IMG/VR virus record: IMGVR_UViG_3300032233_002382
Coordinates: 243,778-307,777 of that record
Origin: a virus
Lineage: Duplodnaviria; Caudoviricetes
Length of the DNA: 64,000 nucleotides
Reading direction: 5' to 3' (one strand)
Position numbers and translations under genes: made by a program
The notes under the pieces: generated by a model
The model's input: the letters and a program-made list of their open reading frames with translations, nothing else
What the model was told of the DNA's origin: nothing
The model's database searches: none
Part shown: in pieces, positions 1-64,000 of the stretch
Numbering within the stretch: position 1 is the first letter of the stretch
Layout: each line of letters begins with the position of its first letter

Positions 1-982
1 CAAATATAATCTCGATATCATCATCATCTATTTCTTCGATAGGAATCTCTACGTACTCATCCATCTTTGCCCAGTTATCCTGGATAGCATCTTCGATGTT
101 TTCATCAGGCAATTCTTCATACAGCTCGTTAAGATAACTTTCAAATCGCTTCAAAGCAGCATAAGTATGCTTACATAACCAGATCTTTTTATCAGGATCG
201 CGGACGTTGGGTGTTTCAGCCGTTCCCATCGGGGCGCCAAGAAGATATTTATTACGCTTGGCGTGGTATTCGGGACCGTTATACTGCCAATATTTACAAT
301 CGCAGTTTAACACAATATTATTATCGTCGATCATGCTCAAATTGACAGTATGAGCGTCTTTACCACCCGTGGCAGTGAATGAGAACACGTTAGTTTCAGG
401 ATCGTGGCTTAGCACCTTGATGCTGATGGACTTCGCGTTGTCTTTTGCAGGTTCGACCGCCTTAGTCAAAAGATATTCGGGAGTTAGAGCTACTCTTAGA
501 ATAAGTGGTCTATTTAAGCGAGTCGAAGAATGTCGTACGGGCGATTCTTCCGTGCGATACGGATAGCTCACATATTGAGTAATGTCAACATCCGACATGT
601 AACTTGTGTCTGTTGGCACCTGAATATTCTCGTCTTGGTAAAGATCTTGGTGACGAGTCTTAGAATCGGGAGTTACAACATCAAATATGGAGCCCGGCTC
701 ACTTGAAGGAATTGTAGGTTCGACATCTTCATACTTGAATGTCTGATAACTGAATAAATCACCTTCAGGAGTTGCTCCAGACGGGGTCACCCCGTCAGCC
801 ACTTTTTTGGCGACAGATATATGACTGCTTGCAACAGTGACTTCCGCCCTAATAGGAATGAGGAAGATCTGTTTTAAATGATCTGGTATTGCAGCCGCAA
901 AACTCACGATATCAGGGAACACATCCTGACATTTAAACGCATATTCAGCAGCTTCAGACAGAATGAATCCGGAAGATTCCAC
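1..982 (-). CDS. SWIM-type zinc-finger protein, runs off the left edge (3'-partial; absent from the ORF track)
   Basis: Manual translation from GTG at 982 (GGAGG SD upstream) is open to base 1. It contains LNCDCKYWQY...GPEYHAK...DP...LCKH (CxC...CxH). Confidence 0.7.
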   Translation of the reverse strand, partial: MESSGFILSEAAEYAFKCQDVFPDIVSFAAAIPDHLKQIFLIPIRAEVTVASSHISVAKKVADGVTPSGATPEGDLFSYQTFKYEDVEPTIPSSEPGSIFDVVTPDSKTRHQDLYQDENIQVPTDTSYMSDVDITQYVSYPYRTEESPVRHSSTRLNRPLILRVALTPEYLLTKAVEPAKDNAKSISIKVLSHDPETNVFSFTATGGKDAHTVNLSMIDDNNIVLNCDCKYWQYNGPEYHAKRNKYLLGAPMGTAETPNVRDPDKKIWLCKHTYAALKRFESYLNELYEELPDENIEDAIQDNWAKMDEYVEIPIEEIDDDDIEIIF

Positions 983-991
983 GGTCGCCTC

Positions 992-1360
992 CTAAGCATC
1001 GCCCCGATCAAATACTATCGGGTTACCCGTGCGACGGGGCATCTTAAGTCGAACATCCTCAAGCACACGTTCTAACTCATCAACCTTGTCTGGGCGTAAA
1101 CTCTGCCGAAGTTCTTCGTAGTCTATCTTATTCATAGCTAAGGCTGCAGCTTCTAGCGCCTTTTCAAGCTTCATCAAAGTGTTCGGAACAGCTTCTATCA
1201 CATCACCAGCTACAGCATAAAAATGATCTTTCTTCGGGGATTCGTTCACTAAATCTAGTACTCTGACTATATATCCTTTGAGTTCGTCGCATCGAAGACG
1301 AGCGTCCGATAACTCCTCCTGTATATAAATAGTGGCGCCAGCAGTATGATTAGTAGCCAT
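992..1360 (-). CDS. hypothetical helical protein, probably virion-associated
   Basis: 122-aa amphipathic ORF, co-oriented with neighbours; no recognised motif. Confidence 0.6.
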   Translation of the reverse strand: MATNHTAGATIYIQEELSDARLRCDELKGYIVRVLDLVNESPKKDHFYAVAGDVIEAVPNTLMKLEKALEAAALAMNKIDYEELRQSLRPDKVDELERVLEDVRLKMPRRTGNPIVFDRGDA

Positions 1361-1388
1361 ACTACTGGCGCCCCATTAAAAAACGATA

Positions 1389-2369
1389 TTAAGCGTCGAA
1401 CTGTTCAGGGTATTCTTTGACTAAGAGCTTCCTCATCTGGTCACCTTCAGCAGCATAAAGCGCTTCAATAAATTCAGCCGAAGGGTTTACGGACTTAAGC
1501 GCTGCAAGTCTATCAGCCAATTTGCCTTCAAACACCCAATCCGAAGGAAAATCCGGGCAGATCGAACGAGCGATCCGGATTCTCGGAGATAATTTTTCGG
1601 TAGAAATCGCCTTAGCTGGCTTAGGATCACGAATGTTACTAGTGTCTCTGATCGATATGCCTTCAACATGATCGACACTAGAGTTTCTCACACGACCGAC
1701 TACATTTGACTCATCTGAAGAGTCAGTTTCTATGCGATCAACTCTTCCGACGTTCGATTTAATCGTCACGCCTTCCTTTACGACAGTTTTTTCGATTAAA
1801 TCGGCTCTGACATTCGATAAGTTTTCAAGCTCTTGGAGCTTGCGACCTGAATCACTTCGGGAAGCTTCGAAAGTAGCCTTAGCACTGGTCTTTATGCGAG
1901 CGATTGTGACCGCCCCCTGGTCATCAGATGTGTCGCTCTTAACGTCTAACCGGCTCTTTCGATTATCTTGAGCCGTAATTATCTTAGGCCCCTGGGGCGA
2001 AGCGGAGGACCGATCCGCAACCTGTAGCACTTCATCTTCATCAAGAGAAGAAGTCTCGATGACAGCGGGAGAAGCACGCTGCACTTTGTTTAGATCGCGG
2101 TTGATTGTTTGAGCCTTAGCTATGTTTCGCGTAGGTCTGACAGCCTCGACCGAAGGCATGTCGTCCATGGCCAAAGTAGCCCAGCCACTTAATACGGCCC
2201 CGCGCATCTGAGGCTGACTGAACTCCATACCAGAGTATTTCAGGATCGAACCGTCATACTCGAATTCGTCGCCCTTCATAATGTCGACCGGACTAGCTCC
2301 ACCGACTCGAATCTTCATCTGAGCGAAAAATTTAAGGAAGTTTCCGCGCTGCCACTTAATTTGCTCCAT
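1389..2369 (-). CDS. hypothetical protein
   Basis: 326-aa ORF; its GGAGG SD lies inside a hairpin. Confidence 0.65.
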   Translation of the reverse strand: MEQIKWQRGNFLKFFAQMKIRVGGASPVDIMKGDEFEYDGSILKYSGMEFSQPQMRGAVLSGWATLAMDDMPSVEAVRPTRNIAKAQTINRDLNKVQRASPAVIETSSLDEDEVLQVADRSSASPQGPKIITAQDNRKSRLDVKSDTSDDQGAVTIARIKTSAKATFEASRSDSGRKLQELENLSNVRADLIEKTVVKEGVTIKSNVGRVDRIETDSSDESNVVGRVRNSSVDHVEGISIRDTSNIRDPKPAKAISTEKLSPRIRIARSICPDFPSDWVFEGKLADRLAALKSVNPSAEFIEALYAAEGDQMRKLLVKEYPEQFDA

Positions 2370-2373
2370 AATA

Positions 2374-2409
2374 TTGAGCCTCCTGCGATACTATACGCAG
2401 GAGGCTCAA
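2374..2409 (-). promoter_or_regulatory. 14-bp hairpin sequestering the SD of ORF 1389..2369
   Basis: ttgagcctcctgcg-atactata-cgcaggaggctcaa; on the minus strand the 3' arm carries GGAGG 9 nt before the ATG. Confidence 0.6.
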
Positions 2410-2437
2410 AAATGTTTATAGAAAATTTAAGAGTAGG

Positions 2438-3274
2438 TTAGACTGGAGGCCTATGACCGGGTTTCATCGTTACCCGAGTGTTCGTTGGAGGTATCGTAAT
2501 CAAACTTAATTGATGTAGAACGTAGTCAGTCAATTCCTTTACTGCATCTACATCCCAGACCTGGGTAGTCCGAACGGCAGGATCTTTAACATGGTCATTA
2601 ACAGCCAGAACAATATCATCTTTGTAGATATCCATAATTCCATGCTTCTGTAGCCATTTTTCATACCGATCCATCCATTTATAAACATCAGGTCCGATCA
2701 CTAAGGGCTCACTAACCTTTTTGCTTTCTGGAGGTACCTTTTTCTTTACTTCCTCAATAAAATCTACGATCGTGGGACAAGGGTCTGTTAGGAATTCAAC
2801 ACCATTTTCGACTACGTTCTCTTTTTCATCCAATTCAATAAATAAGTCGGAAACCCAACGATAAGTGTCGATACCGGCAATCGCACCGCCACCCAAAGCT
2901 TTGTTGTAGTATCTCACAAATAGTGCAGCATCAACAATCTGAGTGCCCGCTTTTGTTCTACTAGGTTTAGCGCCAGTCCAGTTTGTGGACGGCTCTTCAG
3001 ATTTATATGATGGGTCACGAGATACCAGAAAATGAATAGTTCCTCTTCTATTAGTATTAACAAGCTCCGACGATTTCATGCCGAATGTGGATGAGTCCCC
3101 TTTAAACGCCTTCGTGCCTTCTGCCGTAACATCTTCCATACTTAAGAAAACACCAGAGCAAGCCTTCATCAGAGCATCAGCTACGCCACGGTTAATCTTG
3201 GTACCCAAAGTACGATCTGTAGCCGTGTTAAGGCTACCAGCAATTCGAGAGGCGATTCTTATAAATATATCCAT
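2438..3274 (-). CDS. hypothetical protein with N-terminal RIASRIA motif
   Basis: 278-aa ORF, AGGAG SD, begins MDIFIRIASRIAGS. Confidence 0.65.
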   Translation of the reverse strand: MDIFIRIASRIAGSLNTATDRTLGTKINRGVADALMKACSGVFLSMEDVTAEGTKAFKGDSSTFGMKSSELVNTNRRGTIHFLVSRDPSYKSEEPSTNWTGAKPSRTKAGTQIVDAALFVRYYNKALGGGAIAGIDTYRWVSDLFIELDEKENVVENGVEFLTDPCPTIVDFIEEVKKKVPPESKKVSEPLVIGPDVYKWMDRYEKWLQKHGIMDIYKDDIVLAVNDHVKDPAVRTTQVWDVDAVKELTDYVLHQLSLITIPPTNTRVTMKPGHRPPV

Positions 3275-3316
3275 TTGGTTCTCCTGTATTGGAAAATAGT
3301 TAAAGAAAGCTTAACA

Positions 3317-5986
3317 TTAGAAGGCGTCCAATTCGACCACAAGGTCAGCGGATGAAAGACCGGAAGAGCCTACGACCTCAACCGAAAAGAATTCCCCTAG
3401 TTGGAGATCCTCTGATACGGTATAGCAAGTAGCTAGTTTATCAGAATTAGATAGAGTAGCAGTCATGGCGGTAGGAAACCCAGAACCTGAAATGCCAGTA
3501 GAAGAACGTTTTAACGTCACAGTCGTCGTCTTTCCCGTTCCAGGCGGGACCCGAAGTGTGATCATCATCCCTTGTATGATCATCTTTTGCTGGGCCCTCA
3601 TAAACACTTCGGTGTTGTCGAGATTCGTCACAAGAGTACCGGGCCACATATAGTGAGCAGGAGAGGCATCTACATTTCCTTTAAGACCAAAAGTGAATAA
3701 CATAGGGGTGACGTAAGTAGTGAAGGGCCGTTGACCGGCAGTCTTGTTTACAAGATCGCAACCGGGACCTAGCTGAATCCCGTAGGTGATGAATCCAGAT
3801 CCGGGACTTGTCTGCAGAATATCCGATCCTGAGTAATTCAATAAAGTGAAAATCAATGAATCAGTACCAACTACACCATTAGTGAAGCAGGTCCAAACAG
3901 ACCCAGAATAAGTTCCACCATATACTCGAGTGCTAGCATTTAATGAGGATGACCCGACAGGAAAATCATTAGCGCGAGTCCACGCGCCTCCACTATTAAC
4001 TATCCAAATACCATTGTTCGTTCCAACTGTCTGGCCAGTGGCTAATACTTGCATGCCAGTTGTCAAAGCGACGCCCTGAAGTGTGTAGGCGCCTGTCAAA
4101 GCGATATTAGTGGTCGCAGCTACCACAACAGGTAATTTAGTGGTAGAAGTAATAAAGGGTGCGCTCCCGATAGAACTTGTTCTGAATTGAGCGGAACCTA
4201 ATGAATTCGATGATGAGACGCCTACATAGCTTCCGGTCGAATTGATATCTGTAGGCTCTCTTACGTAGATATTGGTATCCCGGAAAGTGATTTCGGTCGC
4301 AGTTGTTATATCAACCCCGCGTTTATTACCGCCCCCATTCGAATAAATATTTACGGTTACGCCACGTGTGAAATTAAAACTAAATGCTGAGTTACCAAGC
4401 AAAGTAGACCCGTTCGCCAGTATTCCTGTAACGTTTGTAGAAGCCGCTGCAGATAGTCCGGAGTTGTCGACAGTGATAACGGCGGTGCGTAGCTTACTGG
4501 TGCCCGATGTATTGCCGGGCAGTGCGATACCAACCAAGTTAGTCGTTGAATTACTAGAATTAAGCTGAAGATTCAGGTCTTCAACACGACTGTTTTCACC
4601 CATAGTGAGCATCGTGACAACGCCACCGGGGTTAGAAGCATTCATCAGGATCTTAGTAGTTTGAACGTTTTGACCACGCATCGCACAACCAGTTGGCATC
4701 GTCAAACCGGTTGTTGAACTTGAAAGCGTATAAGTTCCAGGCATGATCCAAAGCGTAGCGGGAGACCCGAAAGAAGCGACCGCAGATAAACCAGCTTCGA
4801 CTGTCTTAAATGATCGACCGTTTACAGAGCCCGTGGCATCATTACCGTTAACGATATCAACTACTGCAACATTACCTAACCCGCCTAAACCCGGAAGCCC
4901 AGAAGGTCCGATCGCTCCAGTAGGTCCGATCGGACCCGTTATGCCCTGAATTCCTTGAATTCCCTGGCTCCCGGTTGCGCCGGTCGGCCCTTGAATGCCT
5001 TGTATTCCTGAGGGACCAATGGGGCCTGTGGGGCCTTGTAGACCAATAGGCCCTGTAGAACCAACCGATCCAGTTGCGCCAACAGGACCGGTCGGGCCCG
5101 TTAAGCCAATCGGTCCGGTCGAACCTGTGGGACCAACAGATCCATTAGGACCAGTCGGACCTACTATTCCGCCGTGAGTAAGAGCATGGATTACTCCATA
5201 CTGATCTTTCCAGTATAATTCATCATCGGATACCTCAGTATATATAGAGCCTCTTGGGACGTCGATGCCTGGGGTGGGAGTAAGAACTACAGCAGTAGGA
5301 TCCGATATTAACGAAACTGTGTTTCCACCAAAGTATGCAACCGTATCTGGATCTAAACCTCCGGCACTACCGGAACCAGAAAGTAGCACTCGAGTTTTGC
5401 CGAATGGTAGTTTTAAAACTACTCCAGAAAGTGACGCAGCAGCGATATTAACGCCAACGCTACTAACATCGATTCGATATGTTGCTATATTATAGCCCGA
5501 TAAATCGGTGCTTTTGTGTACAGCTAGTATAGGATAATTACCATTTAAACCGGCAAAAGCACCAGATAATCCTGACACCTCGACAGTTTCATATCTAATG
5601 AAGCCAAAGGATTCTGCAAAATCGAGGACGAAAGACAGTGTATCATTCTGACGTTGTACGTTGTTAACTAGAGCTGTTAGGGGAGCTCCGGTCTTAGTAG
5701 TACCGCCTTCGTCTTTGTGATCCTTAAGCAAAAATACGAAATCCGCCGTAATTAAACCAGCTTGGACGAATTTAAATATGCTTCCCTCCTGGAGGGAAAG
5801 CATGGAACGGGATGACATAGGGACGTCGACATAGCCGCCGACCGGTACGTAAACCGGAACTTTTCGGTGTTGGTACTCCAAACCAGTATCAAGATCATTT
5901 ATTTGTACTGATGTTATATTAGGCGACCCGTCCGCCATGAGACCAGTATGAGTAAGACGCACATAAAAAACAGTCAGATTATTCAT
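3317..5986 (-). CDS. tail fibre-like protein with collagen-like segment and beta-rich domains
   Basis: About 30 Gly-X-Y triplets; beta-helix-like T/S/N/G-rich region; [24 protein letters not shown]...NNGIW...GAWTRA module typical of phage fibre proteins. Confidence 0.7.
4874..5161 (-). repeat. collagen-like (Gly-X-Y)n coding repeat
   Basis: [19 protein letters not shown]...[12 protein letters not shown] within ORF 3317..5986. Confidence 0.9.
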
Positions 5987-6005
5987 GTGGAGGCCTCAAG
6001 ATAGG

Positions 6006-6018
6006 TGTAATTTGACAT
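6006..6018 (+). promoter_or_regulatory. TG-TANNNT -10 element directly before a start codon (leaderless type); example of a recurring motif
   Basis: TGTAATTT-gacat-ATG. The same pattern precedes starts at 12217, 13480, 16487, 49214, 52540 (minus) and 53115 (plus). Confidence 0.6.
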
Positions 6019-7719
6019 ATGCATGGTAGATCTATACCTCAATATTTCATTAGAAATCCACCTGAAGAACCAAGATATCAAGAAAGACTCAAGTTAGAGC
6101 TAAGTTGGTTTGAAAATACGGTAGCTGAAGACTACATACTGACCGTAGCTGAAATATGCCGCAACATTAGAGACATACCCCATACGATCAGGGGATCCGC
6201 TGGATCGAGCCTTGTCATATACCTTCTTGGCATCTCTGACATCGACCCAGTTAAATGGAATATAGCTCCAGAGCGATTCTTTCATCCGAAACGCAAGGAT
6301 CTCCCCGATATCGACTTGGACTTTCCAGATATAAGAAGAGAAGAAGTATTTGACAGAATTCACCAGTTGTTCCCAAATCGAACAGCACGAATATCGAATC
6401 ATATAACATACAAAGACAAGAGTGCGATTCGCGAGGCGATTCGTAGGTTAGGAGTTCGAAAAAAGCTGCCTCGAGGCTTTAAAATACATGAAGTGGTACC
6501 GGGTCGAGAGACCGATGCAATAGAAATAGCGGCAGATCTAAAGGGGCAAGTAAGAGATCTATCTCTACACTGCGGTGGAGTCATCGTGTTCGACAGAGAA
6601 GTTCCGCCAGACATTCGGATGAAAGAGAAAAAAGGCCAAATTAGAATCGATAAGTTCGAAACCGATATCATGAACTATTTTAAAATCGACATTTTGTCTA
6701 ATATATCGCTAACTCAGCTCAATGATTGTGATTCAAGACCAATACTAGAATATCCTCCTGAAGACGCAAAAATCACTGAAATGCTTAGCCAGGGAAAATC
6801 TTTAGGTATTACGCAAGCAGAATCACCAGCATTTCAGAAAATGCTAAGAGCAGTCAAACCTAAAAGCGTAAACGATATGATAATGTGCATGGCGCTTATT
6901 AGACCGGCGTCAGCCTGGAGAGGTCATAGAGTTAACTTCATGGAGGAATGGAATAAAGAACGAGATACTGAATTCCTTATATTCGAGGATGACGCCACGA
7001 AAGTAATTCAAGAGATATCAGGTCTTTCGGGTCCCGAAGCTGACGCTCTTAGAAGAGCATTTGTTAAAAGAGACCACGAAGCCACTGAAGATTTCAGAAA
7101 TCTGATATCACACCGAGATGATGCTCAGACGATCATAGATGATCTTGAAGCATTCAGGTCGTTCAGCATGTGCAAGTCCCACTCAGTTGCATATGGTCAC
7201 GTGGCCTGGGCATTAGCGTGGCAAAAAGCACACAACACGAAAGCCTTCTGGAAGTCGGTGCTTAACCGAACTCAACCAATGTGGAGACCGTGGGTCCATG
7301 TCGAAGAAGCCAAGCTTGCTGGATGGAAAGTGATCCCAGGAAAGAGACCATTTGCAGTGAAAGACGATACGCTTATCGGGCAAGAGTACGTACCGCAGTT
7401 ATTTAAATCGGACCCATGGTGGGAGCTTAAAAAGTATAAAATGTGGTCAGGAAATGAGTTCCCTAAAGAGTGTTACCGAAGCGATGACGGAGAAAGAATT
7501 GAATTCTACGGAATAATCGGAACGCACCGGATACTTAAGAGAAAAGATGGACAAGCAGTCACGTTTGCTACAATAGGAACATCGCCAGGATCATATGTAG
7601 ACTTGATACTAGAGGGAGCTATAGACCTAAAGAGGTATCAAGCAATTCAAGGCAACGGTGAATTAGGGATTAAATTCGGCTCCGAATTTACGAAAGTCAA
7701 ACAGTACTCTATACTTTAA
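6019..7719 (+). CDS. dnaE: DNA polymerase III alpha (family C), compact, lacking the PHP domain
   Basis: RGSAGSSLVIYLLGI.DIDP, PDIDLDF, HCGGV, KIDIL and F.KSHSVAY motifs; only 566 aa. Confidence 0.88.
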   Translation: MHGRSIPQYFIRNPPEEPRYQERLKLELSWFENTVAEDYILTVAEICRNIRDIPHTIRGSAGSSLVIYLLGISDIDPVKWNIAPERFFHPKRKDLPDIDLDFPDIRREEVFDRIHQLFPNRTARISNHITYKDKSAIREAIRRLGVRKKLPRGFKIHEVVPGRETDAIEIAADLKGQVRDLSLHCGGVIVFDREVPPDIRMKEKKGQIRIDKFETDIMNYFKIDILSNISLTQLNDCDSRPILEYPPEDAKITEMLSQGKSLGITQAESPAFQKMLRAVKPKSVNDMIMCMALIRPASAWRGHRVNFMEEWNKERDTEFLIFEDDATKVIQEISGLSGPEADALRRAFVKRDHEATEDFRNLISHRDDAQTIIDDLEAFRSFSMCKSHSVAYGHVAWALAWQKAHNTKAFWKSVLNRTQPMWRPWVHVEEAKLAGWKVIPGKRPFAVKDDTLIGQEYVPQLFKSDPWWELKKYKMWSGNEFPKECYRSDDGERIEFYGIIGTHRILKRKDGQAVTFATIGTSPGSYVDLILEGAIDLKRYQAIQGNGELGIKFGSEFTKVKQYSIL

Positions 7720-7766
7720 ATATGAATCAACCCACCAAGATGAACATTGGTGGGTTGATTCATATT
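7719..7766. terminator. bidirectional terminator-like hairpin between convergent genes
   Basis: 20-bp inverted repeat aatatgaatcaacccaccaa / ttggtgggttgattcatatt. Confidence 0.75.
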
Positions 7767-7770
7767 GGAA

Positions 7771-7998
7771 TTACTTAGAGCTCGGACCTGATCCTTTGAC
7801 CGGAGGCTTAACGGGTTTTTCCTCCCTGACGACCTTTAAAACATAACAGCCAACGCCAGCTGGTGTTGCTGCTAGCGCAGCCGCTTCTGAATCCCAGGAA
7901 GCTGTTTTCTCATGCCCTATCGAACTAACCCAAGCGTTTTCGGTCGATAGGAAATGATGAGTTAGATCATTCTTTAGATAGAATTTAGAGGTCGCCAT
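7771..7998 (-). CDS. small hypothetical protein
   Basis: 75-aa ORF following the Gly-rich gene. Confidence 0.55.
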   Translation of the reverse strand: MATSKFYLKNDLTHHFLSTENAWVSSIGHEKTASWDSEAAALAATPAGVGCYVLKVVREEKPVKPPVKGSGPSSK

Positions 7999-8007
7999 TA
8001 ATTACTC

Positions 8008-10020
8008 CTACATAGCGCTGACGCCGGTATGCTTATACCAGTCGCCAGCGCCAGTGCTTGAAGTGGTAAAGATGCTAGTCGCTAAATCAGCGGCCAAGCT
8101 AGCAGTTATGTCGCCTGCATCCCAAGTATTTAAAGTCGCCTTCGCTGGCATGCTGGTCGCTTGGAAAACGACCGGGATACCGGGACCGCGAGGCCGAATC
8201 TTCGAATCCGGGCGATCAACAACGTTTACTATCTTAAACTGGCACGTGCCAGATAGGTAAACATTCGAGTCGAAAGCCGGTACCGCGCCAGCGCCTGCAC
8301 CGTCTAAGCAATTTAAATCTTCTACAAACATCCCGCCGTCCGCTCCCACAAATGTTGAAGCAGCCCCATTTATGGCGGCAGCCGCATCCAAAGACGCGTT
8401 TGAGTCACCACCAGACGCTTCAAGGTAGGCGCACGTTAACCGACCGGAAATGCTAATGTAACCGCCATCTCCGCCGTTATTCCCAGTCCCAGTACCTCCG
8501 TTAGCATATAGATTGTCGATGATTGCATCTCCTGAAACGAAAAGCTGCCCACCACTACCACCAACACGATTGGCGAAATCGGTTATCACGGCACCGCCAC
8601 GAATATTCATCGTATCACAGATTACGTCACCGTCGACGTAAATATTGCCGCCATTGCTACTGGATCCGGCCAAATTGGCGACGGTCGTATTGCCGAGGCG
8701 GTCTCCACCATCGAGGTCAATAGTGTTATTAGCTACATTAAGGTTACGACAGTTTATTTGGCCTCCATAACCCGCGTTGTGTGTTTCATCAGCTGAATTG
8801 CAATATCCGCCGTTTCCGGCGATATAATCACTAGTAAAATTGCCCTCAACGCTCACATACCCACCATTACCCCCCGAACCATTATTGGCTGAACCACCAA
8901 AGAATTCAAAATTTTGATCGCAAATTAAATTACCCCCAACCGAAATGTAAGCGCCATTGCCACCGTTTCCACCAGTTGCAGATTCACCATAGGCATAAAA
9001 TTCATCGCAGGTTAAACTTCCGAGGACGTAAATACTACCACCTGACCCGCCGTTACCACCGTTGCCGGAGCCACCATAGATTTCGATTTCATCGCAGACA
9101 ATATCACCATCGACGTCTATGACAGCGCCATTGCCTCCATTACCTGCATTACCGCTACCGCCGCTACACCAAAAATCGTCAACATTTGCTGAACCATTTA
9201 CATAAATGATGCCAGCATTGCCGCCGCTTAAATCTCCCCAACCACCCGCAAGACGAACATCGCCGCTTGATAAATAGCCATTTATGTCGATGAAACCACC
9301 CGAACCTCCATCAGACCCATTACCGTAACCACCGTCTAAATCTAAAGTTCCAGTGCTAGTGAAATTCCCGTACACATACATTGACCCAGCACCAGCAGCA
9401 TTAAATCCAACTTGTCCGTCTCCGCCTTGCAAACGAATACCACCGTTTATGGCCACATCACCATAAACATCAAAGGTGCCGCCAGTACCGGCTGCTAATA
9501 CCCCATCAGAGTTAGCACCATCAAGGTATACATCACCAGTATACCAAGACCCGTAAACAATAATGTCAGCACCATTGGTTGCGGTATTGTCGACAGCCTC
9601 AGCTGTAAAGGGCGAACCGCCGCCGCCTAAGGTGCCATATACGCTTCCAGCCACTCTAAAAGTCGCTTGTGAACCACCACACTGAGGCCAGTAAAAATTC
9701 GTATAATAGAAAGATCCACCGACTGTGATGTTGCCTTGAGGAACCGTAATGTCAGCGGGCGTCATATCCCAGTTATGGGCTATCACATCACCTTCGACCT
9801 CGACCGAATGGCCGTCGGGACCGATCAAATCTCCGACTACATATAATGTACCTTTAACCAACACTGGACTAATAACGTTTACATTTCCTTCGCAGTAGAC
9901 ATTGCCGGAGTATGTACCGTCGAGATCTCCGCCATTCGGGATAACGGTGCCACCACCGCCACCACCGCCGGAATAAACGGTGGTGAATAATGTGCCGAAT
10001 CCATCATTTGCAAGAGTCAT
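8008..10020 (-). CDS. glycine-rich repetitive beta-solenoid protein (putative fibre/adhesin)
   Basis: Repeats of the form GGxGxxGNGGxGxxIxVxGxLxCDE along 670 aa. Confidence 0.6.
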   Translation of the reverse strand: MTLANDGFGTLFTTVYSGGGGGGGTVIPNGGDLDGTYSGNVYCEGNVNVISPVLVKGTLYVVGDLIGPDGHSVEVEGDVIAHNWDMTPADITVPQGNITVGGSFYYTNFYWPQCGGSQATFRVAGSVYGTLGGGGSPFTAEAVDNTATNGADIIVYGSWYTGDVYLDGANSDGVLAAGTGGTFDVYGDVAINGGIRLQGGDGQVGFNAAGAGSMYVYGNFTSTGTLDLDGGYGNGSDGGSGGFIDINGYLSSGDVRLAGGWGDLSGGNAGIIYVNGSANVDDFWCSGGSGNAGNGGNGAVIDVDGDIVCDEIEIYGGSGNGGNGGSGGSIYVLGSLTCDEFYAYGESATGGNGGNGAYISVGGNLICDQNFEFFGGSANNGSGGNGGYVSVEGNFTSDYIAGNGGYCNSADETHNAGYGGQINCRNLNVANNTIDLDGGDRLGNTTVANLAGSSSNGGNIYVDGDVICDTMNIRGGAVITDFANRVGGSGGQLFVSGDAIIDNLYANGGTGTGNNGGDGGYISISGRLTCAYLEASGGDSNASLDAAAAINGAASTFVGADGGMFVEDLNCLDGAGAGAVPAFDSNVYLSGTCQFKIVNVVDRPDSKIRPRGPGIPVVFQATSMPAKATLNTWDAGDITASLAADLATSIFTTSSTGAGDWYKHTGVSAM

Positions 10021-10024
10021 GGAT

Positions 10025-10438
10025 TTATCCTAGTCTAATGAGGAAGGTTAAGGCGCCACCTGTGGTATTGGTGATGGTAGTAGTAGTAAACGCCGCGTTA
10101 TGAACGGCGTTGAAGGTACCGGTAGCATCGACCCAAGTCGGACCTACCGCTTTAACGACGGAAACGTCGGGCGGCAAACCGAAATTGTGGTTTAAAACCA
10201 CATTCGCTCCGCCAGCTAGGGTGACGTTATCTTCTAAGGTAATGATGCCATTATCGCGCCACTTACGTAAGTCGCCCTTGAATGCGGAACGAATTACTTC
10301 GGTGGTATTCGGTAAATAGACCGACTGACCAGGATTAAGATAACGGTCCTCACCCTGACGACCTTCGGTCTGGGCCTGAGCTATGAACCGAAGATCGTGA
10401 AGATATATACGGATTGTAGAAACGTTTGTGATTTTCAT
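10025..10438 (-). CDS. virion accessory protein sharing an N-terminal module with the 889-aa fibre
   Basis: DL...YLNPGQSVYLP...S..KGDL.KW...GII aligns by eye with the N-terminus of ORF 3317..5986. Confidence 0.55.
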   Translation of the reverse strand: MKITNVSTIRIYLHDLRFIAQAQTEGRQGEDRYLNPGQSVYLPNTTEVIRSAFKGDLRKWRDNGIITLEDNVTLAGGANVVLNHNFGLPPDVSVVKAVGPTWVDATGTFNAVHNAAFTTTTITNTTGGALTFLIRLG

Positions 10439-10511
10439 AATTAAAGTCTCTTATTTAAAGGATAAAATCCGGAAATTCCTCTTATATTAAGTTCAGAATC
10501 ATGAGGCAAGC

Positions 10512-11138
10512 ATGAACATTTTTGTGACCCATCACAACCCGGAAATCGCAGCAAAGCACCTGTGTGACAAACACGTTCCCAAAATGATCTTAGAAAGTGC
10601 GCAGATGCTATCTAATGCGTTTCACGTCCTCGGACTCCCGCACCTGGCCCCATACAGACAGCTAATGCTGAAGCATCCTTGTTGCAAATGGGTACTTGAA
10701 TCGAGAGGCAACTTCGAATGGTTGCTTAGGCACGCAAAACAAATTGCCGAGGAATTTGAACAGAGATTCGGGAAGAAGCACAAGTGTGAAGATGTAATTC
10801 TAAGTATGGAACGGAATTACATGAACCTCAGCTGGCCCAAGAAATCACGGACCAAATTCGTTCAGTGCATGCCAAGGATTTATCGCAATCGCGATGTCAT
10901 CGTTGCGTACCGTTCATATATTAAGCACGCCAAGATGTTCGCTAAATGGAAAAAGGGGCGTAAGAAACCATCATGGTTCCTGAAGCATTACATCGAATTT
11001 AACCATGAAGAAATCGGTAATTATATGACCGAATCGATTCCGCTACCTGATAGTGTTCCGCAACATCATATTGATTTCAGTGCTACAATCGCTTGGGCCA
11101 AGTGGTCAGTCGAGCAGGAGAATGCAAATCTAATGTAG
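10512..11138 (+). CDS. pyrimidine dimer DNA glycosylase / endonuclease V-like protein
   Basis: MNIF...P...A..LCDKHV.KMILESAQML, HPC..W..ES..N..WL and AYR.Y...K motifs. Confidence 0.8.
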   Translation: MNIFVTHHNPEIAAKHLCDKHVPKMILESAQMLSNAFHVLGLPHLAPYRQLMLKHPCCKWVLESRGNFEWLLRHAKQIAEEFEQRFGKKHKCEDVILSMERNYMNLSWPKKSRTKFVQCMPRIYRNRDVIVAYRSYIKHAKMFAKWKKGRKKPSWFLKHYIEFNHEEIGNYMTESIPLPDSVPQHHIDFSATIAWAKWSVEQENANLM

Positions 11139-12217
11139 CCCCTACCGGCGGGACCAAAGGCACTTCCTGGGCTGCTACCAACTCCCGCCTTGTCTATCAT
11201 ATAGTCCGTAAAAGCCACGTCATTGGCTTCAGACTTCAGCTTTGTCCAAAGGAAGAAGGAACCTGAGGGAGTGAATGTTGTAAAATGTGGAGAATGAAGC
11301 AAGGCGTCTAATAACAAGTTACGTCGATTTTCATACTCCTTAGCCATTTCCGTCTGATGACTATTCCCGATCGAAAGAGCCGTCACAGCACCATATTGAG
11401 CGACACTGTTCACCCCGTTTGTACTACACCTGAGCAATTTCTTAATACGATCAAGAACTGGCTCGTTATTCGATACGACATAACCAATCCTTAGACCGCT
11501 CATTGCATAGCTCTTAGAGGAGCTAAATAAAGAGATAGTTCGATTATATGCACCAGGTAGAGAAGCCACGCTTACATGTTTTAATCCGTCGAAAATCACA
11601 TGTTCGTAAGCTTCATCAGACACAATGATCAAGTCATACTTTTCTGCTAGATTAACGAATTCCTTTAAAACTGACTCAGAAAGCACGACTCCAGTTGGAT
11701 TATGTGGAGTATTTAGGAAAATAGCTTTGGTATTGGGCGTAATATAACGCTCGACCATGTCCGCTGTATATGGATTGGGCTTGCTTAGGTCCATGGGACA
11801 TCTAACAGCATAGCCACCAGCTAGTCTAATATTTTCTGCAATTTCGGTCCACATCGGATCCGGAATAATCACTTCATCATTGGTTTCGAGAATCGAAGCA
11901 AAGGTTAAGAAAAGTGCATGCATTCCGCCACTAGTGACCACCACATGGTTTGGGTCAGATACCGGTATATGATTTGATCGGCGGCATTTTTCGACAATCG
12001 CACGACGCAGTTCGACGATTCCAGCTGACGCCGTGTAATGTGTATAGTCTTTATCTAAAGCATCGCGCATAGCCTGCTTAACTTCCGGATGGACTGCGAA
12101 GTTCGGATCTCCAGACTCCAGTCGGTATACCTTACGGCCTTGAGACGCCAAACCGAGCAAGCGGTCTCTGACGGTTACAATCGCACCGAAGCTAATCTGG
12201 TCTAATTGAGAAATCAT
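11066..12217 (-). CDS. PLP-dependent aminotransferase class I/II (aspartate aminotransferase-like)
   Basis: GDPNF, NTPHNPTG, SDEAYE, S.SKSYAMSGLRIGY (PLP Lys) and PGSAFG...YIRF motifs. Confidence 0.92.
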   Translation of the reverse strand: MISQLDQISFGAIVTVRDRLLGLASQGRKVYRLESGDPNFAVHPEVKQAMRDALDKDYTHYTASAGIVELRRAIVEKCRRSNHIPVSDPNHVVVTSGGMHALFLTFASILETNDEVIIPDPMWTEIAENIRLAGGYAVRCPMDLSKPNPYTADMVERYITPNTKAIFLNTPHNPTGVVLSESVLKEFVNLAEKYDLIIVSDEAYEHVIFDGLKHVSVASLPGAYNRTISLFSSSKSYAMSGLRIGYVVSNNEPVLDRIKKLLRCSTNGVNSVAQYGAVTALSIGNSHQTEMAKEYENRRNLLLDALLHSPHFTTFTPSGSFFLWTKLKSEANDVAFTDYMIDKAGVGSSPGSAFGPAGRGYIRFAFSCSTDHLAQAIVALKSI

Positions 12218-12232
12218 GAGACACTTTACAGA

Positions 12233-13480
12233 TCAAACTAGAACATGCTTGTTGTTACTCTCTTCAGATGAATCACGGTTGCGCCAATATGGGGGTTGGT
12301 ACCTCCATCGTCGGAAGCTACGACCTTCACCGTAGGCCTGGCGCATCCAAAAACCCGACACAAGCGTGCGAACTCGACGGACATTTATACTTTCGCTCGA
12401 GTTTTCTTCCGGGCTCCAAAGGGTTATGGAACGCCCAAGTCTAATTCGATTTTGAGGTATCAACTTCTTAAATCGATCTTTAAGGTCATCTTTCTTTCTT
12501 CCCTTAGGCAACTTCGAAATTCGATTCCATAAAGCCCTAGCTTCGTCATTGGCCATGAAGTGCTCGACCTCAACATCCGGCCAGGTGGAATACATAACAA
12601 CATTCATCGCCCAATTAAAAAGGCCTTTCCATTCAGTTCGAAAAATATCACGAGCTTTCTGGTCGATGATGAGAGTGCTATCATCGACCACCCTTTGCTC
12701 ATTCGAAAGAATGTCTGAAATCGGCGTGTTCTCAGGTAGCTCTATACTAAAGTGAAAAAGAGCATCGTCGAAGGCATTAGTACCATCATGTGCTGTTCCA
12801 ACAAACAAAAATCTCCACGTTCTGACAGGCTTTGAAGGATCCTCTCCTACAGGGTCTTCCGTAAGATAAAATCCCTCAAGTTGATGCCAGCCCGTTTCTT
12901 CATTATATAGCCGAAGATTATTCGACTCAGACTTAGGGATCATCACATAGATACTGGCATAAGGCATGCGCAAATCATCGGAATTTATTCCACGCAACTC
13001 AGTATGCCGTAATCGTTCAGCCAAACCCGGCGAGACTTCGTACACTTTCTTTCCCGCGTGCTCATGAATCAGATAACACCAATTCTGAATCATTCCAGTC
13101 AGCGCTGAAGCATAGAACGCTTTTTCATCAAGATTGGGATTGTATGACTTGTAAGCAGAAAGTACCATAACATTAAACTGCTGCATCAAATCAGAATTGG
13201 CAGATAAAGAAAAACTATATGGAGTCGAAGCCGACTCCATCGACTTCGAAAGAATCTCAATAGTCAGAGCAGCCAGCTTTTGAGTGTAAGGATTAGAGTA
13301 AAATCGGTCATCCACCGCCTTCGAACGAATCGAACTACCCGAACCAGAAATAATGCTCTGAGATTTCAAGTTATGTAGATAATTCGCATAGCAAAGCAAG
13401 CCTAGTTTCTCGAAATCCTGCTTAGCTTCTGTACGCTTGCTATTAAAGAATTTGTAAGCACGTTCCCAGTGGGTTAGCAT
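12233..13480 (-). CDS. conserved-type phage hypothetical protein
   Basis: 415 aa; C-terminal V.GFW.RQAYG.G......PYW resembles a widespread phage (R/H)GHW..Q.YG motif family. Confidence 0.6.
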   Translation of the reverse strand: MLTHWERAYKFFNSKRTEAKQDFEKLGLLCYANYLHNLKSQSIISGSGSSIRSKAVDDRFYSNPYTQKLAALTIEILSKSMESASTPYSFSLSANSDLMQQFNVMVLSAYKSYNPNLDEKAFYASALTGMIQNWCYLIHEHAGKKVYEVSPGLAERLRHTELRGINSDDLRMPYASIYVMIPKSESNNLRLYNEETGWHQLEGFYLTEDPVGEDPSKPVRTWRFLFVGTAHDGTNAFDDALFHFSIELPENTPISDILSNEQRVVDDSTLIIDQKARDIFRTEWKGLFNWAMNVVMYSTWPDVEVEHFMANDEARALWNRISKLPKGRKKDDLKDRFKKLIPQNRIRLGRSITLWSPEENSSESINVRRVRTLVSGFWMRQAYGEGRSFRRWRYQPPYWRNRDSSEESNNKHVLV

Positions 13481-13528
13481 AGATTAATTTACACTAAACA
13501 AGAGTCCGCAATTCAAGACGCACATACG

Positions 13529-14037
13529 CGTGGGCCTCGACGGATATCTCCGTCGAGGCCCACGTTGGAAGGAAGCTTGATTTCGAACTTGATTCCGTTT
13601 AGAGAATCCGTCGCACCAGTCTTACCTACCTGCTCCACGGTCCTTATCGCAGATTACGCTGCGACCGAATCGCGTGCACCCATTCTAGTTTAACATCTCT
13701 CGACGCTAAACCAAAACCGGGACCAAGCCGATCTAGTAACCATCGCTGGTTACCGACCGAAATGGCATGTCGCGCCACGACAGGTATCGAACCACCTTGT
13801 TTAAGGGTTTGGCTCGAGACGCCATAAGAATCGCGACATTGCCGACAGCCAAGAGAACGACTCTCATCGTTCAAATGCGTTTCCGGCTCCGCAGTTGCCT
13901 ACACTAGACCGCTCTAGTAAACGACAACAAAGGAACGACAGTCACTAGACTCTTCCGAGTATTTCGAGACCCCTTCTTTCAAGGCATCTCTAATCGACTG
14001 GCGCATAATAGCGCGCCGATAAAAATTCTAAAAATAG
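13529..14037 (-). ncRNA. candidate large structured non-coding RNA (family not identified)
   Basis: ORF-poor ~500-nt gap with a minus-strand TG-TAATTT element at 14043-14050, many short hairpins and a 16-bp terminal hairpin at 13529-13564. Confidence 0.5.
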
Positions 14038-14056
14038 TAAGTAAATTACACGTCTT

Positions 14057-14722
14057 ATGTATCGTGTAGGCATGAGTGTAGATAAGATAAGGATAGCCAA
14101 CCGGATTGCTAAAGGGAAAACATCAGAATTGGTTGGTCAGGACCCAGACGTAAATCCGGACCTTAAAAATCCAGAGTCAGTTTCTGGACATAACGATCTA
14201 ATAGATATCCCCAACGTACGTCAATATAATGATTTTACGTGCGGATCTGCATGCTTGCTGGCGATACTGGCTTATTATGGGAAATATGACGGTAGAGAAG
14301 ACGACCTCGCAAGCGAATTACGAACAAATCCGATAAACGGAACAAATGCCGATGACATAGTTAAAATCGCAAGAAAGTTCGGCCTAAACGCAGAGCGTAG
14401 AGAAAACGCGGACCTTAAAATAATCGAATCATCACTTAGACGAAAAACGCCGATTATAGTGAACTTTCAAGCCTGGAGCGATTCTGGATCAGACTACAGG
14501 CACAGCAACGAGGATGGTCACTACGCCATAGTAACAGGCATGGACGACGAAAACCTGTATTTTCGAGATCCATCCATGAACGGAAAGATCGGCCGATTAT
14601 CAAAAGCAGATTTTATGCAAAGATGGCATGACGAAGACGCACAATCTGACGTGGAACGGATGTGCATACTATTTCACGATAATATGATCCCTAGAATCGA
14701 AGAGATAGAGTATATAGGATAA
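14057..14722 (+). CDS. C39-like cysteine peptidase with N-terminal RIANRIA motif
   Basis: Q...FTCGSACL (Cys), GHYAIVTG (His) and FRDP (Asp). Confidence 0.85.
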   Translation: MYRVGMSVDKIRIANRIAKGKTSELVGQDPDVNPDLKNPESVSGHNDLIDIPNVRQYNDFTCGSACLLAILAYYGKYDGREDDLASELRTNPINGTNADDIVKIARKFGLNAERRENADLKIIESSLRRKTPIIVNFQAWSDSGSDYRHSNEDGHYAIVTGMDDENLYFRDPSMNGKIGRLSKADFMQRWHDEDAQSDVERMCILFHDNMIPRIEEIEYIG

Positions 14723-15253
14723 TTAAGATCTCGAGACATGTTTTGAAACCCAGTCGTTCATTGCTATAGAACCCGCCACCGCCGCGTTCAAACTGCGTAC
14801 GGATCCATACTGAGGTATACAAACGCATCGATCCACTAAAGATAAAGTTTTTTCAGTGATACCTACCCCTTCCTCCCCTAAAATGAAAAGAGGAGGTCGA
14901 TTATATGCAGTCTCATAAATCGACTGAGCGCCTGGAACCGTGTTCTCAAGAGCGACAAACTCATACTGAGACTTTAAGCATTCCAATGATTCGTAATCCG
15001 GTAGATGGTGAACATAACTGTAATTGAAAGTGCCGACTGCACCACGTTTATCATACTTCCGATTACCAATATAATAGACCGCTCTCGCATTAAAGGCATT
15101 GGCCGATCTAATTACTGTTCCGAAGTTAAAATCACCAACAAAGTTTTCCATCAAAACTGCGAACGGAAAAGCTTTGTTCGCTAAATCATCTCGAATAAGC
15201 TCGGTTGTCCACGCCTTATAACGATTAATCACATTCCTATTTTCTAGATCCAA
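14723..15253 (-). CDS. TrmH/SpoU-family RNA 2'-O-methyltransferase
   Basis: N.G..IRSANAF, ILGEEGVG and IPQYGSVRSLNAAVAGSI motifs. Probable TTG start at 15253 after GAGGA (ORF track starts at 15292). Confidence 0.9.
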   Translation of the reverse strand: MDLENRNVINRYKAWTTELIRDDLANKAFPFAVLMENFVGDFNFGTVIRSANAFNARAVYYIGNRKYDKRGAVGTFNYSYVHHLPDYESLECLKSQYEFVALENTVPGAQSIYETAYNRPPLFILGEEGVGITEKTLSLVDRCVCIPQYGSVRSLNAAVAGSIAMNDWVSKHVSRS

Positions 15254-15254
15254 T

Positions 15255-15470
15255 TTATTCCTCGTGAATTTTAATAGATACTGCTTGATCACACGTCAAT
15301 GACGGATAAGCTCTTCTAGCATAACCGTTCCATGAGGGAATTTCCAATATAGTTAACATATTGTGATCGGGTCTGACAGATGAGTCGACTTTGCAACCAC
15401 AATTTAAGCATTTATAACGGTATAATCCAGCAATACCGGTAGGACCCTTGAAATCCCAGTCATGGCTCAC
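15255..15470 (-). CDS. Cys/His mini-protein, tandem family member 6
   Basis: MSHDW...CLNCG...TCDQ...IHEE. Confidence 0.7.
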   Translation of the reverse strand: MSHDWDFKGPTGIAGLYRYKCLNCGCKVDSSVRPDHNMLTILEIPSWNGYARRAYPSLTCDQAVSIKIHEE

Positions 15471-15742
15471 GAGTTATGAACCTTATAAGATACACATTCT
15501 TCAACAGTATGCATTGATCTAGATTGATCATTCTCGAATTCCATAAAACACTCTGAACACATCGGGTTTATCTTGAATGCACTTCTAATCCCGGCATAGT
15601 CGATGGGATTCTTAATAGGAGAAATCATCCTTTGAAAAAGTTCGTTAGTTTCGTCGGTCGAGAGGCCGTCACGCGATACGCGCTTCACTTGATTATCTAA
15701 GAGAGCTTTGAGAGACGCCATCTTCTTTTCCCTATCGATCAT
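15467..15742 (-). CDS. Cys/His mini-protein, divergent family member 5
   Basis: ...CSEC...HTVEEC...VHNS. Confidence 0.65.
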   Translation of the reverse strand: MIDREKKMASLKALLDNQVKRVSRDGLSTDETNELFQRMISPIKNPIDYAGIRSAFKINPMCSECFMEFENDQSRSMHTVEECVSYKVHNS

Positions 15743-15950
15743 GGACCACTTCCGCTAAGAATTCTTCGCACTTTGGGATAGCTCGATACTCCATCGAACC
15801 GCTATTAAAACACGACATTATTCGACCGACAACAAACCAGTCATAATTCGGACTGGTCCAATAACCGGCCGACGTAAGATAACCACACAACTTGCATTTC
15901 ACTATGACGTTTCCATGAATCTCATGACTTAAAATCCAGTCATGCTCCAT
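15732..15950 (-). CDS. Cys/His mini-protein, family member 4
   Basis: MEHDW...CKLCG...CEE...VHDR; start reassigned to the ATG at 15950. Confidence 0.7.
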   Translation of the reverse strand: MEHDWILSHEIHGNVIVKCKLCGYLTSAGYWTSPNYDWFVVGRIMSCFNSGSMEYRAIPKCEEFLAEVVHDR

Positions 15951-16134
15951 GGATTGTCCCCATGAGTATTTCTTCACAGGTTAGATAAGAAGAATTCTTT
16001 AAAATAGGATCCACAACTAAGAGCCAACCATCCTTAGATGGGTTATATGAACCCACAAAAATATAACCACACATGTCACATTTAAACGTTTTGAGACCAC
16101 CTGATTCCTTGAGTAAAACCCATTCATGAAGCAT
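15940..16134 (-). CDS. Cys/His mini-protein, family member 3
   Basis: MLHEW...CDMCG...TCEE...IHGA. Confidence 0.7.
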   Translation of the reverse strand: MLHEWVLLKESGGLKTFKCDMCGYIFVGSYNPSKDGWLLVVDPILKNSSYLTCEEILMGTIHGA

Positions 16135-16318
16135 AAATATTCCAGATTATTATTTCTTCGCAGGTCATATACTTTAAATCCTGAATCATATGGCTTCCGG
16201 ATAATACTTTCTGGGCAGGAAACGGCATATTCACATCTCTAAACAAAGAACCGCACAAAAGGCATTCGAATTCTTTGTAGTACACACCCGGCGTCCTACA
16301 TTTCCATTTATGAGGCAT
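16124..16318 (-). CDS. Cys/His mini-protein, family member 2
   Basis: MPHKW...CLLCG...TCEE...IYAS. Confidence 0.7.
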   Translation of the reverse strand: MPHKWKCRTPGVYYKEFECLLCGSLFRDVNMPFPAQKVLSGSHMIQDLKYMTCEEIIIWNIYAS

Positions 16319-16487
16319 GAATATAATTCACCATCACATCATGATAGGTCCTAACGTCCACTAATTCATTATCACGTTCAACCCAATGTGGGTTGGGCTT
16401 CTGATTAGGATCAGAAAGCCTACACCAACTATTACAATTTAAGCATTTCCAAATATTCGAGTAAATTAACTGCCAATCATGGGCCAT
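16308..16487 (-). CDS. Cys/His mini-protein, family member 1 (59 aa, below the ORF-track cutoff)
   Basis: Manual translation: MAHDWQLIYSNIWKCLNCNSWC...VNYIHAS; preceded by TG-TAAGTT-N5. Confidence 0.7.
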   Translation of the reverse strand: MAHDWQLIYSNIWKCLNCNSWCRLSDPNQKPNPHWVERDNELVDVRTYHDVMVNYIHAS

Positions 16488-16495
16488 ACCATAAC

Positions 16496-17491
16496 TTACA
16501 CCAAACTAGCACGCGGTCCAGCCCCAGACCAACCACAAAGTTTATGTAACATACGAGCTGCGATGATCGGATCATTTCCATCAGGTGAAGATTCATTTAT
16601 ATCGAATCCTACGATTTTTCGACCCGCATTTACAACTGCCTTTAGAATCGCATTTACCTGCCACCAATTTAGACCACCTGGAACGGGTGTTCCAGTGTTC
16701 GGAACCATCGAAATGTCGAACACATCCATGTCAAAACAAACATAAACATTGGGTGAGAGAGTCGTTGCTATACGTTCCGCAACTATGTCGAATGATTCGT
16801 ATTGAGAGTATTCCCATAAATCTTTAGCAAAAAACGGCGTTATGCGACCTCTCGAATTCATGATCGATAGATACTCGAATTCGGAAAGGTCTCGAACGCC
16901 GACCTGTGTAATCGGACATTTAGTCATTTGCACGACATTGCTCATGACAGCAGCATGCGAAAAATGACATCCGTTATACCTAGTTCGAAGATCGGCATGA
17001 GCATCAAAGTGAAGAACGCTCAAGTCTTTAAAACGCTCAAAATGAGACACGATCGAACCAAGCGAAACCGAATTATCGCCACCCAACACTATAGGCACTT
17101 TTCCCTTCGACAGCCAATAACGAGAGCGATCCCTAATAGCCGAATAGACGGTGTTACAAACCCGATTAAGCTCGTCCAAAGCTCGCGTGTCATTATTCAG
17201 ACTTCTGCGATATAAATCTCGAGCTATTTCATTTGCCTCGACCGCCTCAATAACCGGATCATCGACAAATATATTCCCAACAACATTGTCACTGAATTCC
17301 AGATCAAACGTGTCGACTTGATGAGTCGCCTCAATTACTGCATCCGGCGCAAAAGCAGACCCGAGTCTATAACTTGAAGTCCCGTCAAAAGGCACAGGCA
17401 CAATTACGAACTTTGATTTCTCGATCGTGGATAACGATTCAAAGATAGGCTTAGAATTCACGATGGTAGATAAACGGTGAACTAAGTTCAT
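16496..17491 (-). CDS. speB: agmatinase / ureohydrolase family protein
   Basis: VPFDGTSSYR.G...AP, GGDNS, HFDAHADLR, SHA and FDMDVFD...PNTGTPVPGGL motifs. Confidence 0.85.
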   Translation of the reverse strand: MNLVHRLSTIVNSKPIFESLSTIEKSKFVIVPVPFDGTSSYRLGSAFAPDAVIEATHQVDTFDLEFSDNVVGNIFVDDPVIEAVEANEIARDLYRRSLNNDTRALDELNRVCNTVYSAIRDRSRYWLSKGKVPIVLGGDNSVSLGSIVSHFERFKDLSVLHFDAHADLRTRYNGCHFSHAAVMSNVVQMTKCPITQVGVRDLSEFEYLSIMNSRGRITPFFAKDLWEYSQYESFDIVAERIATTLSPNVYVCFDMDVFDISMVPNTGTPVPGGLNWWQVNAILKAVVNAGRKIVGFDINESSPDGNDPIIAARMLHKLCGWSGAGPRASLV

Positions 17492-17529
17492 GGACCGCCC
17501 TTAAGCATGAACTGTAATATTACAATTCG

Positions 17530-18312
17530 CTAAAATCTAAACGCCTTCTTGAACGCGTTACCTACTTTTTTACCAGTATCTACAACTGCGTTACCGGCCT
17601 TCTTACCAGTGTCTACAATCGCATTACCAGCTTTTTGTGCCGTGCTGACAACTGTAGACTCCGCTTTCTTCTCAGTAGCTACCACTGCACTACCGGCACT
17701 AGTTAAATCCTTGGCTGCTTGCTTAGTGTCTACAGTTACAGATACGTCGACCTTAGCTCCGACTAGTGCTGCCACATCTCCGCTAACGCCGACAGTGGCT
17801 TTACCGTCCTTGAAGGTAGCTTCGCCACCACCCCCAATACCTACTTGGTCGCCGACAGACACGCCAGCACCAGCCGTAGCTGAAGCCCCTCTCAGCTTCG
17901 CAGTGGCGTCAGCATCTACTCCAACAGCAGTACCAGAGGAGACGCCACCGGAGGCAGCCACACCATGATCTCCAGCAGAAATGGAGGCGTCAACGGTAGT
18001 TCCGGTTACAGCATAAGCATCACCTGAAGCTGATCCGCCAACGCCGTGATAATTTGTGGTCGCATCTACCGTCGCATGTGCCTCGGTGGTGTCAGAATAG
18101 TGCAGGCCAGCATTCACATTATTTCCATCTAAACCGGCCGAAACGCCAGCTTCAGTTCCAGTCTTAGCCGATACGCCTGCCGAAATCGACGCATTATCAT
18201 TGCCGGTGCTAACCCCGGCGGAGGCTTCGATCGTGTTATTAATGGAAGCTGAAGCTGAATTCTTATCGGTAGTCGCGGTAGCTGACTGATTTGCACTTAT
18301 GTTGGTGGACAT
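17530..18312 (-). CDS. Gly/Ala/Ser-rich protein with C-terminal 11-aa amphipathic repeats
   Basis: Alternating beta-like pattern, then AGNAIVDTGKK / AGNAVVDTGKK / VGNAFKK. Confidence 0.6.
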   Translation of the reverse strand: MSTNISANQSATATTDKNSASASINNTIEASAGVSTGNDNASISAGVSAKTGTEAGVSAGLDGNNVNAGLHYSDTTEAHATVDATTNYHGVGGSASGDAYAVTGTTVDASISAGDHGVAASGGVSSGTAVGVDADATAKLRGASATAGAGVSVGDQVGIGGGGEATFKDGKATVGVSGDVAALVGAKVDVSVTVDTKQAAKDLTSAGSAVVATEKKAESTVVSTAQKAGNAIVDTGKKAGNAVVDTGKKVGNAFKKAFRF

Positions 18313-18324
18313 TTTTGCTCCAAG

Positions 18325-18657
18325 TTATTTAGAACGAGATTTCGTTAAACGACTCTCGGCCTGATTCCAGGCCGCTTGTTCTTTAAGAATCGAAATGAAT
18401 TCATCACGCTGCTGAATAAGATGCTTTTCCCGTTCGATTAACCTATCATGTTCACGATCGATCAAAGCCATAATTCGGTCGTCTTTTGAATGTATTTCCT
18501 TCAAATACTCGGCCTTGTCAGCTTGCCATGCCGCATGTTGGTAATAAACAATCGCTACCATCAGCACAACAGTGAAAGATTGTTCCTTAAGTTTGTTTAG
18601 GAATATGGAGATAGCGGAGGACTGAGATGAATCCGATGAACCAGCACTAGAACCCAT
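18325..18657 (-). CDS. single-TM membrane protein with coiled coil (holin/lysis-accessory-like)
   Basis: FTVVLMVAIVYY hydrophobic stretch followed by a heptad-rich segment. Confidence 0.45.
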   Translation of the reverse strand: MGSSAGSSDSSQSSAISIFLNKLKEQSFTVVLMVAIVYYQHAAWQADKAEYLKEIHSKDDRIMALIDREHDRLIEREKHLIQQRDEFISILKEQAAWNQAESRLTKSRSK

Positions 18658-18733
18658 ACTACGATGGGTTTAAAGAAAACCGAAGAGTCATTGATATGCT
18701 TTTAACTGATAAAATGCTTCGATGATTCAATCA

Positions 18734-19267
18734 CTACATCTCAACATCAGGTAACTTATCGGCTGCCTCAGTAAAGCCATGTTCGACTAGTGTTTCACCA
18801 ATTGCGGGCTTCTCTTTCTCATCATACGAGCACATAAACCGCAGGGTATCCTCTTCTGCCGCGAACTTGGCACTCGATGAGTACTCTTTAAAATCCCTAG
18901 GCGTGAGCTTAACATAGTCGTGAGAAAGAATAGACTCAAGCGCTTTTCCATCGAAGAACGCTTGGTCTGATGACATGCGGGTTTCAGGAGCCATCATCTT
19001 AGGGTCGACATTCATGAAAGCCCAGCCGAAAGGCGTAAGGCTCGCCCATACCGGCTCCATATTGGTCACAAGACTCCCGACAACATCATGTTCTGTATAA
19101 GCTCCACCCTCAAAAATCGCTACCTCAATTCGAGGTTCGCCAGTCAATTCGGATGCAAGTTTACGAAGATGTTTTAAGACTAATTCGCGAGATGGATTTT
19201 TCGAGGCATCTATTTTAGAAGCGATCCGACGTAAAGTAGCAGACAAGTCAGCAGGTTTCATAATCAT
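18734..19267 (-). CDS. hypothetical protein with shared N-terminal LRRIASKIDAS..P.R.LV..LR module
   Basis: N-terminus aligns with ORF 38661..39365. Confidence 0.65.
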   Translation of the reverse strand: MIMKPADLSATLRRIASKIDASKNPSRELVLKHLRKLASELTGEPRIEVAIFEGGAYTEHDVVGSLVTNMEPVWASLTPFGWAFMNVDPKMMAPETRMSSDQAFFDGKALESILSHDYVKLTPRDFKEYSSSAKFAAEEDTLRFMCSYDEKEKPAIGETLVEHGFTEAADKLPDVEM

Positions 19268-19317
19268 CTCCTTCCACTACTGGCACATTAGAAATGTATA
19301 ATCGGTGCAAACAAATA

Positions 19318-19355
19318 CGAATCGGCCCTGGACGTTTCCATCCAGGGCCGATTCG
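19318..19355 (-). terminator. intrinsic terminator after the major capsid gene
   Basis: 15-bp stem cgaatcggccctgga / tccagggccgattcg with a T-rich tail on the minus strand. Confidence 0.75.
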
Positions 19356-19374
19356 ACAGTTCAGTTTTTCGAAA

Positions 19375-20262
19375 TTAGCGGGTGACGATCAGACGCACTA
19401 AACCACGCGGATTGTACGCGCCGATACCAAGGTTCTCAAACATTGAGAATCCTATCGTCCGCTCCTCGGGGTTGTCAGCGGAGAGAACCGTGAGCTCAGT
19501 ACGGACCGGAATGCGTCCGAACATCTCAGGCTCGCAGCAGACGTAGACAACGCCAGCGGGAACGATACGGGAGACGATGAACTGAGCGTTCCAGCCCGTC
19601 GCCATCATACCGGTCTTCCACAGGGTCGCCTGGCTCTCGATGTCGAGGACGTCACGGCCGAACTTACGGATGTCGGCATAGTCGACCGCGTTCATGTAAA
19701 CGCGAGCGACGCGGAGGTCCTGACGCTCGATCTCGGCGAACGCGTCCGCGAGGACGGCCGGAGAGATCGGCGCGACAACCGGGATGTCCGGGTTCGTTCC
19801 ACCGGGGAGTGAATCGAAGCCGTTGGCCGCGATCGCATCCATGATGGAGAACACGCGATCGTCCTCAGCAGCCTGGATCTGGGCCTTGCCGAGATCCTGC
19901 ATACGCTTGAGTAGATCGTACCGGCGCTCCTTGACCTGGGTCAGGGGAGCCTTCGGTAGAGCCGCGATCTCGAAGAGCGGGAAGATAACGCGGCGGGGCT
20001 TGGCAACCGCCGTGATGGACTCGCCCTCTTCACCGATCACGTACGCGACAACGTCCGGATCCTTGTCGTAGATCGGGAGAGCGCCGTCCGGAAGCTGCTC
20101 GACCAAGAAGGTCTTGCGGCCAACGGACGAGTAGTCGCGGCGCTCGCGCAGCGGCTGGATCATGCTGGCAGCGAGGTGACGACGACCAGCGGCGGTGCTA
20201 ATGTACTTATCGACAACCTGCTCCTTGAGCGCGTTGTCTACAACCTGAACGCCAAATGACAT
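19375..20262 (-). CDS. major capsid protein (HK97-like fold)
   Basis: Position after protease, scaffold and decoration genes; pattern GR..LA.SM..PLR.R.DY..VGRK...V..LP.GA...YD; strong GC3 codon bias. Confidence 0.8.
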   Translation of the reverse strand: MSFGVQVVDNALKEQVVDKYISTAAGRRHLAASMIQPLRERRDYSSVGRKTFLVEQLPDGALPIYDKDPDVVAYVIGEEGESITAVAKPRRVIFPLFEIAALPKAPLTQVKERRYDLLKRMQDLGKAQIQAAEDDRVFSIMDAIAANGFDSLPGGTNPDIPVVAPISPAVLADAFAEIERQDLRVARVYMNAVDYADIRKFGRDVLDIESQATLWKTGMMATGWNAQFIVSRIVPAGVVYVCCEPEMFGRIPVRTELTVLSADNPEERTIGFSMFENLGIGAYNPRGLVRLIVTR

Positions 20263-20297
20263 GATATATCTCCTTCCTTAGTATTTGATGATGATGC

Positions 20298-20984
20298 TTA
20301 GATGAAGCTAAGCATCAAGAACATCTCGGTTGAGGTGGCGTTCGGGGGAGCAAGGACGAGACCTAGACGGGTGCAATCAGCCTCGGTAGCGGTTCCGCCA
20401 CCAGCGTTGATCGCCTGAGCCTCGTAGGTGTCTTCCCAAACGTTGGTCACTAGACCGTTGACCGAAGCGTAGAGACGGTCGCCGACGTTGTAGGTGAGAT
20501 CGTTGCCGACCACACCGCCGCCCGTCGTGGTCTGGCGCTCGGTCTCATAGATCTTGAGACCGACCGAACCACCACGGAGGAACGGACCCTTACCAGACGC
20601 CACACCAGGGGTGTTCTCATAGGCGTTGCCGAGAGCGTCATTGATGAACAGGCCGACCGGCTTCATGCCGGAAACAACCTGAGCCGTACCACCCGCTAAC
20701 GTGAGCGAGTAGTAAACGCCACCGACCTTGGTGGGACCGCCGACGAGGTTCTCACCTTCGTCGTTGCGGGTAAAGGCGACGGAGCCGCCGAGTACGCCCT
20801 TCTTCACCGTAGCGGGAAGGGTGGTTGATACGGCTGCAGCAGCCGTTACAACCGGAGGATTGCTCTGCGTAAACGCATCCGCCGTTAAGGCAGGAATCGA
20901 ATCCTTCACAACGCTGTAAAGGATACGAAGAGCGCCACTGCTTAGGGTGAAATCACCCGATGACTGACCACCGATCGAGCCCAT
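20298..20984 (-). CDS. putative head decoration / minor capsid protein
   Basis: Directly upstream of the capsid gene, same codon bias; beta-rich G/T composition. Confidence 0.55.
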   Translation of the reverse strand: MGSIGGQSSGDFTLSSGALRILYSVVKDSIPALTADAFTQSNPPVVTAAAAVSTTLPATVKKGVLGGSVAFTRNDEGENLVGGPTKVGGVYYSLTLAGGTAQVVSGMKPVGLFINDALGNAYENTPGVASGKGPFLRGGSVGLKIYETERQTTTGGGVVGNDLTYNVGDRLYASVNGLVTNVWEDTYEAQAINAGGGTATEADCTRLGLVLAPPNATSTEMFLMLSFI

Positions 20985-21032
20985 TTTTAACCTCCAGTTC
21001 GGACGTTACTTGAAATTGTTCATTAGGAGTTC

Positions 21033-21083
21033 AGAAATCGATTTTAATTCAGTCCGTTTCCGCGAATTACTAAATCGATTTCT
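21033..21083 (-). promoter_or_regulatory. long hairpin in the 5' leader of the decoration/capsid genes
   Basis: AGAAATCGATTT-AG-TAATTC [GCGGAAACGGACT] GAATTA-AAATCGATTTCT on the minus strand. Confidence 0.55.
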
Positions 21084-21152
21084 TACTTCTTCATTCACAA
21101 CTTCGTTCACATCGACTGAAAAATTGGTTTAGGTATCCGTATCTAGTCTCTA

Positions 21153-21195
21153 CGAAACCGCTGGGCTCCCTCGGCGGGTGAGCCCAGCGGTTTCG
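21153..21195 (-). terminator. hairpin after the scaffold gene
   Basis: 16-bp stem cgaaaccgctgggctc / gagcccagcggtttcg. Confidence 0.65.
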
Positions 21196-21205
21196 CCACT
21201 TTCAA

Positions 21206-22540
21206 TTAGGGGCGATCCCAAAGGTTCGTTAGAGCGGACTCTGGCGCTTCCTTTGAAGCCTTCACCGCGCCGAGCTTCTTGGCTCCCTTAGAGGAAGCGG
21301 TGCGCTCGACGTTGTAGCCAGCAGCGCGAGCAACGGACTCGCGCTGAGCCGCCATGATCTCGCGCTGAGCCTTAACCTCAGGATCATCAGCGAATAGCGC
21401 CTCTAGTGCGCTGGTGTGGACCTGCATCGACTCCGTATCCTCGTCGAAAGAGATCGCAGGAGAAGACGCCATAGCCATCCCAGCAGGCGCAGGGGCAGGC
21501 GCAGGAGCAGCCATACCCTCAGGCATCATGGCGGGAGCCGGAGCAGGCGCAGGAGCAGCGTCACCACCCTCTTCCTCTGAGTGGTTCATAAGAGCCGCTA
21601 GCATTTCCTCAGCGGTCATGCTATTAGACTTCTCTTCGCCCCACTTCTCCTCGGAAACGTGAGCTTCCTCAGACAGAGACCCACTACCGCCACTGCCTTC
21701 AGAAGCGGAAGCCTCAGAAGCAGAAGCTTCTTTCATTGGTGAAGCCTTCTTTTCATGCTCCGAACCCGGAGCTTTTTTCGACCCGGACTTCTTGGCAGCC
21801 GCAGCGGCTGGCTTCTCAGAGCCGTCTTCAGAACCGCCCTCAGAAGCTTCTTTCGACATGGAGGCTTCGGAAGCGGCTACCTTAGAGGTAGCGACCGCCT
21901 TGATGATGGACTTGAGAGTCAGATCGTCGATCTGGTAGATCGCACGAGCTAAACGCTCAACAGTGGGCTCATCCGCCGCCTCATCAAGCATACGAGCCGC
22001 AAGCTTGGTGCAAGCGTAAGCGCGCTTGAAACGAGCCTCTTCCGGCATCGCGGCAGGAGAAGCCTCGGTCATAGCCTTCAGAGCGCCATTGATGCTAGCG
22101 TCCGGAAGCGCCATGAAGCCAACGGCGACCTTCTTGACAAGGTCCTTGTTTTCGGTACGAAGAAGAGCAGAAGCTAAGCGGTGTGAAGCAACCGCCTTAC
22201 GCTCTGACGCAAACTTGTGGTTATCGTACTTGTGATCACCCCAGGCCGGGCGATCGAAAGTGGGAGCCTGGAACTCCGCAAAGCCCACTTCGTTGCGCTT
22301 AACGTGGCCCTTAGCATCATAGTCAGCCTTGACAAGAGACTTGTCGTAGCTAGCAGGCGTCTCAGCCCAAGTATCTGGACCAGCATCAGCCGCCATATAC
22401 TGATCGGCAGAGGGCTGCGGATGCTCAACATTCATCTCATAAATGTCAGCTTTCCGTGAGGTAGCCGCCTGACGATTAGTCTCACGGCCGGGAACTTGCC
22501 AGGTGGTACGCTCGCGCATGTTAGATGCCTCCTGATTCAT
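21206..22540 (-). CDS. putative capsid scaffolding protein
   Basis: Lies between protease and capsid genes; Ala/Glu/Ser/Pro-rich and low complexity; many (K/R)xAS motifs. Confidence 0.6.
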   Translation of the reverse strand: MNQEASNMRERTTWQVPGRETNRQAATSRKADIYEMNVEHPQPSADQYMAADAGPDTWAETPASYDKSLVKADYDAKGHVKRNEVGFAEFQAPTFDRPAWGDHKYDNHKFASERKAVASHRLASALLRTENKDLVKKVAVGFMALPDASINGALKAMTEASPAAMPEEARFKRAYACTKLAARMLDEAADEPTVERLARAIYQIDDLTLKSIIKAVATSKVAASEASMSKEASEGGSEDGSEKPAAAAAKKSGSKKAPGSEHEKKASPMKEASASEASASEGSGGSGSLSEEAHVSEEKWGEEKSNSMTAEEMLAALMNHSEEEGGDAAPAPAPAPAMMPEGMAAPAPAPAPAGMAMASSPAISFDEDTESMQVHTSALEALFADDPEVKAQREIMAAQRESVARAAGYNVERTASSKGAKKLGAVKASKEAPESALTNLWDRP

Positions 22541-22557
22541 GATAATTTATCAGAATC

Positions 22558-24111
22558 CTAAATAGTAGCTATACTTGCAATCTTGCCCTTCCAGGACAAG
22601 AAATTTAGTTCACGCTGATTCAAAGGTCTACCGGCTTTGGTTGTACAAGCAATCAAGAATGCTTTCTCGCTTTTGTAATTGCTCATAGGTCCAACGGAGA
22701 TAGCCAATTTATATAATCTAGTATCGTAATTCTTTCCCTTGACTCTATCCTCAATCCATGAAAGGACTAACAGATCCTTGGGGGTCAAAGAGGCCTTTTT
22801 AATAGCTTTGAGACCGCCCTTGTGGACGATATCATGAGCTTTAACCGCCCAGTCAGCGATTTTTGGATTTTTAACTACCGCAGACACTTTGGATTTAAAC
22901 GACGCGCCTCTCATCATCGAGTCGTTCATACTCGTTAAAGCAACCGGAGCTGCTTCTACGACACTTCCAACATCTTCTGGCTTAGGACCGATTTTGTCCG
23001 CAAGCTTCTCAACCATGATTGTTAGAAGTTGTTCTTGGACTTTGTCTAATAGCGCATCGATTTTATCGCTAGAGTCACTCGTCGGTTCAGATGACTGACT
23101 ATCGGAAGGAGCCTGATCAGACTGTGCTTGTTCTTCTGGAGCAGAGTCTTGAGAGTCACTATCGTCCGAAAGTAGCGATTCTAGGTCGTCGCCTCCTTGA
23201 TCATCCTGCGCAGCATACTTAATAGAAGCAGCTTTCTTAATTCCATCTAAGGGAATGATGCTTCGCGCAGAATTAAGTTCGATCGCATCGTTCATTTTCG
23301 CTGCGACTTGAATTTGATCAGCGTTGAGGAAATTCCGACGCACTGCGCCCCTAAAAGCCGGATTTTTTACCCAACTCGCTTCGATAAATTGATTCGAATT
23401 TGGCACGCTTACATGACCAATTAACTCGGCGATCTTATTCTTCGCCCCAGATTCATCCAAGTATTCCGTGTGCTTGCCTTCATACTGGATGCAAGGGCAC
23501 AGCTGCGAATCATCTGCCGCCACATTTCCGCACTTTGAGCATATCGTAAATAACGATATGCAGCCCATGCTTAAGCCAGTAATGCCGCCCGAAAGAATAT
23601 CACTTACTAACTGCTGATGCTTGCGGTCTGTCGCTACCAAAATATCAATGTAACAGGTGTTGCCGAGATCTCTAGCTATGGCGTCGACAATGAACCCCTT
23701 CGAAAGCTCAGGAAGCTGAATGTGCTCTAGATAGTTATGAGCACCGATGAAAGTACGATAAGTAGATAGCAGGAGCGAACGCTCCCAAGCATCACCATTA
23801 TTGTTGATTATGTCGCTGCATTCAGGCTTAATTCTAAAATCAGGGTAGCGAACATCAATTTGGACGCCCTTGTTCATGTGGCGTCCGGTCTTACTTCCCT
23901 TAGGCTGATACGTATCGACAGAAGCAACTATGGTGGCGTGACTGAGTAGGTATTGCTTGGGGTCACACTTGCGGAGGGTGGTCTTAGCAATACGATGGAC
24001 ATGATCTTTAGGTATCGCGCCTTCATTCTGACCACGAATTACTTCCATCCAGTTATCAAAATGAATGTCTTTCTGGCTAACTATAGCTTTAGCATAACGT
24101 CTAGTGGCCAT
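22558..24111 (-). CDS. prohead maturation protease with Cys-rich insertion
   Basis: N.LEH (His), LSMGC (Ser) and FIEASWVKNPAF.GA (E-x-S-x-V-x-x-PA) motifs typical of HK97/assemblin-type prohead proteases; CSKC...CPC insert. Confidence 0.72.
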   Translation of the reverse strand: MATRRYAKAIVSQKDIHFDNWMEVIRGQNEGAIPKDHVHRIAKTTLRKCDPKQYLLSHATIVASVDTYQPKGSKTGRHMNKGVQIDVRYPDFRIKPECSDIINNNGDAWERSLLLSTYRTFIGAHNYLEHIQLPELSKGFIVDAIARDLGNTCYIDILVATDRKHQQLVSDILSGGITGLSMGCISLFTICSKCGNVAADDSQLCPCIQYEGKHTEYLDESGAKNKIAELIGHVSVPNSNQFIEASWVKNPAFRGAVRRNFLNADQIQVAAKMNDAIELNSARSIIPLDGIKKAASIKYAAQDDQGGDDLESLLSDDSDSQDSAPEEQAQSDQAPSDSQSSEPTSDSSDKIDALLDKVQEQLLTIMVEKLADKIGPKPEDVGSVVEAAPVALTSMNDSMMRGASFKSKVSAVVKNPKIADWAVKAHDIVHKGGLKAIKKASLTPKDLLVLSWIEDRVKGKNYDTRLYKLAISVGPMSNYKSEKAFLIACTTKAGRPLNQRELNFLSWKGKIASIATI

Positions 24112-24154
24112 ATTTCCCTCTAATGTAGTTACTTCATAATAATTTGATAAATAC

Positions 24155-24192
24155 GATTCGGGCCTAGAAGGATTTCCTTCTAGGCCCGAATC
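24155..24192 (-). terminator. hairpin terminator
   Basis: 17-bp stem gattcgggcctagaagg / ccttctaggcccgaatc. Confidence 0.7.
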
Positions 24193-24199
24193 TAACTGC

Positions 24200-24406
24200 T
24201 TAGTCCTTCTTTTGAACGAACGTGTACATTTCGGAAGCCACCTTAGTAATTTCCGAAACCGTAGGTACGGGCACTTCTTTGGGTGGCCGATTGTCTAATT
24301 CGGCGGCCCGACGCTCGATTTCCACCTTCTGATGCCAGTCTTGCATCAGGTGATCACGAGCTTCGTGCATCAAAGCGTGCCTAATCTCAAATCCATTAGA
24401 TCCCAT
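24200..24406 (-). CDS. small conserved-type phage protein (FEIR...P....I...A...Y.FV)
   Basis: 68 aa, GGAGG SD, structured 5' leader. Confidence 0.65.
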   Translation of the reverse strand: MGSNGFEIRHALMHEARDHLMQDWHQKVEIERRAAELDNRPPKEVPVPTVSEITKVASEMYTFVQKKD

Positions 24407-24483
24407 GACGCCCTCCGTGTGTGTTGACAGACCTTCATGGTCTAGTCATAGAGTCTGGGCTTGACTCTGAATTACCTTACTAA

Positions 24484-25206
24484 TTACATTATATCTCGAG
24501 AATGGATAGAAAACCCGCAGGATCGGCATTGCTTTATGTTCTTGCCCTGACGATACCTTCGGTCATACATCTTAGTAGCGCACCTAGGACACTTGATTAT
24601 ACCCGTAGCCTTCTCTCCCTGAGAACGCTTATACTTCCGGTTCGCGTTGCCCCAATATAAAGCAAGACGACGACCCGCACCATAAAGATTTTTCACAGTG
24701 CGATCGACGGTATCAAAACCATAGATGTGACCACATTCGCTTGCCAGACGATTTGCAGCGGTGACTTCTTCTACCCCATCATGGAAAAGTTGGCAGGCCT
24801 TAATGTAGAGAGGCTGCGTAAAAGACTCGAAGTCCGAGACAATATCAGAAGCTAAGCTTTTGCGCCATTTCTCATCCGACTTGGCGCTCTCCTCGGTGTT
24901 CATATACCGAGATTTTTCATAGGTCGAATAGCTCTGATCTAACTTTAAGGGAGGTAAGAAATCCACGGACCCAGCCCGAACCAACTCCGTCGGCACTTCC
25001 AGATAAGCTCCGAACGGCCACTGAACCATTACAACGCCGGTTTCAGTATTCGAGTAAATCACCCGACCCACATACGGGGTCATAAGCGTATCGCGATAAT
25101 TTGCACGCCGAACAATATCGCCAGCTCTAAATTCTCGAGCCATCTGCACATTGTCGACATAAGCCGTTTTGTTATGCATGGTATACCTCAAATACAAGTG
25201 ATCCAT
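24484..25206 (-). CDS. protein with N-terminal SH3/KOW-like domain and C-terminal zinc ribbon
   Basis: F..GD.VR...GRV...G.V.VQWP and CPRC...CRSC. Confidence 0.6.
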   Translation of the reverse strand: MDHLYLRYTMHNKTAYVDNVQMAREFRAGDIVRRANYRDTLMTPYVGRVIYSNTETGVVMVQWPFGAYLEVPTELVRAGSVDFLPPLKLDQSYSTYEKSRYMNTEESAKSDEKWRKSLASDIVSDFESFTQPLYIKACQLFHDGVEEVTAANRLASECGHIYGFDTVDRTVKNLYGAGRRLALYWGNANRKYKRSQGEKATGIIKCPRCATKMYDRRYRQGKNIKQCRSCGFSIHSRDIM

Positions 25207-25248
25207 GAAGAGGTTAACTCTTCATGGATCACTAGATATTGTATCTGA

Positions 25249-25737
25249 TTAATCAGCCCAGGTCTTGGCGCTGGCGGTAGACTTCTTACCAGCCCCAGCC
25301 CAAGAAGGCTGCTTGACCGTCTTACCGCCATTAGAGAGCGGAGACTGATCGCGAACACTGAACTCAGGACGGTCAGTCACGATCGAAGAACGATCCGCGT
25401 CAAAAGTCGGAATATCCTCTGACCAGCGAGCGCCATGACCGGCGTTGTGCATATAGGTCTCGTCCGCTTCAACGTGAAGAGGCTTAACCGGATTCTCAAA
25501 CGTCGCCATGTATTTCTCATCGGCGTCGTGCTGAAGCACCTTGGCCTTGCGGCGGAGGAAGCTCTCGCGACCAAACGCGGTGGCCTCAAACCGATCCGCA
25601 AAGGAATCTAGCTGCGTCAACATCGAAGAAGCGACACGGCCATCCAACTTGCCAGCCGCTACGAGCTTCTCGATCCGAGTAGCAGCGGCGTCGAGATTTG
25701 AAAGTACTTTATTAGCAGTGTCCTTAGGAATGGCCAT
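25249..25737 (-). CDS. hypothetical virion-associated protein
   Basis: 162 aa, GGAGA SD, GC3-biased like the capsid genes. Confidence 0.6.
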   Translation of the reverse strand: MAIPKDTANKVLSNLDAAATRIEKLVAAGKLDGRVASSMLTQLDSFADRFEATAFGRESFLRRKAKVLQHDADEKYMATFENPVKPLHVEADETYMHNAGHGARWSEDIPTFDADRSSIVTDRPEFSVRDQSPLSNGGKTVKQPSWAGAGKKSTASAKTWAD

Positions 25738-25778
25738 ATTTATCTCCGTTATCCTAAAATGTTATGAAAGGCGTAAAA

Positions 25779-28193
25779 TTACCAGGAGAGATCGGAAGAG
25801 TCAACCGAGGCCTTATGCTTCTTTCCAGCCTTCTTTGAAGCCTTCTTCTTATCGTCTGACCTAGAAGAAGATGACTCCACCTTCTTGGGAGATGCCTTCT
25901 TACCGGACTTCTTCTTAACCGCCTTCTTCTTAGCCGCGATTATCGGCATAAGAACAGAACGGCTACCAGGATTCTCGAAGGCAACACGCACCAGCGTGTT
26001 CACGTCCACCGCTACCATATCCTCGGAAGCAGTGCGAATTAGATCGACATTGAACTGACCAATAAGCGAAGCTAAACGAGCAGCAGCTTCCGGGTTCTTC
26101 GCCTTAATTTCCTGAGCGATCTTAAGCATACCACCAATTGTTTCATTCATGGTTGACGCCTTCTTTGGCTTTCCAGCCGTGGTTAAGAGTGTTTCGGACA
26201 GTAAATCGGTTTTGTAATCACCCAACCGATTCAACAACATATTATAGGTAGGAGCGTCTATTTTGCTTTGGTAAGCCGAATTATCGGCTGTCGAAATAGC
26301 AAGATCTAACGCCGCCCGAATTTGGACATCAGGAGCTGAACCATTCCAGTTATTTTGGAGCCAGCCCCCTTTAAGAAATTCTTTAGCCGAAGCAATAATA
26401 GCATCGTAATGATCCTTATTAAGGTAACGCTTATCTAAGAAGGACCAACCAGAATAGGGCCCGTCTGGACCACCCTGGGTCAAAACACCATGATATGTCG
26501 CTGTTCTAGTCATCCTAGATTCCAACGGTTTATTAGAAGATGATAATTTAAGGGATTTGATCCGAGAAGAATTCGGAAACTGCTTTTTAAGTTTTTCGAG
26601 CATAGTTTGCTCGAGCAAAGAAGAGTCGACGATATCTACTTTTCTTGCCGCAGAATCCAATTCTTCCATAGCTTTAATCCAACTATCAAGCGCGTCATCT
26701 ATATCGTAGTATTTAGGACGCCTAGCTAGATCCTCCAAGTCTACATCACTGCTCTGCTCCACCGCTTTTTTAAATTCGTCAGTGGTTTGCTTGATGCTGT
26801 ATAATTCTAGCATCAAGCCATAAACGTCTTTCGTAAATTTATCTAATACGGTTTTAAAATCTTTAGAAGGCAACTCGGCATTAGCGCGAAGATACTCGTA
26901 AAGTTTAAGGCTCACAGCCCAAGATTCGAAATTGGGTATATCTTTGTCGATTTCAAAGTCTGGATCTGAACTTTTTCCAAGTATAAGTTCGGCCAGAGAT
27001 TTTTCAACTTCGGAACTATCCTGAGATTTCTTAACCAGCGAACCCAGAGCCTGAACAGATCTAGGTAGTGATTTCTGAACGTTCTCCACGTTACGACGAA
27101 GTGATTCAATGTAACCCGCTCGGGCGCCCCACGGTATTTCGCCGGTCGCCATATTCCAATTACGTTCTAAAGATTTTAGAATACTATATATGTTAGAGCC
27201 TGGCGACTGTTCGCTTAGGCGCTTGAATGCCTTGAATTGATCGTCTATGTATTTTCGTACTGATTTTTCCTGATCAACGGATTTTTCAGAAGGCTTTTCA
27301 GCGGGCGGGGAATATAACTTCTTGGTGATAGACTGTGTCTGATCCGGGTACTTCTTTATTAAGGACTGTGCCGCATCATTTGTAACCTTGAAGTATTTTT
27401 TACCATCTTGGTCAACAGTAGGGGGCGCAAATTCCTTAAGAAATTCGAATTCAGGCAGTACGGGGATTAATGGAGTTCCGGACGGGTGAGTTAAAACTGC
27501 ACGCACCACTTTCTCGATAGAGTCATACAAAGCCTGGTCGACTGCATTCACATCGGCAGGACGTTCATTCAAGGTTTTCACAATAACGGACCACATCGGT
27601 GCGTCGACAAGAAATACTTTATTTCCAGATTCCTTGGTTTTAACTTCTAGACCTATATCGTTTTCGAGAAACTTCATCTGATCGTGATATGGATATTCTA
27701 ATACTGTATCTATATTTGATTTAAACCATTCCTCTAATGATATATCCTTAGGCAACTTATTGCGAGCAATAAGGTTACTTTCCATCTTTTCTAAGATGTT
27801 GTAATTTATTGCAGATACTTTAAAATAAGAAGACGCTTTTTTGCTAAAGGCAAATTCAGGAAAAGAATTATTGAAGTCTTCGACAAAATTAGAGGCAAGT
27901 GTCGGACTTACTGAGTTTAATAAAGAATATAGTTTATCGCGATCTTTCAAAGCTTCAGATGCCAACCGAAAGGCGATCGCAGTTGCGCTATACTTAGGGC
28001 TTAGACTTAAATCTTTATCGAATTCTTTCTCAGAAGTATCGATCCGACGACGACGCTGGAAACTGCGTTTTTCTCTCTTCGGCTTATACTTTCGATCACC
28101 ACGTGGCTTTCGGCCGCTAGGCATAAGACGGCGGACCTCGGCGTCCTCCTTATCAGATTCAGTCACCTTTTTACCTGATAAGAAATACCGCAT
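25779..28193 (-). CDS. large hypothetical protein with several (K/R)xAS motifs
   Basis: 804-aa ORF next to the portal gene. Confidence 0.6.
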   Translation of the reverse strand: MRYFLSGKKVTESDKEDAEVRRLMPSGRKPRGDRKYKPKREKRSFQRRRRIDTSEKEFDKDLSLSPKYSATAIAFRLASEALKDRDKLYSLLNSVSPTLASNFVEDFNNSFPEFAFSKKASSYFKVSAINYNILEKMESNLIARNKLPKDISLEEWFKSNIDTVLEYPYHDQMKFLENDIGLEVKTKESGNKVFLVDAPMWSVIVKTLNERPADVNAVDQALYDSIEKVVRAVLTHPSGTPLIPVLPEFEFLKEFAPPTVDQDGKKYFKVTNDAAQSLIKKYPDQTQSITKKLYSPPAEKPSEKSVDQEKSVRKYIDDQFKAFKRLSEQSPGSNIYSILKSLERNWNMATGEIPWGARAGYIESLRRNVENVQKSLPRSVQALGSLVKKSQDSSEVEKSLAELILGKSSDPDFEIDKDIPNFESWAVSLKLYEYLRANAELPSKDFKTVLDKFTKDVYGLMLELYSIKQTTDEFKKAVEQSSDVDLEDLARRPKYYDIDDALDSWIKAMEELDSAARKVDIVDSSLLEQTMLEKLKKQFPNSSRIKSLKLSSSNKPLESRMTRTATYHGVLTQGGPDGPYSGWSFLDKRYLNKDHYDAIIASAKEFLKGGWLQNNWNGSAPDVQIRAALDLAISTADNSAYQSKIDAPTYNMLLNRLGDYKTDLLSETLLTTAGKPKKASTMNETIGGMLKIAQEIKAKNPEAAARLASLIGQFNVDLIRTASEDMVAVDVNTLVRVAFENPGSRSVLMPIIAAKKKAVKKKSGKKASPKKVESSSSRSDDKKKASKKAGKKHKASVDSSDLSW

Positions 28194-28231
28194 ATTTCAC
28201 CGCCTAAAGACTAGGCTTTACCAAAAATGTA

Positions 28232-30004
28232 TTACCCCTCTTCCTCTTTACCGAACCGATCACCCTTCTTATCGGTGCGCTTTAACCCGGCGTTGGCAAA
28301 TATCTTATCCAACACATCTGTCTTCTCGGCTGCTTCATCGCCAGCCTTAGTGAGTACACCCTTAAGAAATTCGTTGAAAGTCGAATCATTCGGGGTAAAC
28401 ATATCACGTTTGAGCTGATCCAAGGTATCATCCGGATCTATATTAAGAAGTTCAAGGATAAAGGAAATCGGTAAAGAGCCCTTTTGATATATATTGAACA
28501 TGTAGTCTTGGAGCTCTGAATTATCCCGTAAGGCAAGTCGCGTGAACTGCAACTTTGGATACAATAATCGCCGGTTACCGTATTCGTCCTCTTCCCAGAA
28601 CCCCTTCTTCTCGGCCACTGGCTTAAATATATACTCTTCGACCAGTTCAGCGATTTGTTCGCGATACAGCAGGTACATAGTGTTCATAACGTCTAAATGA
28701 ATACGCTCACCGCCGTACGAATTTTCGCCAGTCAGCATACCCTCAGTAATACGAAGACCAATGAACAGCATTTTATTGGTAGCTTCATACTCGCCGCTCA
28801 AGTCCAGCAAACGATCTCTAGAACCGATCTCATCCCAGTGCACTTCAAAGTTCGTTACGATGGTGAAATCGGGGTCAATGATCGCTTGGTCGACCTGATC
28901 TCTAAGCGATTCTACGTCTACCTCTGACATCTTGTCGGCCCATACAACGCGCTTCGGGGTCATTGCACGAGATGCAATGGAGGTCTGAGCCTGACGGAGC
29001 TTATCCTGGTAAACCAAAGTCCGGAGGCAACGTTCGAGAAGAGAAATTCCGCGTTCGTCGTATGCGCTCTTCTTATGACTTAGGTGATAGCAAAAAGAGC
29101 TACACAAGAAATCATCATATGGACTGGTATTCAAAGGTATAGGCTGACCACTCAGTAAGTTCTCACGGATCTGCTCTGGAATGTCATTTGCGATCTTAGC
29201 CGACTCCGGGTCATTCTGCTCAGACGCTTTTAAAACTAATAGACGATCCTTTTCAGATGGAATCAGCTCCATCTTACCTTTGTTCGTGTATTGGAAGATT
29301 TCTAGCTTAACTTGCTCAGGCGGCAGAATCTGTATTCTCTGCCAACCCTGATACTTCTCCGCCACGAATTTACGAATATTAGAGACGCGGTCTGAATCAG
29401 GCTTCGGAGTAAGTTTGGTCACCTGACGTCTAGATGTATTACCAGCCCAGTCGACTTCACCCACTTCTTCGTGCTCGACATGATTAAGCAATTCAGGAGG
29501 AATAGAATCCGACAAATCATGATCTTCTACGAAGAGGAACACATTTCCATGTAGCCAATACTCATGCGTGGCATCATATAAGGACTGAAACAGCCGAACG
29601 CGAGAACACATTTCCTCGAAGAAATGAAGGATCTGCTTATTCCGACGTAAATCTTTACCTTTAGGTAAAGCCAGTCGGATCTTACTCATAGGTACATCAG
29701 TGTGAAAATCGATCGCGGCGCCTATGATAGGATGAGTGTTATACCAAAACCTATATAATTCCCGCTTTTCGCGCTCAGACTGAGGTAATTCGAGGAAGTC
29801 AGTAGATAACTGAGGACTATAGAAAGCGGAGTCACCAGATTTTATGGCTCCACCTTGACCATTTCCGAAGTTAGACCCATATGAAGCCACTCGTATGCTC
29901 TGCTTTTGCTCAGCACGAGCAATTTTCTCCAGCTTTGTGAGCTTTTGCTTAGTGGGCTTCTGCTCATCAACTTTATTTACAGGAAGCGATTTTTCGTCCG
30001 ACAT
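28232..30004 (-). CDS. portal protein
   Basis: 590 aa, mostly helical; YRFWYNTHPIIGAAIDFH pattern; located between terminase and head genes. Confidence 0.7.
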   Translation of the reverse strand: MSDEKSLPVNKVDEQKPTKQKLTKLEKIARAEQKQSIRVASYGSNFGNGQGGAIKSGDSAFYSPQLSTDFLELPQSEREKRELYRFWYNTHPIIGAAIDFHTDVPMSKIRLALPKGKDLRRNKQILHFFEEMCSRVRLFQSLYDATHEYWLHGNVFLFVEDHDLSDSIPPELLNHVEHEEVGEVDWAGNTSRRQVTKLTPKPDSDRVSNIRKFVAEKYQGWQRIQILPPEQVKLEIFQYTNKGKMELIPSEKDRLLVLKASEQNDPESAKIANDIPEQIRENLLSGQPIPLNTSPYDDFLCSSFCYHLSHKKSAYDERGISLLERCLRTLVYQDKLRQAQTSIASRAMTPKRVVWADKMSEVDVESLRDQVDQAIIDPDFTIVTNFEVHWDEIGSRDRLLDLSGEYEATNKMLFIGLRITEGMLTGENSYGGERIHLDVMNTMYLLYREQIAELVEEYIFKPVAEKKGFWEEDEYGNRRLLYPKLQFTRLALRDNSELQDYMFNIYQKGSLPISFILELLNIDPDDTLDQLKRDMFTPNDSTFNEFLKGVLTKAGDEAAEKTDVLDKIFANAGLKRTDKKGDRFGKEEEG

Positions 30005-30005
30005 T

Positions 30006-30314
30006 TTACGCCTCAGATGTATCGTCGATATATCGGTTTACTCTGGCCTTTAAAAATCTATCTTTATTTATAGTCTTAAGAATACCCAAGACATCGCCCA
30101 GCATGTGTCGGTAGTTCCTTAAACTTAAATTCTGGACCGTAAGCTGGTCCGCAGCAGATCGGCTCCTCATATACTTCGATTCGATCCGTTCAATGTCTTT
30201 GTAGGTTTCGGAAAGAACGGAAGTCACCCTCAAGATCTTTTCTTGGTGCGACAAAAGAGTCTTTAAATCGGCTTCTAACTCAAGATCCGAATCAGATTTA
30301 GCCATCATCCTCAC
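30006..30314 (-). CDS. hypothetical protein
   Basis: 102-aa ORF in the operon. Confidence 0.5.
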   Translation of the reverse strand: MRMMAKSDSDLELEADLKTLLSHQEKILRVTSVLSETYKDIERIESKYMRSRSAADQLTVQNLSLRNYRHMLGDVLGILKTINKDRFLKARVNRYIDDTSEA

Positions 30315-30562
30315 CTTTTGAGACCATACTCCTCAGGATGTTTCTTTATTTCTACCCAAGATTCTAATATGCCTTTTAGAATTTCGAAACAACGCATATC
30401 ACCTATAATCAAGGCCTGCCAGCTGCCACCAGATTTTAGGAACGCATGGTAGATATATACAAAATCATTGTCAGTCATGTCATCTTTCGCATCAAAAACA
30501 TGGTCTAAGATTTGAGAAACGATCTTATGACTTATCATTTGTTCGGTAACTTTGTCACTCAT
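30311..30562 (-). CDS. hypothetical protein
   Basis: 83-aa ORF overlapping the next gene by 4 nt. Confidence 0.5.
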   Translation of the reverse strand: MSDKVTEQMISHKIVSQILDHVFDAKDDMTDNDFVYIYHAFLKSGGSWQALIIGDMRCFEILKGILESWVEIKKHPEEYGLKR

Positions 30563-30585
30563 ACTATGGTCGATTCATAGACATT

Positions 30586-32520
30586 TCAGCGATTAGGATT
30601 CCTGGGAGGAATCCTTAAGGTCGCCGATCCGTGCAATCTACTACGCATTCGATGATACTGACCATAAGATGGCATACGAGGCTGCGATGACGGTATAGAG
30701 GTAATTGTGTTTTTTCGATCAAGAATACCAGGATTTGCTACTATATACTCTGAAGCCACGAGTATACTACGAGCAAGCGCATCAGACATATCGTCGTGTT
30801 TGCCTGGTGCATTTGGGGCTTCTACCGTAATAATATTCTTACCCTGACTATATGCCTGCAGCTCGAGTAACTCCGTGATAAGCGGACTATGACGACCGGA
30901 CGTCATACCCTCCATAGCTTCAGGCACGGGATAATCATACAAATCTAACTGCCGGTTGTACATAAACATCTTGAAGGTCTGATACATTAGACTACTGTCG
31001 GAGGCAAAGAAATTACGGGTTTCGAATTGCGTAAGACCTTGTTTATGTAGCTCTTGCTCAAATACTATGCCAGACCATTGGTCGAATATACCCTTCACGA
31101 CGTAAAACCTAGAACACACCGCCTTAAACCATAAAGCAATTTCATTCATATCTAGTCTGGCAACGTCTTGCAACGTGCGAGCGTACTGGGTCAATGGTTC
31201 TTTCAGATGTGGATTCGATTCCTTCCAGGTCTTTTTGGCGTACCAGGTTTCATGATATACGAGTTCGATCTTGCCTTGGTTTATTCGTGATAAGGCGATG
31301 GAGGTACCATCGTTTACCAAACCGACGTCGATACCTGCAAAGTGCGGCTCTCTTGGAAGACCGCGATCGTTTGGGATACGCTTAGGAGTGATACACTCGA
31401 ACAGATCACGACTATCTTCAATCCAACCTCGAACGCGGTCTGAAAATTCAGCACCGTGTTCGGTCATGAAGGTGCGAGGATCTTTAAAGTATTCTTTCTC
31501 GTAATAACTACGGTCCAGTGTGGGGTTGACTTCCCATGTAGGAGCCTGTATAACTAACATATCTTCGGAACCTTTATCCTTAGACATGCCCAACTGATAT
31601 TGACGGTAGAAAAACCCTTCTTTGGCATCCGGCGATGAAATTAAAATCATGCGGCCCTCTGTAGGACCAACCGCTTCGTGTTTATTTTTAGGATCTTTCG
31701 GGGAGAACTGAGCTAGAGAAGGCATGATCGCTTTATATACACGCTCAGCTGAGCTCTTGCCGTCATCTATAAAGAATGCGATCTCATCAAGTATCGCGCA
31801 AATCACACCACGACCACGAAGGCCTTTGGCAACTGAACTCTTAAACGTAGCGTTTACTGTAGCTTTTCCAACATCACCGAATCGTTTCTTGTCATTTTCA
31901 GTACGAAATTTCATGAATGTCTGGGTCGTATTCGCTAGTGCATTTTTAAAATAATCCACAGCCTCGACGTGTGCCTGCATGTCGCCGTAGACGATAGAAG
32001 CTTGCTCTTTGTCGTTTGCCACAGCCAGTACACGAATTTCAGATCCGGGCGGCATACCATAGTAAGATTGAGGGTGTCCACGCCTCAGGAGCTTATAAAG
32101 CTCATATGCGGCGAATATAGCTGACAGGGCGCTCTTGCCACTGCGTCGTCCAAGAACTAATATGAGCTCACGACGCTCTTTACCATCCTGCCGTTCAACG
32201 TTGCAGCGACCTTGGTCATATAGATACTTTAGATATTCGACTTCAGTGAATGTATATAGAATTTTTTCGCCGAGCTTATCCTTGATCACGATGGTCTTAT
32301 CAACATCGTTCAAAGGAATATTGTAATACATCTTAACGATGAAACGTTGTACCGGATACAAACCGAATGGTAATAACTTGAATCGTTCGATGAAATCTAA
32401 AACGGACAGGAAGTCTACAAAGCCATCGTCCGAACCAGGTTTAGAGGCCTTTTTACTATCAAGGAAACTCGAAACTTCACCGGTTAATGCGCTCTTAAAA
32501 GGAGCTTCCTTAATTGGCAT
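30586..32520 (-). CDS. terL: terminase large subunit
   Basis: Q motif (LYPVQ), Walker A LGRRSGKS, Walker B ILDEIAF, coupling ISSP, nuclease GIDVG...D and HDDMSDA. Confidence 0.9.
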   Translation of the reverse strand: MPIKEAPFKSALTGEVSSFLDSKKASKPGSDDGFVDFLSVLDFIERFKLLPFGLYPVQRFIVKMYYNIPLNDVDKTIVIKDKLGEKILYTFTEVEYLKYLYDQGRCNVERQDGKERRELILVLGRRSGKSALSAIFAAYELYKLLRRGHPQSYYGMPPGSEIRVLAVANDKEQASIVYGDMQAHVEAVDYFKNALANTTQTFMKFRTENDKKRFGDVGKATVNATFKSSVAKGLRGRGVICAILDEIAFFIDDGKSSAERVYKAIMPSLAQFSPKDPKNKHEAVGPTEGRMILISSPDAKEGFFYRQYQLGMSKDKGSEDMLVIQAPTWEVNPTLDRSYYEKEYFKDPRTFMTEHGAEFSDRVRGWIEDSRDLFECITPKRIPNDRGLPREPHFAGIDVGLVNDGTSIALSRINQGKIELVYHETWYAKKTWKESNPHLKEPLTQYARTLQDVARLDMNEIALWFKAVCSRFYVVKGIFDQWSGIVFEQELHKQGLTQFETRNFFASDSSLMYQTFKMFMYNRQLDLYDYPVPEAMEGMTSGRHSPLITELLELQAYSQGKNIITVEAPNAPGKHDDMSDALARSILVASEYIVANPGILDRKNTITSIPSSQPRMPSYGQYHRMRSRLHGSATLRIPPRNPNR

Positions 32521-32521
32521 T

Positions 32522-33109
32522 TTAACCTACCGTTTCATTTAACTTCTGTTCCCAATCCTTCATATCCGCTTCAATCTGCTTGAAGACTAAGTCGATCAAG
32601 TCGTCAGAAATACCACATTTCTGCATAGAATCATAGACGAACTCCATCCATAGACGAAGTACCGCCTTAAACTTCGGACTTTTAACATCTACCCCATCAG
32701 ATTTAACGCTATCAAGCTTCTTCAGCAAAACATCGGAAAGCTGACGAAGCGATTGAATGCGAGATATAGTGTAATTAGCTGTGTTCTTGCCTTCTTTTGC
32801 GGCTTTGCGACGCTCGAATTTAAGGTGACCAAGTTCTTCTATTATCTCATTTATTACGGTATCTACAATTTCCGCAACCGGGGCGCGTACCAATGCCGCC
32901 TGAGTTAGAGCCTGAGACTCAACATATACTTCGCGTTCTCTATATTCACGATTAATGCTCTGGGGGTCTATAACTTCGGGCGTGGGAACCATCCCGCTCT
33001 GGTCTACAACATAGTCCATACCCATTTCACTAACGGGTATCTTTTCGCCGTTAGGAAAAGATATGAGTTTTCCCGATGAATCACTAGGTTTATCTTTATG
33101 ATCATCCAT
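32522..33109 (-). CDS. possible terminase small subunit
   Basis: Helical 195-aa ORF directly upstream of terL; positional inference only. Confidence 0.3.
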   Translation of the reverse strand: MDDHKDKPSDSSGKLISFPNGEKIPVSEMGMDYVVDQSGMVPTPEVIDPQSINREYREREVYVESQALTQAALVRAPVAEIVDTVINEIIEELGHLKFERRKAAKEGKNTANYTISRIQSLRQLSDVLLKKLDSVKSDGVDVKSPKFKAVLRLWMEFVYDSMQKCGISDDLIDLVFKQIEADMKDWEQKLNETVG

Positions 33110-33120
33110 AAAGCACTGTA

Positions 33121-35034
33121 CTAGTCGCCAATGCTAGCAGGCGACACCTCGATCTCTAGCAAGCCCTTGTTGTTAGAACTCGGGCTAATATCCAGATCTG
33201 CTCTAAGATCGAAATCCGATACAGGATTCCTCACCGGAGCAGAAGCAACAACCGGCAAAGAACTCAACTGTTTTGAATAAGAAGCAACCACGGATTCTGG
33301 TACCGACCTGATCAAAGTTTTCGAATACTTTGAACACCAGCCGGGAGAAGTCTGAAGCGTGCAACCAGTGCAATTCGTGGAGGCTAACACATTCAAGGCG
33401 CCTTTTTTGCGGAATAGTCCAGCACCCTCGGCACAGCCCTTACCGTAATCAGAATACACAGTAGGATCTAAGAAATAGTGGCCCTGGATCCCCACATTCG
33501 AAGCATGCCGAGCACTGACGTGTGAAAACGGCTTTAGATCTTCCTTAGAATACTTAGACAGTATAGAAGAAGCTAGTTTTGTTCCAGAATAGCCTAAATT
33601 CAGCAAACGACCTATATGGTTCTCAAGTTCGAGCTCGTCTATTTCTCTTGGGGCTACTAACTCATTCGTCGAACCATAAAACCCCTTAGGATGAGAATTT
33701 GATACGATTACCTTATTGGGGTTCGGTCGATAAGTGTTAATGGCTTTGACTATCGGCCGAATGTCTTGAACGGAAGCCATTTTCTGGAGAAGAACATCTG
33801 CTTCCTTACGATCTAATCGTGATTCACGCACTGCGCTTTTTAAAGCAGAAGCAAGGGTTTCTTTGTTATAGGGAACCTCGTTCGTGACGAATTTAGAAAC
33901 CGAACAAAGCTTATCGCAAGCGCCGCCGGAAATGCCATGACAGTGACCACAAGTGGCATGACGACGCAAAACGTAAGAAGGAACACGCTTAGTAGATATG
34001 ACGAAGTTAAGCGCGTCTTTACAACTTTCAAAGGCATCCAAGTCCAAATAGGTCTTGCCTAAAAGACCGTAATCTAAAGCCAAACGTTTTAAGGATTCAT
34101 CACCAGACGCAAGCAAGAACTCCCTATCGTCGTGACCTTCCATCATGCGTCGAGCATATTTGAAATAAACTGAAGACGGTCCAGAGTACTTCGGCTCGCG
34201 GGGCGCAGATAAATACGCGTCAACTGTAGACTGGTCATACACGGGCTTATATTTCGGTTGCTGAGTAGAAACTGTCTTTACACCATCATTCGAATGATGC
34301 GATTCAGAGGCGGCTATGCCGCTACGAATCGCCTCTTTCCAAGCCGATTGATCGTCGGTAGGAACGTTTAACTTCACCAACCCTAAGTCGTTAGCTAAAC
34401 GCTTCCCATAAGGAACAGATGACACTATCGTCTTTTTAAAAGCAGAACACTGTCCAGATCGATTGCAGACACACCCAGAGCATTCATTTTTTGCAATAAC
34501 GAACTTGGCTGTTCGAGCGGTGTTTGCAACAATTTTCCGATCTCTCGAGTTATCTTGCGAGCATTTTGGGAAATTCGAAGCATTAATATAGAGATTACCT
34601 AAAAGATGGCGCTCACCCAAAACGCTCTTAATAGCTTTAGCGGCCAGTTTTATGTCAGCGGGAGAGTACTCTGCATATAAGCGCTGTGCGACCGTCTTAT
34701 CGTCGTAGCCCTTCATAACCATAGTAGCGACGCGGTTGCGAATTGGGTCTATCATGTCTACTTCAGACGGAAGCATTTTATCTGAAGGATTGACGTTAAC
34801 CATCACATGAGGCTTAAGCGGAACTAAGGAAGGCGTCGAGTCTTTAGGATCGAAAGCCAAGGCCTTCTGTAGTTCAGGAATAATATCTAAGTTTTGCTTT
34901 GGGAGTGTTTCCAAAGCTCGATATTCCTCTTCATTTACTGATAACCAAGAAAGATCAGAAACCCCCTGGTTATGCATAACGTGATCAAGCTCGCCTACAC
35001 CCGGCATACCAAATTCGAAATCTTTTTTCGCCAT
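33121..35034 (-). CDS. protein with three internal Cys-rich repeats
   Basis: Three copies of (L/I)(L/Q)G..(Y/F)(I/L)(N/D)...C...CxxC...C...VP(Y/E). Confidence 0.65.
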   Translation of the reverse strand: MAKKDFEFGMPGVGELDHVMHNQGVSDLSWLSVNEEEYRALETLPKQNLDIIPELQKALAFDPKDSTPSLVPLKPHVMVNVNPSDKMLPSEVDMIDPIRNRVATMVMKGYDDKTVAQRLYAEYSPADIKLAAKAIKSVLGERHLLGNLYINASNFPKCSQDNSRDRKIVANTARTAKFVIAKNECSGCVCNRSGQCSAFKKTIVSSVPYGKRLANDLGLVKLNVPTDDQSAWKEAIRSGIAASESHHSNDGVKTVSTQQPKYKPVYDQSTVDAYLSAPREPKYSGPSSVYFKYARRMMEGHDDREFLLASGDESLKRLALDYGLLGKTYLDLDAFESCKDALNFVISTKRVPSYVLRRHATCGHCHGISGGACDKLCSVSKFVTNEVPYNKETLASALKSAVRESRLDRKEADVLLQKMASVQDIRPIVKAINTYRPNPNKVIVSNSHPKGFYGSTNELVAPREIDELELENHIGRLLNLGYSGTKLASSILSKYSKEDLKPFSHVSARHASNVGIQGHYFLDPTVYSDYGKGCAEGAGLFRKKGALNVLASTNCTGCTLQTSPGWCSKYSKTLIRSVPESVVASYSKQLSSLPVVASAPVRNPVSDFDLRADLDISPSSNNKGLLEIEVSPASIGD

Positions 35035-35035
35035 T

Positions 35036-36142
35036 TTAAACCTCGTACTTGGACAGTACTGCCAATACTTTGCTTAAAGCAGCAGCAGCATACCTGAACT
35101 CTTGCGAAGCTTCCGGGTCGTTTATGTTTTGTATTTCAAAGTCTATAAGCTTTGAGCGAATCGTAGACAATATCACCCTGTGCTCAGTCGAAGCCTTTCT
35201 TACCGGAAACTCATCAAGAACGTCCTTAATAAATATATCATACTCAAGCGCCACAGCTCTAATAATATCTGAAGCCAGGTAAACATGCTCACCTCGCTCT
35301 TGTAAAAACGCCATGACGTGACGCCGGGTTAAATCCTTCTTACCGAATTTCTTTATGAATTCAGATGTTAGATCACGAACCAACACGACGTTAGTAGCTA
35401 TTTTGTTCATCTGTTTAATCTCCGATGAGTGCAGCTGCTGATACCGTCCAATATCCCAGTATTCCATCGACGGGAACCCAGCGTCCACATTTTGATCTTG
35501 CACATTATAACCCGACCAATAATTTCCTAGTGCTCCAAGAGTATTATCGACCGTTGTCTTGTTCTCAGGGATACTAGGCAGAGAATCGGATTTGGAAGCT
35601 TCTTCTTCTGCAAACGTATCGCCCGAGTGGGGTGCGAACATATCATCCACAGAGGTACCTAAAACCATCGGGTCATAATAGTCAGATCTGGCCGGAGGAT
35701 TTTTTGAATCTGACGGAAGGTTGGTGTGGATATTCTTGGGGAAGTTCGTGTGAGTTACGAAATCATCTGAATGATCATCTGAATGATCATCTGTCATCGG
35801 ACGAGTGGGATTTAAAAACAAATTTGTAGGACCTCTTGGCCGTGTATCATAATCTCCCGGAAGAGTCGAATATGCTAACTCGGGGTCATGGCTGCCTTGT
35901 GATTTACTAGACGCTGTCGAAGTAGACTGAGGATAAGAAATCAGTAATTCAGGGTCTTCTTTCTGCCAGGTGCCACCACCATCAGGGAGAGAAACCTGTG
36001 ATTTTTTCTTATTACTGTCTTCCCCGTGCTCGCCACCCCACTGAGGATAGTCATAGGTGCCGATCCCGAATGGATCTACAGATTTATCGGAGGCGTCCTC
36101 AGTGGGTAGGGCAGATGGCATTAGTCTACATCCCACAACCAA
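35036..36142 (-). CDS. hypothetical protein, acidic/disordered N-terminus and helical C-terminus
   Basis: 368-aa ORF; the true start may be slightly downstream. Confidence 0.55.
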   Translation of the reverse strand: MVVGCRLMPSALPTEDASDKSVDPFGIGTYDYPQWGGEHGEDSNKKKSQVSLPDGGGTWQKEDPELLISYPQSTSTASSKSQGSHDPELAYSTLPGDYDTRPRGPTNLFLNPTRPMTDDHSDDHSDDFVTHTNFPKNIHTNLPSDSKNPPARSDYYDPMVLGTSVDDMFAPHSGDTFAEEEASKSDSLPSIPENKTTVDNTLGALGNYWSGYNVQDQNVDAGFPSMEYWDIGRYQQLHSSEIKQMNKIATNVVLVRDLTSEFIKKFGKKDLTRRHVMAFLQERGEHVYLASDIIRAVALEYDIFIKDVLDEFPVRKASTEHRVILSTIRSKLIDFEIQNINDPEASQEFRYAAAALSKVLAVLSKYEV

Positions 36143-37233
36143 GCCGTATTTGGCTTTGTCGCTTTTACTGGTTTCATGGGATTATCCGGCTCACTGTGCT
36201 TCATCATCATGTCTATCTCTTCAGATGATAAGCCTGGTGTATAAACCGGCATAAGTTTGTCGTTAGACGCCCCAGGAAGCCAGCTATAATAATCACTGGC
36301 AGTCTTCAGGCTGGTCGAATCACCTACCGTGGGCCTATCGTAACCACCAACACCATCTGAAGTTACGTCCTCGTAAAGGTAGTCTTCAGTGATGAACCCA
36401 TCTAAATTAGGATCGTCGCTAGGAAGCGCATCTGGACCATTGAAGAACCCATAGGGAGACTCACCCGGACCGACGTGAGTAATACGTGGACCAGGAAGGT
36501 TCTCGACTGGCACAGAAGAATTACCGCCAGCTAAACGATCGCTAGCCAGTCGAGCTCCTTGGGAAGATAGATACTTAGAGATAGCAGCGTCGTAGATGGA
36601 TTCGGAAGTTTGTCGTTTAGAAGCCTGCTGGGTGAATCCTCCAGCAGAGGCGGAGGATTCATTTCCGGAACCAGACCCCTCCGGCTGACCAAAATCAGCA
36701 GGAGTGGGGTTTAAGGTCTCCGGAGTTAATTCCATAAATTCTTGCTCATCCGGTTCAGCAGTTTGGTAAGCCTGCTCCACGAATCCTTCAGGGTTTGTCT
36801 TAACTGCCTGAGCATCTTGAACCAGAGTCTTTGTCTCGGGCGCTTCTTCTAGGTTCCAATGATCGGCACCGACCTCATCATATAAGGTGTCGGTGAATGA
36901 GGAGATGATCTCAGCAGCCTGACCGAGCGCACCTCGCATATCCTTAACGGTCTGGATGTAGCCCCGGCCCCCTAGTAGTCCATCAGGACTAAAAGAAGAA
37001 GAAGGCATTTTTGAAAGAAGTCGAAGCGCTGAAGAAGCATAGCTATGTGAGCGCTGAGCAGCCCATAAAATTTTCGCAAGGTTTTTAAGGCTATCTCGAG
37101 ACCATTTGAACCCCTCGACGCGTATATCACGTCGTACCGGACCTTGGTCACGGATGAACTCGATCTTACCGGCGGTTCTTATGGTGCCGGAAGTCGCGAT
37201 CCTATGAGCGATGTCTTTGTGGAAAAAGCTCAT
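36121..37233 (-). CDS. hypothetical acidic protein with N-terminal IAHRIA motif
   Basis: MSFFHKDIAHRIATSGTIRTAG. Confidence 0.6.
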   Translation of the reverse strand: MSFFHKDIAHRIATSGTIRTAGKIEFIRDQGPVRRDIRVEGFKWSRDSLKNLAKILWAAQRSHSYASSALRLLSKMPSSSFSPDGLLGGRGYIQTVKDMRGALGQAAEIISSFTDTLYDEVGADHWNLEEAPETKTLVQDAQAVKTNPEGFVEQAYQTAEPDEQEFMELTPETLNPTPADFGQPEGSGSGNESSASAGGFTQQASKRQTSESIYDAAISKYLSSQGARLASDRLAGGNSSVPVENLPGPRITHVGPGESPYGFFNGPDALPSDDPNLDGFITEDYLYEDVTSDGVGGYDRPTVGDSTSLKTASDYYSWLPGASNDKLMPVYTPGLSSEEIDMMMKHSEPDNPMKPVKATKPNTAWLWDVD

Positions 37234-37234
37234 A

Positions 37235-37492
37235 TTATCCTCGAATGGGCGAGTCGTCCGAGACCAATCGAACTATCACAGTATTACCTTCTTCATCCGT
37301 GGACAATTGCCAGAAATCCTGCTGCGAGATGCGAACAAGTTTATCTTCTGCTATACGCATGAAGCCTGACAAATCGGATAAACTAGCGACCCGAATACGT
37401 GTCGCGGTGCTAGCTACCCGGCTTTTTGAAGATATCTGAAAGCCGTCATCGATTGAAGAAGACGTAAATCTTAGATCTTCTATTTTTATCAT
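37235..37492 (-). CDS. small protein with RVAS motifs
   Basis: SRVASTATRIRVASL. Confidence 0.55.
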   Translation of the reverse strand: MIKIEDLRFTSSSIDDGFQISSKSRVASTATRIRVASLSDLSGFMRIAEDKLVRISQQDFWQLSTDEEGNTVIVRLVSDDSPIRG

Positions 37493-37526
37493 ATACTATC
37501 TCCCATCATAATGATCGATGAACGAT

Positions 37527-38426
37527 CTAAACAACTGTGAGGTTAACAACTACTACTTGAGGACCATTCGAAGAATTACGGGAATTAATAACTAAGGTCG
37601 TAGAATAATTCGCCGGTACCCAAGGTATGCCTAAACTGCCAACGGTGACAGTGACCTGCTGAGACTGACCGGATGATAATGGCCCGCCCGCTGATGGACT
37701 AAAGGTGCACCACGGAGCATTTTCTGCGGCTTTAGTGATAACATAATTTAACAAGGAACCGATAGGACCCACATTTGTGATCGTAAATGTCTGAGGAAGA
37801 GTAGCAGACTGGGTCGCTAAGGTATAAGTGAACGACAGATACTGAACGTTTAAAGAAGTCACAGGTCTCGGGAGGACATTTACAGAAAAACTTACCGAAA
37901 CGGGAGGAGCCGAAGAATTACTTTGAAGATTCAATAATGCGGAGTATGGGGATGAATCACTTAGAAGATCTTGATTAATAATTCGATAGCTAAGACCACC
38001 AGATTGATTTTTACCGATTCCCGAAACCACCGAAGGTACAGGCACTAACCAAGGAACGTTTGGGGTCGCAGTTACACAGAGCATACTACCGAAAGCGCCG
38101 GAGTTTACGAACGTGATAGGACCGCCTTGGAAATTCGCATCACCTTCACTAACGGTTACCGAAACCGACGAAGAGCTAGTTAAGCTTAATGCTGGGTCTA
38201 ACTGCGATTTGAATGATTGTAGGCTCTCATAAATAGCATCAACCACATCCCCTGGTATCGGGTAGTCTACATCGACCAAGCGACCGAAGGGCGAATTTAT
38301 TTCGGAGACATAAAAATACTGACCTACTGACCGTATATTATTAGCCGACACCTTCCAAGACCACTTTCCGGCCTCAGAAGATATCTGAAAATAATAACCG
38401 CCACCAGCTACATTTGGTGTTATCAT
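37527..38426 (-). CDS. Ig-like / BACON-type beta-domain protein
   Basis: Two ~95-aa repeats: ITFVN.G...L....T.NVPWL..P..G..Q / FTITN.G...LNY.....PW..SP..G..Q.VTVTV. Confidence 0.65.
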   Translation of the reverse strand: MITPNVAGGGYYFQISSEAGKWSWKVSANNIRSVGQYFYVSEINSPFGRLVDVDYPIPGDVVDAIYESLQSFKSQLDPALSLTSSSSVSVTVSEGDANFQGGPITFVNSGAFGSMLCVTATPNVPWLVPVPSVVSGIGKNQSGGLSYRIINQDLLSDSSPYSALLNLQSNSSAPPVSVSFSVNVLPRPVTSLNVQYLSFTYTLATQSATLPQTFTITNVGPIGSLLNYVITKAAENAPWCTFSPSAGGPLSSGQSQQVTVTVGSLGIPWVPANYSTTLVINSRNSSNGPQVVVVNLTVV

Positions 38427-38589
38427 ACTGTAGCTAGCAAAAAGAAGGCGATACAGCTAGAAACCTAAACGCGATATCAGACATTCTGTAAGCAGGTTCC
38501 AGAACAATAAACGGTTTTTTCGTCAATACTCAGAATCCAGGTTATTCTTACTTCGACCACAATAAGCGCAGTACCCCACCATAGCGCCT

Positions 38590-38636
38590 AATATGAATGA
38601 ACTCGCCTGAGTCCCCCAAGCGAGTTCATTCACATT
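38590..38636 (-). terminator. hairpin after ORF 38661..39365
   Basis: aatatgaatgaactcgc / gcgagttcattcacatt (one mismatch). Confidence 0.55.
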
Positions 38637-38660
38637 GAAATGCACTTTAAATGCAAAGTA

Positions 38661-39365
38661 TTACATCATTGAAATCGAGCGGAGTGCTTCTACAACGGCT
38701 TGTTCGGCGGTTAAATCACCACCCTCAGCGTCATTCGGGTCGGTTAGCGGAAGTGACTGATAATAATAGTTGCTATCGTCGCCACCTGCCCCGCGCCACA
38801 CTGCTACCTCTCCTAATATTTCTATGGCGTTTCTAGGACTCGCTTTAAGATGCCTGATCATATTGTTTACAAGTGCTTTACCCTTGCGACCAGTACCGTC
38901 ACCAACGTGCTCATCATTCGTGAGTATGACATCGAACCCAGATCCATCTGTTTCAAGGGTCGTGTCTTCAGAAACGCTGGAAGCATTTACACAATCAACG
39001 TAGTCTTTGGATGAATATATGGCATTAAGCATAGGTTCTTCTACAGTAAACATATCGAAATCCAAGTCCTCCCTAAGGTCATCTAAATTAAAACCGCTAA
39101 CGTGCTCTGATTCCATATCATGACCGGCTATTTCTAAGGAAATCTTCCGAACAAATGGCTGACCACGAAACGTTCCAGTAACATGGAAATCTGGATACGC
39201 GTCAGAACCCCCAACTCTCTGAACAGCAGTAATCACCACATCTGAGGCAAGCGCAGCAACCATTCGACGCAGATCAGAAAGCACCAGATCGCGCCTTGGA
39301 GTTTTGGAGGATTCCAAGGCGGCTGCAATGCGCTTCAGTCCTAATGCTAATTCTTTAGGTGACAT
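38661..39365 (-). CDS. hypothetical protein with shared N-terminal LKRIAAALESS..P.R.LV..LR module
   Basis: N-terminus aligns with ORF 18734..19267; AAGGAG SD. Confidence 0.65.
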   Translation of the reverse strand: MSPKELALGLKRIAAALESSKTPRRDLVLSDLRRMVAALASDVVITAVQRVGGSDAYPDFHVTGTFRGQPFVRKISLEIAGHDMESEHVSGFNLDDLREDLDFDMFTVEEPMLNAIYSSKDYVDCVNASSVSEDTTLETDGSGFDVILTNDEHVGDGTGRKGKALVNNMIRHLKASPRNAIEILGEVAVWRGAGGDDSNYYYQSLPLTDPNDAEGGDLTAEQAVVEALRSISMM

Positions 39366-39409
39366 GTAGGCTCCTTATATGAACTTACTATATCAGAAGT
39401 TTAAGCACA

Positions 39410-40231
39410 TTATTCCATCGTCAAAATCTGCGCGTCGCCGCGATCTCTAAACTGCGGAAGTGAGACTTCGTGGAGGATGTTGAAGTGTTTGTCACTAATA
39501 GCGAAGAACACGGTATAATATTTTCCATATCTTGAGTTATTTACTGTCACTCTCAAAGCCTCGTCTGCAGACTCGAGTTCTTTCTTAGCAATTTCGAGTT
39601 CTTCTGCTGACGATTTTACATCGTCATTAGCTATACCATGCTTAATAAGCATGGCTACACGCGTGTGTTTTTCCCTTATCTCTTCCTTAATAAGTTCTTT
39701 TATCTTATTCAAAGCGCGAAAGAATCGATGTCTAACCCGACCCTGGGTCAAACCCATTTGTTTTGCTATTTCTGACTGGCAGGTAGTTTCGTACATTCTC
39801 CAAAGAATTTCTCGATCCTGATCTGAGAACTTCGGACCTAACTCGACATCAAAATCGCGCTTCTCTAATTCCGGAATCGTTCTGAGAAACTGGATGCGTT
39901 TAATTCCTCGATGAAGACGATAAGAAACGGCCGCTTGAGTGATTCTAAAAAGCTTTGCGATTTGCTCTTGCTTCATACGGTCTTTATAATATAGCTTTAT
40001 AAGATCAGACTCACGGGCTGGAATTCGCGCTAAAAACTTTTCTATCGAATTATAATCTAGTGCCGCAGTGCCACTAACAATAGTATCGGACAAATCTTCT
40101 TCGCTATCTGGAGCGAACGACTTCTCGATAAAATCGTCAATATTATCTCCATAGAGACTATTGCCCAATTGATACCGGTTGCTGAATCGACCAGAAATCG
40201 ACGACGGGTCTTGAATAAGAATATGTGACAT
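39410..40231 (-). CDS. transcription factor with two tandem sigma-70 region-4-like HTH domains
   Basis: IPARESDLIKLYY...KQEQIAKLF.ITQAAVSYRLHRG and FSDQDREILW...QSEIAKQMGLTQGRVRHRFFRA. Confidence 0.7.
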   Translation of the reverse strand: MSHILIQDPSSISGRFSNRYQLGNSLYGDNIDDFIEKSFAPDSEEDLSDTIVSGTAALDYNSIEKFLARIPARESDLIKLYYKDRMKQEQIAKLFRITQAAVSYRLHRGIKRIQFLRTIPELEKRDFDVELGPKFSDQDREILWRMYETTCQSEIAKQMGLTQGRVRHRFFRALNKIKELIKEEIREKHTRVAMLIKHGIANDDVKSSAEELEIAKKELESADEALRVTVNNSRYGKYYTVFFAISDKHFNILHEVSLPQFRDRGDAQILTME

Positions 40232-40307
40232 TGATCTCCTTAAGAAACCATGAAGGGTGATTTAAATTTAGTCTAGTCTAGGAGATCTACCGAACTATAC
40301 AAAACGG

Positions 40308-41210
40308 CTAAATATCTTCGAATATAGAACTGTTAATGCTCAAGATTTCTTGATCCTGACCAGAATATTTTACCTGCTTCTGACCCTTTGCGCAATACGA
40401 AGCCAAGCTCGGTAAAAGCTCGAACCCTACTATTTCATAATTTAGAGTCAACTGATCCCTTGAAGACGTAAGACTTTGTTTCTCTTTATCAGTAAGCCAG
40501 TCAGGTAACTGGTCGAGCATGGCTTGCGGAGATTCAAAAGCAGCAAGTTTCGAAGCAGTTGATTTCCTTAATCGATATACCCCTTTAATATTATCCGACG
40601 AGTCGCCACAAAGAGTTTTAAACATGCGTACTTCTAATGGATGGATCCGGGGGTGCTTGCCCTTATCGAGCCTACCCCATATATCCATCGACACTTCAGC
40701 GTCGACAAAATTAGAAGGATAACTTGGCTTAAAAATGATTATTCTCGGATCAGAAAGCAATGAAAAGAAATCTTTATCTTCGCTAATGATAATACGAACC
40801 GTATTATCATTAATCGCACAAAATGAAGCGATTAAGTCATCAGACTCATGATGCTTACTATGATATATATCGAACCCGGTGTCTAAAAGAGACTTCATTA
40901 GACTATCTAAAAAATCAGTGGAATCATTAAATACCAAATTTCCAGATTCTCTTCCAGCCTTGTAAGACGGATATAAAGAAATGCGATGACTAGAGATCCC
41001 ATCGAAAAACACGCTTACAGTCGAATAATCTCTTATTTTTGAAAGATAAGAGCGAACAAGAGATAAGAATCTATCATTAACTAGTGAGATAGACCTGCTT
41101 TCATCATGGGGGCTAAAGTCGTGCTTTACGGAATGAAAGGCCTTATGCAGAATATTATTCCCATCTATAAGCACATGTCTAACTGTCTCGAGACCGCCGA
41201 TTTTTCTCAT
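40308..41210 (-). CDS. 5'-3' exonuclease / flap endonuclease (PolA N-terminal type)
   Basis: LIDGNN, VFFDG...R..YP.YK..R, ESDDLIAS, SEDKDF and GDSSDNIKGV motifs. Confidence 0.9.
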   Translation of the reverse strand: MRKIGGLETVRHVLIDGNNILHKAFHSVKHDFSPHDESRSISLVNDRFLSLVRSYLSKIRDYSTVSVFFDGISSHRISLYPSYKAGRESGNLVFNDSTDFLDSLMKSLLDTGFDIYHSKHHESDDLIASFCAINDNTVRIIISEDKDFFSLLSDPRIIIFKPSYPSNFVDAEVSMDIWGRLDKGKHPRIHPLEVRMFKTLCGDSSDNIKGVYRLRKSTASKLAAFESPQAMLDQLPDWLTDKEKQSLTSSRDQLTLNYEIVGFELLPSLASYCAKGQKQVKYSGQDQEILSINSSIFEDI

Positions 41211-41746
41211 GGAATCTTTACTACATAGCTCGAAGGGTAGTCCATCAATACGGGTTTAGAAGACAACTGAAGATTTAATTGTACCTTATCACCATTATCG
41301 TAGACAGCCGAAATGATACCGGTAAGGTTCTTGAATGTTCCCTTTAATACCTTCACCTTATCGCCCTTTGCAAACGATCCTATTTTAAGAGCGTCAGTTC
41401 CAGACTTCAGTGGTCTAATTTTATCATCTGAAAGAAGAGCGTAGTTTTCTCTGTTAGACTTCAGCACTAATTCGAAATAATTGGTAGCATTCAGTTTATT
41501 GTAGTTGATACCCGGTCTAAACTCCACAAAGATGTATCCGTCCATATAAAACATGGTCTGCATATCTTCACGTACTTTTTCAGAAATCGCAGGAATAAAT
41601 ACATTCAGAGGCACTTTAAGTATGCGATGAACCGCCCTGACTATGTGGTCGAGGGATTTCTCATGCTCCCCATTCGAAGACAGCTGTACAACAACCCACT
41701 GATTTTTTAAAGGGTCAGGCTTACTTGAACCTGTCGAGGAAGGCAC
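41207..41746 (-). CDS. nusG: NusG/RfaH-family transcription elongation factor (NGN + KOW)
   Basis: WVVVQ...G.E, FIP, GYIFVE and KOW F.KGDKVKV..G.F....G.I. GTG start at 41746 with AGGAG SD; the ORF-track start at 41854 overlaps dnaX. Confidence 0.8.
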   Translation of the reverse strand: MPSSTGSSKPDPLKNQWVVVQLSSNGEHEKSLDHIVRAVHRILKVPLNVFIPAISEKVREDMQTMFYMDGYIFVEFRPGINYNKLNATNYFELVLKSNRENYALLSDDKIRPLKSGTDALKIGSFAKGDKVKVLKGTFKNLTGIISAVYDNGDKVQLNLQLSSKPVLMDYPSSYVVKIP

Positions 41747-43091
41747 GAGCAAACTCCTGTTCAGACATAGGCATTTTGTGCCTATCATACTGTACGACAG
41801 GAGTCGATTCCTCAGAAATAACGGTCGGACCCCTAGATGGGGTAATTTTATCATGAAGCGCTGTGATACGCTCGTCCGAATTAAACTTCACACCTTCAAT
41901 ATCGATGGTCTTAGGTTTCGGTAGCGGTTTAGGAAGTGCAACTGTCTCAGGCCTTATGTCTATCTTCGTAGCCTCTTGAACCGGTGCAAGTGCTGCTTTA
42001 GATGAAGTATTCGATTCGACCGCATCGATCTTAGTAGGAATCTCCGAGGCAGGTCTAGACGGAATAGATGGAGCATAGACAGCCTGAGGCTCATTGAACA
42101 GTATGAATTCAATGTCTGACCAGGTGATCACTGAACATTTACATAGCTCGATACCAACCGAGTAAAATCTATTATAATTCTTTGTATCTATGAAGTTAGG
42201 GGTGTCTACCTCACATTTAACGGACCGATATCGCCTTATGGCTTGATTTAAAGCATTAACTATATACTCTCTTGCTACAGATGCACTCTCCGACACTCTT
42301 AGACGGTCGAACAAAGAGTACTTACTGCCGGATTCCGATGCCACGGAAACAAGCACGTCCCTTACTAACTTGCGAACACTAGCGTTGGTCACATGTTCAA
42401 GCCCAGAATGGTCTACCTCACCCAGATCAATTAACAGAGCCAGCGAGTTCAAAACAGACCTAGGGTGTGAATGGTGAAAATCAATAAGAGTTTTCAGTGC
42501 ATCTGGGTTAAATTTAACATTCTTATCATTACAAATGTTCATACAACGATTAAGCAGTAAATCTGAAGGCGGCGGTTTTACAGCAAACTCATCCAAGCGG
42601 TCCCGTAACGCAGGTCGTATCTTAGAGGCTTCAGTCGTACAAGCGATAATAAAAAGTCTTCTATCTTCAATCGACTTAAGAAGCACATCTTGAGCCCCAG
42701 CGCTAATCCGATGAGCCTCATCCAAAATAATAATATTCGCAGCCCCATCCAAAGAGTTGAAATCGCTGTCATCGACAAAAGATCTTATACGGTCGATAGA
42801 ACCATTTGAAGCAGCATCGAGCTCTTGAACCGACATATGCCGTTCAGAAAGTATCGAACGGCATATGTCGCATTGGTTACAAGGCTCTCCTTGCACTTTG
42901 GACTGGCATAGTACAGCTCGAGTTACAATACGGGCAAGGCTAGTTTTACCGCAGCCCTTTGGCCCACTAAACAATAGCGAGTGCGACGCTAGCGTGCCGT
43001 TGCGGCTCCGATGCAACAGCACCTGTTTAATAGGGTCATTACCAAGGACCTCAGAAAACGTTCTGGCACGGTATTCTAAATCGAGATGCAT
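41721..43091 (-). CDS. dnaX: DNA polymerase III gamma/tau clamp-loader subunit
   Basis: YR.RTFSEVLG, GPKGCGKTSLAR, C...PCNQC..C, ELDAASN and ILDEAH motifs. Confidence 0.9.
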   Translation of the reverse strand: MHLDLEYRARTFSEVLGNDPIKQVLLHRSRNGTLASHSLLFSGPKGCGKTSLARIVTRAVLCQSKVQGEPCNQCDICRSILSERHMSVQELDAASNGSIDRIRSFVDDSDFNSLDGAANIIILDEAHRISAGAQDVLLKSIEDRRLFIIACTTEASKIRPALRDRLDEFAVKPPPSDLLLNRCMNICNDKNVKFNPDALKTLIDFHHSHPRSVLNSLALLIDLGEVDHSGLEHVTNASVRKLVRDVLVSVASESGSKYSLFDRLRVSESASVAREYIVNALNQAIRRYRSVKCEVDTPNFIDTKNYNRFYSVGIELCKCSVITWSDIEFILFNEPQAVYAPSIPSRPASEIPTKIDAVESNTSSKAALAPVQEATKIDIRPETVALPKPLPKPKTIDIEGVKFNSDERITALHDKITPSRGPTVISEESTPVVQYDRHKMPMSEQEFARAFLDRFK

Positions 43092-43097
43092 TTGATC

Positions 43098-43580
43098 CTA
43101 CTTCGTTTTGAGAATATTCCCAAGCTCTTGAAGAGCCTCATTCCATTTACCGTGACGAAGAGCAATTTCTGGGAATTCTTGGACCTGGGGCGAACGCAAA
43201 GTATATTTCATTTCGCCGGTCTTAGGATCTTCTTCACCCACGCATCTCATCAGCAAGTGGTCAACCAAGGCCACACGAGCGTGTTCGTTCAAGTCATTCC
43301 ACACATCCAGAGCCACGACCATTATGAAGTCGCACTCACCACCACACAGGTGCTTATCCATGGGAGAAGCCTTCTTAACGTATCCTGGAATCTTCTCCTT
43401 CGCTCGCGTTGACGCTTTATTTCGACAGAGAAACCGGAATTTAGCACTGCTAATATACGGGTGATATCTTGAAATTAAAGTCTTTGATATTTCTGCGGAC
43501 GCTTCATGGTCATCGAAAAGTAGAGGGATCGAAACCGACTTCTCTTTAGTGTTACGAACGGCATCATTTTCGGTAGTCAT
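43098..43580 (-). CDS. phage metallopeptidase-like protein (degenerate HExxH)
   Basis: DFIMVV..D.W..L....R.ALVDHLLMRC ... P.VQEF.EI..RHG pattern. Confidence 0.6.
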   Translation of the reverse strand: MTTENDAVRNTKEKSVSIPLLFDDHEASAEISKTLISRYHPYISSAKFRFLCRNKASTRAKEKIPGYVKKASPMDKHLCGGECDFIMVVALDVWNDLNEHARVALVDHLLMRCVGEEDPKTGEMKYTLRSPQVQEFPEIALRHGKWNEALQELGNILKTK

Positions 43581-44305
43581 CGAGATATCTCCTTAAGAAT
43601 TGCGGTTTTGAACTTCAGGTCACCTAATTGCGACCAGAACTCGTTTGGGTCTTTAACCTGACCCCGACTTCCATATTTTACATCGATGACCTCTAAGTCA
43701 TCCTGAAGTGCATCACGAATTGATGAAACACCGTTGCGACCTGCTTCATCCATATCCAAAACGCAGTATACCTTGGTTGCAAATCGCCGAATAAACGACG
43801 TTTGAGCCCGGTTAAGATTATTTGTGAGAATAGACAAACACGGAACGTTTAGACAACGTTCTATGACCAACATATCCGAAGGACCTTCGGCCAAAAACAC
43901 GGAGCTAGAGTTAAATATTCGAAGCACATTCGCCGCGCAACCAAAGAATAATGCTTCTGGTCTGTTAGACAACACGAAAGTATCATATCGTTTATAGGTT
44001 ATATTTCGAGTTTGAATCCCATACACTTCACCGCTGTAGCTCGTTAGCGGATAAACAATGCAGTCACTTTGCCTGAAGCGGTCCGATTCCGAGTTACCTT
44101 TCAACCACAGAGAAAAGCGACAAGCATCGCACGAGCAGTCTGAACCACAATCTTTAGAAAACTCAAAGACATCTGATATGAAACCTACTCTATGTCTTGC
44201 CCATTGTATATCATTAGAACCACGCTTGCGGAGATATGATTGAGCTGATTCATGATTTAATAAATTCTGATGGGCAAAATCAACGAATTCATTTAAAATC
44301 GACAA
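43577..44305 (-). CDS. dnaG: DnaG-type primase catalytic (TOPRIM) core, no N-terminal zinc-binding domain
   Basis: YLRKRG, IVYPL...G.V.G...R, LAEGPSD and LDMDEAG motifs. Confidence 0.8.
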   Translation of the reverse strand: MSILNEFVDFAHQNLLNHESAQSYLRKRGSNDIQWARHRVGFISDVFEFSKDCGSDCSCDACRFSLWLKGNSESDRFRQSDCIVYPLTSYSGEVYGIQTRNITYKRYDTFVLSNRPEALFFGCAANVLRIFNSSSVFLAEGPSDMLVIERCLNVPCLSILTNNLNRAQTSFIRRFATKVYCVLDMDEAGRNGVSSIRDALQDDLEVIDVKYGSRGQVKDPNEFWSQLGDLKFKTAILKEISR

Positions 44306-44918
44306 ACGACATTCCTAGTTTAACATTGTGCACCAAAACACTACACTTGCCGTTGTGAAAGGATGTGCTAAGACCTACAAAATCGGGACGAGAAAGAAAT
44401 ACCGGCAATGAAACATCAGCTCGAGATATTTTGCAAATCTGTTTATATACATGATCGTCAGACAGATTAAACTCAGAAGTAAAGCTAAAATCCTTAGGAA
44501 TCAGAAGTGTGTGAGGTTGCGAAGTTGAACCACTTACATCTTGAATGTAATCGAAAGCCTCAGCGAAGCTTTTAAACCGATTAGGCCAACCCTGCGAACG
44601 AGACAAGTCATATGCCAAATCGAATATCGGCCTCAAAAGGTCATCATAGTTCGCATCTTCATGTACGAAGACTCCGCTGCGCAGTTTTGAGTCAGGAGTA
44701 AGCTTTTTAGAAACTAAAAATTTTCCAAGCCGAGTGGAGCTTACAATGCACGGCAAAAAGTCAGGGTGAGCAGGAGTTTCTATCCAAAGAGGAGTTTTAG
44801 CATTATCCTTCGGTTTATGTAAGTCTTGGTCAAAAATTTTAAAATAAATCGACATCACCCAAAGACTCGTAATAAGCTGGAAGCTAACGCAGCCACATAG
44901 CGTTTTATAGAAGGCCAC
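44289..44918 (-). CDS. hypothetical protein
   Basis: ORF in the operon; probable start near MSIYFK. Confidence 0.5.
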   Translation of the reverse strand: MAFYKTLCGCVSFQLITSLWVMSIYFKIFDQDLHKPKDNAKTPLWIETPAHPDFLPCIVSSTRLGKFLVSKKLTPDSKLRSGVFVHEDANYDDLLRPIFDLAYDLSRSQGWPNRFKSFAEAFDYIQDVSGSTSQPHTLLIPKDFSFTSEFNLSDDHVYKQICKISRADVSLPVFLSRPDFVGLSTSFHNGKCSVLVHNVKLGMSFVDFK

Positions 44919-45370
44919 ACACCTGACGGGAAGAGATGGTAACGGTCATTTAAAGTCCACTGAAGAGCTGCAATGTCCGGATATAACTGTATAGTCACTT
45001 TGTCATCAGATATTATAGAATCGAATTCGGATTCCAATGATATCTCTGAAACTCTAGGTTTAAACATTGGACATTCCCTAGAAGTCGATTCACTGTCACA
45101 TATATCCCCGTTCCATGTTTTAGGACTCGATGAACCGTAAGTACAAAGCCTGACGCTAGATGGAACTGTCATCACTACTAAGGAAATCGATGATCGGGGA
45201 GCCAGTATCTCATCAGGACTGGATTTGATTGAAAAATCTTCGCCTGGAGCATGCACGATATTGTAGAAGCAATTCTGAGGTAGTTTATCTAGTCGATTCG
45301 CTATATACCTCGACTTGTGACGTTTTACAAGCTTCACAAGTCTGGATTCGATCTGATCTTTGGATTTCAT
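44855..45370 (-). CDS. hypothetical Cys-containing protein
   Basis: 171-aa ORF. Confidence 0.5.
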   Translation of the reverse strand: MKSKDQIESRLVKLVKRHKSRYIANRLDKLPQNCFYNIVHAPGEDFSIKSSPDEILAPRSSISLVVMTVPSSVRLCTYGSSSPKTWNGDICDSESTSRECPMFKPRVSEISLESEFDSIISDDKVTIQLYPDIAALQWTLNDRYHLFPSGVWPSIKRYVAALASSLLRVFG

Positions 45371-45378
45371 ATACCACT

Positions 45379-46008
45379 CTACGACTTAAGCGGTTTTAAA
45401 TGCAACGAGTCGGTCTTCACTCCCTCATAGGACGTGTGGGAATGAGCCAGGAATTCAGGGTTATGGGTAACCATAAGGATATTTATCCCAGTGTCCTCCG
45501 ACAAACGCCTCATGAACTCTGCGGCGTTTGGAACATAAGCATTTGCAAGCGCTACCATAGACTCGTCTAAGATAAGTAAGTTGCTCATTTTCATTTTTTG
45601 CATTATGGCCAAACGCAAAATCAAACTAATAACCACAGCAGCTCCGCCACCGAAACTATTGAGGGGATCGCCAGCGACTCCAGATTCCTCCACACTAAAC
45701 CGCATCGAAAGACGGTTATACTTTGATTCCTGAACAATATTAAACTTCAATGATTGATCAGTAATAATGTGAGCTAGACCAGTAGTAGCCAGATCCGAGA
45801 TGCTGGTTACATTTGAAGCAATAGAATCTTCTAACCATTTCTTAAATATTTCAGCGCTTTTAGCGTAAAGATCAGCATCATATCTAAGAGACTTTATCTC
45901 CGCTTCCACATCTGACATTTTCTTTGTCAGCAATTCTCTATAAAGCACCCCTTTTTCAAGCTGTCTTTTAAAGATATCATATCTTGACGACAAACTTTGA
46001 TTAATCAT
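45379..46008 (-). CDS. sbcC: SbcC/Rad50-like ABC ATPase, C-terminal half only
   Basis: Coiled coil, signature-like SFGGG, Walker B LLILDES and H-loop MVTHN; no Walker A. Confidence 0.75.
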   Translation of the reverse strand: MINQSLSSRYDIFKRQLEKGVLYRELLTKKMSDVEAEIKSLRYDADLYAKSAEIFKKWLEDSIASNVTSISDLATTGLAHIITDQSLKFNIVQESKYNRLSMRFSVEESGVAGDPLNSFGGGAAVVISLILRLAIMQKMKMSNLLILDESMVALANAYVPNAAEFMRRLSEDTGINILMVTHNPEFLAHSHTSYEGVKTDSLHLKPLKS

Positions 46009-47099
46009 TTCGACCTCATGCTTTTTATATAATGCTTCGTGGTAACATCACCGAAAGTCTGAGTTAAAAGCATAACGTCGGAAATGTTGCTGCCTAGAAA
46101 CGCTATTTGCAGAGGACCATCGCCAAATGACTCCGATAAGTCCAAAAGCAACTTTATGGGAAAATCGGCAGAGAAAGGTACAGACTCGGAGGTGGAAAAA
46201 ACCTGGACTAGTTCTTTATTGTTAGAGAGAATCGATAGGGCCTTACCATCATAGCTAATCGTAACTCTTGAGGTCCCCTCGACCGTCATCCCTGCCCATT
46301 TGACAGACTCCTTGAATTTTTCGGTATCGATCAGGAATGTCGAATTCATAATACCAAGATCAATATCTGAGTAAACACTGCGATTTGATTGAGTCTTTAA
46401 AAGAATTAAATAAGACCCGGAGTCTGGATCTACAAGATAAAAGTGTTTCATATCCTGACCGATCTTAACCACTGAAGAACAATCGGCCAGAAACGCGCGA
46501 ATAAATGGTATATCTGCACTAATCAAGCTAGCATCAAAGTCGAGAGCGGACCAGACACTGGTCGAAGCAAAATATCTTGCATTCGCAACAGCGGCACGAT
46601 TTGCGCCGTAGAAATGGACTTGATTAACCCTCATATCTTCATCGGTCTTCGTCGATTTCACCAAAGACGCCGCTGACATGGTGCGAAGTACGAAATCAAA
46701 AGCCTTCCGGTCTAAAGACAGGAACGAGGAAGCATCCGGCGGCCCAGGAAGAGTCGGTCTCTTCGAGCTATCCGATCTTGTCTTAAATGATGCAGACCTA
46801 TTTGACCCGTCTAACTTTATCTTGAAACTGCAAGAGGCTTCTGTAACATTAGCTGAAAGCTCATCACAAGATGTCTCTAGAAGCACGATTCTATCTAAAG
46901 GAATAAAATATTCACGTACCTCAGACTGGTCGGCAGTGGTCTTAATGCGAGATACAATTGACCGACGCCTATCGTAGGACCACAGTAAAGATTCCCCATC
47001 CTTAAAATATAAGGAATAGTCATTTAGATGTGGCTTAACTATTTTCGCACGCCTAACAAATCGCTTGAAGGCTGATGGATCAAATACATGTTTACTCAC
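46005..47099 (-). CDS. dnaN: DNA polymerase III beta sliding clamp (divergent)
   Basis: 364 aa with a three-domain alpha/beta pattern, next to dnaX and dnaG; little exact motif conservation. Confidence 0.55.
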   Translation of the reverse strand: MSKHVFDPSAFKRFVRRAKIVKPHLNDYSLYFKDGESLLWSYDRRRSIVSRIKTTADQSEVREYFIPLDRIVLLETSCDELSANVTEASCSFKIKLDGSNRSASFKTRSDSSKRPTLPGPPDASSFLSLDRKAFDFVLRTMSAASLVKSTKTDEDMRVNQVHFYGANRAAVANARYFASTSVWSALDFDASLISADIPFIRAFLADCSSVVKIGQDMKHFYLVDPDSGSYLILLKTQSNRSVYSDIDLGIMNSTFLIDTEKFKESVKWAGMTVEGTSRVTISYDGKALSILSNNKELVQVFSTSESVPFSADFPIKLLLDLSESFGDGPLQIAFLGSNISDVMLLTQTFGDVTTKHYIKSMRSK

Positions 47100-47380
47100 T
47101 CGATCTCCTTCAAGAGAGGCTTCATTTGCTCTTCCGCATGAACAAGGTCTGCTTCAAATACGTCGAGCTTAACTGAAAGCACCTCTTTCAGCTTCTTGAT
47201 GTCTTCAGCTAAAGTATCAGGGTCGAAACCCTGCTTCCGACATTCGTCCATAGCCTCACGCAAAGCTCGCTTTCTGACCGACAGCTCAGCTTCGATCTTC
47301 ATCTTAGATTTCATAAGCTCATCGCGTTTGGAAGTTAAACGCTTGTGCTTCGCTTCTAGAGTTTCTGCAATATCGGACAT
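47096..47380 (-). CDS. small coiled-coil protein
   Basis: Heptad pattern across 94 aa. Confidence 0.55.
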   Translation of the reverse strand: MSDIAETLEAKHKRLTSKRDELMKSKMKIEAELSVRKRALREAMDECRKQGFDPDTLAEDIKKLKEVLSVKLDVFEADLVHAEEQMKPLLKEIE

Positions 47381-47388
47381 ATCGGCTC

Positions 47389-48231
47389 CTAAATAGACTC
47401 AAGCGTGAAAATAGAGTCAGTTATATTGTTATTGGACTTCTTACTGGATAGATATTTCTGTCCGTCGTCGCACAGATGCCTAAAATTACACCTATAGCAG
47501 TGTCCTGATGCAAGTGGCTCAAAGTGCTTAGACTTGATGTTCGACACTACTTCAACAGTCTTTGACCACTCTTTCTTCAAGTCATCACCAGAGTATGAAA
47601 TCCAAGTAATCGGATTGTCCGGGAAGTGCCAAAATATGAACCCAATCCGAACCGGTGCTGTGTGATATTTAGCATAATGCTGTAATGAATACCACAATAG
47701 CTGAGTAGTGTCGACATATTTATCTCGATATTTACTGGCTTTCCCATCGAGAATTACTGGACCAGAAGGTTCATAATGAATAAAATCAGCTCGACCTACT
47801 AACTTAATTTCATTACCACTTTGATCCGCGTGTATTACGGTTAAGTCTACTTCAGCAAGACTGTTATCGGTTAATAAACGGTTCTGTCTTATGATCTCAA
47901 CTCCACTCGGTACATATTGCTTCATCAATCCTAGAAGTTTCAAATCATAAGACGGGTCAGAGCCCTTAATGAACTGCTCATTAATATAAGTTTGGTTTAT
48001 GGCTTCCGGTATTAGCCTTAAGCATTCTTGGACTGGATCGGGCTTTTGCCATATCTTTTGCGAATAAAACCATTCAAACACTAAGCCAATAGCCGAACCA
48101 AACATCGTGTCTCGAGGGTCATGCTTTGGTTTCTCCTTTAAAATATACCTAAAATAATATGATTTTGGACAAGAAAGATATAACTTGCGAGCACTATAAC
48201 TAATGCTAAAGGTGGGAGAAGTATCAATCAT
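47389..48231 (-). CDS. PD-(D/E)XK RecB/AddB/Cas4-like exonuclease
   Basis: SYS....YLSCP..YYF.Y, G.A.G, GRADFI, ILDGK, QL.WY and C-terminal C..C.F...C. Confidence 0.85.
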   Translation of the reverse strand: MIDTSPTFSISYSARKLYLSCPKSYYFRYILKEKPKHDPRDTMFGSAIGLVFEWFYSQKIWQKPDPVQECLRLIPEAINQTYINEQFIKGSDPSYDLKLLGLMKQYVPSGVEIIRQNRLLTDNSLAEVDLTVIHADQSGNEIKLVGRADFIHYEPSGPVILDGKASKYRDKYVDTTQLLWYSLQHYAKYHTAPVRIGFIFWHFPDNPITWISYSGDDLKKEWSKTVEVVSNIKSKHFEPLASGHCYRCNFRHLCDDGQKYLSSKKSNNNITDSIFTLESI

Positions 48232-49214
48232 TCGTCTAAAACTCCTGCTTCAGCAGCCTCTAGTACCTCCTCAGCAGTGCGCCTTAAATCATCAGGATAT
48301 GACGTTAACATATTCCGTATTTCAGTGTGCGAGTCAACCGTAAAACTCGACTTTAACTTCGATATGAAATCAGAGAGGTCTCTTTTCTCATGATCCAAAC
48401 GTTTCTTAAGATCGAGATCAAAGATATCATTTGCATCTTCACAAGGAATCAGTATCTCCTCGGCGTCCAGACCATTAGCGGTTACGGTAATCATCGACAC
48501 TTTTGGTTTACGATTTAAATTCTCGAACGTCAATGCACCTCTGGACACAGAGCCTAAATTAATAAATTTTACGCCAAGATGATCATATATTCCTTGATCT
48601 TTATGGTAGTGACCAAACACATAACAGTCGGGACCACCATCGAACACTAAGTCCCGGTAATCATGTATCGGCTCATTAAAGAAGCTCTGTATTTTCTCTT
48701 CGGGCGCAAATGACGAAAGCGCATGAACTACTGCCACCAAGATATCGTCATCATGGGTTTTACGAACCCTTTCACGCAGGTTATCCGTAGTCAACAAAGG
48801 ATCGTAACTCACCCCAACAATGCGCACGCGCCGATTTCCAACATCGAACACACTATTAGTTAATTCCCTGAAAATACCAGTACGATATAAAACACCGAGC
48901 GGCTGCCCTCGCATGACGCTTGTTATATCATTATTCGTCATGTCATGATTGCCGGAGAGCGCCAAAGTCGGAATAGAAAGATCCCGGTGAATAGCGGCCA
49001 CGGATTGAATTGTCGAATGACTTGTACGGTTTGCCGCCTTAACGTGGAAAAAATCTCCGCCACGAATTATCGCATCTGCATTAGATGACACGGCAAGATC
49101 GACCTGCCACTGAAGCTTTCTTAAAATGCTCGAACGATAATCATCCTTTCGAAATCCCGGAGGCTGGTCTGATAAATGCTCGTCGGTCGAGGTAATGATT
49201 CGAAATTTTGACAT
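48228..49214 (-). CDS. sbcD: SbcD/Mre11 metallophosphoesterase nuclease
   Basis: TDEH, GGDFFH, GNHD, VVH and FGHYH motifs. Confidence 0.85.
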   Translation of the reverse strand: MSKFRIITSTDEHLSDQPPGFRKDDYRSSILRKLQWQVDLAVSSNADAIIRGGDFFHVKAANRTSHSTIQSVAAIHRDLSIPTLALSGNHDMTNNDITSVMRGQPLGVLYRTGIFRELTNSVFDVGNRRVRIVGVSYDPLLTTDNLRERVRKTHDDDILVAVVHALSSFAPEEKIQSFFNEPIHDYRDLVFDGGPDCYVFGHYHKDQGIYDHLGVKFINLGSVSRGALTFENLNRKPKVSMITVTANGLDAEEILIPCEDANDIFDLDLKKRLDHEKRDLSDFISKLKSSFTVDSHTEIRNMLTSYPDDLRRTAEEVLEAAEAGVLDE

Positions 49215-49222
49215 AGAGAATT

Positions 49223-49516
49223 TTACATTCGTTGAACATGCGATACTTCGACCAAATTCGATAACTCAGACCATAAGCTAGCGGGAAAATCAATAGAGGA
49301 TTTCAAAACACGATATCCGGTCTGATCTTCAATGATAGTGCAAACCGAATGCTTACTGAGAGCACCAGGAGAATCTACATAGCGTAGAAGCGTGGCCGGT
49401 ACCACATATATATAAAAGACTGACTTTGAAAAAAGGACCGATTCATATAGAATGGCGTGATAACGGCGAGTAGCCACTTTAAACTCAAAGATGTGATTTC
49501 CGACTTTAAGATTCAT
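49223..49516 (-). CDS. hypothetical protein
   Basis: 97-aa ORF coupled to recD. Confidence 0.5.
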   Translation of the reverse strand: MNLKVGNHIFEFKVATRRYHAILYESVLFSKSVFYIYVVPATLLRYVDSPGALSKHSVCTIIEDQTGYRVLKSSIDFPASLWSELSNLVEVSHVQRM

Positions 49517-51750
49517 GACTTCGTAATTTGCTTGACAACAGCCGTATCATAGCTTGAGTCAATGAACTTAGATAGATTCGAGTTTCGATGAAGATCGCGT
49601 ACGCTCGAGATACCTCGATTTAAAGCACTCACGTCTCCAATAACGAAGACCTTCTTCCGAGCTCGAGTAATAGCGGTATAAATTAAGTTCTTATATAGCA
49701 TTGCTCCATACTGGTTAGTCATGGGCATTACCACATAATCGAATTCCTGACCCTGAACCTTATGCGCCGTACATGCATAAGCAACTCGCAACATACTTTT
49801 TGCTTCATCGACGGTAAAAGTAAAAATATGGTCCGAAAATTTCGACCCAGTCGAAGAGTTATCGATCCAATTAAATATCTTAACTTCGACTTGATCAGAT
49901 TTTAAATCGATGCTATGAATTTTCCCAACGTCACCATTATAGATACAACGCTCATAATCATTCTTGATAACCATTACACGGTCGCCTTCACACAATCCGA
50001 CGTCCACATTTTTAATATAAGTTTTACGTTGATCGCTCGGAACTGAATTCAGTACCGATCTCAATTCTAAATTAAGACTATTGACACCCAAGGATCCATC
50101 ATACATCGGGGCAATTACCTGAAAGTTCTTCTTTAAGTCTCTCAGCCTTACACACAGCTTCTTTATCTCGGACAGAACATCGGATTGTGCCATAGGCAAA
50201 ACGATGAATTCCGAATCTTTATCAAAGCCGAAAGTCAGATCCTCGCTCTTGAGAATCGAATGAGCTACGGTAATAATATCAGACGTCTTGCCTTGTCTAT
50301 ATATCTTGGTCAACGACACATGAGGTAACACTTTGGTGCTAGAGACATTTGACAGAACGCTCCCGGAGTTGACAGAAGGTAACTGAGCGGGATCTCCCAC
50401 CATAATGATTTGAGTCGTAGGAAGAATCGCGCTAACTAAGCTAAAAAACGTAGCAGAGTCAACCATCGACATTTCATCGATGATGATCGCATCGACACAG
50501 TATTTATTACCAGAATGAAATTCCCAAGTTCCGTCCTTCTTGTAACCTAAAGCCCTGTGAATTGTAGAAGCTGGCCTGTTGGTTACTTGTGAAAGCCGCT
50601 TTGCGGCGATACCCGTAGGTGATAACAAAACATAGTTAAGTTTGCATTCCTCAAACACATGTACGAATGCGGAGATGATGGTCGTTTTACCGGTTCCTGG
50701 AAAACCTGTGACAACGCACCCTCTGGATTTCGTAAGCATCAAGAGCGCATCTTTCTGCTCATCTGACAGTTTTATATCATGGCGTCTTTCAAAATTAGTT
50801 ATGATGTCCCACAGTCCGTCTATTTTTAGAGCGGGGGAGACTAATATCGAAGACAAAGCGCTTGCAATGCCTGCTTCATATTTAAACTGGTGAGAAAGGT
50901 AAATACAATCATCAACAACGACAAGCTTCGAGTCTGCTACTAATTCCGACAGAGCTGGATAAAAATGCGACTCCGAGATATAATCCCCATGACTAAAGGG
51001 TTCTACATTATTCTTGAATATTCTCTTACTTGAATAATCGAAAATCTGCTTAGATGATACAAAAATATGACCTTCGTTAGAGCAAAGTTCAGAAATGGTA
51101 TATAAAATCAATCCTTTAACGCGTTTGATATCGTCAACACCAATGCCAAGTTTACGAGCGACCACATCGGCAGTAGAAAATCCGACTCCTGGTACTTCAC
51201 AAAGTTTGTATGGATCTACCGACAAAACCTCTCTAATGTCGGTCTTAAAATAAGTCAGAGCTCCCTTTATCTGTGATGAAGACAACCCCATCGAGGACAA
51301 ATAGATGGTGTTATCTCTTAAAGAATTAGCGGTCGACCATTCAGCGATGATTGCAGCGGCCTGATTCTTCGTTAAGAACGGCAATGTATTAATTATCGAG
51401 GGATCTTTATTCAGAAGTTCAATAGTGTCGTCCCCAAACACATCATAGATCCGCAGGGCCGTGATTGGTCCTATGGAGGGTACATGAGCAGTTAAATATG
51501 ATGTGATACCGCTTTTGTTCTTTTCAGCGGTAATTTCGCAAACCGAAGCAGTCAGTTGATTACCATAGGTGGGATGATTTTCAAATCGACCCTGGAATGT
51601 AGCCTTTAATCCAGTACTTATGTTCGTGTTAGGGAAGACACCAGCCACTCGGATCACGTTCCCATCAGTAAGCGAAAGCTTTAAAACATGGAACCCGGTA
51701 TTTTTGTTGCTAAAGACCACATTCGTTACTTTCCCGCTAACCGATTCCAT
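49513..51750 (-). CDS. recD: RecD2-like SF1 helicase
   Basis: N-terminal OB and HhH domains, GFPGTGKTT, PTGIAAKRL, TIHRAL, IIDEMSM, VGDPAQLP, IYRQ and AYACTAHKVQGQE. Confidence 0.92.
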   Translation of the reverse strand: MESVSGKVTNVVFSNKNTGFHVLKLSLTDGNVIRVAGVFPNTNISTGLKATFQGRFENHPTYGNQLTASVCEITAEKNKSGITSYLTAHVPSIGPITALRIYDVFGDDTIELLNKDPSIINTLPFLTKNQAAAIIAEWSTANSLRDNTIYLSSMGLSSSQIKGALTYFKTDIREVLSVDPYKLCEVPGVGFSTADVVARKLGIGVDDIKRVKGLILYTISELCSNEGHIFVSSKQIFDYSSKRIFKNNVEPFSHGDYISESHFYPALSELVADSKLVVVDDCIYLSHQFKYEAGIASALSSILVSPALKIDGLWDIITNFERRHDIKLSDEQKDALLMLTKSRGCVVTGFPGTGKTTIISAFVHVFEECKLNYVLLSPTGIAAKRLSQVTNRPASTIHRALGYKKDGTWEFHSGNKYCVDAIIIDEMSMVDSATFFSLVSAILPTTQIIMVGDPAQLPSVNSGSVLSNVSSTKVLPHVSLTKIYRQGKTSDIITVAHSILKSEDLTFGFDKDSEFIVLPMAQSDVLSEIKKLCVRLRDLKKNFQVIAPMYDGSLGVNSLNLELRSVLNSVPSDQRKTYIKNVDVGLCEGDRVMVIKNDYERCIYNGDVGKIHSIDLKSDQVEVKIFNWIDNSSTGSKFSDHIFTFTVDEAKSMLRVAYACTAHKVQGQEFDYVVMPMTNQYGAMLYKNLIYTAITRARKKVFVIGDVSALNRGISSVRDLHRNSNLSKFIDSSYDTAVVKQITKS

Positions 51751-52540
51751 TTTGACCCTCGACCATCTTCAGGAAATCGGACTCGGTAATGACCGGAACA
51801 GAGTATTTCCTCGCCTTCAACGATTTAGAAGAATTTGAACTTTCGTTAGAAATTAAATATGAAAGTCCGCTAGTCACAGAATCCTTAACGATCCCACCAT
51901 TGTTCAAGATGGTAGTGTGGAGGAATTTCCGAGGCATTTGAGTACTGCCGGTAACACAGAAAGACTTTCCCGAAAGTCGACCGTTGTCAGCATCGAGAAT
52001 CTCAAGTTTACTGGCTAGCAATCGAATAGATTCCGATTGTTCAGCTAAATGATCAAAAATACTCTGAGCAGTCTTTAAACCAATGTTTGGTATCTTCTCT
52101 AGGTCATCGACAGATAAGGATAGTATAATGTCTAGATCTTTCGCGCCGTGTAGCACCATGTCGGTAGCAGTAGATGTACCCAAGTTTGGAATGTTTAATC
52201 CGGACAAAAATTTAATTAAAGTCAGCCGCTTAGATGAATGGAGAGTTCCGTAGCATTTACTAGCGAATTTTATCCCAGAACAATGTAACGCAATCTGATC
52301 CACAGTAAGATCATATATATCCGCCACCCGACTAACACTAGTCAGGTCGCTGGAAGTCAACGAATCTATTAGAGCATCACCCCAGTTAAGAATACCGAGG
52401 TGGTCAATCCAGTGCTTGATTGCCCCAGACATGCGAGCCGGGCAGTTCCTGTTATCGCAAAACAGGAAAGATCCGTGGTCCCGTAAGGATAGACCACATG
52501 AAGGACAAGAAGTAGGTAGTTCAAAGAATTGTCTTATCAC
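51737..52540 (-). CDS. ligA: NAD-dependent DNA ligase, C-terminal part (Zn finger, HhH, BRCT) as a separate gene
   Basis: LPTSCPSCG...FCDN..CP, L.IPNLG, IPNIG.KTA and BRCT GKSFCVTGS...GG....SVT...YLI...S.K..KA...V.VITE. Confidence 0.88.
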   Translation of the reverse strand: MIRQFFELPTSCPSCGLSLRDHGSFLFCDNRNCPARMSGAIKHWIDHLGILNWGDALIDSLTSSDLTSVSRVADIYDLTVDQIALHCSGIKFASKCYGTLHSSKRLTLIKFLSGLNIPNLGTSTATDMVLHGAKDLDIILSLSVDDLEKIPNIGLKTAQSIFDHLAEQSESIRLLASKLEILDADNGRLSGKSFCVTGSTQMPRKFLHTTILNNGGIVKDSVTSGLSYLISNESSNSSKSLKARKYSVPVITESDFLKMVEGQNGIG

Positions 52541-52567
52541 ACACCATAATACATTCGGAACCGGGCA

Positions 52568-53062
52568 TTAGTCGGATTCTTTCTCTGAACCGGAAGCCTC
52601 TGATTCTGAGGATTCAGGAGCATAGTCAAACTCAATGTCGAGGTCTTCTTGAGAACCAGACCCCTCAGAGGCTTCTGGAGTTTCTCCGGCGGGAACTGGA
52701 GATTCCGGAACCGGCATAGGAGCAGGTGAGGGCGCTTCTCCACCAAAGACATCATCAGATCCATAGATATCAGATTCTGACATCTTGGCCTTGCCTTCAT
52801 TAAAGGCCTTTGAGAACGTCGATAGCTTTCCACCTATCCCTAAAACACCCTCAGAGATAGTTTCGAGTTCAGATAATTCATGACCGGTAAAATCACCCTG
52901 CAGACGTGCAAGCTTAGCATACAGGACGTGAGCGTCTTTCAAGACATCTGCAATATAAGAGTTCACACGCTGCCATTCCGCATCTTTATCAGCACTGGCA
53001 GCCAGGCGGTTGGTAGACAAGGTTTTGAAAACCGATCGAGCAACCGAATTTAAGTGTGACAT
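52568..53062 (-). CDS. acidic hypothetical protein between the ligase halves
   Basis: Likely ATG at 53062 (GAGGG SD); RLAAS motif; acidic Pro-rich tail like the virion-cargo-type ORFs. Confidence 0.6.
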   Translation of the reverse strand: MSHLNSVARSVFKTLSTNRLAASADKDAEWQRVNSYIADVLKDAHVLYAKLARLQGDFTGHELSELETISEGVLGIGGKLSTFSKAFNEGKAKMSESDIYGSDDVFGGEAPSPAPMPVPESPVPAGETPEASEGSGSQEDLDIEFDYAPESSESEASGSEKESD

Positions 53063-53114
53063 GTATATACCCTCATTTGCACATTTCAAAAAGGATCTAG
53101 TGTAAAATACTACC

Positions 53115-54218
53115 ATGAATAAAATAAAAGAATTAAGCGAACTGGTACTAAGAGCGCAAGAAGCATACTATAACCTCGATCCAATTATGTCTGACGCGGA
53201 ATATGATGCTCTACACGACGAATTAAAAAGACTGAACCCTGAAGCTCAAGCCGTAGTCCGAATAGGAGCCGCACCCATTTCGCAGTCCCCATGGGAAAAA
53301 CGACCACATGAGATACCTATGGGTAGTCTAAGCAAAGTTACAACCGTAGACGAATTTGAAGAATGGGTTAAGGGGATTGGGGATACAGAATATTTTATAA
53401 CAGACAAATTCGATGGGATATCGTTAGAATGTATATATGATGAAGGAATATTTCAGCATGCGGTCACAAGAGGAGACGGAATAGTCGGAGAAGACGTTAC
53501 TAAAAACGCCACTTACATACCGAACATCCCAAAGACGATCACGATAAAATCTAGAGTAAGCGTTAGGGGTGAAGTGATCCTTACCAAAAAAGCCTTCAAG
53601 GACCATTTCTCAAGCAAGTATGCAAATACTCGAAATACGGTGGCTGGCAAAATTAGAGATACTAAAGAAGGAACGGTTGCAGCTGTTCATTTTAAATTCA
53701 TAGCGTTCGATCTAATAGGGATTAACACGGAGAGTTTCGATGCAATGTTTAAAGAATTAAAAAGATTCGGGTTTGAATCCCCAGATTTTCACGTGTCAGG
53801 AAACCACCATAAGGTTTACGAGGAGTATCTCAAGAGAAAAAATGACAGAGAAGCTTTGGATTATGATATTGATGGATGTGTGATTAATGTCAATGAAAGA
53901 ACCAAATTCCTAGAGTTGGGTAATGAGAACAGTAGACCACTAGGAGCTGTGGCGTTTAAATTCGATCCAGCAATGGCCGTATCTAAAATCTTAGATGTCA
54001 AGTGGTTTACTGGAAGCACCGGAAGAGTTAGCCCGGTAGCAATAATCGACCCCGTGAACGTGCAAGGAGTGGTGATTTCTAGGGTGTCTTTACAGAATAA
54101 AGAAGCAATGCTTAATCTCAAATTGTTTAAAGGAGCCAGGGTACTAGTATCTAGAAGAAACGATGTGATACCGTACTTACAAGAAAACCTTGATATTAAT
54201 TCACAGGATGAGTTTTAG
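53115..54218 (+). CDS. ligA: NAD-dependent DNA ligase, N-terminal part (domain Ia, adenylation, OB)
   Basis: YY...P.MSDAEYD, H..PMGSL.K, KFDG, A.TRGDG..GEDVT, VRGEV, NTRN..AG, IDG.V, AFKF, TGRV.P and RRNDVIP; stops before the Zn finger. Confidence 0.92.
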   Translation: MNKIKELSELVLRAQEAYYNLDPIMSDAEYDALHDELKRLNPEAQAVVRIGAAPISQSPWEKRPHEIPMGSLSKVTTVDEFEEWVKGIGDTEYFITDKFDGISLECIYDEGIFQHAVTRGDGIVGEDVTKNATYIPNIPKTITIKSRVSVRGEVILTKKAFKDHFSSKYANTRNTVAGKIRDTKEGTVAAVHFKFIAFDLIGINTESFDAMFKELKRFGFESPDFHVSGNHHKVYEEYLKRKNDREALDYDIDGCVINVNERTKFLELGNENSRPLGAVAFKFDPAMAVSKILDVKWFTGSTGRVSPVAIIDPVNVQGVVISRVSLQNKEAMLNLKLFKGARVLVSRRNDVIPYLQENLDINSQDEF

Positions 54219-54441
54219 ATAGCATAGACTCTATCATTTCCATGGACTCAAAACTCACACAAGTAAGACGTACTTTCTGATCCATCAACGACTTTAGTAA
54301 ATCCTGCAGAGATAAAGCCACACCATCTTCATCTACTATCACATACTCATTCTTGTCCTTATCAAACAACACTTTTCCGTCAATTATGAGACCCGCATCA
54401 AAACCGTTAGTAAATCTATCTCTGACATTATCGTAATCCAT
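54196..54441 (-). CDS. hypothetical protein
   Basis: 81-aa ORF converging on the ligA N-half. Confidence 0.55.
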   Translation of the reverse strand: MDYDNVRDRFTNGFDAGLIIDGKVLFDKDKNEYVIVDEDGVALSLQDLLKSLMDQKVRLTCVSFESMEMIESMLSKTHPVN

Positions 54442-54450
54442 AAATTACGA

Positions 54451-54493
54451 TACTAATCGGCCCCTGCTAATCAGTAGCAGGGGCCGATTAGTA
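54451..54493 (-). terminator. terminator hairpin after the RNR gene
   Basis: 19-bp stem tactaatcggcccctgcta / tagcaggggccgattagta. Confidence 0.75.
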
Positions 54494-54512
54494 ACTTCGT
54501 GTTTACTGCCTA

Positions 54513-57329
54513 CTAGCTGCAGCCCGTGGTGGTTCCACAGGCTACACACAGATAACAAGAACCGTTTCTCTGAGTGATGGAGCCGCATCGGTTACAAGGA
54601 GGTGCATCAAGATTACGCTTTGTCTTTGGTTTCGCCGACAGAGCTGGAGCGCTTGAAGATATTCCTTCATTTAGGGGCTCTGAAGACTCCATCTGGCTTA
54701 TCCTGTCAGCAAGACCCGAATGCTCACCGCCGTAATATCTAACATCTAGGACTTTAAACAGATAGTCATATAAACTCTTAGAAAACCTGATCTGCTTATT
54801 GCTCGTGATACCGGCAGGCTCAAACCTCGTATCGATAAAGCTACCGATGAGCTTAGGCAAAGGTATACGGTACTGCAAAGCAATACTCAATAACTGAGTG
54901 AAGCCGTTCATCAGACCAGATATGGTGCTACCTGGTTTTCCTAGGCGCAGAAATACCTCACCGGGGCGACCGTCCGGATATTCATTTACGATTATGTACC
55001 CTCTATAACCATCAATCTCGAATTTATGGCGCCAACCCGAGACATCATTTGGCATGGGGTCTCTGATTGCTTCGATCGAGTCAGGTTTGCGGGTTGAATC
55101 CACTGAAGCTTCCACAACCGGTTCATTTTTAACGCCAGCATCAGAAGCCTTCGTCGCAAGAGGCTGAGAAGCCTTGCAACCGTCACGATAAAGCGCAACG
55201 CATTTCAGACCAAGACGCCAGCTTTCTAAATAAATATCGGCAATTTCCTGAACCGTAACAGTCTTTGGTAAGTTGACAGTCTTGCTTTGCGCGCAGGTAA
55301 TAAGAGGCTGGATCGCAGCCATCATTTTTATGTGTGCAAGCGGGGTAAGATACCTTCCTGAAGTTCCTGACGGCATCGCACAGTCAAAGATCGCAAGGTG
55401 AGCAGGGTTTAAACCAGGAGCTCCTTCAATGCAATCATTCTCTTCGATGTACTTAGTGATCGTATCTACAGCATCGTTTGCGTATCCGAGATTTACTAAG
55501 CTATCGCGGACGGCTGCATTAACAAGCTTGATGTAACCACCACCAACCATCGATTTATAGCTTACTAAAGAAAAGCTTGGTTCTATCCCGGTAGTATCCA
55601 TTCCCATCAAGAACGAAATGGTGCCCAGAGGTGCCTGAAGAGTCGCTTGTGAAATGTTAAACCCATACTTACTACCAAGTTCGATCACGGATGACCAGAC
55701 TTTAGCAGATTCCTTTACTATATCCTCTCCGATAGGATCAGAAGGTAGTTGCCACCTACTAAGAATTTTATCGTTCGCCTCCGAATGCTTATGCATGATT
55801 CCAAGCATGTCTTCCTTATTCTTCTCGAACTCGGCAAATGCACCCACACGAGCAGCGAGCTTGGCTGCATTAAGGTAAGTCAAGCCCGTCATCAAGCTTG
55901 CTAAACGCGCAGCTACGGCTCGTCCACCATCTGAATCATAGCTATACCCTAGCTTCATCAGAAGCGCACCTAAATCACCATAGTTTGTACCGATCGGTCG
56001 AAGTTTGTGAGAGTTCGAAGTTATTTCATCCGTAGGGTAATCCGCTTTTGCAATAATTGCCATCTGAGAAGTCGTAAACAACCGAATAGCTTGCTTAAAC
56101 CTCTCGTAGTTAAAGTCTTTTCCGTCGAAAAATTTGGTTAAGTTCACTGCACAAAGGTTACAAGCGGTGTTGTCGACATGAAGGAACTCACTACACGGAT
56201 TAGAAGCTTTGATCTTTCCACTCCTAGGAGTGGTGTGCCAAGAATTTATTGTATCGGTAAACTGAACGCCAGGATCACCACACACCCATGCAGCTTCTGC
56301 TATTTCATTCCATAGGTCTCGAGCTTTGTAATTGTGGACAGTTTTTCCAGTCTTGCGCTCTTTGGTTTGCCAGGTCCCATCATCTATAACCGACTGCATG
56401 AACGCATCCGGAATACTTACAGAATGGTTGGCATTCTGGTACATAACGCGCTTGTATGCACCATTAGGGTCATCATAATTGACACTATATCCAATATCAA
56501 CCAGCTGGTGAGCTAGCTTTTCCTCAACGGCCTTGCTCCTGATAAAGCCAGGACGATTATCCTTGGTCTCGAGAATGTCGGGGTGATCCATATCCAAGAC
56601 AACCATCTTTGCAGCGTTACGCGTACTGCCGCCTGATTTCATCGCCATAGCATACTGATCAAGACCTCGCATCCAGCTCATCGGGCCAGACGTGTAAGAC
56701 CCTGAGGCTAATTTTTCGTAAGAAGATCTGATGGTCGAAAGGTTAGCTCCAGAACCACTTCCGCCAGCAAAAATAACAGATTCGCTTTTTTGGAAATTCA
56801 TGATGCCATCTAGTGTATCATCAACTCCGGAAATAAAACAGGCACTCGCAGCCTGCCGTCGATTAGGTATCCCAAGATTAAACCAAACGGGACTATTGAA
56901 GGCGCCATACTGGTGTAGCAAAGCAAAAATAAGTTCTTGGTTAAATACCAAAGCATCATCGTCTGATTCGAAATAATTCTGATCTTTAGCCCAAGAAGTT
57001 AAGGTGTCAGCCACTCGGGTAAACATCTGCTTAACAGAGGATTCTTTAACTCCATTAATCACGCGAAAATACTTGTCTGCAACGATATTAATTGTGGTCT
57101 GATTCCACCAAGCAGGTACTTCCACGCCTTGTTGTGAAAATGCCACAGACCCGTTGGACTTTCGGATTTCGGCATCAACGATCTTCCATTCAATTTCATC
57201 AAATGGATGAACTCCAGGTTTAGTAAACACTCTGGACCAAGTCCCTATCTCTTTAGTTACATCACTTTTAATGTTTGACTTTGAGTCCACCATTGACAGA
57301 ATGAAAGTACTAGCGCTTGCTGATGACAT
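54513..57329 (-). CDS. nrdJ: class II (adenosylcobalamin-dependent) ribonucleotide reductase
   Basis: FNSPVWFN, SACF, NPCSE, CNL, APxGTISF, GIEP and YRDG motifs; C-terminal TSCPD-like domain and CxxC...CxxC ribbon. Confidence 0.9.
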   Translation of the reverse strand: MSSASASTFILSMVDSKSNIKSDVTKEIGTWSRVFTKPGVHPFDEIEWKIVDAEIRKSNGSVAFSQQGVEVPAWWNQTTINIVADKYFRVINGVKESSVKQMFTRVADTLTSWAKDQNYFESDDDALVFNQELIFALLHQYGAFNSPVWFNLGIPNRRQAASACFISGVDDTLDGIMNFQKSESVIFAGGSGSGANLSTIRSSYEKLASGSYTSGPMSWMRGLDQYAMAMKSGGSTRNAAKMVVLDMDHPDILETKDNRPGFIRSKAVEEKLAHQLVDIGYSVNYDDPNGAYKRVMYQNANHSVSIPDAFMQSVIDDGTWQTKERKTGKTVHNYKARDLWNEIAEAAWVCGDPGVQFTDTINSWHTTPRSGKIKASNPCSEFLHVDNTACNLCAVNLTKFFDGKDFNYERFKQAIRLFTTSQMAIIAKADYPTDEITSNSHKLRPIGTNYGDLGALLMKLGYSYDSDGGRAVAARLASLMTGLTYLNAAKLAARVGAFAEFEKNKEDMLGIMHKHSEANDKILSRWQLPSDPIGEDIVKESAKVWSSVIELGSKYGFNISQATLQAPLGTISFLMGMDTTGIEPSFSLVSYKSMVGGGYIKLVNAAVRDSLVNLGYANDAVDTITKYIEENDCIEGAPGLNPAHLAIFDCAMPSGTSGRYLTPLAHIKMMAAIQPLITCAQSKTVNLPKTVTVQEIADIYLESWRLGLKCVALYRDGCKASQPLATKASDAGVKNEPVVEASVDSTRKPDSIEAIRDPMPNDVSGWRHKFEIDGYRGYIIVNEYPDGRPGEVFLRLGKPGSTISGLMNGFTQLLSIALQYRIPLPKLIGSFIDTRFEPAGITSNKQIRFSKSLYDYLFKVLDVRYYGGEHSGLADRISQMESSEPLNEGISSSAPALSAKPKTKRNLDAPPCNRCGSITQRNGSCYLCVACGTTTGCS

Positions 57330-58221
57330 CGGCCGCCTCTTCAGAGTATCTAATGATCTCTGATTCTAAAAGAAACTCTGCTAATTCTGATCCGGTTTTG
57401 TGAGCTATTTCGATATCGGTAAGACACCTTAGAGATTTCTTCATCGATTCAATGGTCCAGAGACCTTTGAGCGGTGAAAGAAAATTCTTAAGCACGAACG
57501 ACGGAACGCCTATTAGTGAAGCTATCTCATCGGCGCTGCGATTTTGTGTTAGGTAATATTCGAACTTATACAGCTGTTCAAAATGATTCTGTAGGAATGC
57601 GACAATCCAACCGGTTTCATTCTTTGATTCTTGTAGTTTATCATAGTAAGCGATCGCGGCATTTTTGTTCCCCAGGTTTATGGCGTCGATTATAGACTTA
57701 GGTGTTAACTCAGACGAGAACACCATGATTGACTTGGCCACATCAGCAGAAAGTGCACTACCAGATGAGACCAAATCCGATATTTTCCTAATCTCGGAGT
57801 CTAACTTCCGAGGACGATTTCCAGAATTCACAAAAAGAGCACTAGAGATCTTGCTTAGATCTATATTAAAGTTAGCGCCACGATTCAGGATAAATGACTG
57901 AATGTCGTTCATAGAATAATGTGTTTTCAGCGGAGCACACTCTTTTAAATACACATTGTTCGGCACTTCAAGTTTATTGGGAGAAGAAAACAGCACTAAA
58001 TCTTTATCTACAAATCCAAAGTCTAAATACTTCGTAAATCGACGAAAATGATATACGTATCTCTCGGAAGAGTCATTGTTTAAGCTAAGTATTTCATCTA
58101 TTCTTTCAGGAAGCACGTCATCAGAAAACGTGAAAACTCTGTCACATAAATATGCGTTTATTTCAGATTCAACGTACTTACTAACAAGAAATTCTTCTCC
58201 ATAAACATGTAAGATCGTCAT
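57310..58221 (-). CDS. holA: DNA polymerase III delta subunit-like
   Basis: LHVYGEEFL, G......LDSEIRKI, I..IIDAI..G...A and C-terminal L..L..I...K.G. Confidence 0.7.
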   Translation of the reverse strand: MTILHVYGEEFLVSKYVESEINAYLCDRVFTFSDDVLPERIDEILSLNNDSSERYVYHFRRFTKYLDFGFVDKDLVLFSSPNKLEVPNNVYLKECAPLKTHYSMNDIQSFILNRGANFNIDLSKISSALFVNSGNRPRKLDSEIRKISDLVSSGSALSADVAKSIMVFSSELTPKSIIDAINLGNKNAAIAYYDKLQESKNETGWIVAFLQNHFEQLYKFEYYLTQNRSADEIASLIGVPSFVLKNFLSPLKGLWTIESMKKSLRCLTDIEIAHKTGSELAEFLLESEIIRYSEEAADVISKR

Positions 58222-58235
58222 TGTTAATCGTACAT

Positions 58236-58949
58236 CTAAGAAAGTAGAGAAAAAATAGACTTACTCAAGTTGACATGCTTATTGCGAACGATAAAACCCT
58301 CTAAAGAAAGAAGATTCCTGAAATCCGATCTTTGTCTAGAAATCACTCGAATACAAGATAGCAATGTTTTGATATCATCAGGATTTTCAAATTTAGGTAA
58401 GGGCAGCATTTTAAAAAATTCATTAAGGTCACACTTCAGCATTTGATCGTAATAATTTTTAAAGAAATCTGAAGAGTCTACACGTTTAGCGATTGAATAT
58501 GAGTTACCACACAGCAACCGCGCCATATCAGAAAATTCAGAAAGGTCTTCATCAGCGAGACCCTGCCATCGTGAAATAAATCTGCACCTAGACATTATTG
58601 TAGGACAGACGTTATCCACAGATTCTGCGATAAAAATTATCAGATTATTAGACTCTTCACACCATTTTAATAATGAATCTTGAGACACAAGAGATAAGGC
58701 ATGAAAATTATCAAATATTATCGAATTTTCTGTAGACATTTTCAAGTTAGAGACATAATCTATATCGACAGCCTCACAGTCGACTAGGGTAAAATCTAAC
58801 GATCGACCATTGAAATAGTTCATAACGAACGAACACTTCCCAATTCCGTAAGGACCTACACACAGAATAGGAGAAGTCTGCTTATCAAGCGCTCGAGTTA
58901 ACAAGGCTTGCTGCGAGAAGTTGCCTTTTATCATTTTCAAGTTTCTCAA
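58236..58949 (-). CDS. holB: DNA polymerase III delta-prime subunit-like
   Basis: L.VGP.GIGK, Q.SLLK..EE and TIMSRC motifs. Confidence 0.75.
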   Translation of the reverse strand: MRNLKMIKGNFSQQALLTRALDKQTSPILCVGPYGIGKCSFVMNYFNGRSLDFTLVDCEAVDIDYVSNLKMSTENSIIFDNFHALSLVSQDSLLKWCEESNNLIIFIAESVDNVCPTIMSRCRFISRWQGLADEDLSEFSDMARLLCGNSYSIAKRVDSSDFFKNYYDQMLKCDLNEFFKMLPLPKFENPDDIKTLLSCIRVISRQRSDFRNLLSLEGFIVRNKHVNLSKSIFSLLS

Positions 58950-59051
58950 GTCGAATGATCAATTCATAATTACATTTACACATATCACAACGGAAGTGAT
59001 TTGGTTCAGACTGCTGATCTAACGCGTACGAGCAATCAGGGCAGAAAAATA

Positions 59052-59237
59052 TCATAGACTAAACGATCCACCTACAGGTACTGACCAGGTGTGCTTGCAT
59101 TTCACACATTGCATTGTGGTAGTGTGTGATCTTGGTGGACTCACAATAACCGCTTGAAGACTATCACAAGACTGCCCTTTAGTCACCATGTCCGACCCAC
59201 GCTTGCATTTCGCAAATACTTCTTTCTTATCAGCCAT
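59052..59237 (-). CDS. small zinc-ribbon protein
   Basis: CKRG...CDS...CVKC.HTW. Confidence 0.6.
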   Translation of the reverse strand: MADKKEVFAKCKRGSDMVTKGQSCDSLQAVIVSPPRSHTTTMQCVKCKHTWSVPVGGSFSL

Positions 59238-59574
59238 TTATATTCTCCTCACTAAACAATACCGAAAGCGCGACACGAGCAGCTTCAAACACACCTTGAG
59301 GATAAGTCGAAAATAAAGGCTGCGAACCTAAACGTTCTACTGCTAATAACATCTTCGAATAGTCAGAATAAGGTATTTTCCGTAAGACAAGACCATTCGA
59401 CAAGCTTATTGTAACCATATCTAGCCCTGAATATGAAAGATCGGGCTGAACCTTGACCTTAGAAAACTTCATGGCTACTACAATTGAAGCATATGTATCA
59501 ATGGCACGATCATAAGTCAAAGGTCTCGTGAATTGACCTTTATACTTAAAATCACGACTAGTCCCATCCATCAC
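59230..59574 (-). CDS. hypothetical protein
   Basis: 114-aa coupled ORF. Confidence 0.5.
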   Translation of the reverse strand: MMDGTSRDFKYKGQFTRPLTYDRAIDTYASIVVAMKFSKVKVQPDLSYSGLDMVTISLSNGLVLRKIPYSDYSKMLLAVERLGSQPLFSTYPQGVFEAARVALSVLFSEENING

Positions 59575-62345
59575 ATCAGCCTTAGTGCGATTTTATATAT
59601 ATTGAACCAAGGCCTACATGTCGCAGTACTTCGTACATAAGCGGCGACGCGCTTGAATTTACCATCCACTATTTCGAATCCGACAGCTTTTGCTAAGCCT
59701 AACTTTTGTTCCTGGGTGAGCGAGGTCGGCAGTGGCGGTATTTTTGCGATTTCAGCTCTACTGAGTCCATCCGATTTCATTAGAAGCGCTATCTGTTCAT
59801 CCCAGTAATCCTCGAGCGCTTCTTGCAAAGCCTCCAATTCAGATAATTCCTCATCAGAGTAACCACGAGGCTTAAGTGTAAGGAATCCGTCACGCTGAAG
59901 CCTAGATAAAGCACGGATATCATCATAGGCATCTGCAGTTTGCGGGTTATACTGGGCAGTACTCTGGTCTTTAACAGCTTTAAAGGCTCTTGTATTGAGT
60001 GCCTTTAATTGTTCCTTGCTTATGGGTTCCGGCCACGGCTTGATGGAACGAACCACATCTCTGGTTAAAGAGAAGGGAGCTCGAACCAGCTTATCCGAAA
60101 GGACATCGAAGTACTCATCCAGAACATCGCCTGAAGCCGCCGTTTGCAGATAGTTCGATTCGAACAATTTAACTAACATGGCGGCATCAATTAATTCTTG
60201 AGGCAGAATCTCCGCCAATTCGGCATCACTAAGGTATGAAGCCTTTATATCATCTATGTTCCAGTCGTCAGGGTCTTGTTTAGCAAGATTCTCGTAGTAC
60301 GAACGTTGAGCAGGAGTTAAGTCACCCCAAGCCTTGCCAACCGGAGATAACGCCTTACCGGTCTCATCCTTAACTTTCTCGAATTCGAGTTTTTCAGCAG
60401 GAGTAAGATCGCGGAATTTCTGTATATAGAGATATCTGTTGGCTTTAAGCTGCTTCTTGTGTTTTGCCGGGAGCTGGAAATAAGTGTAAATGTCCTTCGG
60501 GAACTCTCTAGTCAAGACGGGAAGCAATTCGGGAAATTTAGATTGGATTTCAGGATCTTTCACATAAGCACTGAGGCTAGTAAGATCTTCTCGGCTAGCA
60601 GTACCGTCAATGACCTTGGCAAGCACCTTTGATAGACGATCCGCCTTAGAAGAATCTACGCCACGATCCTCACCTAAAGCCTCAAATAGTATTTCTACGG
60701 CTTCCATGAACTGCTTGAAAGGCTCTGAATTCTTTATACGATTAAGCGATCGTTTATTCTTTTGGAATTCCGTAGTAAAACTATCCGCTTTTTCTTCTTC
60801 CTTTACACGAGTTTTAGACTGCTGACTGACGTCAGCTTGGTATATATCCTTTAGAAGATCAATTTCTTGATCCGTGAAAGCCGACTCGATCGCCTTTTGC
60901 AGTTTCTTGCGCATATCACCAAGACGACCCGGCCGATCAACGACCGCCTGAGCCGCCATTGACAACTCGATCCCATCCGGATCATTCCAGTTCGCCATTA
61001 CAAGTGGGGTCTGACCTTGAGCCACAGTGGAAGGATCGTTTGAATATAATTTTATGAAATTCTTAAACTCGTCTATATTACTGAAATTATATCCGAACTT
61101 TTCTCCGGCCTTAACCATCATAAGGTCTAAGAAGTCCTGATTCTTTTTCATATTTCGATCGATACGAGTCGCAACGTCGCCTTTATCGTCTTCAAAAATC
61201 TGTTCCCATAATAATTTATAAGCCAAACCTAAATCGGCAATGTTCTTATCGATCTTAGGTAACGCGCTCTTGAATGCTTCTTGTACACGCTTAGAGGCAA
61301 AGGTATCGGATTCAAGAGTTTTTAAGAAATCTTCATCAACCTCAGCCGAAGGAATACGACTCTCACCGGGCTCAAGAACGTCACCACCCTCGTCACGACG
61401 CTCAAAGATAGACATCGGCTCGACGCGCCGCATAGTGATAGGTGACCGGCTAGGCTCGATGTTCTCAAATGTAATCGGTCGACCCTCTTCATCGGTCTTA
61501 TTACTGTCCGACAGTTTCTTTTCAATATACTCAACACGTTCTTGATCAGATGGCTTCCATTCTGGTGTACCCTTCTTGCCCTTTAAATAGGCAAGTTCTC
61601 CAACGAGATCATTTACTTTCTGCTTGTTCTTTCGCAAAGAATCGCGAGCCGCGTTCATCAAGAATTTCTTAAACACGTTTAAAGCTACATCAGGACTTTT
61701 GGCCGAAGGCATTTCAGGATTTTCAGTAAATGACCAGCCATTTTCGCGGAATCTCTTTAATAGGTAGACTATTTTATCCTGGATGATATCGCGAGCAGCA
61801 TCATCACTACTTTTAAGAACGCGACTTACTAAAGCGATACATTCACGACCAATTTGGGTTGCAGATTTCGATAGGGAAACGCCAGGGAAACTGAAATTTA
61901 ACAAAGCAATGATCGACTGACCTACGAAATTGGCGTTCACCTTATCGATCGACTCTAGCTTGCTTGAATTTTGCTCGATCGCCTTTATTTCTTTATCATT
62001 TAAAGATTCGACTTCAGGTGCTTCTTCTTTCTTTTTCTTCTTGCGACCAGTAGAGGCTTCTTCTTTTTCCTTAACGACTTTCTTCTTAACTTCTGGCGCA
62101 ACATCTACTGTGAGAATAGGCTCAGTCGGAACATCGGCGTTATTGGCCAGCAGGAATGCTTTGATCGCATCCATACGCTTAACTTCAGCTGGCGATATAC
62201 TACCCTGCTGCTGCTTTCCTAAAAGTATGGCATATTGCTTTGCAAAATTATCAGTAGCAGAAGCCGTCCTTAAACGGCCAAACGCTACGAGAAATCGACG
62301 GGTATCGGCAGATAATATATGCATGGCCATCCTCAGATGGAACAT
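59571..62345 (-). CDS. large protein with an ECF sigma region-2-like segment and (K/R)xAS / KIALRL motifs
   Basis: LVSRVLKSSDDAARDIIQDKIVYLL...F...FKKFLMNAARDSLRKNKQK. Confidence 0.55.
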   Translation of the reverse strand: MFHLRMAMHILSADTRRFLVAFGRLRTASATDNFAKQYAILLGKQQQGSISPAEVKRMDAIKAFLLANNADVPTEPILTVDVAPEVKKKVVKEKEEASTGRKKKKKEEAPEVESLNDKEIKAIEQNSSKLESIDKVNANFVGQSIIALLNFSFPGVSLSKSATQIGRECIALVSRVLKSSDDAARDIIQDKIVYLLKRFRENGWSFTENPEMPSAKSPDVALNVFKKFLMNAARDSLRKNKQKVNDLVGELAYLKGKKGTPEWKPSDQERVEYIEKKLSDSNKTDEEGRPITFENIEPSRSPITMRRVEPMSIFERRDEGGDVLEPGESRIPSAEVDEDFLKTLESDTFASKRVQEAFKSALPKIDKNIADLGLAYKLLWEQIFEDDKGDVATRIDRNMKKNQDFLDLMMVKAGEKFGYNFSNIDEFKNFIKLYSNDPSTVAQGQTPLVMANWNDPDGIELSMAAQAVVDRPGRLGDMRKKLQKAIESAFTDQEIDLLKDIYQADVSQQSKTRVKEEEKADSFTTEFQKNKRSLNRIKNSEPFKQFMEAVEILFEALGEDRGVDSSKADRLSKVLAKVIDGTASREDLTSLSAYVKDPEIQSKFPELLPVLTREFPKDIYTYFQLPAKHKKQLKANRYLYIQKFRDLTPAEKLEFEKVKDETGKALSPVGKAWGDLTPAQRSYYENLAKQDPDDWNIDDIKASYLSDAELAEILPQELIDAAMLVKLFESNYLQTAASGDVLDEYFDVLSDKLVRAPFSLTRDVVRSIKPWPEPISKEQLKALNTRAFKAVKDQSTAQYNPQTADAYDDIRALSRLQRDGFLTLKPRGYSDEELSELEALQEALEDYWDEQIALLMKSDGLSRAEIAKIPPLPTSLTQEQKLGLAKAVGFEIVDGKFKRVAAYVRSTATCRPWFNIYKIALRLM

Positions 62346-62362
62346 GCTAACAAAGGCTTATA

Positions 62363-63649
62363 CTATCCGGCTAGAGCCACTACCCTGAGTTTCGATAATG
62401 CTTCATTACGAATCTTATTCACTCTGTTAACAGACATATCCAAAGAAGCAGCTATGGTCTTGATAGAAGTCTCTTCAAGATCGGCTTTTTGGATGATACT
62501 AGCTTCTACAGGAGTAAGGCAGGCAAGCTTAATTATGTTATATAAATCGTTTCGAGTGTTGACCGAAGTAATCTCCGAATCATCATTCACTGAAACATCC
62601 GATTCTGTTTCAGTAGTATCTGATCGAGATGCAGCACTGAACACCGATACAGTACCATCATCTGAGTGCCCGCTAGCCTCATCCCTTGCGTCATCGGTAC
62701 GAGACATACTCTTAAAATGATTAATCACATCATTATCTATGATCATGTTTGCATACTTCAGAAGACCCGCATCAATAGTAGCTTCTTTGGGGTTGCGAAA
62801 GATATACCGAGGCAAAGCAAACACTTTATTACTATTATTCCAATTTCGCAGAAACGGAGTAAGTTGAGAGTCATTCCACCTGAGCTTTAGTATCGACTTC
62901 ATCACAGCCGGATCTGACCATCGATGATTAAGAGATATATTTCGGAGCTTAAGGGATGCCTTGCCTTTTTCACACTCGTCACAAACCACGGTTGGCCGTT
63001 TATTATAATGAGCTACACAGTAGCCTCGGCTATAATGACGCTGAGAGCAACCCTCGATACCACACAAACCGCCTGAGTAAGGAATGGACGTTTGAACCGA
63101 AGTACATTCATGCTCGGTAAACTCGGAAGGCTTTAGTCGACCCTGACGATACAGTGACTCGAGAGTATTGAAGTCCTTGGCACTAAAGGTCACGATCCCT
63201 TTTTCGTCTCGCGATCCAAGACCCATCAACTTCAATACCTTAGCAGTATCAATCGTGTGATTTTGAACGCTATAAAAATAGCGCTCATAATCGAACTTTG
63301 CATAAGACAAAATATCCTTGATTGCCCAAAGCGAATCCGATGAAGTTCGCTTCCCGTGGATAGGACGAATCATGCTAAGGTTGGTAACAGGAACCCCTCC
63401 AAGCATCCTAGAGGCATCGTCCAGATTGACCAAATCGTCAGTCAAGTGCTTGAAAAACCAACGGGAAACGAAGTCCTTAGATAACAAACGCAACCTGACA
63501 CGCTGGACCGTATCTGGGATACGATCCTTATCACGCTTATAGTGTTTGCTTACTTTTCCATGGACCCAAACGTGCCATTGAGCCAAAAATTCGGAAGTCG
63601 AAGGAATAAACACAGAAACAAAGCTATCTAGAGACTGGTTACTCGTCAT
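62363..63649 (-). CDS. RNA polymerase sigma-70-family factor with an internal zinc-binding insertion
   Basis: Region-2-like D.VQRVRLRLL...F, CGIEGC...HYSRGYCVAHY insert, and region-4 LTPVEASII...TIAASLDMSVNRVNKIRNEALSKLR. Confidence 0.7.
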   Translation of the reverse strand: MTSNQSLDSFVSVFIPSTSEFLAQWHVWVHGKVSKHYKRDKDRIPDTVQRVRLRLLSKDFVSRWFFKHLTDDLVNLDDASRMLGGVPVTNLSMIRPIHGKRTSSDSLWAIKDILSYAKFDYERYFYSVQNHTIDTAKVLKLMGLGSRDEKGIVTFSAKDFNTLESLYRQGRLKPSEFTEHECTSVQTSIPYSGGLCGIEGCSQRHYSRGYCVAHYNKRPTVVCDECEKGKASLKLRNISLNHRWSDPAVMKSILKLRWNDSQLTPFLRNWNNSNKVFALPRYIFRNPKEATIDAGLLKYANMIIDNDVINHFKSMSRTDDARDEASGHSDDGTVSVFSAASRSDTTETESDVSVNDDSEITSVNTRNDLYNIIKLACLTPVEASIIQKADLEETSIKTIAASLDMSVNRVNKIRNEALSKLRVVALAG

Positions 63650-64000
63650 GTGATCTCCATGCGGCGAACACTTCGCCGACTTAACGGAGTTCCCGATTAG
63701 GGAATTTCCGATCTATTTATTATTATAGCATACTTGAGTCTGTCGAGTCAATATCTCTGACTTCTCCATCTTTTCAAGCATACTGGTTATTAGTTGAGCT
63801 CGCCTAAATCTAAAACGAGATGCGCGCCTGGACTTAAAACAAGACCCAGATAAGTACGTTGAAAGCCGCTCGTTTTCGGGATACTTCTGACACATTCTCC
63901 AGCTTTCGCGCATATATTCGAGACCTACCCTAAGGCACACCTTTTGGTCCCGCTCTAAATCTGACCCATCAAATCCCGTAGTTTTAGAAACAGCATATCC

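Follow-up and report, generated by a model that had tools for sequence, protein, structure and literature searches.

Two portable N-terminal peptides on unrelated proteins of a huge phage as candidate capsid-loading labels

Introduction

Peptides of 10–30 residues at the N-terminus suffice for encapsidation in phages T4 and P1 (PMC9026906, PMC9024508). In a 64,000-nucleotide stretch (hereafter the window) of a 308-kb huge-phage contig (G000), a preliminary description had pointed out nearly the same short motif close to a terminus of eight unrelated open reading frames and had proposed that it loads varied proteins into the head. This locus raises the question of whether the motif is a true signal and, if it is, where it sends the proteins that carry it. 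Here we report that about 26 mostly unrelated proteins of the contig begin with one of two conserved N-terminal peptides.

Results

Two distinct peptide families

All eight strings were present in the open reading frames to which they had been assigned, but they did not form a single motif, since two distinct families had been merged. Both families, here termed class 1 and class 2, occurred well above chance. Class 1 is an N-terminal helix of 12–14 residues with the pattern M-x-(L/F)-x-x-I-A-x-R-I-(A/S), carried by 16 proteins on the contig (three within the window), whereas class 2 is an N-terminal helix-turn-helix module of about 40 residues, found on at least 10 unrelated small proteins of the contig (two within the window). 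Five of the eight strings belonged to these families: RIASRIA (278-aa protein), RIANRIA (C39 peptidase) and DIAHRIA (370-aa protein) to class 1, and RRIASKI (177-aa protein) and KRIAAAL (234-aa protein) to class 2. The other three fell outside both. VAKKVA (residue 57 of the partial ORF 2–982) and AIAFRLA (residue 72 of an 804-aa protein) were internal and fitted neither profile, and KIALRL, with which the 924-aa protein ends, scored below the family.

A genome-wide search with the class-1 profile recovered 14 proteins at E<3e-5, each matching at the start Met, with a clear score gap below them. A matrix scan of the genome added two class-1 proteins; in two further proteins it located the motif at the very C-terminal end. 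In 14 of 14 profile matches the core began 5–9 residues after the start Met and the tag was over by residue 14; the conserved positions (3, 6, 7, 10 and 11) followed an amphipathic-helix pattern. The class-2 profile (A2) matched 10 proteins of the contig and 5–8 proteins in each of five relatives. In an hhalign comparison, class 1 and the first helix of class 2 gave only a weak alignment (E=4e-4, probability 34%).

Expected counts were obtained from residue shuffles inside each protein. Among the window proteins, IA.RIA was observed three times against 0.02 expected, always in the first 25 residues, and RIA was observed within the first 25 residues seven times against 0.33 expected. The enrichment over a shuffled background, which the preliminary description had asked about, was 10 to 100 times expectation. 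Furthermore, an N-terminal pattern scan with no preset motif returned both tags as its top signals. As had been remarked, the tag was absent from the replication and metabolic enzymes. The strict pattern also occurred in internal helices of ribonucleotide reductase and an arginase-family enzyme; we took these matches as chance.

Table 1. Positions of tags, tag bearers and head-module features in the window
Feature	Coordinates	Strand	Description
Class-1 tag MDIFIRIASRIAGS	3233..3274	-	Start of 278-aa protein (2438-3274)
Class-1 tag MSVDKIRIANRIAK	14072..14113	+	C39-like cysteine peptidase ORF (14057-14722), likely start 14072
Class-2 two-helix N-terminal module	19127..19261	-	177-aa protein (18734-19267)
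Major capsid protein	19375..20262	-	HK97-type, phrog_2522
Scaffold-like 444-aa protein	21206..22540	-	Likely start 22519
Prohead protease tail WKGKIASIATI	22561..22593	-	C-terminus of 517-aa protease (22558-24111)
162-aa head-module protein	25249..25737	-	Conserved, not a tag bearer
Portal protein	28232..30004	-	One (R/K)(I/V)AS site at residue 38
Class-1 tag MSFFHKDIAHRIAT	37192..37233	-	Conserved 370-aa virion-module protein (36121-37233)
234-aa protein	38661..39365	-	First 45 residues (39231-39365) are a class-2 module

The tags are portable and lineage-specific

Similarity beyond residue 45 was detected in only three of the 14 first-identified class-1 proteins. Clustering of the protein bodies across the clade placed 29 class-1 proteins in 26 clusters and 31 class-2 proteins in 28. 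The class-1 motif was encoded by varied synonymous codons, indicating that selection acts on the peptide. In the relatives (G001–G004 and G006), nearly all significant tag matches began at model positions 1–3, and in close relatives both tags recurred at start codons on different cargo; the tag was kept while the cargo turned over. The cargo consisted of small, fast-changing and mostly acidic proteins (median pI 5.0–5.8), including a papain-like C39-family peptidase and GNAT-like acetyltransferases.

The body of the 278-aa protein was without a homolog in five complete relatives. A word-based search with residues 1–40 of this protein retrieved no other sequence, the tag being too short to search a database of such size. 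In the C39-like peptidase the Pfam catalytic domain began at residue 49, which leaves a linker of about 30 residues after the tag. The tag of the 370-aa protein was predicted to be a free helix (residues 3–14) that leads via a linker of about 30 residues into a helical core, and it was present in most of 120 homologs of that core protein. The ortholog in the related genome LR745208 had another N-terminus, with homology picking up directly after the tag, so that the tag had been swapped. Peptide patterns found no close relative of the 370-aa protein in viral contigs, and comparison of its fold with the PDB returned nothing beyond generic helical hairpins. Relatives of the 234-aa protein matched residues 1–48 only. 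Three class-2 bearers in the tail module, located between the sheath and tube genes, matched the class-2 profile from residue 1.

Two related lineages used different N-terminal tags: the cultured phage G, which infects Lysinibacillus, carried MKRLIKKS on 16 proteins, and LR745208 carried TLRSKLIRLAH, which had no detectable homology to class 2. The tagged phage G products (NC_023719) were gp13, gp17, gp38 and gp53 and those of the open reading frames that start at positions 39023, 67732, 73330, 147651, 178671, 244460, 245985, 255160, 388147, 397298, 446697 and 477807. No recognisable N-terminal tag family was found in G005 and Tunturi_5, whose heads are related. Taken together, these data showed that the tags exist, are N-terminal, portable and lineage-specific, and are under selection at the peptide level. 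The earlier proposal of a portable tag on unrelated proteins was well supported by the unrelated bodies, the peptide-level selection, the fixed position relative to the start Met, the retention in relatives and the swap on an ortholog.

Tagged genes and head genes

The major capsid protein showed 77–95% identity in 483 viral contigs. A hypervariable island lay downstream of its gene, and the class-2 gene for the 177-aa protein was located immediately downstream of the capsid gene. In G003, at least seven class-1 genes were arranged in tandem 0.6–3 kb after the capsid gene. In LR745208 the scaffold and decoration genes flanked a tagged gene, and phage G had tagged gp13 before the portal gene and tagged gp17 before the protease gene. 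In phage G, 5 of the 16 tagged genes were less than 20 kb from the capsid gene, compared with 9.3% of all genes (p=0.013). The present contig (p=0.17) and LR745208 (p=0.14) showed no significant clustering around the capsid gene. Such clustering could merely mark places that tolerate accessory genes.

The prohead protease matched phrog_18299 (head maturation protease); it had no sequence match to any solved structure, and its catalytic domain was folded with low confidence. Its tail was kept as WKG(R/K)IAS(L/V/I)xxF in about 50 tag-bearing relatives and lay inside a confidently predicted last helix (499–513). A pre-defined test for the tag core in the protease tail gave p=0.039 for KIAS in this contig and p=0.0056 for LIRLA in LR745208, where six of only eight LIRLA occurrences in 151 kaa lay in tags, whereas the same test failed in phage G (p=0.65). 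In two of the three lineages the prohead protease tail appears to repeat the tag core, in a match of only 4–5 residues. By position-weight score, the protease tail ranked only 132nd of 95,009 positions in lineage A. K-I-A-S was also present in the protease and portal tails of phage G, and the core may consequently be an ancestral feature of head proteins rather than a mimic of the tag.

Related sites were seen elsewhere in the head module. The scaffold-like protein had a conserved island, R-T-A-S..GAKKLG, about 30 residues from its C-terminus (RTAS at nt 21293–21304), and searching the phage collection at the DNA level with the scaffold and protease genes (window 21206–24111) found nothing. 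The 162-aa protein had an (R/K)(V/L/T)A(S/A) site at residues 34–37, which tag-bearing relatives retain but the sister lineage has lost; by eye it was a plausible bearer of a class-1-like helix, and it was rejected at a profile comparison probability under 2%. Among head-module proteins that are not bearers, (R/K)(I/V)AS was observed six times against 0.59 expected (p=2e-4, in a test set after the data had been seen). Complex prediction for the scaffold and capsid protein with the tag region gave no answer in either direction (score of 0.01, under the mark), and promoter k-mers upstream of tagged and head genes had no motif in common.

Discussion

Possible loading into the assembling head and its alternatives

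Indirect support for the capsid as the destination comes from the presence of tagged genes in or beside head modules, from the two of three lineages that repeat the core in the tail of the prohead protease, and from one conserved bearer in the virion module. It is a serious possibility, although we would stop short of calling it probable, that both peptides serve as portable address labels and take proteins into the assembling head (prohead). The destination, the receptor and any removal of the tag are matters of inference. In such a scheme, the class-1 amphipathic helix or the class-2 helix-turn-helix, flexibly linked to its cargo, would dock on a component of the prohead interior. Our best guess is that the docking site would be the one that recruits the prohead protease via its C-terminal helix, and the cargo would be delivered with the DNA into the next host. 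Several features speak against loading. The tag is followed by no conserved residue (Glu or other), by no conserved cleavage motif and by no T4-type (L/I)-x-E site. The cargo is mostly acidic, unlike the basic internal proteins of T4. Three class-2 bearers are in the tail module, most tagged genes of the contig are distant from the head module, and G005 and Tunturi_5 have related heads without a tag family.

Part of this evidence would suit another destination. The peptides may be helices that dock on some hub that is not the capsid, such as a structure that the phage builds in the cytoplasm, its tail or baseplate, a host target, or an AAA+ translocase or chaperone; many fast-evolving effectors would then be gathered at one site in the infected cell and not packaged. 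Portability, terminal position and lineage specificity would fit any common partner; the scatter of most tagged genes, the bearers between the sheath and tube genes, the two proteins with the motif at the extreme C-terminus and the other tag systems in the genome also agree with it. However, such a hub leaves unexplained why tagged genes are interleaved in the head operons of three lineages and why the tag core is reused in the protease tail of two, and no candidate for the hub was found. We consider it possible but on balance doubtful.

The peptide could instead set the maturation or lifetime of a protein and not its location, as a site for the prohead protease or as an N-degron that a protease of the phage or host recognises. 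Some prohead proteases are distantly related to herpesvirus assemblin, which cleaves between A and S. In accord with such cleavage, (R/K)(I/V)AS was enriched in the head module, including the N-terminal region of the portal, the C-terminal island of the scaffold and the protease tail, and K-I-A-S in both phage G tails is as expected for a conserved cleavage specificity. On the other hand, S is the least conserved residue of the class-1 core, and the motif is missing from the phage G and LR745208 tags. What is conserved is an amphipathic helix, and a helix is predicted for the tag as well as for the protease tail, whereas protease substrates bind in extended form. Cutting nine residues off 16 unrelated proteins would also have no obvious use unless the peptide targeted them as well. 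A processing or turnover signal is accordingly improbable.

The idea of a leader peptide that the C39-family peptidase of the phage would recognise, in the manner of the double-glycine leaders of bacteriocins, was suggested by the C39/C39_2 peptidase in the window, which is itself tagged, and by the GS, SG, GT or GA that follows several of the tags in this contig. Most relatives' tags have no Gly after the motif, the hydrophobic spacing is off the double-glycine leader consensus, and PF13529 was detected in this contig and in control genomes but not above the cut-off in G001–G004, in which both tags are present. This hardly credible reading was rejected, being largely refuted by the lack of co-occurrence between peptidase and tags; the C39 peptidase belongs to the cargo and does not read the tag.

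Least credible of all is chance or plain paralogy, that is, ordinary amphipathic helices or one diverged gene family: Ala/Ile/Arg-rich helices are common, the three tandem GNAT-like genes are true paralogs and three of the eight originally listed instances are chance, but for the five true instances it is refuted by the enrichment, the location of all true matches at the start Met and the unrelated bodies, together with relatives that bear the tags on different cargo and a motif-free scan that recovers them.

Comparison with known systems

[quoted passage not shown] Like the tags described here, it is a short (10–19 residues) portable N-terminal peptide common to unrelated, poorly conserved proteins, and its bearer Alt modifies host proteins, which parallels the GNAT-like and peptidase cargo. 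The two have no sequence likeness, and the tags here are without the (L/I)-x-E cleavage site and accompany a phage-G/HK97-type head instead of a T4-type head; there are 26 bearers and two co-existing tag types compared with four bearers in T4, the cargo differs in charge, and its packaging here is putative. In P1, an N-terminal segment of DarB of less than 30 residues sends a heterologous protein into the capsid (PMC9024508). DarB resembles our bearers in its N-terminal signal, and it is an anti-defence effector, as the cargo here may be; it differs in that it is the one known bearer and its loading needs other Dar proteins, whereas here a whole family has the signal.

Terminal peptides also bring non-shell proteins into procapsids. 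The herpesvirus protease and scaffold have a C-terminal capsid-binding peptide in common, and the HK97 prohead protease gp4 reportedly has a C-terminal capsid-targeting tail (Duda et al. 2013, as cited in PMC7411985). For the gp245 protease of SPN3US, a C-terminal propeptide has been proposed to target the protease into the prohead (PMC7411985). In two lineages, the protease tail described here appears to share a core of 4–5 residues with the cargo tags. The known tails, unlike our tags, serve assembly proteins only, and the core match is short and absent in phage G. We know of no description of a tail core reused at the opposite terminus of dozens of accessory proteins. The cargo-loading peptides of encapsulins are likewise short terminal peptides that load varied enzymes into an HK97-fold shell, at its inner face, but they are usually C-terminal and extended and have another consensus, whereas our tags are predicted to be helical.

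A broader and more tentative proposal is that in phage-G-like huge phages lineage-variable labels copy the protease-docking helix and load dozens of rapidly exchanged effectors for injection, with (K/R)IASRIA, TLRSKLIRLAH and MKRLIKKS as dialects. If such a label system exists, the genomes of uncultured huge phages could directly reveal which arsenal is packaged. If the tags do load the capsid, sequence alone would be enough to list the injected proteins (probably factors for anti-defence and host takeover) of hundreds of uncultured genomes, and a principle based on four T4 proteins and one P1 protein would be widened to families of 16–26 proteins per genome. Phage G is, to our knowledge, the only cultured megaphage, and the analogous tag on 16 of its proteins makes the capsid-loading idea testable. 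A short portable encapsidation peptide would also be useful for protein delivery by phages.

Two families of N-terminal tags

The window forms the final 64 kb of one 307,777-bp viral contig from a huge phage, with a completeness of ~72% (CheckV). The preliminary description had proposed a single recurring (I/V)A-x-(R/K)-(I/V/L)A tag on unrelated proteins, quoting eight strings. All eight were found in the sequence and the tag proved real, but across the whole contig it resolved into two families rather than one. Three of the eight instances belonged to class 1 and two to class 2; VAKKVA and AIAFRLA, both internal, matched neither profile, and KIALRL scored below the family. Relative to within-protein residue shuffles of the window, IA.RIA occurred 3 times (0.02 expected), always inside the first 25 residues, and RIA occurred 7 times in N-terminal 25-mers (0.33 expected). 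The top N-terminus-enriched patterns returned by a motif-free scan of this phage's contig were exactly the class 1 and class 2 tags.

The class 1 consensus was M-(polar)-(L/F/I/V)-x-x-I-A-x-R-I-(A/S)-x-(S/G). Over the whole contig, 14 proteins were recovered by profile search at E<3e-5, each matched at the start Met, followed by a clear score gap; a matrix scan added two more, and two further proteins carried the motif at the extreme C-terminus. Class 2 was a 40-residue helix/SK-x-PS turn/helix module borne by at least 10 proteins, including three encoded between the sheath and tube genes. Between class 1 and the first helix of class 2, hhalign gave a weak alignment (E=4e-4, probability 34%).

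Portability of the tags

Paralogy does not account for the tags, which are portable modules. Past residue 45, similarity was confined to three tandem GNAT-like genes. When relatives were included, the bearer proteins beyond the tag fell into 26 clusters for 29 class 1 proteins and 28 clusters for 31 class 2 proteins. The codons for the motif varied synonymously, indicating selection on the peptide. Both tags were present in five complete relatives with capsid proteins at least 88% identical, where nearly all significant matches began at the start codon, and the set of tagged proteins varied from genome to genome. The body of a 278-aa protein had no homolog in these five relatives, and matches to a 234-aa protein there were confined to residues 1-48. 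The sole conserved bearer was a 370-aa protein with 230 homologs, most of which retained the tag just before an invariant (V/I)RTAG(K/R)IEF block. In its predicted structure, the tag is a free helix (residues 3-14) joined by a ~30-residue linker to a confident helical core. The ortholog in the sister lineage LR745208 (LR745208.1) had another N-terminal peptide, and homology restarted exactly past the tag.

Residue 49 marked the start of the Pfam domain in the C39-family peptidase. This peptidase was excluded as the reader of the tags because its family, found in this phage and in control genomes, was undetected in four complete tag-bearing relatives, and because most tags lacked a double-glycine end. 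The C39 peptidase is cargo.

Tag families of unrelated sequence in other lineages

N-terminal tag families with unrelated sequences were found in three lineages of the group, namely this clade, LR745208 and the cultured Bacillus phage G (NC_023719). In LR745208, at least nine ORFs (loci L147-L171) started with MTTLRSKLIRLAHxNPALRPxLLPLLKEA, and one internal copy lay in a 588-aa ORF (431502-433268). In phage G, MKRLIKK(S/A) opened 16 ORFs (loci L219-L243) with 14 unrelated body clusters, gp13, gp17, gp38 and gp53 among them; no description of this tag was found in the accessible literature. No N-terminal tag family was seen in a 619-kb genome with a related head or in Tunturiibacter phage Tunturi_5.

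Possible links between the tags and head assembly

The head module was assigned by PHROG matches and by synteny with Tunturi_5 and phage G. Its capsid protein was 77-95% identical across 483 IMG/VR contigs, several of which were 360-620 kb.

Features of the head module, its downstream island and selected tag bearers (window coordinates unless marked)
Feature	Coordinates	Strand	Basis or remark
Large terminase	30586-32520	-	PHROG/synteny
Portal	28232-30004	-	PHROG/synteny
804-aa protein		-	Synteny; same place as annotated 'DNA ejection protein' of Tunturi_5
162-aa and 240-aa proteins		-	Head module
Prohead protease, 517 aa	22558-24111	-	PHROG/synteny
Scaffold-like protein, 444 aa		-	Head module
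Decoration-like protein, 228 aa		-	Head module
Major capsid protein	19375-20262	-	PHROG/synteny
370-aa protein	36121-37233		Conserved bearer
Repetitive 260-aa protein	17530-18312	-	Island
Arginase/agmatinase-family enzyme	16496-17491	-	Island; PF00491, E=3e-53
Five small ORFs	15255-16318	-	Cys-rich
Small protein, ...LISIASRISNP	17843-18061 (genome, outside window)	+	C-terminal class 1 motif
Small protein, ...FVKIARRISRS	215380-215769 (genome, outside window)	-	C-terminal class 1 motif; adjoins class-2-tagged genes between sheath and tube

In ~50 tag-bearing relatives, the prohead protease ended in WKG(R/K)IAS(L/V/I)xxF, within its confidently predicted last helix; in the sister lineage without these tags, the tail read EKGRLYALGRS. 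The LR745208 protease ended in ...ARTLIRLASLLSAHK, and just 8 copies of LIRLA were present there in a total of 151,007 residues, with six of the copies belonging to tags. A pre-set test compared the tags of each genome with the C-terminal 25 residues of all its proteins and took the longest exact match. For the protease tail, this gave p=0.039 in this phage, where the idea arose, and p=0.0056 in LR745208, which was independent; the tail failed in phage G (p=0.65). By position-weight score, the tail of this phage ranked just 132nd of 95,009 positions, so the link between tag and protease tail is suggestive rather than strong.

The core motif (R/K)(I/V)AS was enriched in head-module proteins that bear no tag (6 versus 0.59 expected, p=2e-4), in a test set up after the data had been seen. 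Tag-bearing relatives retained this site in the 162-aa protein, as well as an R-(T/V/I)-A-S island of the scaffold; both were altered in the sister lineage. K-I-A-S also occurred in the protease and portal tails of phage G, suggesting that the motif may be an ancient feature of head assembly that serves for docking or as a site for the protease.

Genes upstream of the capsid gene were all conserved, and tagged genes concentrated in a hypervariable island downstream of it. A class 2 gene (177 aa) directly followed the capsid gene, and one complete relative had at least seven class 1 genes in tandem 0.6-3 kb past it. LR745208 had one tagged gene flanked by those for scaffold and decoration; in phage G, the tagged genes for gp13 and gp17 lay just before the portal and protease (gp19) genes, respectively. 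Counted up to 20 kb from the capsid gene, tagged genes were enriched in phage G (5/16, p=0.013), with no enrichment in this phage (5/26, p=0.17) or LR745208 (2/9, p=0.14).

Gene position, the protease tail and the core motif in head proteins are three indirect lines that point towards head assembly. A capsid address label resembling the capsid targeting sequence (CTS) of T4 (PMC9026906), as the preliminary description had proposed, is the best explanation, although a tentative one. There are two main rivals: that the tags dock their bearers to a hub other than the capsid, which is rather unlikely, and that they are a processing or degron signal, which is improbable. As address labels, they would work in the manner of the T4 CTS, but they do not carry the T4 cleavage motif. 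A P1 DarB signal (PMC9024508) and a C-terminal targeting propeptide of a prohead protease (PMC7411985) have also been described; large portable tag families of huge phages were not found in the literature searched.

Other features of the protease gene and the island

G+C content was 52% in the scaffold/protease region (window 20001-24000) versus 41-47% in the rest of the window. In many relatives (L069:4997-7753, L024:3848-7885, L022, L031, L042 and others), the protease ORF was 900-1350 aa rather than ~520 aa and similarity ended after ~residue 185, which suggests a large insertion in the gene, possibly an intein. An invariant Cys cluster (C184, C191, C194, C205 and C207) at residues 184-207 lies within the protease domain and points to the insertion of a zinc-binding element.

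The island also encoded the arginase/agmatinase-family enzyme. The 260-aa protein, encoded two genes past that of the capsid protein, was highly repetitive and rich in Ala, Gly, Ser and Val, with three KK(A/V)GNA repeats at its end and no homolog in the relatives. The five small Cys-rich proteins shared a C-terminal peptide, ...TC(E/D)(E/Q)xxxxx(V/I)Hxx.

What the first reader, a model, noticed from the sequence alone, without database searches (positions are those of the whole stretch)
13529..14037. Candidate ~500-nt ornate non-coding RNA with its own promoter
This is the largest gap without a credible ORF. The leaderless-type element TG-TAATTT (14043-14050, minus) points into it with no start codon at the expected distance. 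The minus strand forms many hairpins: ACTAGA-gcgg-TCTAGT, GAACGA-tgagag-TCGTTC, long-range ATGTCGCG/CGCGACAT enclosing CCTT-aaac-AAGG and a T-loop-like AGGT-GGTTCGAT-ACCT, GTAACC-agcgat-GGTTAC, GCGA-ttcgg-TCGC, GCAG-cgtaat-CTGC and GATTC-tctaaacg-GAATC. It ends in a perfect 16-bp stem. Large phages are known to encode big structured RNAs such as GOLLD and ROOL; I cannot assign this one to a family.
Basis: partly seen in the sequence, partly recalled or inferred. Interest (0 to 1): 0.75.

Follow-up and report, generated by a model that had tools for sequence, protein, structure and literature searches.

The report
New large structured RNA in megaphages
A roughly 505-base stretch of a giant phage genome that codes for no protein is conserved in related phages in a way that preserves RNA base pairing. 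It is most likely a new family of large structured non-coding RNA, and its function is unknown.

Summary
Window 13522-14030 (minus strand) has no conserved reading frame. It folds far better than shuffled controls (z = -9.1; z = -6.0 without the terminal hairpins).

Homologous blocks exist in three other phage lineages (L008, L006/L172, L017), each with the same 11 abutting stem-loops at almost identical offsets. Stems change sequence but keep pairing: window versus L008 shares 61 bp, 29 changed on both sides and 4 on one side. Island spacing is fixed to within 2 nt, and the differences are not multiples of three. The RNA's G+C is 5-10 points above its surroundings. About 13% of pairs are G-U, so the fold exists only on the minus strand.

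Between L006 and L017 the block is 94-96% identical with sharp edges. Syntenic genes there are 73-78% identical, and the genes on both sides are replaced.

The block ends in this phage's own terminator type. In the window it is preceded by a promoter-like 9-mer.

No Rfam family, tRNA or tmRNA matches. No further homologue was found in IMG/VR, the returned GTDB matches or GenBank phages.

Function is unknown. The best reading is a stand-alone, trans-acting ornate RNA.

The parts
14043..14051 (-). Promoter-like 9-mer GTGTAATTT. The predicted transcription start is about 14036.
   Evidence: The same motif type (GTGTAAWWT, then 5-6 nt, then ATG) sits before strand-switch genes at window 6005, 13494 and 53100 and elsewhere in the genome. 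Here no start codon follows. The motif is lineage-specific: it is absent upstream of the RNA in L006, L008 and L017. A sigma-70 scan of the region gave nothing above shuffles.
13522..14030 (-). Conserved RNA block of about 505 nt. It runs from the relic TAG and the invariant UUUU(A/U)AU tail to the GCGUAUGU tail after the terminator.
   Evidence: It aligns with L008, L006 and L017 at 63-69% identity between lineages. The sharp edges of the 96%-identical block between L006 and L017 define the unit. G+C is 0.52 against 0.45 for the window.
14000..14017 (-). P1: 5' hairpin with a CGC/GCG core
   Evidence: A hairpin is present in all lineages, but only the 3-bp core is invariant and there is no clean covariation. 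A weak sigma-70-like -10 (TATTAT) overlaps its loop, so whether P1 belongs to the RNA is uncertain.
13966..13990 (-). P2: an invariant 25-nt hairpin with a 9-nt loop UUGAAANAN. It is the most conserved element.
   Evidence: Nearly every position is invariant in all four sequences. The loop is complementary to the invariant 5' tail in all lineages, which could form a pseudoknot; this is untested.
13950..13959 (-). P3: a 3-bp hairpin capped by a GNRA tetraloop (GGAA in the window, GAAA in the others)
   Evidence: The middle pair is U-A in the window and C-G in the others, a compensatory change.
13887..13935 (-). P5: a two-tier stem ending in a GCGG or GCGA loop
   Evidence: Seven of 8 outer pairs and 5 of 6 inner pairs change on both sides with pairing kept (helices 5 and 6).
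13842..13886 (-). P6: an invariant base (CCGG.AAC ... GUCGGC), with a distal stem capped by a GAGA tetraloop
   Evidence: The base is invariant. The distal stem differs in all three lineages while the GAGA loop is kept.
13767..13839 (-). P7/P8 domain: a long-range closing helix (ATGTCGCG/CGCGACAT) around two stacked inner helices and the C.CU..AAC loop
   Evidence: The closing helix is CCACGA/TTGTGG in L008 and CTTCCAG/CTGGAAG in L006. The inner helices also differ in sequence and remain paired.
13722..13766 (-). P9: an outer stem plus an inner hairpin (GTAACCA-GCGA-TGGTTAC)
   Evidence: The same two-tier hairpin sits at the same offset in L008 (GCGA loop) and L006 (GGCGGC loop), with different stem sequences.
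13680..13721 (-). P10: a long hairpin of 16 + 2 bp, rich in G-U pairs, with a GAGA loop
   Evidence: It is 14 bp with a GAGA loop in L008, and 12 bp with a different loop in L006 and L017. The G-U pairs would be C-A mismatches on the other strand.
13631..13678 (-). P11: a multi-tier stem closing the invariant loop G-CGUAAU-C. The invariant GGAG lies on its 3' side.
   Evidence: The loop is invariant. The inner stem is GTCGCAG/CTGCGAT in the window, TCAG/CTGA in L008 and ATTCGGG/CCCGAAT in L006.
13567..13630 (-). P12: a long interrupted stem ending in a U.UAAA-type loop
   Evidence: The same span (58-64 nt) and the same offset occur in all lineages, with different stem sequences. The distal part varies even between L006 and L017.
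13523..13564 (-). Terminator: a perfect 16-bp stem with a GAUA loop, followed by CGUAUG
   Evidence: The same class (a long perfect hairpin followed by (C)GTAT(T/G)-like letters, with no U-run) sits at five other sites in the window consistent with minus-strand gene ends. The stem covaries: window vs L008 has 4 double changes, window vs L006 has 7, and L006 vs L017 has 1.
13486..13494 (-). Promoter-like GTGTAAATT 5 nt before the ATG of the downstream AcrVA2-like gene (12233-13480). It is not part of the RNA.
   Evidence: TGTAA before the start codon is kept in L006 and L008. This separates the downstream gene from the RNA unit.

Best explanation
Window 13522-14030 (minus strand) is the gene for a roughly 505-nt non-coding RNA of a new family. 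It is carried by a small clade of very large phages.

Shown:
- The sequence is conserved as a discrete block with sharp edges.
- It has no conserved reading frame.
- It folds, on the minus strand only, into eleven closely abutting stem-loops (P1-P3, P5-P7/P8, P9-P12, T).
- The stem sequences change between lineages while pairing, helix offsets and several loops stay fixed. These loops include at least five GNRA-type tetraloops, the 9-nt P2 loop and the CGUAAU loop of P11.
- The block ends in the phage's own kind of terminator.

Inferred:
- In the window phage it is transcribed on its own from the GTGTAATTT element at 14051-14043, starting near 14036.
- In the relatives it is made by read-through from the small MxHxW gene just upstream.
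- The product is a stable, compactly folded RNA that acts in trans in the infected cell, as an RNA-only or RNA-protein particle. The invariant P2 hairpin, the P6 base and the P11 loop would be its contact surfaces.
- This is the way the large ornate phage-borne RNAs ROOL and GOLLD are thought to work. Its target is unknown.
For: 1. Folding. Minus-strand z = -9.07, and -5.95 without the terminal hairpins. The homologues, folded without their terminators, give z = -4.46 and -4.05.

2. Strand. MFE is -221.9 kcal/mol on the minus strand against -163.1 on the plus strand. RNAalifold gives -102.8 against -78.9. In the common structure 21 of 155 pairs are G-U.

3. Homologues. There are three other lineages: L008, L006 (the same sequence as L007, L172 and L173, seen in three samples) and L017.

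4. Covariation.
- On a purely sequence-based alignment, 101 consensus pairs are 93% canonical and 55 have double changes. Slid-partner controls give 36-47% canonical and 6-9 double changes.
- In the 5' domain, 96.4% of cells are paired against 77.6% in shuffles, and 18 pairs have double changes against 11.6 (0 of 500 shuffles reach either).
- Stems extended outward from homologous loops: window vs L008 shares 61 bp, of which 29 changed on both sides and 4 on one side.

5. Architecture. The same 11 elements start at near-identical offsets in all lineages. The common structure accounts for -192 of the -226 kcal/mol MFE in the window.

6. Not coding.
- Island spacings are 30-32, 179-181, 15-16 and 78-80 nt.
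- The A5-to-A8 anchor distance is 187, 186 and 185 nt, so no reading phase is kept.
- Substitutions fall 9/14/10 over the three codon positions.

7. Selection. The block is 94-96% identical between L172/L006 and L017. Syntenic genes are 73-78% identical and both neighbouring genes are replaced. G+C is 0.52-0.54 against 0.44-0.49 around it.

8. Transcription signals. The terminator is of the phage's own class, and a promoter-like 9-mer precedes the block.
Against:
- Only three independent lineages exist, so no R-scape-grade statistics are possible.
- Part of the helix list was drawn by eye, and the consensus structures were derived from the same alignments on which they were scored.
- The promoter 9-mer occurs at about chance frequency in the genome and is absent in the relatives.
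- No multi-helix junction or long-range closing helix was found. The fold is a string of hairpins, which is less typical of ornate RNAs.
- P1, P2 and the P6 base are invariant, so they give no covariation.
- The closest relative by the AcrVA2-like protein (L004) has no such block at this locus.
- Trans action and particle formation are analogy, not data.
Confidence: 0.68

Rival explanations
1. It is not a free RNA. It is the structured 3' untranslated tail of the upstream small-gene (MxHxW) operon, serving to stabilise or process that mRNA.
For: In L006, L008 and L017 the block begins directly after the stop codon of an MxHxW gene, with no terminator or promoter motif between them.
Against: In the window the upstream neighbour is an inverted gene, so there is no co-directional mRNA to stabilise, yet the block is intact. 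A stabiliser needs one hairpin, not 500 nt with invariant loops and fixed helix offsets. The block is more conserved than the upstream gene, which is replaced by a distant paralogue between L006 and L017.
Confidence: 0.1
2. It is a cis-acting leader (attenuator or riboswitch-like sensor) that controls read-through into the downstream AcrVA2-like and aminotransferase genes.
For: The block lies directly upstream of an AcrVA2-like gene in three of four lineages. It ends in a terminator about 45 nt before that gene.
Against: In L017 the same RNA (96% identical) is followed by unrelated genes. The terminator is a perfect 16-20 bp stem, and no alternative pairing was seen. The downstream gene has its own conserved TGTAA element just before its start codon. 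AcrVA2-like genes in L004, L009, L010 and 27 IMG/VR loci have no such leader.
Confidence: 0.07
3. It is a selfish, ORF-less mobile RNA element (intron-like or ribozyme-based) that spreads between phage genomes.
For: It behaves as a discrete module: 94-96% identity with sharp edges inside diverged or replaced flanks. It is absent from the corresponding site in L004.
Against: No Rfam intron or ribozyme model matches, even at E <= 10. There is no interrupted host gene or exon pair. No long-range P3/P7-type helices were found. It is single copy in the genome. It ends in an ordinary phage terminator. Exchange of a gene cassette at gene boundaries explains the module behaviour equally well.
Confidence: 0.05
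4. It is a DNA-level element (replication origin, packaging site or recombination site). On this reading the hairpins act in DNA, or are incidental.
For: In the window it lies in a divergent intergenic region. It is strongly conserved and more G+C-rich than its surroundings.
Against: The pairing is strand-specific: 13% G-U pairs, and the minus strand folds 59 kcal/mol better than the plus strand. Compensatory changes preserve helices rather than sequence. There are no iterons or direct repeats. It is bracketed by transcription signals. In the relatives it is not in a divergent region.
Confidence: 0.04
5. It is a small protein gene, or a decayed one.
For: Open frames of 39-85 codons (counted from a start codon) occur in every copy, and one was called as a gene in a public assembly.
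Against: The open frames are in different phases relative to the conserved islands. Island spacing differs by 1-2 nt between lineages. The translations do not align. Substitutions are spread evenly over codon positions. The called ORF has no relatives among 5.8 billion proteins.
Confidence: 0.02

Closest known systems
ROOL RNA (Rfam RF03087, accession from memory) and GOLLD RNA (RF01998, from memory)
   Same: All are large (over 400 nt), many-stemmed non-coding RNAs carried by phages or prophages. They have their own transcription signals, many GNRA-type loops and no known biochemical function. ROOL and GOLLD are reported to form RNA-only multimeric assemblies (bioRxiv 10.1101/2024.12.08.627333).
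   Different: There is no sequence or structure match to either model, even at E <= 10. This RNA is shorter (about 505 nt) and is built as a row of abutting hairpins with no evident multi-way junction. It is not next to tRNAs. It is known only from a few uncultured giant phages. Oligomerisation is untested.
phi29-type packaging RNA (pRNA, Rfam RF00044, accession from memory)
   Same: Both are phage-encoded structured RNAs that act in trans as part of a particle. Conserved loops could serve as contacts.
   Different: pRNA is about 120-174 nt with a defined two-domain fold and intermolecular loop pairing. It has no Rfam match here. No complementary loop pair conserved across the lineages was found, apart from an A/U-rich possibility between the 5' tail and the P2 loop.
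Group I self-splicing introns of phages
   Same: Similar size (250-500 nt), GNRA loops and module-like distribution among phage genomes.
   Different: There is no host gene to interrupt, since the window has a divergent gene start 25 nt upstream. There is no Rfam Intron_gpI match at E <= 10. No long-range P3/P7 helices were found. The block ends in a terminator.
CsrB/RsmZ-type protein-sponge RNAs
   Same: Both have a row of many hairpins in a 350-500 nt RNA that ends in a terminator.
   Different: There are no repeated GGA loop motifs. Each loop differs from the others, and each is conserved in its own right. That argues for one defined fold rather than a repetitive sponge.
Candidate structured RNAs predicted from IMG/VR (Comput Struct Biotechnol J 2023, PMC10690425)
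   Same: The same data source and the same kind of evidence: conserved intergenic structure in phage contigs.
   Different: Those candidates average 67 nt and needed at least three distinct IMG/VR regions. This RNA is about 505 nt and has no second IMG/VR representative in my scans. I could not check their list, because no supplement is held.

Membership tests
Any Rfam 15 family (including ROOL, GOLLD, OLE, HEARO, raiA, RNase P, tmRNA, SRP, 6S, group I/II introns, pRNA) | A covariance-model match at or near the family's gathering score | tested here: not met
   The 64-kb window gave no match at gathering thresholds. At E <= 10 on 13300-14200 there were only two trivial hits of 13-14 bits. The RNA blocks of L006, L008 and L017 gave no hit at E <= 5.
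tRNA / tmRNA | Cloverleaf or tmRNA architecture recognised by ARAGORN | tested here: not met
   There are no such genes in the window. The T-loop-like GGTTCGAT hairpin is not conserved in the homologues and competes with the conserved P8 helices.
Group I intron | Insertion within a transcribed host gene with flanking exons, plus long-range P3 and P7 helices | tested here: not met
   The window has a divergent gene start 25 nt upstream. All conserved helices are local or belong to the P7/P8 domain. There is no Intron_gpI hit.
Large ornate non-coding RNA (a descriptive class: GOLLD, ROOL, OLE, HEARO and similar) | Length over about 400 nt with no conserved reading frame | tested here: met
   The block is about 505 nt. 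Phase and spacing analysis finds no conserved frame.
Large ornate non-coding RNA (descriptive class) | Many conserved helices supported by covariation across lineages | tested here: met
   Eleven elements are shared by three lineages. Pairs with double changes number 55 of 101, against 6-9 in slid controls, and 18 of 35, with 0 of 500 shuffles reaching that. With only three independent lineages the support is limited.
Large ornate non-coding RNA (descriptive class) | Complex tertiary architecture (multi-way junctions, pseudoknots, long-range contacts) | tested here: inconclusive
   The GNRA-type loops are conserved and the helices abut with 0-2 nt linkers. No conserved long-range helix was found, apart from a possible pairing between the A/U-rich 5' tail and the P2 loop.
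Large ornate non-coding RNA (descriptive class) | The RNA is expressed as a discrete transcript | not testable with these tools
Only sequence signals are available: a promoter-like 9-mer and a phage-type terminator.
Cis-regulatory leader of the AcrVA2-like gene | Constant linkage to the regulated gene | tested here: not met
   L017 carries the RNA in front of unrelated genes. L004, L009, L010 and 27 IMG/VR loci have the gene without the RNA.

The most novel reading that the evidence does not exclude
This would be a new class of large phage RNA with an activity of its own. One possibility is an RNA-only assembly or a ribozyme. Another is an RNA decoy that disarms a host defence, which would fit its usual place in a variable region next to an AcrVA2-like (anti-CRISPR family) gene. 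The invariant P2 hairpin and the CGUAAU loop would be the active or recognition sites. It would be exchanged between giant phages as a self-contained cassette.
Probability: 0.12. Interest if true: 0.85.

Novelty: new variant of a known kind. Interest (0 to 1): 0.64.

Why it matters
Only a handful of large, intricately folded bacterial and phage RNAs are known, and most still have no assigned function. Each new class has opened new RNA biology or structural work. This one is about 505 nt, has a clear common architecture and invariant loops, and is kept more faithfully than the neighbouring protein genes in uncultured phages of 300 kb or more. That suggests it does something important during infection. 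The unit is well bounded and small enough for in vitro transcription, chemical probing and cryo-EM, so the questions of whether it folds, whether it assembles and what it binds can be tested without a cultured host.

Tried and rejected
**Known families**
- Rfam at gathering thresholds and at permissive E-values, on the window and on the homologues: nothing.
- ARAGORN: nothing.
- blastn of the region against GenBank phages: no match.

**Homologue searches**
- Single-protein search of IMG/VR with the two flanking genes: one distant peptidase locus, without the RNA.
- Profile-anchored search with the AcrVA2-like alignment: 27 distant IMG/VR loci, none with the RNA by nhmmer.
- P2 island pattern: IMG/VR 0 hits. 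JGI metagenomes 8 hits, of which only L017 is real and the other 7 are chance matches.
- 3'-domain pattern: IMG/VR 9 hits, none real; six of them are one unrelated G+C-rich sequence family.
- Covariance model R1 (5' domain): it finds all known copies but nothing in five complete or near-complete 150-450 kb IMG/VR phages, in LR756508.1 (484 kb, the nearest deposited phage by DnaE, 35% identity), or in the peptidase relative.
- A spurious ORF inside the RNA used as a protein probe: it found only itself.
- The same phage in a second sample (L183): identical over 5.5 kb, so no microdiversity to use.

**Other attempts**
- My own structure-aware aligner gave no better alignment than MAFFT.
- The supplement of PMC10690425 is not held, so its candidate list could not be checked.

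**Ideas considered and dropped**
- A Cas12a-repeat mimic: the P5 inner stem is not conserved in sequence.
- lambda-type boxA/boxB: a boxA-like word occurs only in L006 and L017.
- A CsrA sponge: there are no GGA loops.
- An 11-nt tetraloop receptor: only the UAUGG half is present.

Full report
**Setting.** The window is the last 64 kb of a 307.8-kb IMG/VR virus record, which CheckV rates as 72% complete. Almost all its genes lie on the minus strand. The finding sits in a 576-nt gap, 13481-14056. On one side is the start of a minus-strand AcrVA2-like gene (PF26125; 12233-13480). On the other is the start of an inverted Peptidase_C39 gene (14057-14722).

**Observation.**
- The segment 13529-14037 folds to -221.9 kcal/mol. 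Dinucleotide shuffles give -165.6 +/- 6.2, so z = -9.07.
- Trimming the strong terminal hairpins still leaves z = -5.95.
- The plus strand reaches only -163.1 kcal/mol.
- The perfect 16-bp stem is at 13529-13564.
- GTGTAATTT is at 14051-14043, with no start codon behind it.

**Known families.** Rfam 15 gives nothing at gathering thresholds for the whole window. At E <= 10 on the region it gives only two trivial hits of 13-14 bits. ARAGORN finds no tRNA or tmRNA.

**Homologues.** Relatives of the downstream AcrVA2-like protein led to contigs with a comparable gap upstream of the orthologue.
- L006 comes from an ENA assembly. The same sequence occurs as L007/L173 (Logan) and L172 (JGI).
- L008 comes from Logan.
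- A pattern taken from the most conserved island found one more copy, L017, in the metagenome collection.
- The window phage itself recurs, identical over 5.5 kb, in a second sample (L183).
- The blocks align over their full length, at 63-69% identity between lineages. That is about the same as the adjacent protein gene's DNA.

**Not coding.**
- The spacings between invariant islands are 78-80, 30-32, 179-181 and 15-16 nt in the four sequences. They are held to within 2 nt but are not multiples of three.
- The distance between two anchors is 187, 186 and 185 nt, so no reading phase survives.
- The one ORF that shares a phase between the window and L008 gives unrelated peptides. Its substitutions fall 9/14/10 over the codon positions.
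- An ORF that one assembly called inside the block has no relative among 5.8 billion proteins.

**Conserved structure.**
- RNAalifold on the plain MAFFT alignment predicts 101 pairs, 55 of them with a change on both sides that keeps the pair.
- Taking the three independent lineages only, 93% of cells are canonical. With the 3' partner slid by 1-3 columns, 36-47% are canonical and 6-9 pairs show double changes.
- For the 5' domain, realigned to a covariance model, 96.4% of cells pair against 77.6% in shuffles. Eighteen pairs carry double changes against 11.6. None of 500 shuffles reaches either value.
- As a test less dependent on alignment, I extended stems outward from homologous loops. Between the window and L008, 61 base pairs are shared, 29 changed on both sides and only 4 on one side. 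Window against L006 gives 59 shared, 25 on both sides and 8 on one side. One L006 loop was mislocated in that run; the correct helix was verified.
- Even the 96%-identical pair L006/L017 has a clean C-G to U-A swap in the terminal stem.

These consensus structures were derived from the same alignments on which they were scored. Several loops were chosen by eye, and there are only three independent lineages. The size of the effect is convincing, but it is not R-scape-grade statistics.

**Common architecture.** A helix list that I checked base by base in all four sequences gives eleven elements: P1, P2, P3, P5, P6, P7 with inner P8, P9, P10, P11, P12 and T. They start at almost the same offsets everywhere. 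P6 starts at 142 in all four, P7 at 189-190, P9 at 259-262 and P12 at 395-398. From P5 onward the linkers are only 0-2 nt.

In the window this structure has 155 pairs, 21 of them G-U, and an energy of -192 kcal/mol against an MFE of -226.

Invariant features:
- the whole P2 hairpin with its 9-nt loop;
- the base of P6 (CCGG.AAC ... GUCGGC);
- the P11 loop G-CGUAAU-C;
- a GGAG on the 3' side of P11;
- GNRA-type tetraloops on P3, P6, P9, P10 and T, and a GCGR loop on P5.

They are the T-loop-like AGGT/ACCT hairpin and GCGA/TCGC. I found no conserved long-range helix. The only candidate is a 6-bp A/U-rich pairing between the invariant 5' tail and the invariant P2 loop. It cannot be tested by covariation, because both partners are invariant.

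**Strand and level of selection.** Three things place the selection on a minus-strand RNA rather than on duplex DNA: the G-U content, the 59 kcal/mol advantage of the minus strand, and the better consensus energy on that strand (-102.8 against -78.9). The homologues also fold better than shuffles when their terminators are removed, with z = -4.46 and -4.05. The block's G+C is 0.52-0.54, against 0.44-0.49 around it in each lineage.

**A discrete module.** L172/L006 and L017 are related phages whose syntenic coding blocks are 73-78% identical. The RNA block is 94% identical over 552 nt and 96% over its core. The similarity starts right after the stop codons of the upstream gene and ends right after GCGTATTT. 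The upstream small genes are distant paralogues. The downstream AcrVA2-like gene of L006 is replaced in L017 by unrelated genes. Either the RNA is under much stronger constraint than its neighbours, or it has recently been exchanged as a cassette. In both cases it is not an appendage of either neighbouring gene. The closest relative by the AcrVA2-like protein (L004, 63%) has only a 70-nt spacer with a terminator at this place.

**Transcription signals.** The terminal hairpin followed by CGTATG belongs to a class seen elsewhere in the window. Five other long perfect hairpins, at sites consistent with minus-strand gene ends, are followed by TATT, GTATT or TGTATT-like letters rather than a U-run.

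Upstream, the motif GTGTAAWWT followed by 5-6 nt and an ATG precedes genes that need their own promoter. Examples are the plus-strand genes at 6019 and 53115 and the AcrVA2-like gene at 13480. That fits a leaderless arrangement. The same 9-mer at 14051-14043 points into the RNA.

This evidence is moderate. The exact 9-mer occurs four times in the genome, about the chance expectation, and one of those copies is inside a gene. It is absent in the relatives, where the RNA directly follows a small MxHxW-type gene. In the window a SpoU methyltransferase and the inverted peptidase lie between the MxHxW gene cluster (15732-16487) and the RNA. The promoter-like element sits exactly at that junction. 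This fits selection to keep the RNA expressed, but it is inference. A generic sigma-70 scan is uninformative.

**Distribution.** The RNA is single copy in the genome. The following searches found no further homologue:
- IMG/VR with three different patterns;
- 27 distant AcrVA2-like loci;
- model R1 run over seven large phage records, including the nearest deposited huge phage, LR756508.1;
- GenBank phages by blastn.

The family as seen here is rare and confined to a small clade of uncultured giant phages.

**Interpretation.** The best reading is a gene for a stable, compactly folded RNA of about 505 nt that acts in trans. It would form either an RNA-only or an RNA-protein particle, with the invariant P2 hairpin, P6 base and P11 loop as contact surfaces. 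I put this at about 0.68.

This is how ROOL and GOLLD are thought to work. It is a resemblance in kind only, because membership of those or any other Rfam family was tested and not met.

Rivals, with my estimates:
- a structured 3' tail of the upstream operon (0.10);
- a cis-acting leader for the AcrVA2-like gene (0.07), weakened by L017 and by the many AcrVA2-like genes that lack the block;
- a mobile intron-like element (0.05);
- a DNA-level site (0.04);
- a small or decayed protein gene (0.02).

**What could not be done.** The candidate list of a published IMG/VR structured-RNA survey could not be checked. Those candidates average 67 nt and needed three IMG/VR regions, so this RNA is unlikely to be among them.

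Noticed in passing
window 2374-2409, 19318-19355, 24155-24192, 25197-25233, 54451-54493 (and 13529-13564): This phage's terminators appear to be long perfect hairpins (14-19 bp). On the minus strand they are followed by TATT, GTATT, TGTATT or CGTATG rather than a U-run. They sit at sites consistent with the ends of minus-strand genes.
   Followed up: partly
window 6005-6021 (+), 13494-13478 (-), 53100-53117 (+); also G000:C1 43102 (+) and 8836 (-): The motif (G/T)TGTAAWWT followed by 5-6 nt and an ATG precedes genes at strand switches. This suggests a -10-like promoter that produces leaderless mRNAs.
   Followed up: partly
window 15732-16487 (-); L006:2515-3439; L008:380-643; L017:9613-9849: Tandem small genes (59-87 aa) begin with M-x-H-x-W and end with a C-E-E motif, and carry C-x-x-C pairs. 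They lie directly upstream of the RNA in the relatives and 1.7 kb upstream in the window. Weakly similar copies lie at 43-58 kb of the genome.
   Followed up: partly
window 14057-15292: A SpoU-family methyltransferase gene and an inverted Peptidase_C39 gene are present here. They are absent from the corresponding position in L006, L172 and L017, so they look like an insertion between the small-gene cluster and the RNA.
   Followed up: partly
L017:7274-9073 versus L006:4001-5248: In L017 the AcrVA2-like gene is replaced by a 44-aa ORF with a Shine-Dalgarno sequence, a non-coding stretch of about 470 nt (8471-8938), and an unrelated 398-aa gene. The flanking synteny is otherwise kept.
   Followed up: no
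window 7774-10438 versus L004:1-1623 and L017:10011-12691: The block of a 137-aa gene, a 670-aa gene and a 78-aa gene lies downstream of the aminotransferase in the window. In L004 and L017 it lies upstream of the RNA/AcrVA2-like position. This is a rearrangement within the clade.
   Followed up: no
window 24193-24483 (-): This 290-nt stretch lies between a gene stop and its terminator and folds with z = -3.1. However, it reads as an ORF of about 70 aa behind a GGAGG, so it is probably a small gene and not an RNA.
   Followed up: partly
L009:4001-5224 and 6412-7548: A 161-kb phage contig carries two AcrVA2-like paralogues 1.2 kb apart. Neither has the RNA beside it.
   Followed up: no

Follow-up and report, generated by a model that had tools for sequence, protein, structure and literature searches.

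The stretch of DNA analyzed here (the window, 64,000 nucleotides) is the terminal part of a 308-kb IMG/VR virus record, and it encodes the NAD-dependent DNA ligase (LigA) of an uncultivated giant phage as two genes that lie on opposite strands and face apart. Pfam, PHROG and PDB mapping assign the Ia, adenylation and OB domains to the LigA N-half (53115..54218, plus strand, 367 aa), which stops 12 aa past the OB domain, and the Cys4 zinc finger, HhH and BRCT to the LigA C-half (51737..52540, minus strand, 267 aa, GTG start). These are the same two opposite-strand reading frames in which a first-pass annotation of this DNA had recognized a split LigA. The 3' end of the C-half gene overlaps the start of the RecD2 helicase gene by 14 nt, and the N-half gene is convergent with an 81-aa ORF (54196..54441, minus strand), with their 3' ends overlapping by 23 nt. 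Between the halves lies an ORF for an acidic protein (52568..53062, minus strand) that is upstream of the C-half and divergent from the N-half. The gene order in the clade is RecD2(-), ligC(-) and acidic ORF(-), then ligN(+), then a small ORF(-) and RNR(-). The genome contains a single LigA adenylation domain, and since an ATP-dependent DNA ligase is encoded as well, LigA is not necessarily essential.

As observed with Pfam, the N-half matches DNA_ligase_aden (PF01653, E 8.8e-46) and DNA_ligase_OB (PF03120, E 1.1e-16, residues 290-359), as well as a weak match to Nlig-Ia (PF22745) with a score of 22.9 bits that is below the 27-bit cut-off. PDB mapping to E. coli LigA (2owo) aligns Y18, D27, Y30 and D31 of the N-half with the NMN-binding residues Y22, D32, Y35 and D36. 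These four Ia residues are invariant or nearly so among 30 N-halves, and the same is true for K98 (the KxDG lysine), D100, G101, R151-G152-E153, D253-G254 (DGxV) and K282. Regarding the C-half, Pfam matched the HhH and BRCT domains, and the Pfam ZBD model gave no match on the C-half protein of this genome; across an alignment of 21 C-halves from the clade, the zinc-finger cysteines C12, C15, C28 and C33 do not vary, and neither do HhH and BRCT positions. All of the LigA modules are present, yet on two polypeptides and not on one. Specifically, a full-length PHROG ligase profile of 656 positions is cleanly divided into 7-382 (N-half) and 389-654 (C-half), and in E. coli LigA residues 14-387 are matched by the N-half and 404-669 by the C-half. 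Judged from these alignments, the cut falls in the linker between the OB domain and the zinc finger without the loss of any domain. The earlier reading of a break in this linker with no missing domain and no intein holds. Pfam detected no intein or Hint domain in either half. Assembly of the halves by intein trans-splicing was considered and rejected in view of this result and of the tails at the break, whose lengths (12 aa past the OB domain and 7 aa ahead of the zinc finger) leave no room for a split intein.

Another 18 contigs, assembled from different metagenomes, share the opposite-strand layout at only 43-50% identity, and the break position is identical in all opposite-strand members. 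The distance between the two halves is typically 0.5-0.7 kb and does not exceed about 2.5 kb in any of the 19 split members sampled. Proteins that consist of only the N-half form more than 100 clusters, many of them on 270-620-kb contigs. A megablast search of the region against the GenBank phage collection gave no match, and tblastn found relatives in that collection of at most 35% identity, indicating that this clade is absent from the deposited phage records that were searched.

The ORF between the halves had been described as unrelated; it is present there as stated but is not incidental, being conserved across all members of the clade and part of the block that appears inverted (see below). 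Its reading frame is open up to 53116, with a start at 53062 being more likely, and an alignment of 16 homologues supports a conserved 164-aa protein with a helical core followed by an acidic proline-rich tail. No match to this protein was found in Pfam or PHROG, and in the Atlas its model shows just a helical hairpin, the structural neighbors being generic helical hairpins as well. A role for the acidic protein as a third, bridging subunit was rejected because its ORF also adjoins the fused ligase in the relative L090.

A separate TGTAnnnT element precedes each half, as had been noted from the sequence at the outset. The element TGTAAAAT (53101..53108, plus strand) is located 14 nt before the N-half ATG, and TGTATTAT (52546..52553, minus strand) is located 13 nt before the C-half GTG, within the 27-nt spacer that follows the acidic ORF. 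This signal is conserved upstream of 18 of 18 C-halves (as GTAnnnT at the same offset) and of 16 of 19 N-halves, and TGTAAAAT could serve as a -10-like promoter for an mRNA with little or no leader. A plain window-wide count of TGTANNNT-N(4-7)-ATG gave 10 occurrences versus 8.2 expected, which is not above chance, and the TGTAnnnT signal emerges only once the matches are anchored to actual gene starts. A second conserved element, AAAGGATCTA (53090..53099, plus strand; consensus AAAGGGYYTA), occurs specifically in the spacer that separates the acidic ORF from the N-half, and AAAGRRYYTA is not a general motif across the window.

In two relatives the halves are co-linear. Specifically, L004 and L090 have the order RNR, acidic ORF(-), ligN(+), ligC(+) and RecD2(+), and inverting the block composed of the acidic ORF and the N-half reproduces this order exactly. 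Comparison with these relatives places the left junction of the block at 52541..52567, from the C-half start to the acidic-ORF stop. The right junction is at 54196..54218, where the N-half 3' end overlaps that of the convergent 81-aa ORF. The first-pass annotation had argued that inverting approximately 52541..54220 would join the halves end to end, implying a past inversion. The order in L004 and L090 is as that idea predicts, and thus a past inversion of this block is supported, with the direction and number of events being less certain. The L004 ligase is split or frameshifted, and its lineage is basal in the concatenated tree with moderate support (SH-aLRT 87, rising to 90 in the final tree once L090 was included); the tree of N-halves alone gave no placement for L004. 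Its junction reads TAA-a-ATG, and upstream of it the C frame stays open, so that L004 may have a fused gene with a 1-nt error. The L090 ligase is fused, and L090 branches within the clade (support 96/100; AU p 0.02 for a group that was defined post hoc), which requires either re-inversion together with re-fusion or a long-lived polymorphism of arrangements. At 64-71% identity and in the same genomic surroundings, L090 has the fused form where the split form is otherwise found, which suggests that the fused and split forms are functionally equivalent. Finally, sister lineages L048, L072/L075, L091 and L092 have a gene for a TnsA-like endonuclease exactly between the halves, and insertion of such a gene is a plausible origin of the split. 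The inserts that relatives carry at the borders of the block are for the most part unrelated cargo and not endonuclease genes.

A two-subunit NAD-dependent ligase is already known from phage T5, where subunits A and B are encoded by ligA (AAU05253) and ligB (AAU05254) (PMC3632103). Both halves also match PDB 9hu3/9i5i, a solved two-chain ligase from a T5-family phage, with the C-half mapping to chain B of 9hu3. The T5 genes, those of T5-like phages and 9hu3 are cut at the same boundary between the OB domain and the zinc finger as observed here, again with adenylation and OB in the N subunit and Zn, HhH and BRCT in the C subunit. Thus the two-subunit ligase put forward by the first-pass annotation is supported but is not new, and the opposite-strand layout is a variant of it. 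A search of the literature found no paper on 9hu3/9i5i or on the biochemistry of the T5 two-subunit ligase. In T5-like phages the two genes run in the same direction, separated by about 0.4 kb in which a small ORF lies, whereas here they are divergent and have their own start signals. The halves match both T5-type half families (phrog_3359 and phrog_3498) at 197 and 110 bits, as compared with 348 and 153 bits for the full-length phrog_3869, and they group with fused giant-phage ligases and not with T5-type halves. From these scores and this grouping, the split looks independent of the one in T5. Relative to single-chain LigA (E. coli 2owo and T. filiformis 1dgs), the same six modules occur here in the same order, and the catalytic and NMN-binding residues are conserved at ~30% identity, the difference being that here they are on two polypeptides. 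Phage enzymes split by endonuclease genes are known to stay active, as is the case for Aeh1 nrdA/mobE, T4 genes 39/60 with mobA, and gene 43 of phage 25 (PMC2988022). The ligase described here resembles these in being a replication enzyme cut at a domain boundary into two polypeptides, with reassembly and an essential role being features of the homing-endonuclease examples, and also in the endonuclease gene that lies between the ligase halves in sister lineages. It differs in having no endonuclease gene between the halves here. We know of no description of opposite-strand placement of the halves for classical homing-endonuclease splits.

The reading that we consider probable is that the two genes encode a working two-polypeptide NAD-dependent ligase and that their opposite-strand layout is a fixed, ancient inversion, with the events occurring in the order of split, endonuclease loss and inversion. 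In this sequence of events a fused gene would have been cut at the linker between the OB domain and the zinc finger, plausibly by a TnsA-like homing-endonuclease gene that was subsequently lost, after which the block containing the acidic ORF and the N-half would have been inverted and inherited by the whole giant-phage clade. That the split preceded the inversion, possibly via insertion of a homing endonuclease, is the more likely order. We give roughly a one in four chance to the converse, that the inversion itself split a fused, co-linear ligA in its linker, with a stop, a start and a promoter recruited later at the junctions. A single event of this type is expected to leave one break position common to all opposite-strand members, as is observed, and the fused co-linear ligase of L090 within the clade, together with an L004 gene that could be a frameshifted fused gene, also fits. 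However, it needs a C-half start codon and a TGTAnnnT signal at the breakpoint at once, the nested position of L090 demands several identical inversions or a reversal anyway, and the endonuclease gene in sister lineages provides a simpler route to a split at the same site. It is very improbable that misassembly produced the layout, or that the segment is invertible and gives an uninterrupted ligA in some members of the population, even though the contig is metagenome-assembled and its sequence was found in only one run (a DNA run from the probable source sample, with no RNA run listed for this stretch). Eighteen independent assemblies share the layout at about 43-50% identity, and an independent Logan assembly, made with a second assembler, spans the region with the same sequence in a single orientation and with no alternative joints; the Logan contigs come from that one run and show continuity only. 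At the block borders there are no flanking inverted repeats beyond chance-level pairs, and after a flip the two ORFs would still be kept apart by a stop and a separate start. A Gin/Cin/Hin-type invertible switch was rejected based on the lack of border inverted repeats, the single orientation of the Logan contig and an orientation that is fixed in the 18 relatives. The split, opposite-strand ligase is therefore real and is neither a misassembly nor a DNA switch, with synteny in relatives, a check suggested by the first-pass annotation, and assembly continuity pointing the same way.

Regarding function, both halves are conserved in 18 diverged genomes, which fits a working enzyme of two subunits, and the two-gene ligase is almost certainly functional. 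We infer that the separately expressed polypeptides associate and are active as a ligase, as we do the order of events above; the conservation of both halves agrees with the earlier proposal of a domesticated two-subunit ligase. The N-half (Ia, nucleotidyltransferase and OB) would perform all of the chemistry, in that it would adenylate itself from NAD+, pass the AMP on to the 5' phosphate and seal the nick, and the C-half (zinc finger, HhH and BRCT) would act as a DNA-binding clamp, with the two held together at nicked DNA by non-covalent contacts in the manner of the T5-type LigA/LigB. A predicted complex of the N- and C-halves scored 0.56, relative to 0.02 for the best control, a value that may reflect memory of solved full-length LigA, with runs having at least 62% of contacts in common and a partner pLDDT of at least 81. 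Of 80 solved complexes, 58 reached the mark used for such predictions, as did 2 of 110 mismatched pairs, and scores of 0.60 or lower included 7 of the 80 solved complexes and both passing mismatches. We think it doubtful that the halves no longer cooperate, with the N-half being a minimal ligase or adenylyltransferase and the C-half being an independent HhH/BRCT DNA-binding or recruitment factor that is expressed with RecD2. Their different strands and start signals, the 14-nt overlap that links translation of the C-half to that of the helicase, the weakly supported predicted interaction and the second, ATP-dependent ligase are in line with such a separation, but both halves are kept nearby in all 19 split members sampled, they are fused in the close relative L090, and the solved structure of the T5-family enzyme contains two chains. 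Deletion studies also argue against it, as E. coli LigA fragments without the zinc finger and HhH reportedly self-adenylate but are poor at sealing nicks. The presence of the second ligase could likewise make both halves redundant, decaying pseudogene remnants, an explanation that we hold to be highly unlikely given their intact frames and the invariance of catalytic and structural residues across a clade whose members are down to 40-50% identity.

A working two-polypeptide ligase in this layout would show in nature that a multi-domain replication enzyme can withstand both a cut at a domain linker and the loss of co-transcription of its pieces. A single phage clade has fused, split co-linear and split opposite-strand versions that substitute for one another in the same genomic context, which makes the clade a comparative set for how an untethered LigA catalytic core and DNA clamp meet. 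Existing knowledge of ligase chemistry is unchanged. There is also a warning for annotation, as pipelines will label the halves as truncated ligases or hypothetical BRCT proteins.

A more speculative proposal, to which we attach a low probability, is that the separate TGTAnnnT signals on opposite strands allow for regulated assembly of the ligase, in addition to an architecture that changes reversibly among fused, split and inverted forms. If so, the C-half would be produced as part of the RecD2 helicase operon and the catalytic N-half would be transcribed from a divergent promoter region common to the conserved acidic protein, a region that bears the locus-specific AAAGGGYYTA operator-like site, and active ligase would form only when both transcription units are on. 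In a separate scan for sigma-70 promoters and terminators, sites were no commoner than in shuffled sequence, and the sole notable site was a hairpin at 54451-54493.

The NAD-dependent DNA ligase of this phage is encoded by two genes on opposite strands that together hold every part of LigA, with none duplicated. The N-half gene (53115..54218, plus strand, 367 aa) codes for the adenylation domain (E 8.8e-46) and the OB fold (E 1.1e-16) and matches the Ia domain weakly, while the C-half gene (51737..52540, minus strand, 267 aa, GTG start) codes for a Cys4 zinc finger and the HhH and BRCT domains. ORF calling on the window returned both genes just as the first-pass annotation had placed them. That annotation had also located the break in the linker between OB fold and zinc finger, with no domain lost and no intein. 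The PHROG full-length ligase profile (656 positions) indeed divides cleanly, with positions 7-382 falling on the N-half and 389-654 on the C-half, and alignment to E. coli LigA (2owo) agrees (residues 14-387 and 404-669, respectively). A domain search detected no intein domain in either half, and the break-side tails, at 12 and 7 residues, are much shorter than a split intein would need. The LigA adenylation domain is present in a single copy in the phage genome, whose record is 307,777 bp long (CheckV completeness 72%) and ends with the window as its final 64 kb. The 3' end of the C-half overlaps the start of RecD2 by 14 nt (51737-51750), and that of the N-half overlaps a convergent 81-aa ORF by 23 nt (54196-54218) with no terminator between them.

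The opposite-strand layout is neither an assembly artefact nor a DNA switch. Among the loci classified by script (three N-half-only contigs and 80 IMG/VR loci), exactly the same order recurs in 18 loci from different metagenomes, namely RecD2 helicase, C-half and an acidic ORF on the minus strand, the N-half on the plus strand, then a small ORF and, further on, a class II ribonucleotide reductase gene, both minus. The N-halves of these loci are only 43-50% identical to that of the window, indicating that the arrangement is old and inherited. Sequence comparison also indicates that selection acts on both halves. Specifically, the KxDG lysine K98, D100, G101, the RGE and DGxV motifs and K282 are invariant in 30 aligned N-halves, in which the Ia residues aligning to E. 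coli Y22, D32, Y35 and D36 are conserved as well, and in 21 aligned C-halves the four zinc cysteines never vary, nor do many HhH and BRCT positions. For the layout, the comparison across loci is much stronger evidence than an independent assembly of the sole public run containing the region, which is probably the source sample and which gives one contig over 51000-55200 with zero differences and no alternative joints. No meaningful inverted repeats were found at the borders of the block formed by the acidic ORF and the N-half. In a wider protein search, N-half-only ligases form more than 100 clusters (345-412 aa, 38-50% identity), many of them on 270-620-kb contigs.

The proposal of a past inversion is supported by two relatives. 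Inverting the block predicts the order ribonucleotide reductase, acidic ORF (minus), N-half, C-half and RecD2 (all plus), which is seen exactly in L004, where the co-linear halves meet at TAA-a-ATG, and in L090, where they form one fused gene of 633 aa (L090:1282-3183). In the N-half tree the 18 opposite-strand loci and L004 form one clade with 100% support, and its sister clade is mainly fused. With 13 fused outgroups as the root, a concatenated tree of both halves and RecD2 resolves L004 as the sister of all other clade members (SH-aLRT 87, and 90 after L090 was added) and nests L090 inside the opposite-strand loci, where it groups with L011 (support 96) and with L020/L023 (support 100). The best match of every L090 gene is likewise in opposite-strand L011 (57-71% identity). 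A tree that groups the opposite-strand rows without L090 is rejected by the AU test (p 0.02), for a group defined after seeing the tree.

From these trees the most parsimonious history would begin with a split, followed by a single inversion, after which the L090 lineage would have re-inverted the block and re-fused the gene. The placement of L090 could also reflect a long-lived arrangement polymorphism with recombination between phages. As for L004, the open C frame extends back beyond the ATG, and its junction may therefore be a fused gene with an error of 1 nt. The block borders in relatives are insertion hot spots (L010:7314-7829, L016:7343-7861, L012:7390-8598, L020:4230-5945, L022:8828-10264) containing a phosphoribosyltransferase, an RtcB RNA ligase, a TPP-dependent enzyme and an LRV/HEAT-repeat protein.

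The acidic ORF (52568..53062, minus strand), previously annotated as unrelated, is present and conserved in all clade members. In every case it diverges from the ligase N-terminus, even beside the fused gene of L090, and is thus part of the inverted block. Its product, which likely starts at M19 (53062), combines a helical core with a tail that is acidic and rich in proline, and matched no family in Pfam, PHROG or structure neighbours. A tethering role confined to split ligases was rejected, as the ORF also adjoins the fused L090 ligase.

In regards to the origin of the split, a TnsA-like PD-(D/E)XK endonuclease gene (271-287 aa, with an N-terminal zinc-finger motif) lies exactly between co-linear halves, overlapping the ends of both, in L048 (7091-7906), L072/L075 (L072:3972-4835), L091 (7124-7945, 619-kb contig) and L092 (7109-7936, 436-kb contig). 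These cases are scattered over several tree positions in unrelated giant-phage lineages, indicating that a gene of the homing-endonuclease kind has landed in the linker repeatedly, and suggest that the TnsA-like gene is a homing element specific for it. Phage enzymes split by endonucleases yet still active are well documented, as in Aeh1 nrdA, phage 25 gene 43 and T4 topoisomerase (PMC2988022). An endonuclease gene may have invaded the linker and later been lost, which would leave two self-sufficient genes that could be inverted without harm. In relatives, RecD2, ribonucleotide reductase and DnaB also contain inteins that bear LAGLIDADG domains (L008, GCA_902731255.1, 383-kb contig: 1-2696, 4038-4985, 6439-10485; L091:98-2953), and L008 has a free-standing LAGLIDADG gene between acidic ORF and N-half; RecD2 and ribonucleotide reductase of the window are intein-free.

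The halves probably form a working two-subunit ligase, as first proposed, although such an enzyme is not new, as T5-type ligases are cut at the same boundary. The stronger arguments for it are conservation of both halves, their persistent linkage, the presence of a fused gene in their place in a close relative (L090), and precedent. Complex prediction supports association of the two halves weakly, with a score of 0.56 (best control 0.02; at least 62% of contacts shared between runs, partner pLDDT at least 81), a pass that may stem from full-length LigA structures already familiar to the predictor. Among solved complexes 58 of 80 reached this mark, and among mismatched pairs 2 of 110, with only 7 of the 80 and both passing mismatches lying at or below 0.60. 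In phage T5 the enzyme is made of two subunits, ligA and ligB (PMC3632103). The cut lies at the same OB-to-zinc-finger boundary in a T5-like Vibrio phage, but its two genes are co-directional, and the chains of a solved T5-family ligase (PDB 9hu3/9i5i; LigB match E 7e-47), for which a literature search found no publication, match both window halves. The window halves score higher on the full-length PHROG family than on T5-type half families and group with fused giant-phage ligases, so their split is probably independent of that in T5. What is new is an opposite-strand layout fixed across a clade, with a separate start signal per half, and the finding that relatives include fused, split and inverted forms side by side. 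Outside the window the phage has a gene for an ATP-dependent ligase as well (PF01068 + PF14743; G000:C1:52327-53559; L089:1252-2484, minus strand), which is unusual since a jumbo-phage survey describes the two types as occupying largely exclusive subsets of phages (PMC7824862).

Each half has its own TGTAnnnT element in the window, as had been noted, and 18/18 C-halves and 16/19 N-halves have the GTAnnnT core, for the most part as TGTAnnnT, 13-14 nt ahead of their start codons. The C-half thus keeps its own signal despite a spacer of only 27 nt from the acidic ORF, whose stop lies nine codons ahead of the C-half start in the same reading frame, probably by coincidence. Eight of the 62 window ORFs of at least 100 aa, both halves included, have the element at this distance, as against 0.45% of start-like triplets (~29x background). 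The sites are 6006-6021, 14058-14074 and 53101-53117 (plus) and 12215-12230, 13478-13493, 49212-49227, 52538-52553 and 58219-58234 (minus). If TAnnnT serves as a -10 hexamer, transcripts would start on the start codon or right beside it, and the set looks like a phage promoter class with leaderless or near-leaderless mRNAs. The region between acidic ORF and N-half also holds an AAAGGGYYTA element (53090-53099), conserved in about 14 clade members and L090. Close copies are absent from the rest of the window, so the element looks more like an operator specific to this locus than like a general promoter. The stretch separating the 81-aa ORF from the ribonucleotide reductase gene contains a perfect 19-bp stem closed by a 5-nt loop (54451-54493), followed by no clear T run, as a candidate terminator-like or processing site.

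What the first reader, a model, noticed from the sequence alone, without database searches (positions are those of the whole stretch)
59571..62345. 924-aa sigma-like protein carrying virion-cargo motifs at both ends
An ECF region-2-like segment (A.DIIQD...L...F...FKKFLMNAARDSLRK) is followed by a region-3-like SIFE..DEGGD.LE. It is flanked by RTAS near the N-terminus and KRVAA...RSTAT...KIALRL at the C-terminus, the motifs seen in head-region proteins. Hypothesis: a packaged, protease-matured transcription factor injected with the DNA to redirect host RNAP to early (TG-TANNNT) promoters.
Basis: partly seen in the sequence, partly recalled or inferred. Interest (0 to 1): 0.7.

Follow-up and report, generated by a model that had tools for sequence, protein, structure and literature searches.

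The report
Divergent sigma-like factor of jumbo phage
This 924-residue protein of an uncultured 308-kb phage most likely contains a very divergent version of the part of a bacterial sigma factor that grips RNA polymerase, so the phage probably uses it to take over host transcription; there is no evidence that it is packed into the virus particle.

Summary
The ORF is real (window 59571-62345, minus strand). Its likely start is Met8, giving 917 aa.

It belongs to a small family (387-960 aa) found only on uncultured jumbo-phage contigs. In five phages the gene order is the same: a Sigma70_r4 protein, this gene, a small coupled ORF, clamp-loader genes, class II RNR.

No Pfam, PHROG or NCBIfam model reaches threshold. 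Evidence for a sigma2 domain in residues ~140-245:
- The model (pLDDT 80-90) has ECF sigma2 domains as its best structural matches, at modest Z (5-6.2).
- A controlled complex prediction docks it on the beta-prime clamp helices of RNA polymerase (0.75; best control 0.00), through the conserved D-x-x-Q-D helix.

The supposed sigma4/region-3 part is conserved but has no support as sigma4.

Terminal motifs: R-[IV]-A-[ST] strings are enriched in this phage, mostly at protein N-termini. P0001's RTAS, KRVAA and RSTAT are not significant or conserved. Only the C-terminal KIALRL is conserved; in homologues it matches the phage-wide RIAxRIA tag, which this scan had already described on other DNA of this genome.

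Packaging is unsupported: the operon sits in the replication block, behind the contig's best host-type sigma70 promoter.

Verdict: a probable early, divergent sigma-like RNA-polymerase-binding factor.

The parts
59571..62345 (-). ORF of P0001: 924 aa from the first ATG, stop codon included. The probable true start is Met8, at 62324 (917 aa).
62256..62300 (-). Residues 16-30: N-terminal hydrophobic helix conserved in the family (R-F-[IL]-L-A..L.A). It contains the non-conserved RTAS.
62013..62087 (-). Residues 87-111: Lys/Glu-rich low-complexity core of an insertion (residues ~31-135) that the short family members lack.
61611..61928 (-). Residues 140-245: sigma2-like helical domain, ECF-type topology, modelled at pLDDT 80-90.
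61749..61799 (-). Residues 183-199: sigma region 2.1/2.2-like helix with the D186-x-x-Q189-D190 signature. It is the predicted contact surface for the beta-prime clamp helices.
61434..61610 (-). Residues 246-304: two extra helices packed on the sigma2-like domain. Residues 273-281 lie in the predicted RNAP interface.
61350..61412 (-). Residues 312-332: acidic, Gly-rich loop (A-F-G.R.E-G-G...G-G-E.R.P) in a low-confidence stretch of the model (pLDDT 34-50).
61041..61334 (-). Residues 338-435: conserved helical domain (L-P...L-F-D-x-I-F-E-D..G..I..N-M). It looks sigma4-like by eye, but no test supports that.
60888..60935 (-). Residues 471-486: conserved helix R-P-G.L-G-D.R.K-L-L.
59646..61028 (-). 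Residues 440-900: variable, mostly helical C-terminal extension with L-T-P-x-E type helix caps. Its length differs widely between homologues. Residues 633-692 show weak local similarity to an HMG box.
59574..59612 (-). Residues 912-924: C-terminal helix, core KIALRL (59577-59594). It is a degenerate copy of the RIAxRIA terminal tag, which is much stronger in homologues.
62363..63649 (-). Upstream gene P0003 (428 aa): phage sigma factor with Sigma70_r4 and a Zn-ribbon-like insert. It directly precedes the family gene in four of the five related phages examined; in L003 an HNH endonuclease gene lies between them.
63722..63751 (-). Near-consensus sigma70-type promoter: TTGACT-N18-TATAAT with a TG extension, 73 nt upstream of the P0003 start.
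59230..59574 (-). Downstream gene P0004 (114 aa). Its start overlaps the P0001 stop. It is conserved at this position in all five phages; function unknown, candidate partner.

Best explanation
P0001 is a very divergent member of the sigma-70 superfamily, specific to one clade of uncultured jumbo phages.

Proposed mechanism:
- It is made early in infection. Host RNA polymerase transcribes a host-type promoter in front of the two-gene unit P0003-P0001.
- Its sigma2-like domain (residues ~140-245) binds the clamp helices of the host RNA polymerase beta-prime subunit. The contact runs through a conserved acidic helix (D186, Q189, D190), as sigma region 2.2 and T4 gp55 do.
- Bound there, it replaces or competes with the host sigma and redirects the polymerase to phage promoters. 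It may act alone on -10-only promoters, or together with the neighbouring sigma4-bearing P0003.
- The conserved acidic Gly-rich loop, the following helical domain, the long variable extension and the terminal helices modulate or tether this activity.

Shown in silico: the fold, the conservation, the predicted interface, the gene order and the promoter.
Inferred: actual RNAP binding, promoter specificity, timing, and every role proposed for the other parts.
For: Family: exhaustive HMMER found 3 homologues. Synteny and a profile search raised the family to 10 members on jumbo-phage contigs. The conserved core is residues 140-490.

Fold: in the AF2 model of residues 130-445, residues 1-170 of the model have pLDDT 80-92.
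- A Foldseek-independent scan of 48,161 PDB chains put ECF sigma2 domains at ranks 1-6, 8, 13-15 and 22 (SigK Z 6.2, rmsd 4.1, 81 aligned residues; AlgU 5.7; SigW 5.7; SigH 5.7; EcfG-type RpoE 5.6). These matches cover model residues 13-114, that is P0001 142-243.
- In the second look at Foldseek's candidates, the top six were all ECF sigma2, including sigmaE region 2 bound to -10 DNA.

Weak sequence-level signals:
- The protein-language-feature search of residues 120-345 scored 0.93-0.94, with 27 of the 100 nearest clusters in a Sigma70_r2-bearing set and one further Sigma70_r2 cluster.
- The only NCBIfam hits of family member P0008 are two ECF sigma models, over the matching region (E 0.018, far below cut-off).
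- hhalign against RpoE picks the region 2.1/2.2 register.

Complex prediction with E. coli beta-prime 240-345: score 0.75 (runs 0.76, 0.75, 0.74), best of 3 controls 0.00. That mark was reached by 58 of 80 solved complexes and 2 of 110 mismatched pairs. The runs agree in at least 90% of contacts and the partner's pLDDT is at least 86. The interface is beta-prime 263-322 against P0001 133-150, 180-200 and 273-281, and includes D186, Q189 and D190.

Context:
- Gene order is conserved in five phages.
- TTGACT-N18-TATAAT with a TG extension lies 73 nt upstream of P0003. It is the only such site in the 308-kb contig.
- The contig has no RNAP beta gene but several sigma genes, so the phage depends on host polymerase.
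- T4 gp55 is the precedent for a sigma2-only phage factor that binds the clamp helices through acidic residues (PMC7892883).
Against: - No Pfam, PHROG or NCBIfam sigma model reaches threshold for P0001. No Pfam sigma model hit any of the 10 family members even at E<=1.
- hhalign probability against RpoE is only 1%, though the RpoE profile had low diversity.
- Profile search of PDB sequences found no sigma.
- Foldseek found no significant match.
- The structural Z values of 5-6 are in the range where helical bundles can match by chance.
- No sigma4 domain could be shown, so the protein may be unable to act as a complete sigma.
- The complex pass used a stand-in host (E. coli). It may also reflect the model's memory of solved sigma-RNAP complexes: it shows likeness, not binding.
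- No expression data exist.
Confidence: 0.55

Rival explanations
1. One reading: the protein is a sigma factor that is loaded into the capsid through its terminal motifs, trimmed by the head protease and injected with the DNA to start early phage transcription.
For: - RIA-type peptides are enriched at protein termini in this phage. Some carriers lie among the head genes.
- The family's C-terminus is a conserved RIAxRIA-like helix.
- Earlier unchecked notes of this scan read that tag as a head-loading label.
- T4 shows that a short conserved targeting sequence can load diverse proteins into a head (PMC3012670).
- According to earlier notes, the phage has many ECF-like promoters before small, presumably early genes. 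Such promoters would need a phage sigma present from the start.
Against: - The tag's destination is unknown and untested.
- P0001's own N-terminus does not match the tag (-10.3 bits), and its C-terminus matches only weakly (2.4 bits).
- The gene is not in the structural module. It sits with clamp loader, RNR, ligase and helicase genes.
- It lies behind the best host-type promoter of the contig, which removes the need for delivery.
- Tag carriers are scattered over the whole genome, including arrays of small genes.
- No cultured relative with virion proteomics carries the family.
Confidence: 0.08
2. Sigma decoy. The sigma2-like domain binds the beta-prime clamp helices only to block the host sigma (host shut-off or sigma exchange), without recognising promoters itself. 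The true phage sigmas are P0003 and the other sigma genes.
For: - The predicted clamp-helix binding.
- No demonstrable sigma4.
- Four other sigma-type genes in the contig could supply promoter specificity.
- In P0001 the tryptophan that most homologues keep before the region-2.3-like helix is missing.
Against: - A protein of 387-960 aa with several further conserved blocks is large for a simple blocker.
- The helix equivalent to regions 2.3/2.4 and the loop before it are conserved across the family.
- Occupying the clamp helices would also exclude the phage's own sigmas.
Confidence: 0.15
3. Two-part sigma. P0001 supplies region 2 and the adjacent P0003 supplies region 4. This would resemble T4 gp55 plus gp33, or the B. 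subtilis SigO-RsoA pair (the latter from my own knowledge), perhaps coupled to replication through the clamp-loader genes next door.
For: - P0003 precedes the family gene in all five phages, directly in four of them.
- P0003's only confident sigma signal is region 4 plus the region 2.4 helix.
- P0001's only signal is region 2.
- Like gp55 with its clamp-binding motif, P0001 carries a conserved short peptide at the very C-terminus after a long variable linker (PMC7892883).
Against: - The whole region is syntenic in these related phages, so adjacency alone says little.
- P0003's N-terminus also looks region-2.1/2.2-like by eye, so it may be a complete sigma.
- No sliding-clamp gene was found in the contig, which is 72% complete.
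- The C-terminal peptide does not resemble known clamp-binding motifs.
- No P0001-P0003 complex was tested.
Confidence: 0.12
4. Not a transcription protein. The helical bundle resembles sigma2 by chance, and the protein has another role, for example a replication-module scaffold or a DNA-binding protein.
For: - All sequence-profile tests are negative or sub-threshold.
- Z values of 5-6 are common for helical bundles (notes).
- The gene sits among replication genes.
- There is a weak HMG-box-like similarity in the C-terminal half.
Against: - Sigma2 domains are not merely present among the structural hits; they dominate the top of two rankings.
- The conserved D-x-x-Q-[DE] helix falls exactly in the predicted clamp-helix interface, with controls at 0.00.
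- Independent weak signals from NCBIfam ECF models and language-model features point the same way.
Confidence: 0.15

Closest known systems
ECF (group 4) sigma factors, e.g. E. coli sigmaE, B. subtilis SigW, M. tuberculosis SigK/SigH/SigL
   Same: - Their sigma2 domains are the best structural matches of residues 142-243.
- The helix order is the same, and P0001 has a D-x-x-Q-[DE] signature in the helix equivalent to region 2.1/2.2.
- The predicted docking site on the beta-prime clamp helices is the same.
- An acidic linker follows the domain.
- ECFs with regulatory C-terminal extensions are known, and phage ECF-like sigmas are noted as too divergent for the standard classification (PMC7826278).
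   Different: - No HMM match at threshold.
- No demonstrable sigma4.
- The protein is 2-5 times longer, with extra helices on the sigma2 domain.
- It has an invariant Gly-rich acidic loop, a long variable helical extension and conserved terminal peptides.
Phage T4 gp55, the late sigma (with gp33 and the gp45 clamp)
   Same: - A phage-encoded, highly diverged sigma region-2-only factor.
- It binds the clamp helices through acidic residues of one helix.
- It carries a short functional peptide at a disordered C-terminus (PMC7892883).
- It works with a separate flap-binding partner.
   Different: - No sequence or PHROG relation to gp55.
- gp55 has 185 aa and is a middle gene product acting late; P0001 appears to be an early gene product.
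- No phage clamp gene was found.
- The C-terminal peptide differs from the T4 clamp-binding motif.
Capsid targeting sequence of T4 internal proteins (IPI-III, Alt)
   Same: A short conserved terminal peptide shared by otherwise unrelated phage proteins (PMC3012670). The RIAxRIA tag of this phage behaves similarly in its distribution.
   Different: - The T4 signal is N-terminal, and its cargo genes are expressed with the head proteins.
- Here the destination of the tag is unknown.
- P0001 carries only a weak C-terminal copy.
- P0001 lies in an early-type operon.
Two-subunit sigma SigO-RsoA of Bacillus subtilis (from my own knowledge; named in PMC7826278's text search)
   Same: Sigma functions are divided between two co-transcribed proteins.
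   Different: There is no homology, and no evidence here that P0001 and P0003 bind one polymerase together.

Membership tests
Sigma-70 superfamily / ECF sigma | Sigma2 domain fold | tested here: met
   The model of residues 130-300 has pLDDT 80-92. ECF sigma2 domains take ranks 1-6 of 48,161 chains (Z 5.6-6.2, 70-81 aligned residues, rmsd 2.6-4.1) and ranks 1-6 in the second look. Caveat: the Z values are modest for a helical bundle.
Sigma-70 superfamily / ECF sigma | Sequence match to Sigma70_r2 (PF04542) or TIGR02937 at the curated cut-off | tested here: not met
   No Pfam sigma hit for P0001 or any of the 10 family members, even at E<=1. No NCBIfam hit for P0001. P0008 hits two ECF models only at E 0.018, far below cut-off. 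hhalign against RpoE gives probability 1%.
Sigma-70 superfamily / ECF sigma | Sigma4 helix-turn-helix domain (binds the beta flap and reads the -35 element) | tested here: inconclusive
   The model of residues 334-432 (pLDDT 70) gave a best Z of 4.5 with no sigma4 or HTH chains, and Foldseek found nothing. hhalign against RpoE and against P0003 found nothing. The feature search stayed at background, 0.80. Only a visual resemblance remains.
Sigma-70 superfamily / ECF sigma | Binds the beta-prime clamp helices of core RNAP through region 2.2 | tested here: met
   In silico only. Score 0.75, best control 0.00 (the mark was reached by 58 of 80 solved complexes and 2 of 110 mismatched pairs). Contacts agree at 90% or more, and the partner's pLDDT is at least 86. 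The interface is beta-prime 263-322 with P0001 180-200. E. coli served as a stand-in, and the pass may come from memory of solved holoenzymes.
Sigma-70 superfamily / ECF sigma | Confers promoter-specific initiation and melts the -10 element | not testable with these tools
   This needs in vitro transcription.
T4 gp55-type late sigma | Homology to gp55 | tested here: not met
   No PHROG or Pfam hit. gp55 is not among the listed structural matches.
T4 gp55-type late sigma | C-terminal sliding-clamp-binding motif and a phage clamp as activator | tested here: inconclusive
   A conserved C-terminal peptide exists but is of another type. No beta-clamp or gp45-type gene was found in a contig that is 72% complete. 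Clamp-loader genes are adjacent.
Virion cargo with a terminal targeting peptide (T4 CTS-like) | Carries the phage's shared terminal tag | tested here: inconclusive
   N-terminus: -10.3 bits, no match. C-terminal KIALRL: 2.4 bits, ninth best C-terminus among the ~320 proteins scored. Homologues' C-termini: 7.5-15.7 bits.
Virion cargo with a terminal targeting peptide (T4 CTS-like) | Encoded and expressed with the structural (late) genes | tested here: not met
   The gene lies in the transcription/replication block, about 30 kb from the head genes. It is the second gene behind a near-consensus host-type promoter.
Virion cargo with a terminal targeting peptide (T4 CTS-like) | Present in virions and processed by the head protease | not testable with these tools
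   No cultured relative carries the family. There are no proteomic data.

The most novel reading that the evidence does not exclude
A sigma-family RNA-polymerase-binding factor that carries the phage's portable RIAxRIA address peptide. The tag would either load it into the capsid, so that it is delivered with the DNA (a virion-borne sigma, for which I know no precedent), or tether it to a still unknown hub that also collects dozens of other tagged phage proteins.
Probability: 0.1. Interest if true: 0.8.

Novelty: new variant of a known kind. Interest (0 to 1): 0.5.

Why it matters
Jumbo phages that lack their own RNA polymerase must reprogram the host enzyme, and how they do so is largely unknown outside the T4 group. 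This family is invisible to all standard annotation models. Even so, it appears to keep the one surface that sigma factors use to grip the polymerase, set in an unusually large protein with several further conserved elements.

If confirmed, three things would follow:
- It would add a new branch to the sigma superfamily.
- It would give a handle on the early transcription switch of a widespread freshwater phage clade.
- Through its conserved C-terminal peptide, it would connect the transcription apparatus to the unexplained terminal tag system of these phages.

Tried and rejected
**Searches that found nothing or nothing significant**
- Pfam, PHROG and NCBIfam on P0001, its pieces and all family members gave no sigma model at threshold.
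- tblastn of P0001 and P0010 against 50,697 phage records found no match.
- A megablast of the region found no match.
- A pattern scan of viral contigs with P0001 found no relative.
- A family profile search of the nearest TerL relatives, Tunturiibacter phage Tunturi_5 and uncultured phage LR745208.1, found no member.
- PDB sequence searches with P0001 and with the core profile found no sigma.
- Foldseek against PDB and BFVD found nothing significant.
- The ESM Atlas shape search gave one ECF cluster at a weak TM-score.

**Sigma4 reading of residues 334-432**
- A separate model plus two structure searches, two hhalign runs and a feature search all gave nothing.

**Other attempts**
- The RpoE seed search returned only close orthologues, so the sigma profile used for hhalign was of low diversity.
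- Tag statistics in the related phage G001 were unreliable: my crude ORF calls in 60% GC DNA misplace the starts.
- No RNA holder was listed among public sequencing runs.
- No sliding-clamp gene was found in the contig.
- The L003 record is not held for whole-genome search.

- Folding P0003 or a full-length short homologue.
- Complex predictions of P0001 with P0003 or P0004, or of the tag with head proteins.
Full report
**What is there**

The window is the last 64 kb of a 307,777-bp IMG/VR phage contig. An open frame of 924 codons lies at 59571..62345 on the minus strand, as stated.

The third ATG (Met8, at 62324) is the likely start, for three reasons:
- It has a GAGGA 5 nt upstream.
- The database copy has 917 aa.
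- With this start the N-terminus lines up with those of the homologues.

**Relatives and context**

The protein is close to an orphan:
- It has no Pfam or PHROG family.
- It finds nothing in 50,697 phage records.
- It finds only itself in the word-indexed search.

An exhaustive HMMER scan of 1.8 billion representatives found three homologues: P0005 at 1.5e-61, and P0006 and P0007 at about 1e-5. A related 240-kb phage contig was reached through the upstream gene. It carries a 387-aa member (P0008) at the same position. A profile search added five more.

Members range from 387 to 960 aa, and all lie on large phage contigs. The long forms, including P0001, differ from the short ones by insertions:
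- a Lys/Glu-rich stretch after the N-terminal motif;
- a segment after residue 405;
- a long helical extension.

In five phages the order is the same: a 426-510-aa protein with Sigma70_r4, the family gene, a 106-125-aa ORF whose start overlaps its stop, a ~60-aa ORF, clamp-loader delta-prime and delta genes, then class II ribonucleotide reductase.

The nearest TerL relatives in the phage collection are an uncultured 485-kb phage and the cultured Tunturiibacter phage Tunturi_5. Neither has a member.

**Is it sigma-like?**

Sequence models say no. No sigma HMM reaches threshold for any member. A profile search of PDB sequences finds no sigma. hhalign against an RpoE profile of low diversity finds the region 2.1/2.2 register, with P0001 183-199 aligned to the RpoE region 2 helix, but at 1% probability.

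Structure prediction points the other way. With the 10-member alignment, residues 130-300 model confidently as a helical domain (pLDDT 80-92). In an all-against-all comparison with 48,161 PDB representatives that does not depend on Foldseek, ECF sigma2 domains take ranks 1-6. They are SigK Z 6.2, an M. tuberculosis sigma 6.0, AlgU 5.7, SigW 5.7, SigH 5.7 and an EcfG-type RpoE 5.6, with 70-81 aligned residues. SigJ, the sigma-like domain of PhyR, SigL, BldN, SigG1, SigR, sigmaA domain 2, SigI6 and SigB follow. All of them cover P0001 142-243.

In a second look at Foldseek's candidates, the top six were again all ECF sigma2, including sigmaE region 2 bound to -10 DNA. The Z values are modest, and helical bundles can reach them by chance. 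What carries weight is that one family dominates the top of both lists.

Two weak, independent signals agree:
- Language-model features of residues 120-345 score 0.93-0.94. Of the 100 nearest clusters, 27 fall in a Sigma70_r2-bearing set.
- The only NCBIfam hits of P0008 are two ECF sigma models over the equivalent region, at E 0.018.

**Predicted contact with RNA polymerase**

I used the single complex job on the mechanistic core of the claim. P0001 130-304, with its family alignment, was folded against E. coli beta-prime 240-345.
- The score was 0.75 (three runs: 0.76, 0.75, 0.74). The best of three controls was 0.00.
- That mark was reached by 58 of 80 solved complexes and 2 of 110 mismatched pairs.
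- The runs agree in at least 90% of their contacts, and the partner's pLDDT is at least 86.
- The interface is the beta-prime clamp helices (263-322) against P0001 133-150, 180-200 and 273-281.
- It includes D186, Q189 and D190. D186 is at least 90% conserved and position 190 is always D or E.

This D-x-x-Q-[DE] helix corresponds to sigma region 2.2. T4 gp55 binds the same groove through three acidic residues of one helix (PMC7892883).

Caveats: E. coli is a stand-in for an unknown host. Sigma-polymerase complexes are well represented among solved structures, so the pass shows likeness to sigma2 rather than proven binding.

**The rest of the protein**

After two extra helices comes a stretch modelled at low confidence (pLDDT 34-50). 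It contains the family's most conserved element, an acidic Gly-rich loop at residues 312-332. By analogy it could lie in the polymerase cleft like a sigma linker, but that is inference only.

The next conserved block (338-435) looked to me like a sigma4 helix-turn-helix. A separate model of it (pLDDT 70) found no sigma4 or HTH structure. Two hhalign runs and a feature search were also blank. The protein is therefore best described as sigma2-bearing, with sigma4 unproven.

The C-terminal half is variable and helical. A local similarity to an HMG box (E 0.0017) falls partly in a P0001-specific insertion and has no Pfam support.

**The neighbour**

P0003 is much more conserved than P0001 (44-59% identity). 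It has Sigma70_r4 above the Pfam cut-off and a TIGR02937 match over residues 294-423. It also matches region 4 of FliA and other sigmas in PDB. Its N-terminus looks region-2-like by eye, but I could not test this.

Elsewhere the contig encodes a complete group-3-type sigma, an ECF-like protein and a protein with two region-4 domains. It has no RNA polymerase beta gene. The phage therefore relies on host polymerase and several specificity factors of its own.

**Timing**

A TTGACT-N18-TATAAT promoter with a TG extension (11 of 12 matches) lies 73 nt upstream of P0003. A scan of the whole contig found only eight sites with 11 or more of 12 matches (or 10 plus a TG extension). This is the only one with a TG extension. 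It is also one of only two that lie within 300 nt upstream of a gene on the right strand.

P0001 follows P0003 after 17 nt, with no terminator-like site between them. The simplest reading is that host holoenzyme transcribes both genes at the start of infection.

**The 'cargo' motifs**

R[IVT]A[ST] occurs 31 times against 9.2 in shuffles (z 6.9). The core pattern [RK][IVL]A.[RK][IVL] is about 15 times denser in the first 20 residues of proteins than in their interiors. It opens more than a dozen unrelated proteins scattered across the genome. Earlier follow-ups of this scan, on other windows of the same genome, had already described this RIAxRIA tag and guessed a head-loading role, which is untested.

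I built a weight matrix from the phage's own N-terminal tags and scored P0001 with it:
- The N-terminus, which contains RTAS, does not match (-10.3 bits).
- The KRVAA/RSTAT stretch is not significant.
- The terminal KIALRL is a weak match (2.4 bits).

The homologues' C-termini are strong matches (7.5-15.7 bits, for example P0010 and P0005), and they align with KIALRL. The family therefore carries a conserved C-terminal tag, which is degenerate in P0001. It also carries a distinct conserved N-terminal hydrophobic helix.

What the tag does remains open. Capsid loading, docking to a hub and auto-regulation of the sigma core are all possible; the last is how C-terminal extensions of some ECFs work (PMC7826278).

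For this protein, several points argue against delivery with the virion:
- the early-type promoter;
- the position among replication genes;
- the scatter of tag carriers through non-structural regions.

Nothing I could run tests packaging directly.

RTGTAnnnT is about 2.3-fold enriched in intergenic DNA. It sits 14-15 nt before the start codons of several genes in the replication block, which suggests leaderless transcripts. A sigma2-only factor reading a -10-only promoter would parallel T4 gp55, but no evidence assigns these sites to P0001.

**Verdict**

The packaging story is not supported.

I rate the finding as a new variant of a known kind: a probable early, highly divergent sigma-like RNA-polymerase-binding factor of a jumbo-phage clade, of moderate interest. 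The open questions are whether it confers promoter specificity and what its conserved terminal peptides do.

Noticed in passing
window 63722-63751 (minus strand): TTGACT-N18-TATAAT with a TG extension, 73 nt upstream of P0003. It is the only near-consensus, TG-extended sigma70-type promoter in the whole 308-kb contig, so it probably marks an immediate-early operon.
   Followed up: yes
window 62363-63649 (minus strand): P0003 is a well-conserved phage sigma with region 4 and a region-2.4-like helix at residues 293-315. A long insert with Cys/His zinc-ribbon-like motifs (~195-230) separates these from an N-terminal region-2.1/2.2-like helix. In one related phage (L003) an HNH endonuclease gene lies between it and the P0001 homologue.
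   Followed up: partly
window 59230-59574 (minus strand): A small ORF (114 aa) whose start overlaps the P0001 stop. It is conserved at this position in all five phages (23-33% identity) and has no family. ECF sigma genes are often followed by their regulator, so it is a candidate partner.
   Followed up: partly
window 39410-40231 (minus strand): A 273-aa protein with two tandem Sigma70_r4 domains and no region 2.
   Followed up: no
window 14057-14722 (plus strand): A C39-type cysteine peptidase that itself begins with the RIANRIA tag. C39 peptidases usually remove N-terminal leader peptides, so it is a candidate processing enzyme for the tag.
   Followed up: no
window 6019, 12233, 48228, 51737, 53115, 57310 (gene starts): RTGTAnnnT lies 14-15 nt before these start codons, which suggests leaderless transcripts from a -10-only promoter class in front of replication genes.
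   Followed up: partly
window ~60270-60449 (P0001 residues 633-692): Local similarity to an HMG-box protein (PDB 2mrc_A, E 0.0017). Part of it lies in a P0001-specific insertion, and there is no Pfam HMG hit.
   Followed up: partly
P0013 (family member, 773 aa): It appears to carry two tandem copies of the sigma2-like domain at its N-terminus. This was seen in the alignment only.
   Followed up: no
G000 genome-wide (e.g. 27935, 35354, 60879, 69735, 262511, 282438): A longer two-helix N-terminal module (…L-R-R-I-A-S-K-I-E-A-S-K-N-P-S-R-E-L-V…) recurs on at least six small, otherwise different proteins.
   Followed up: partly
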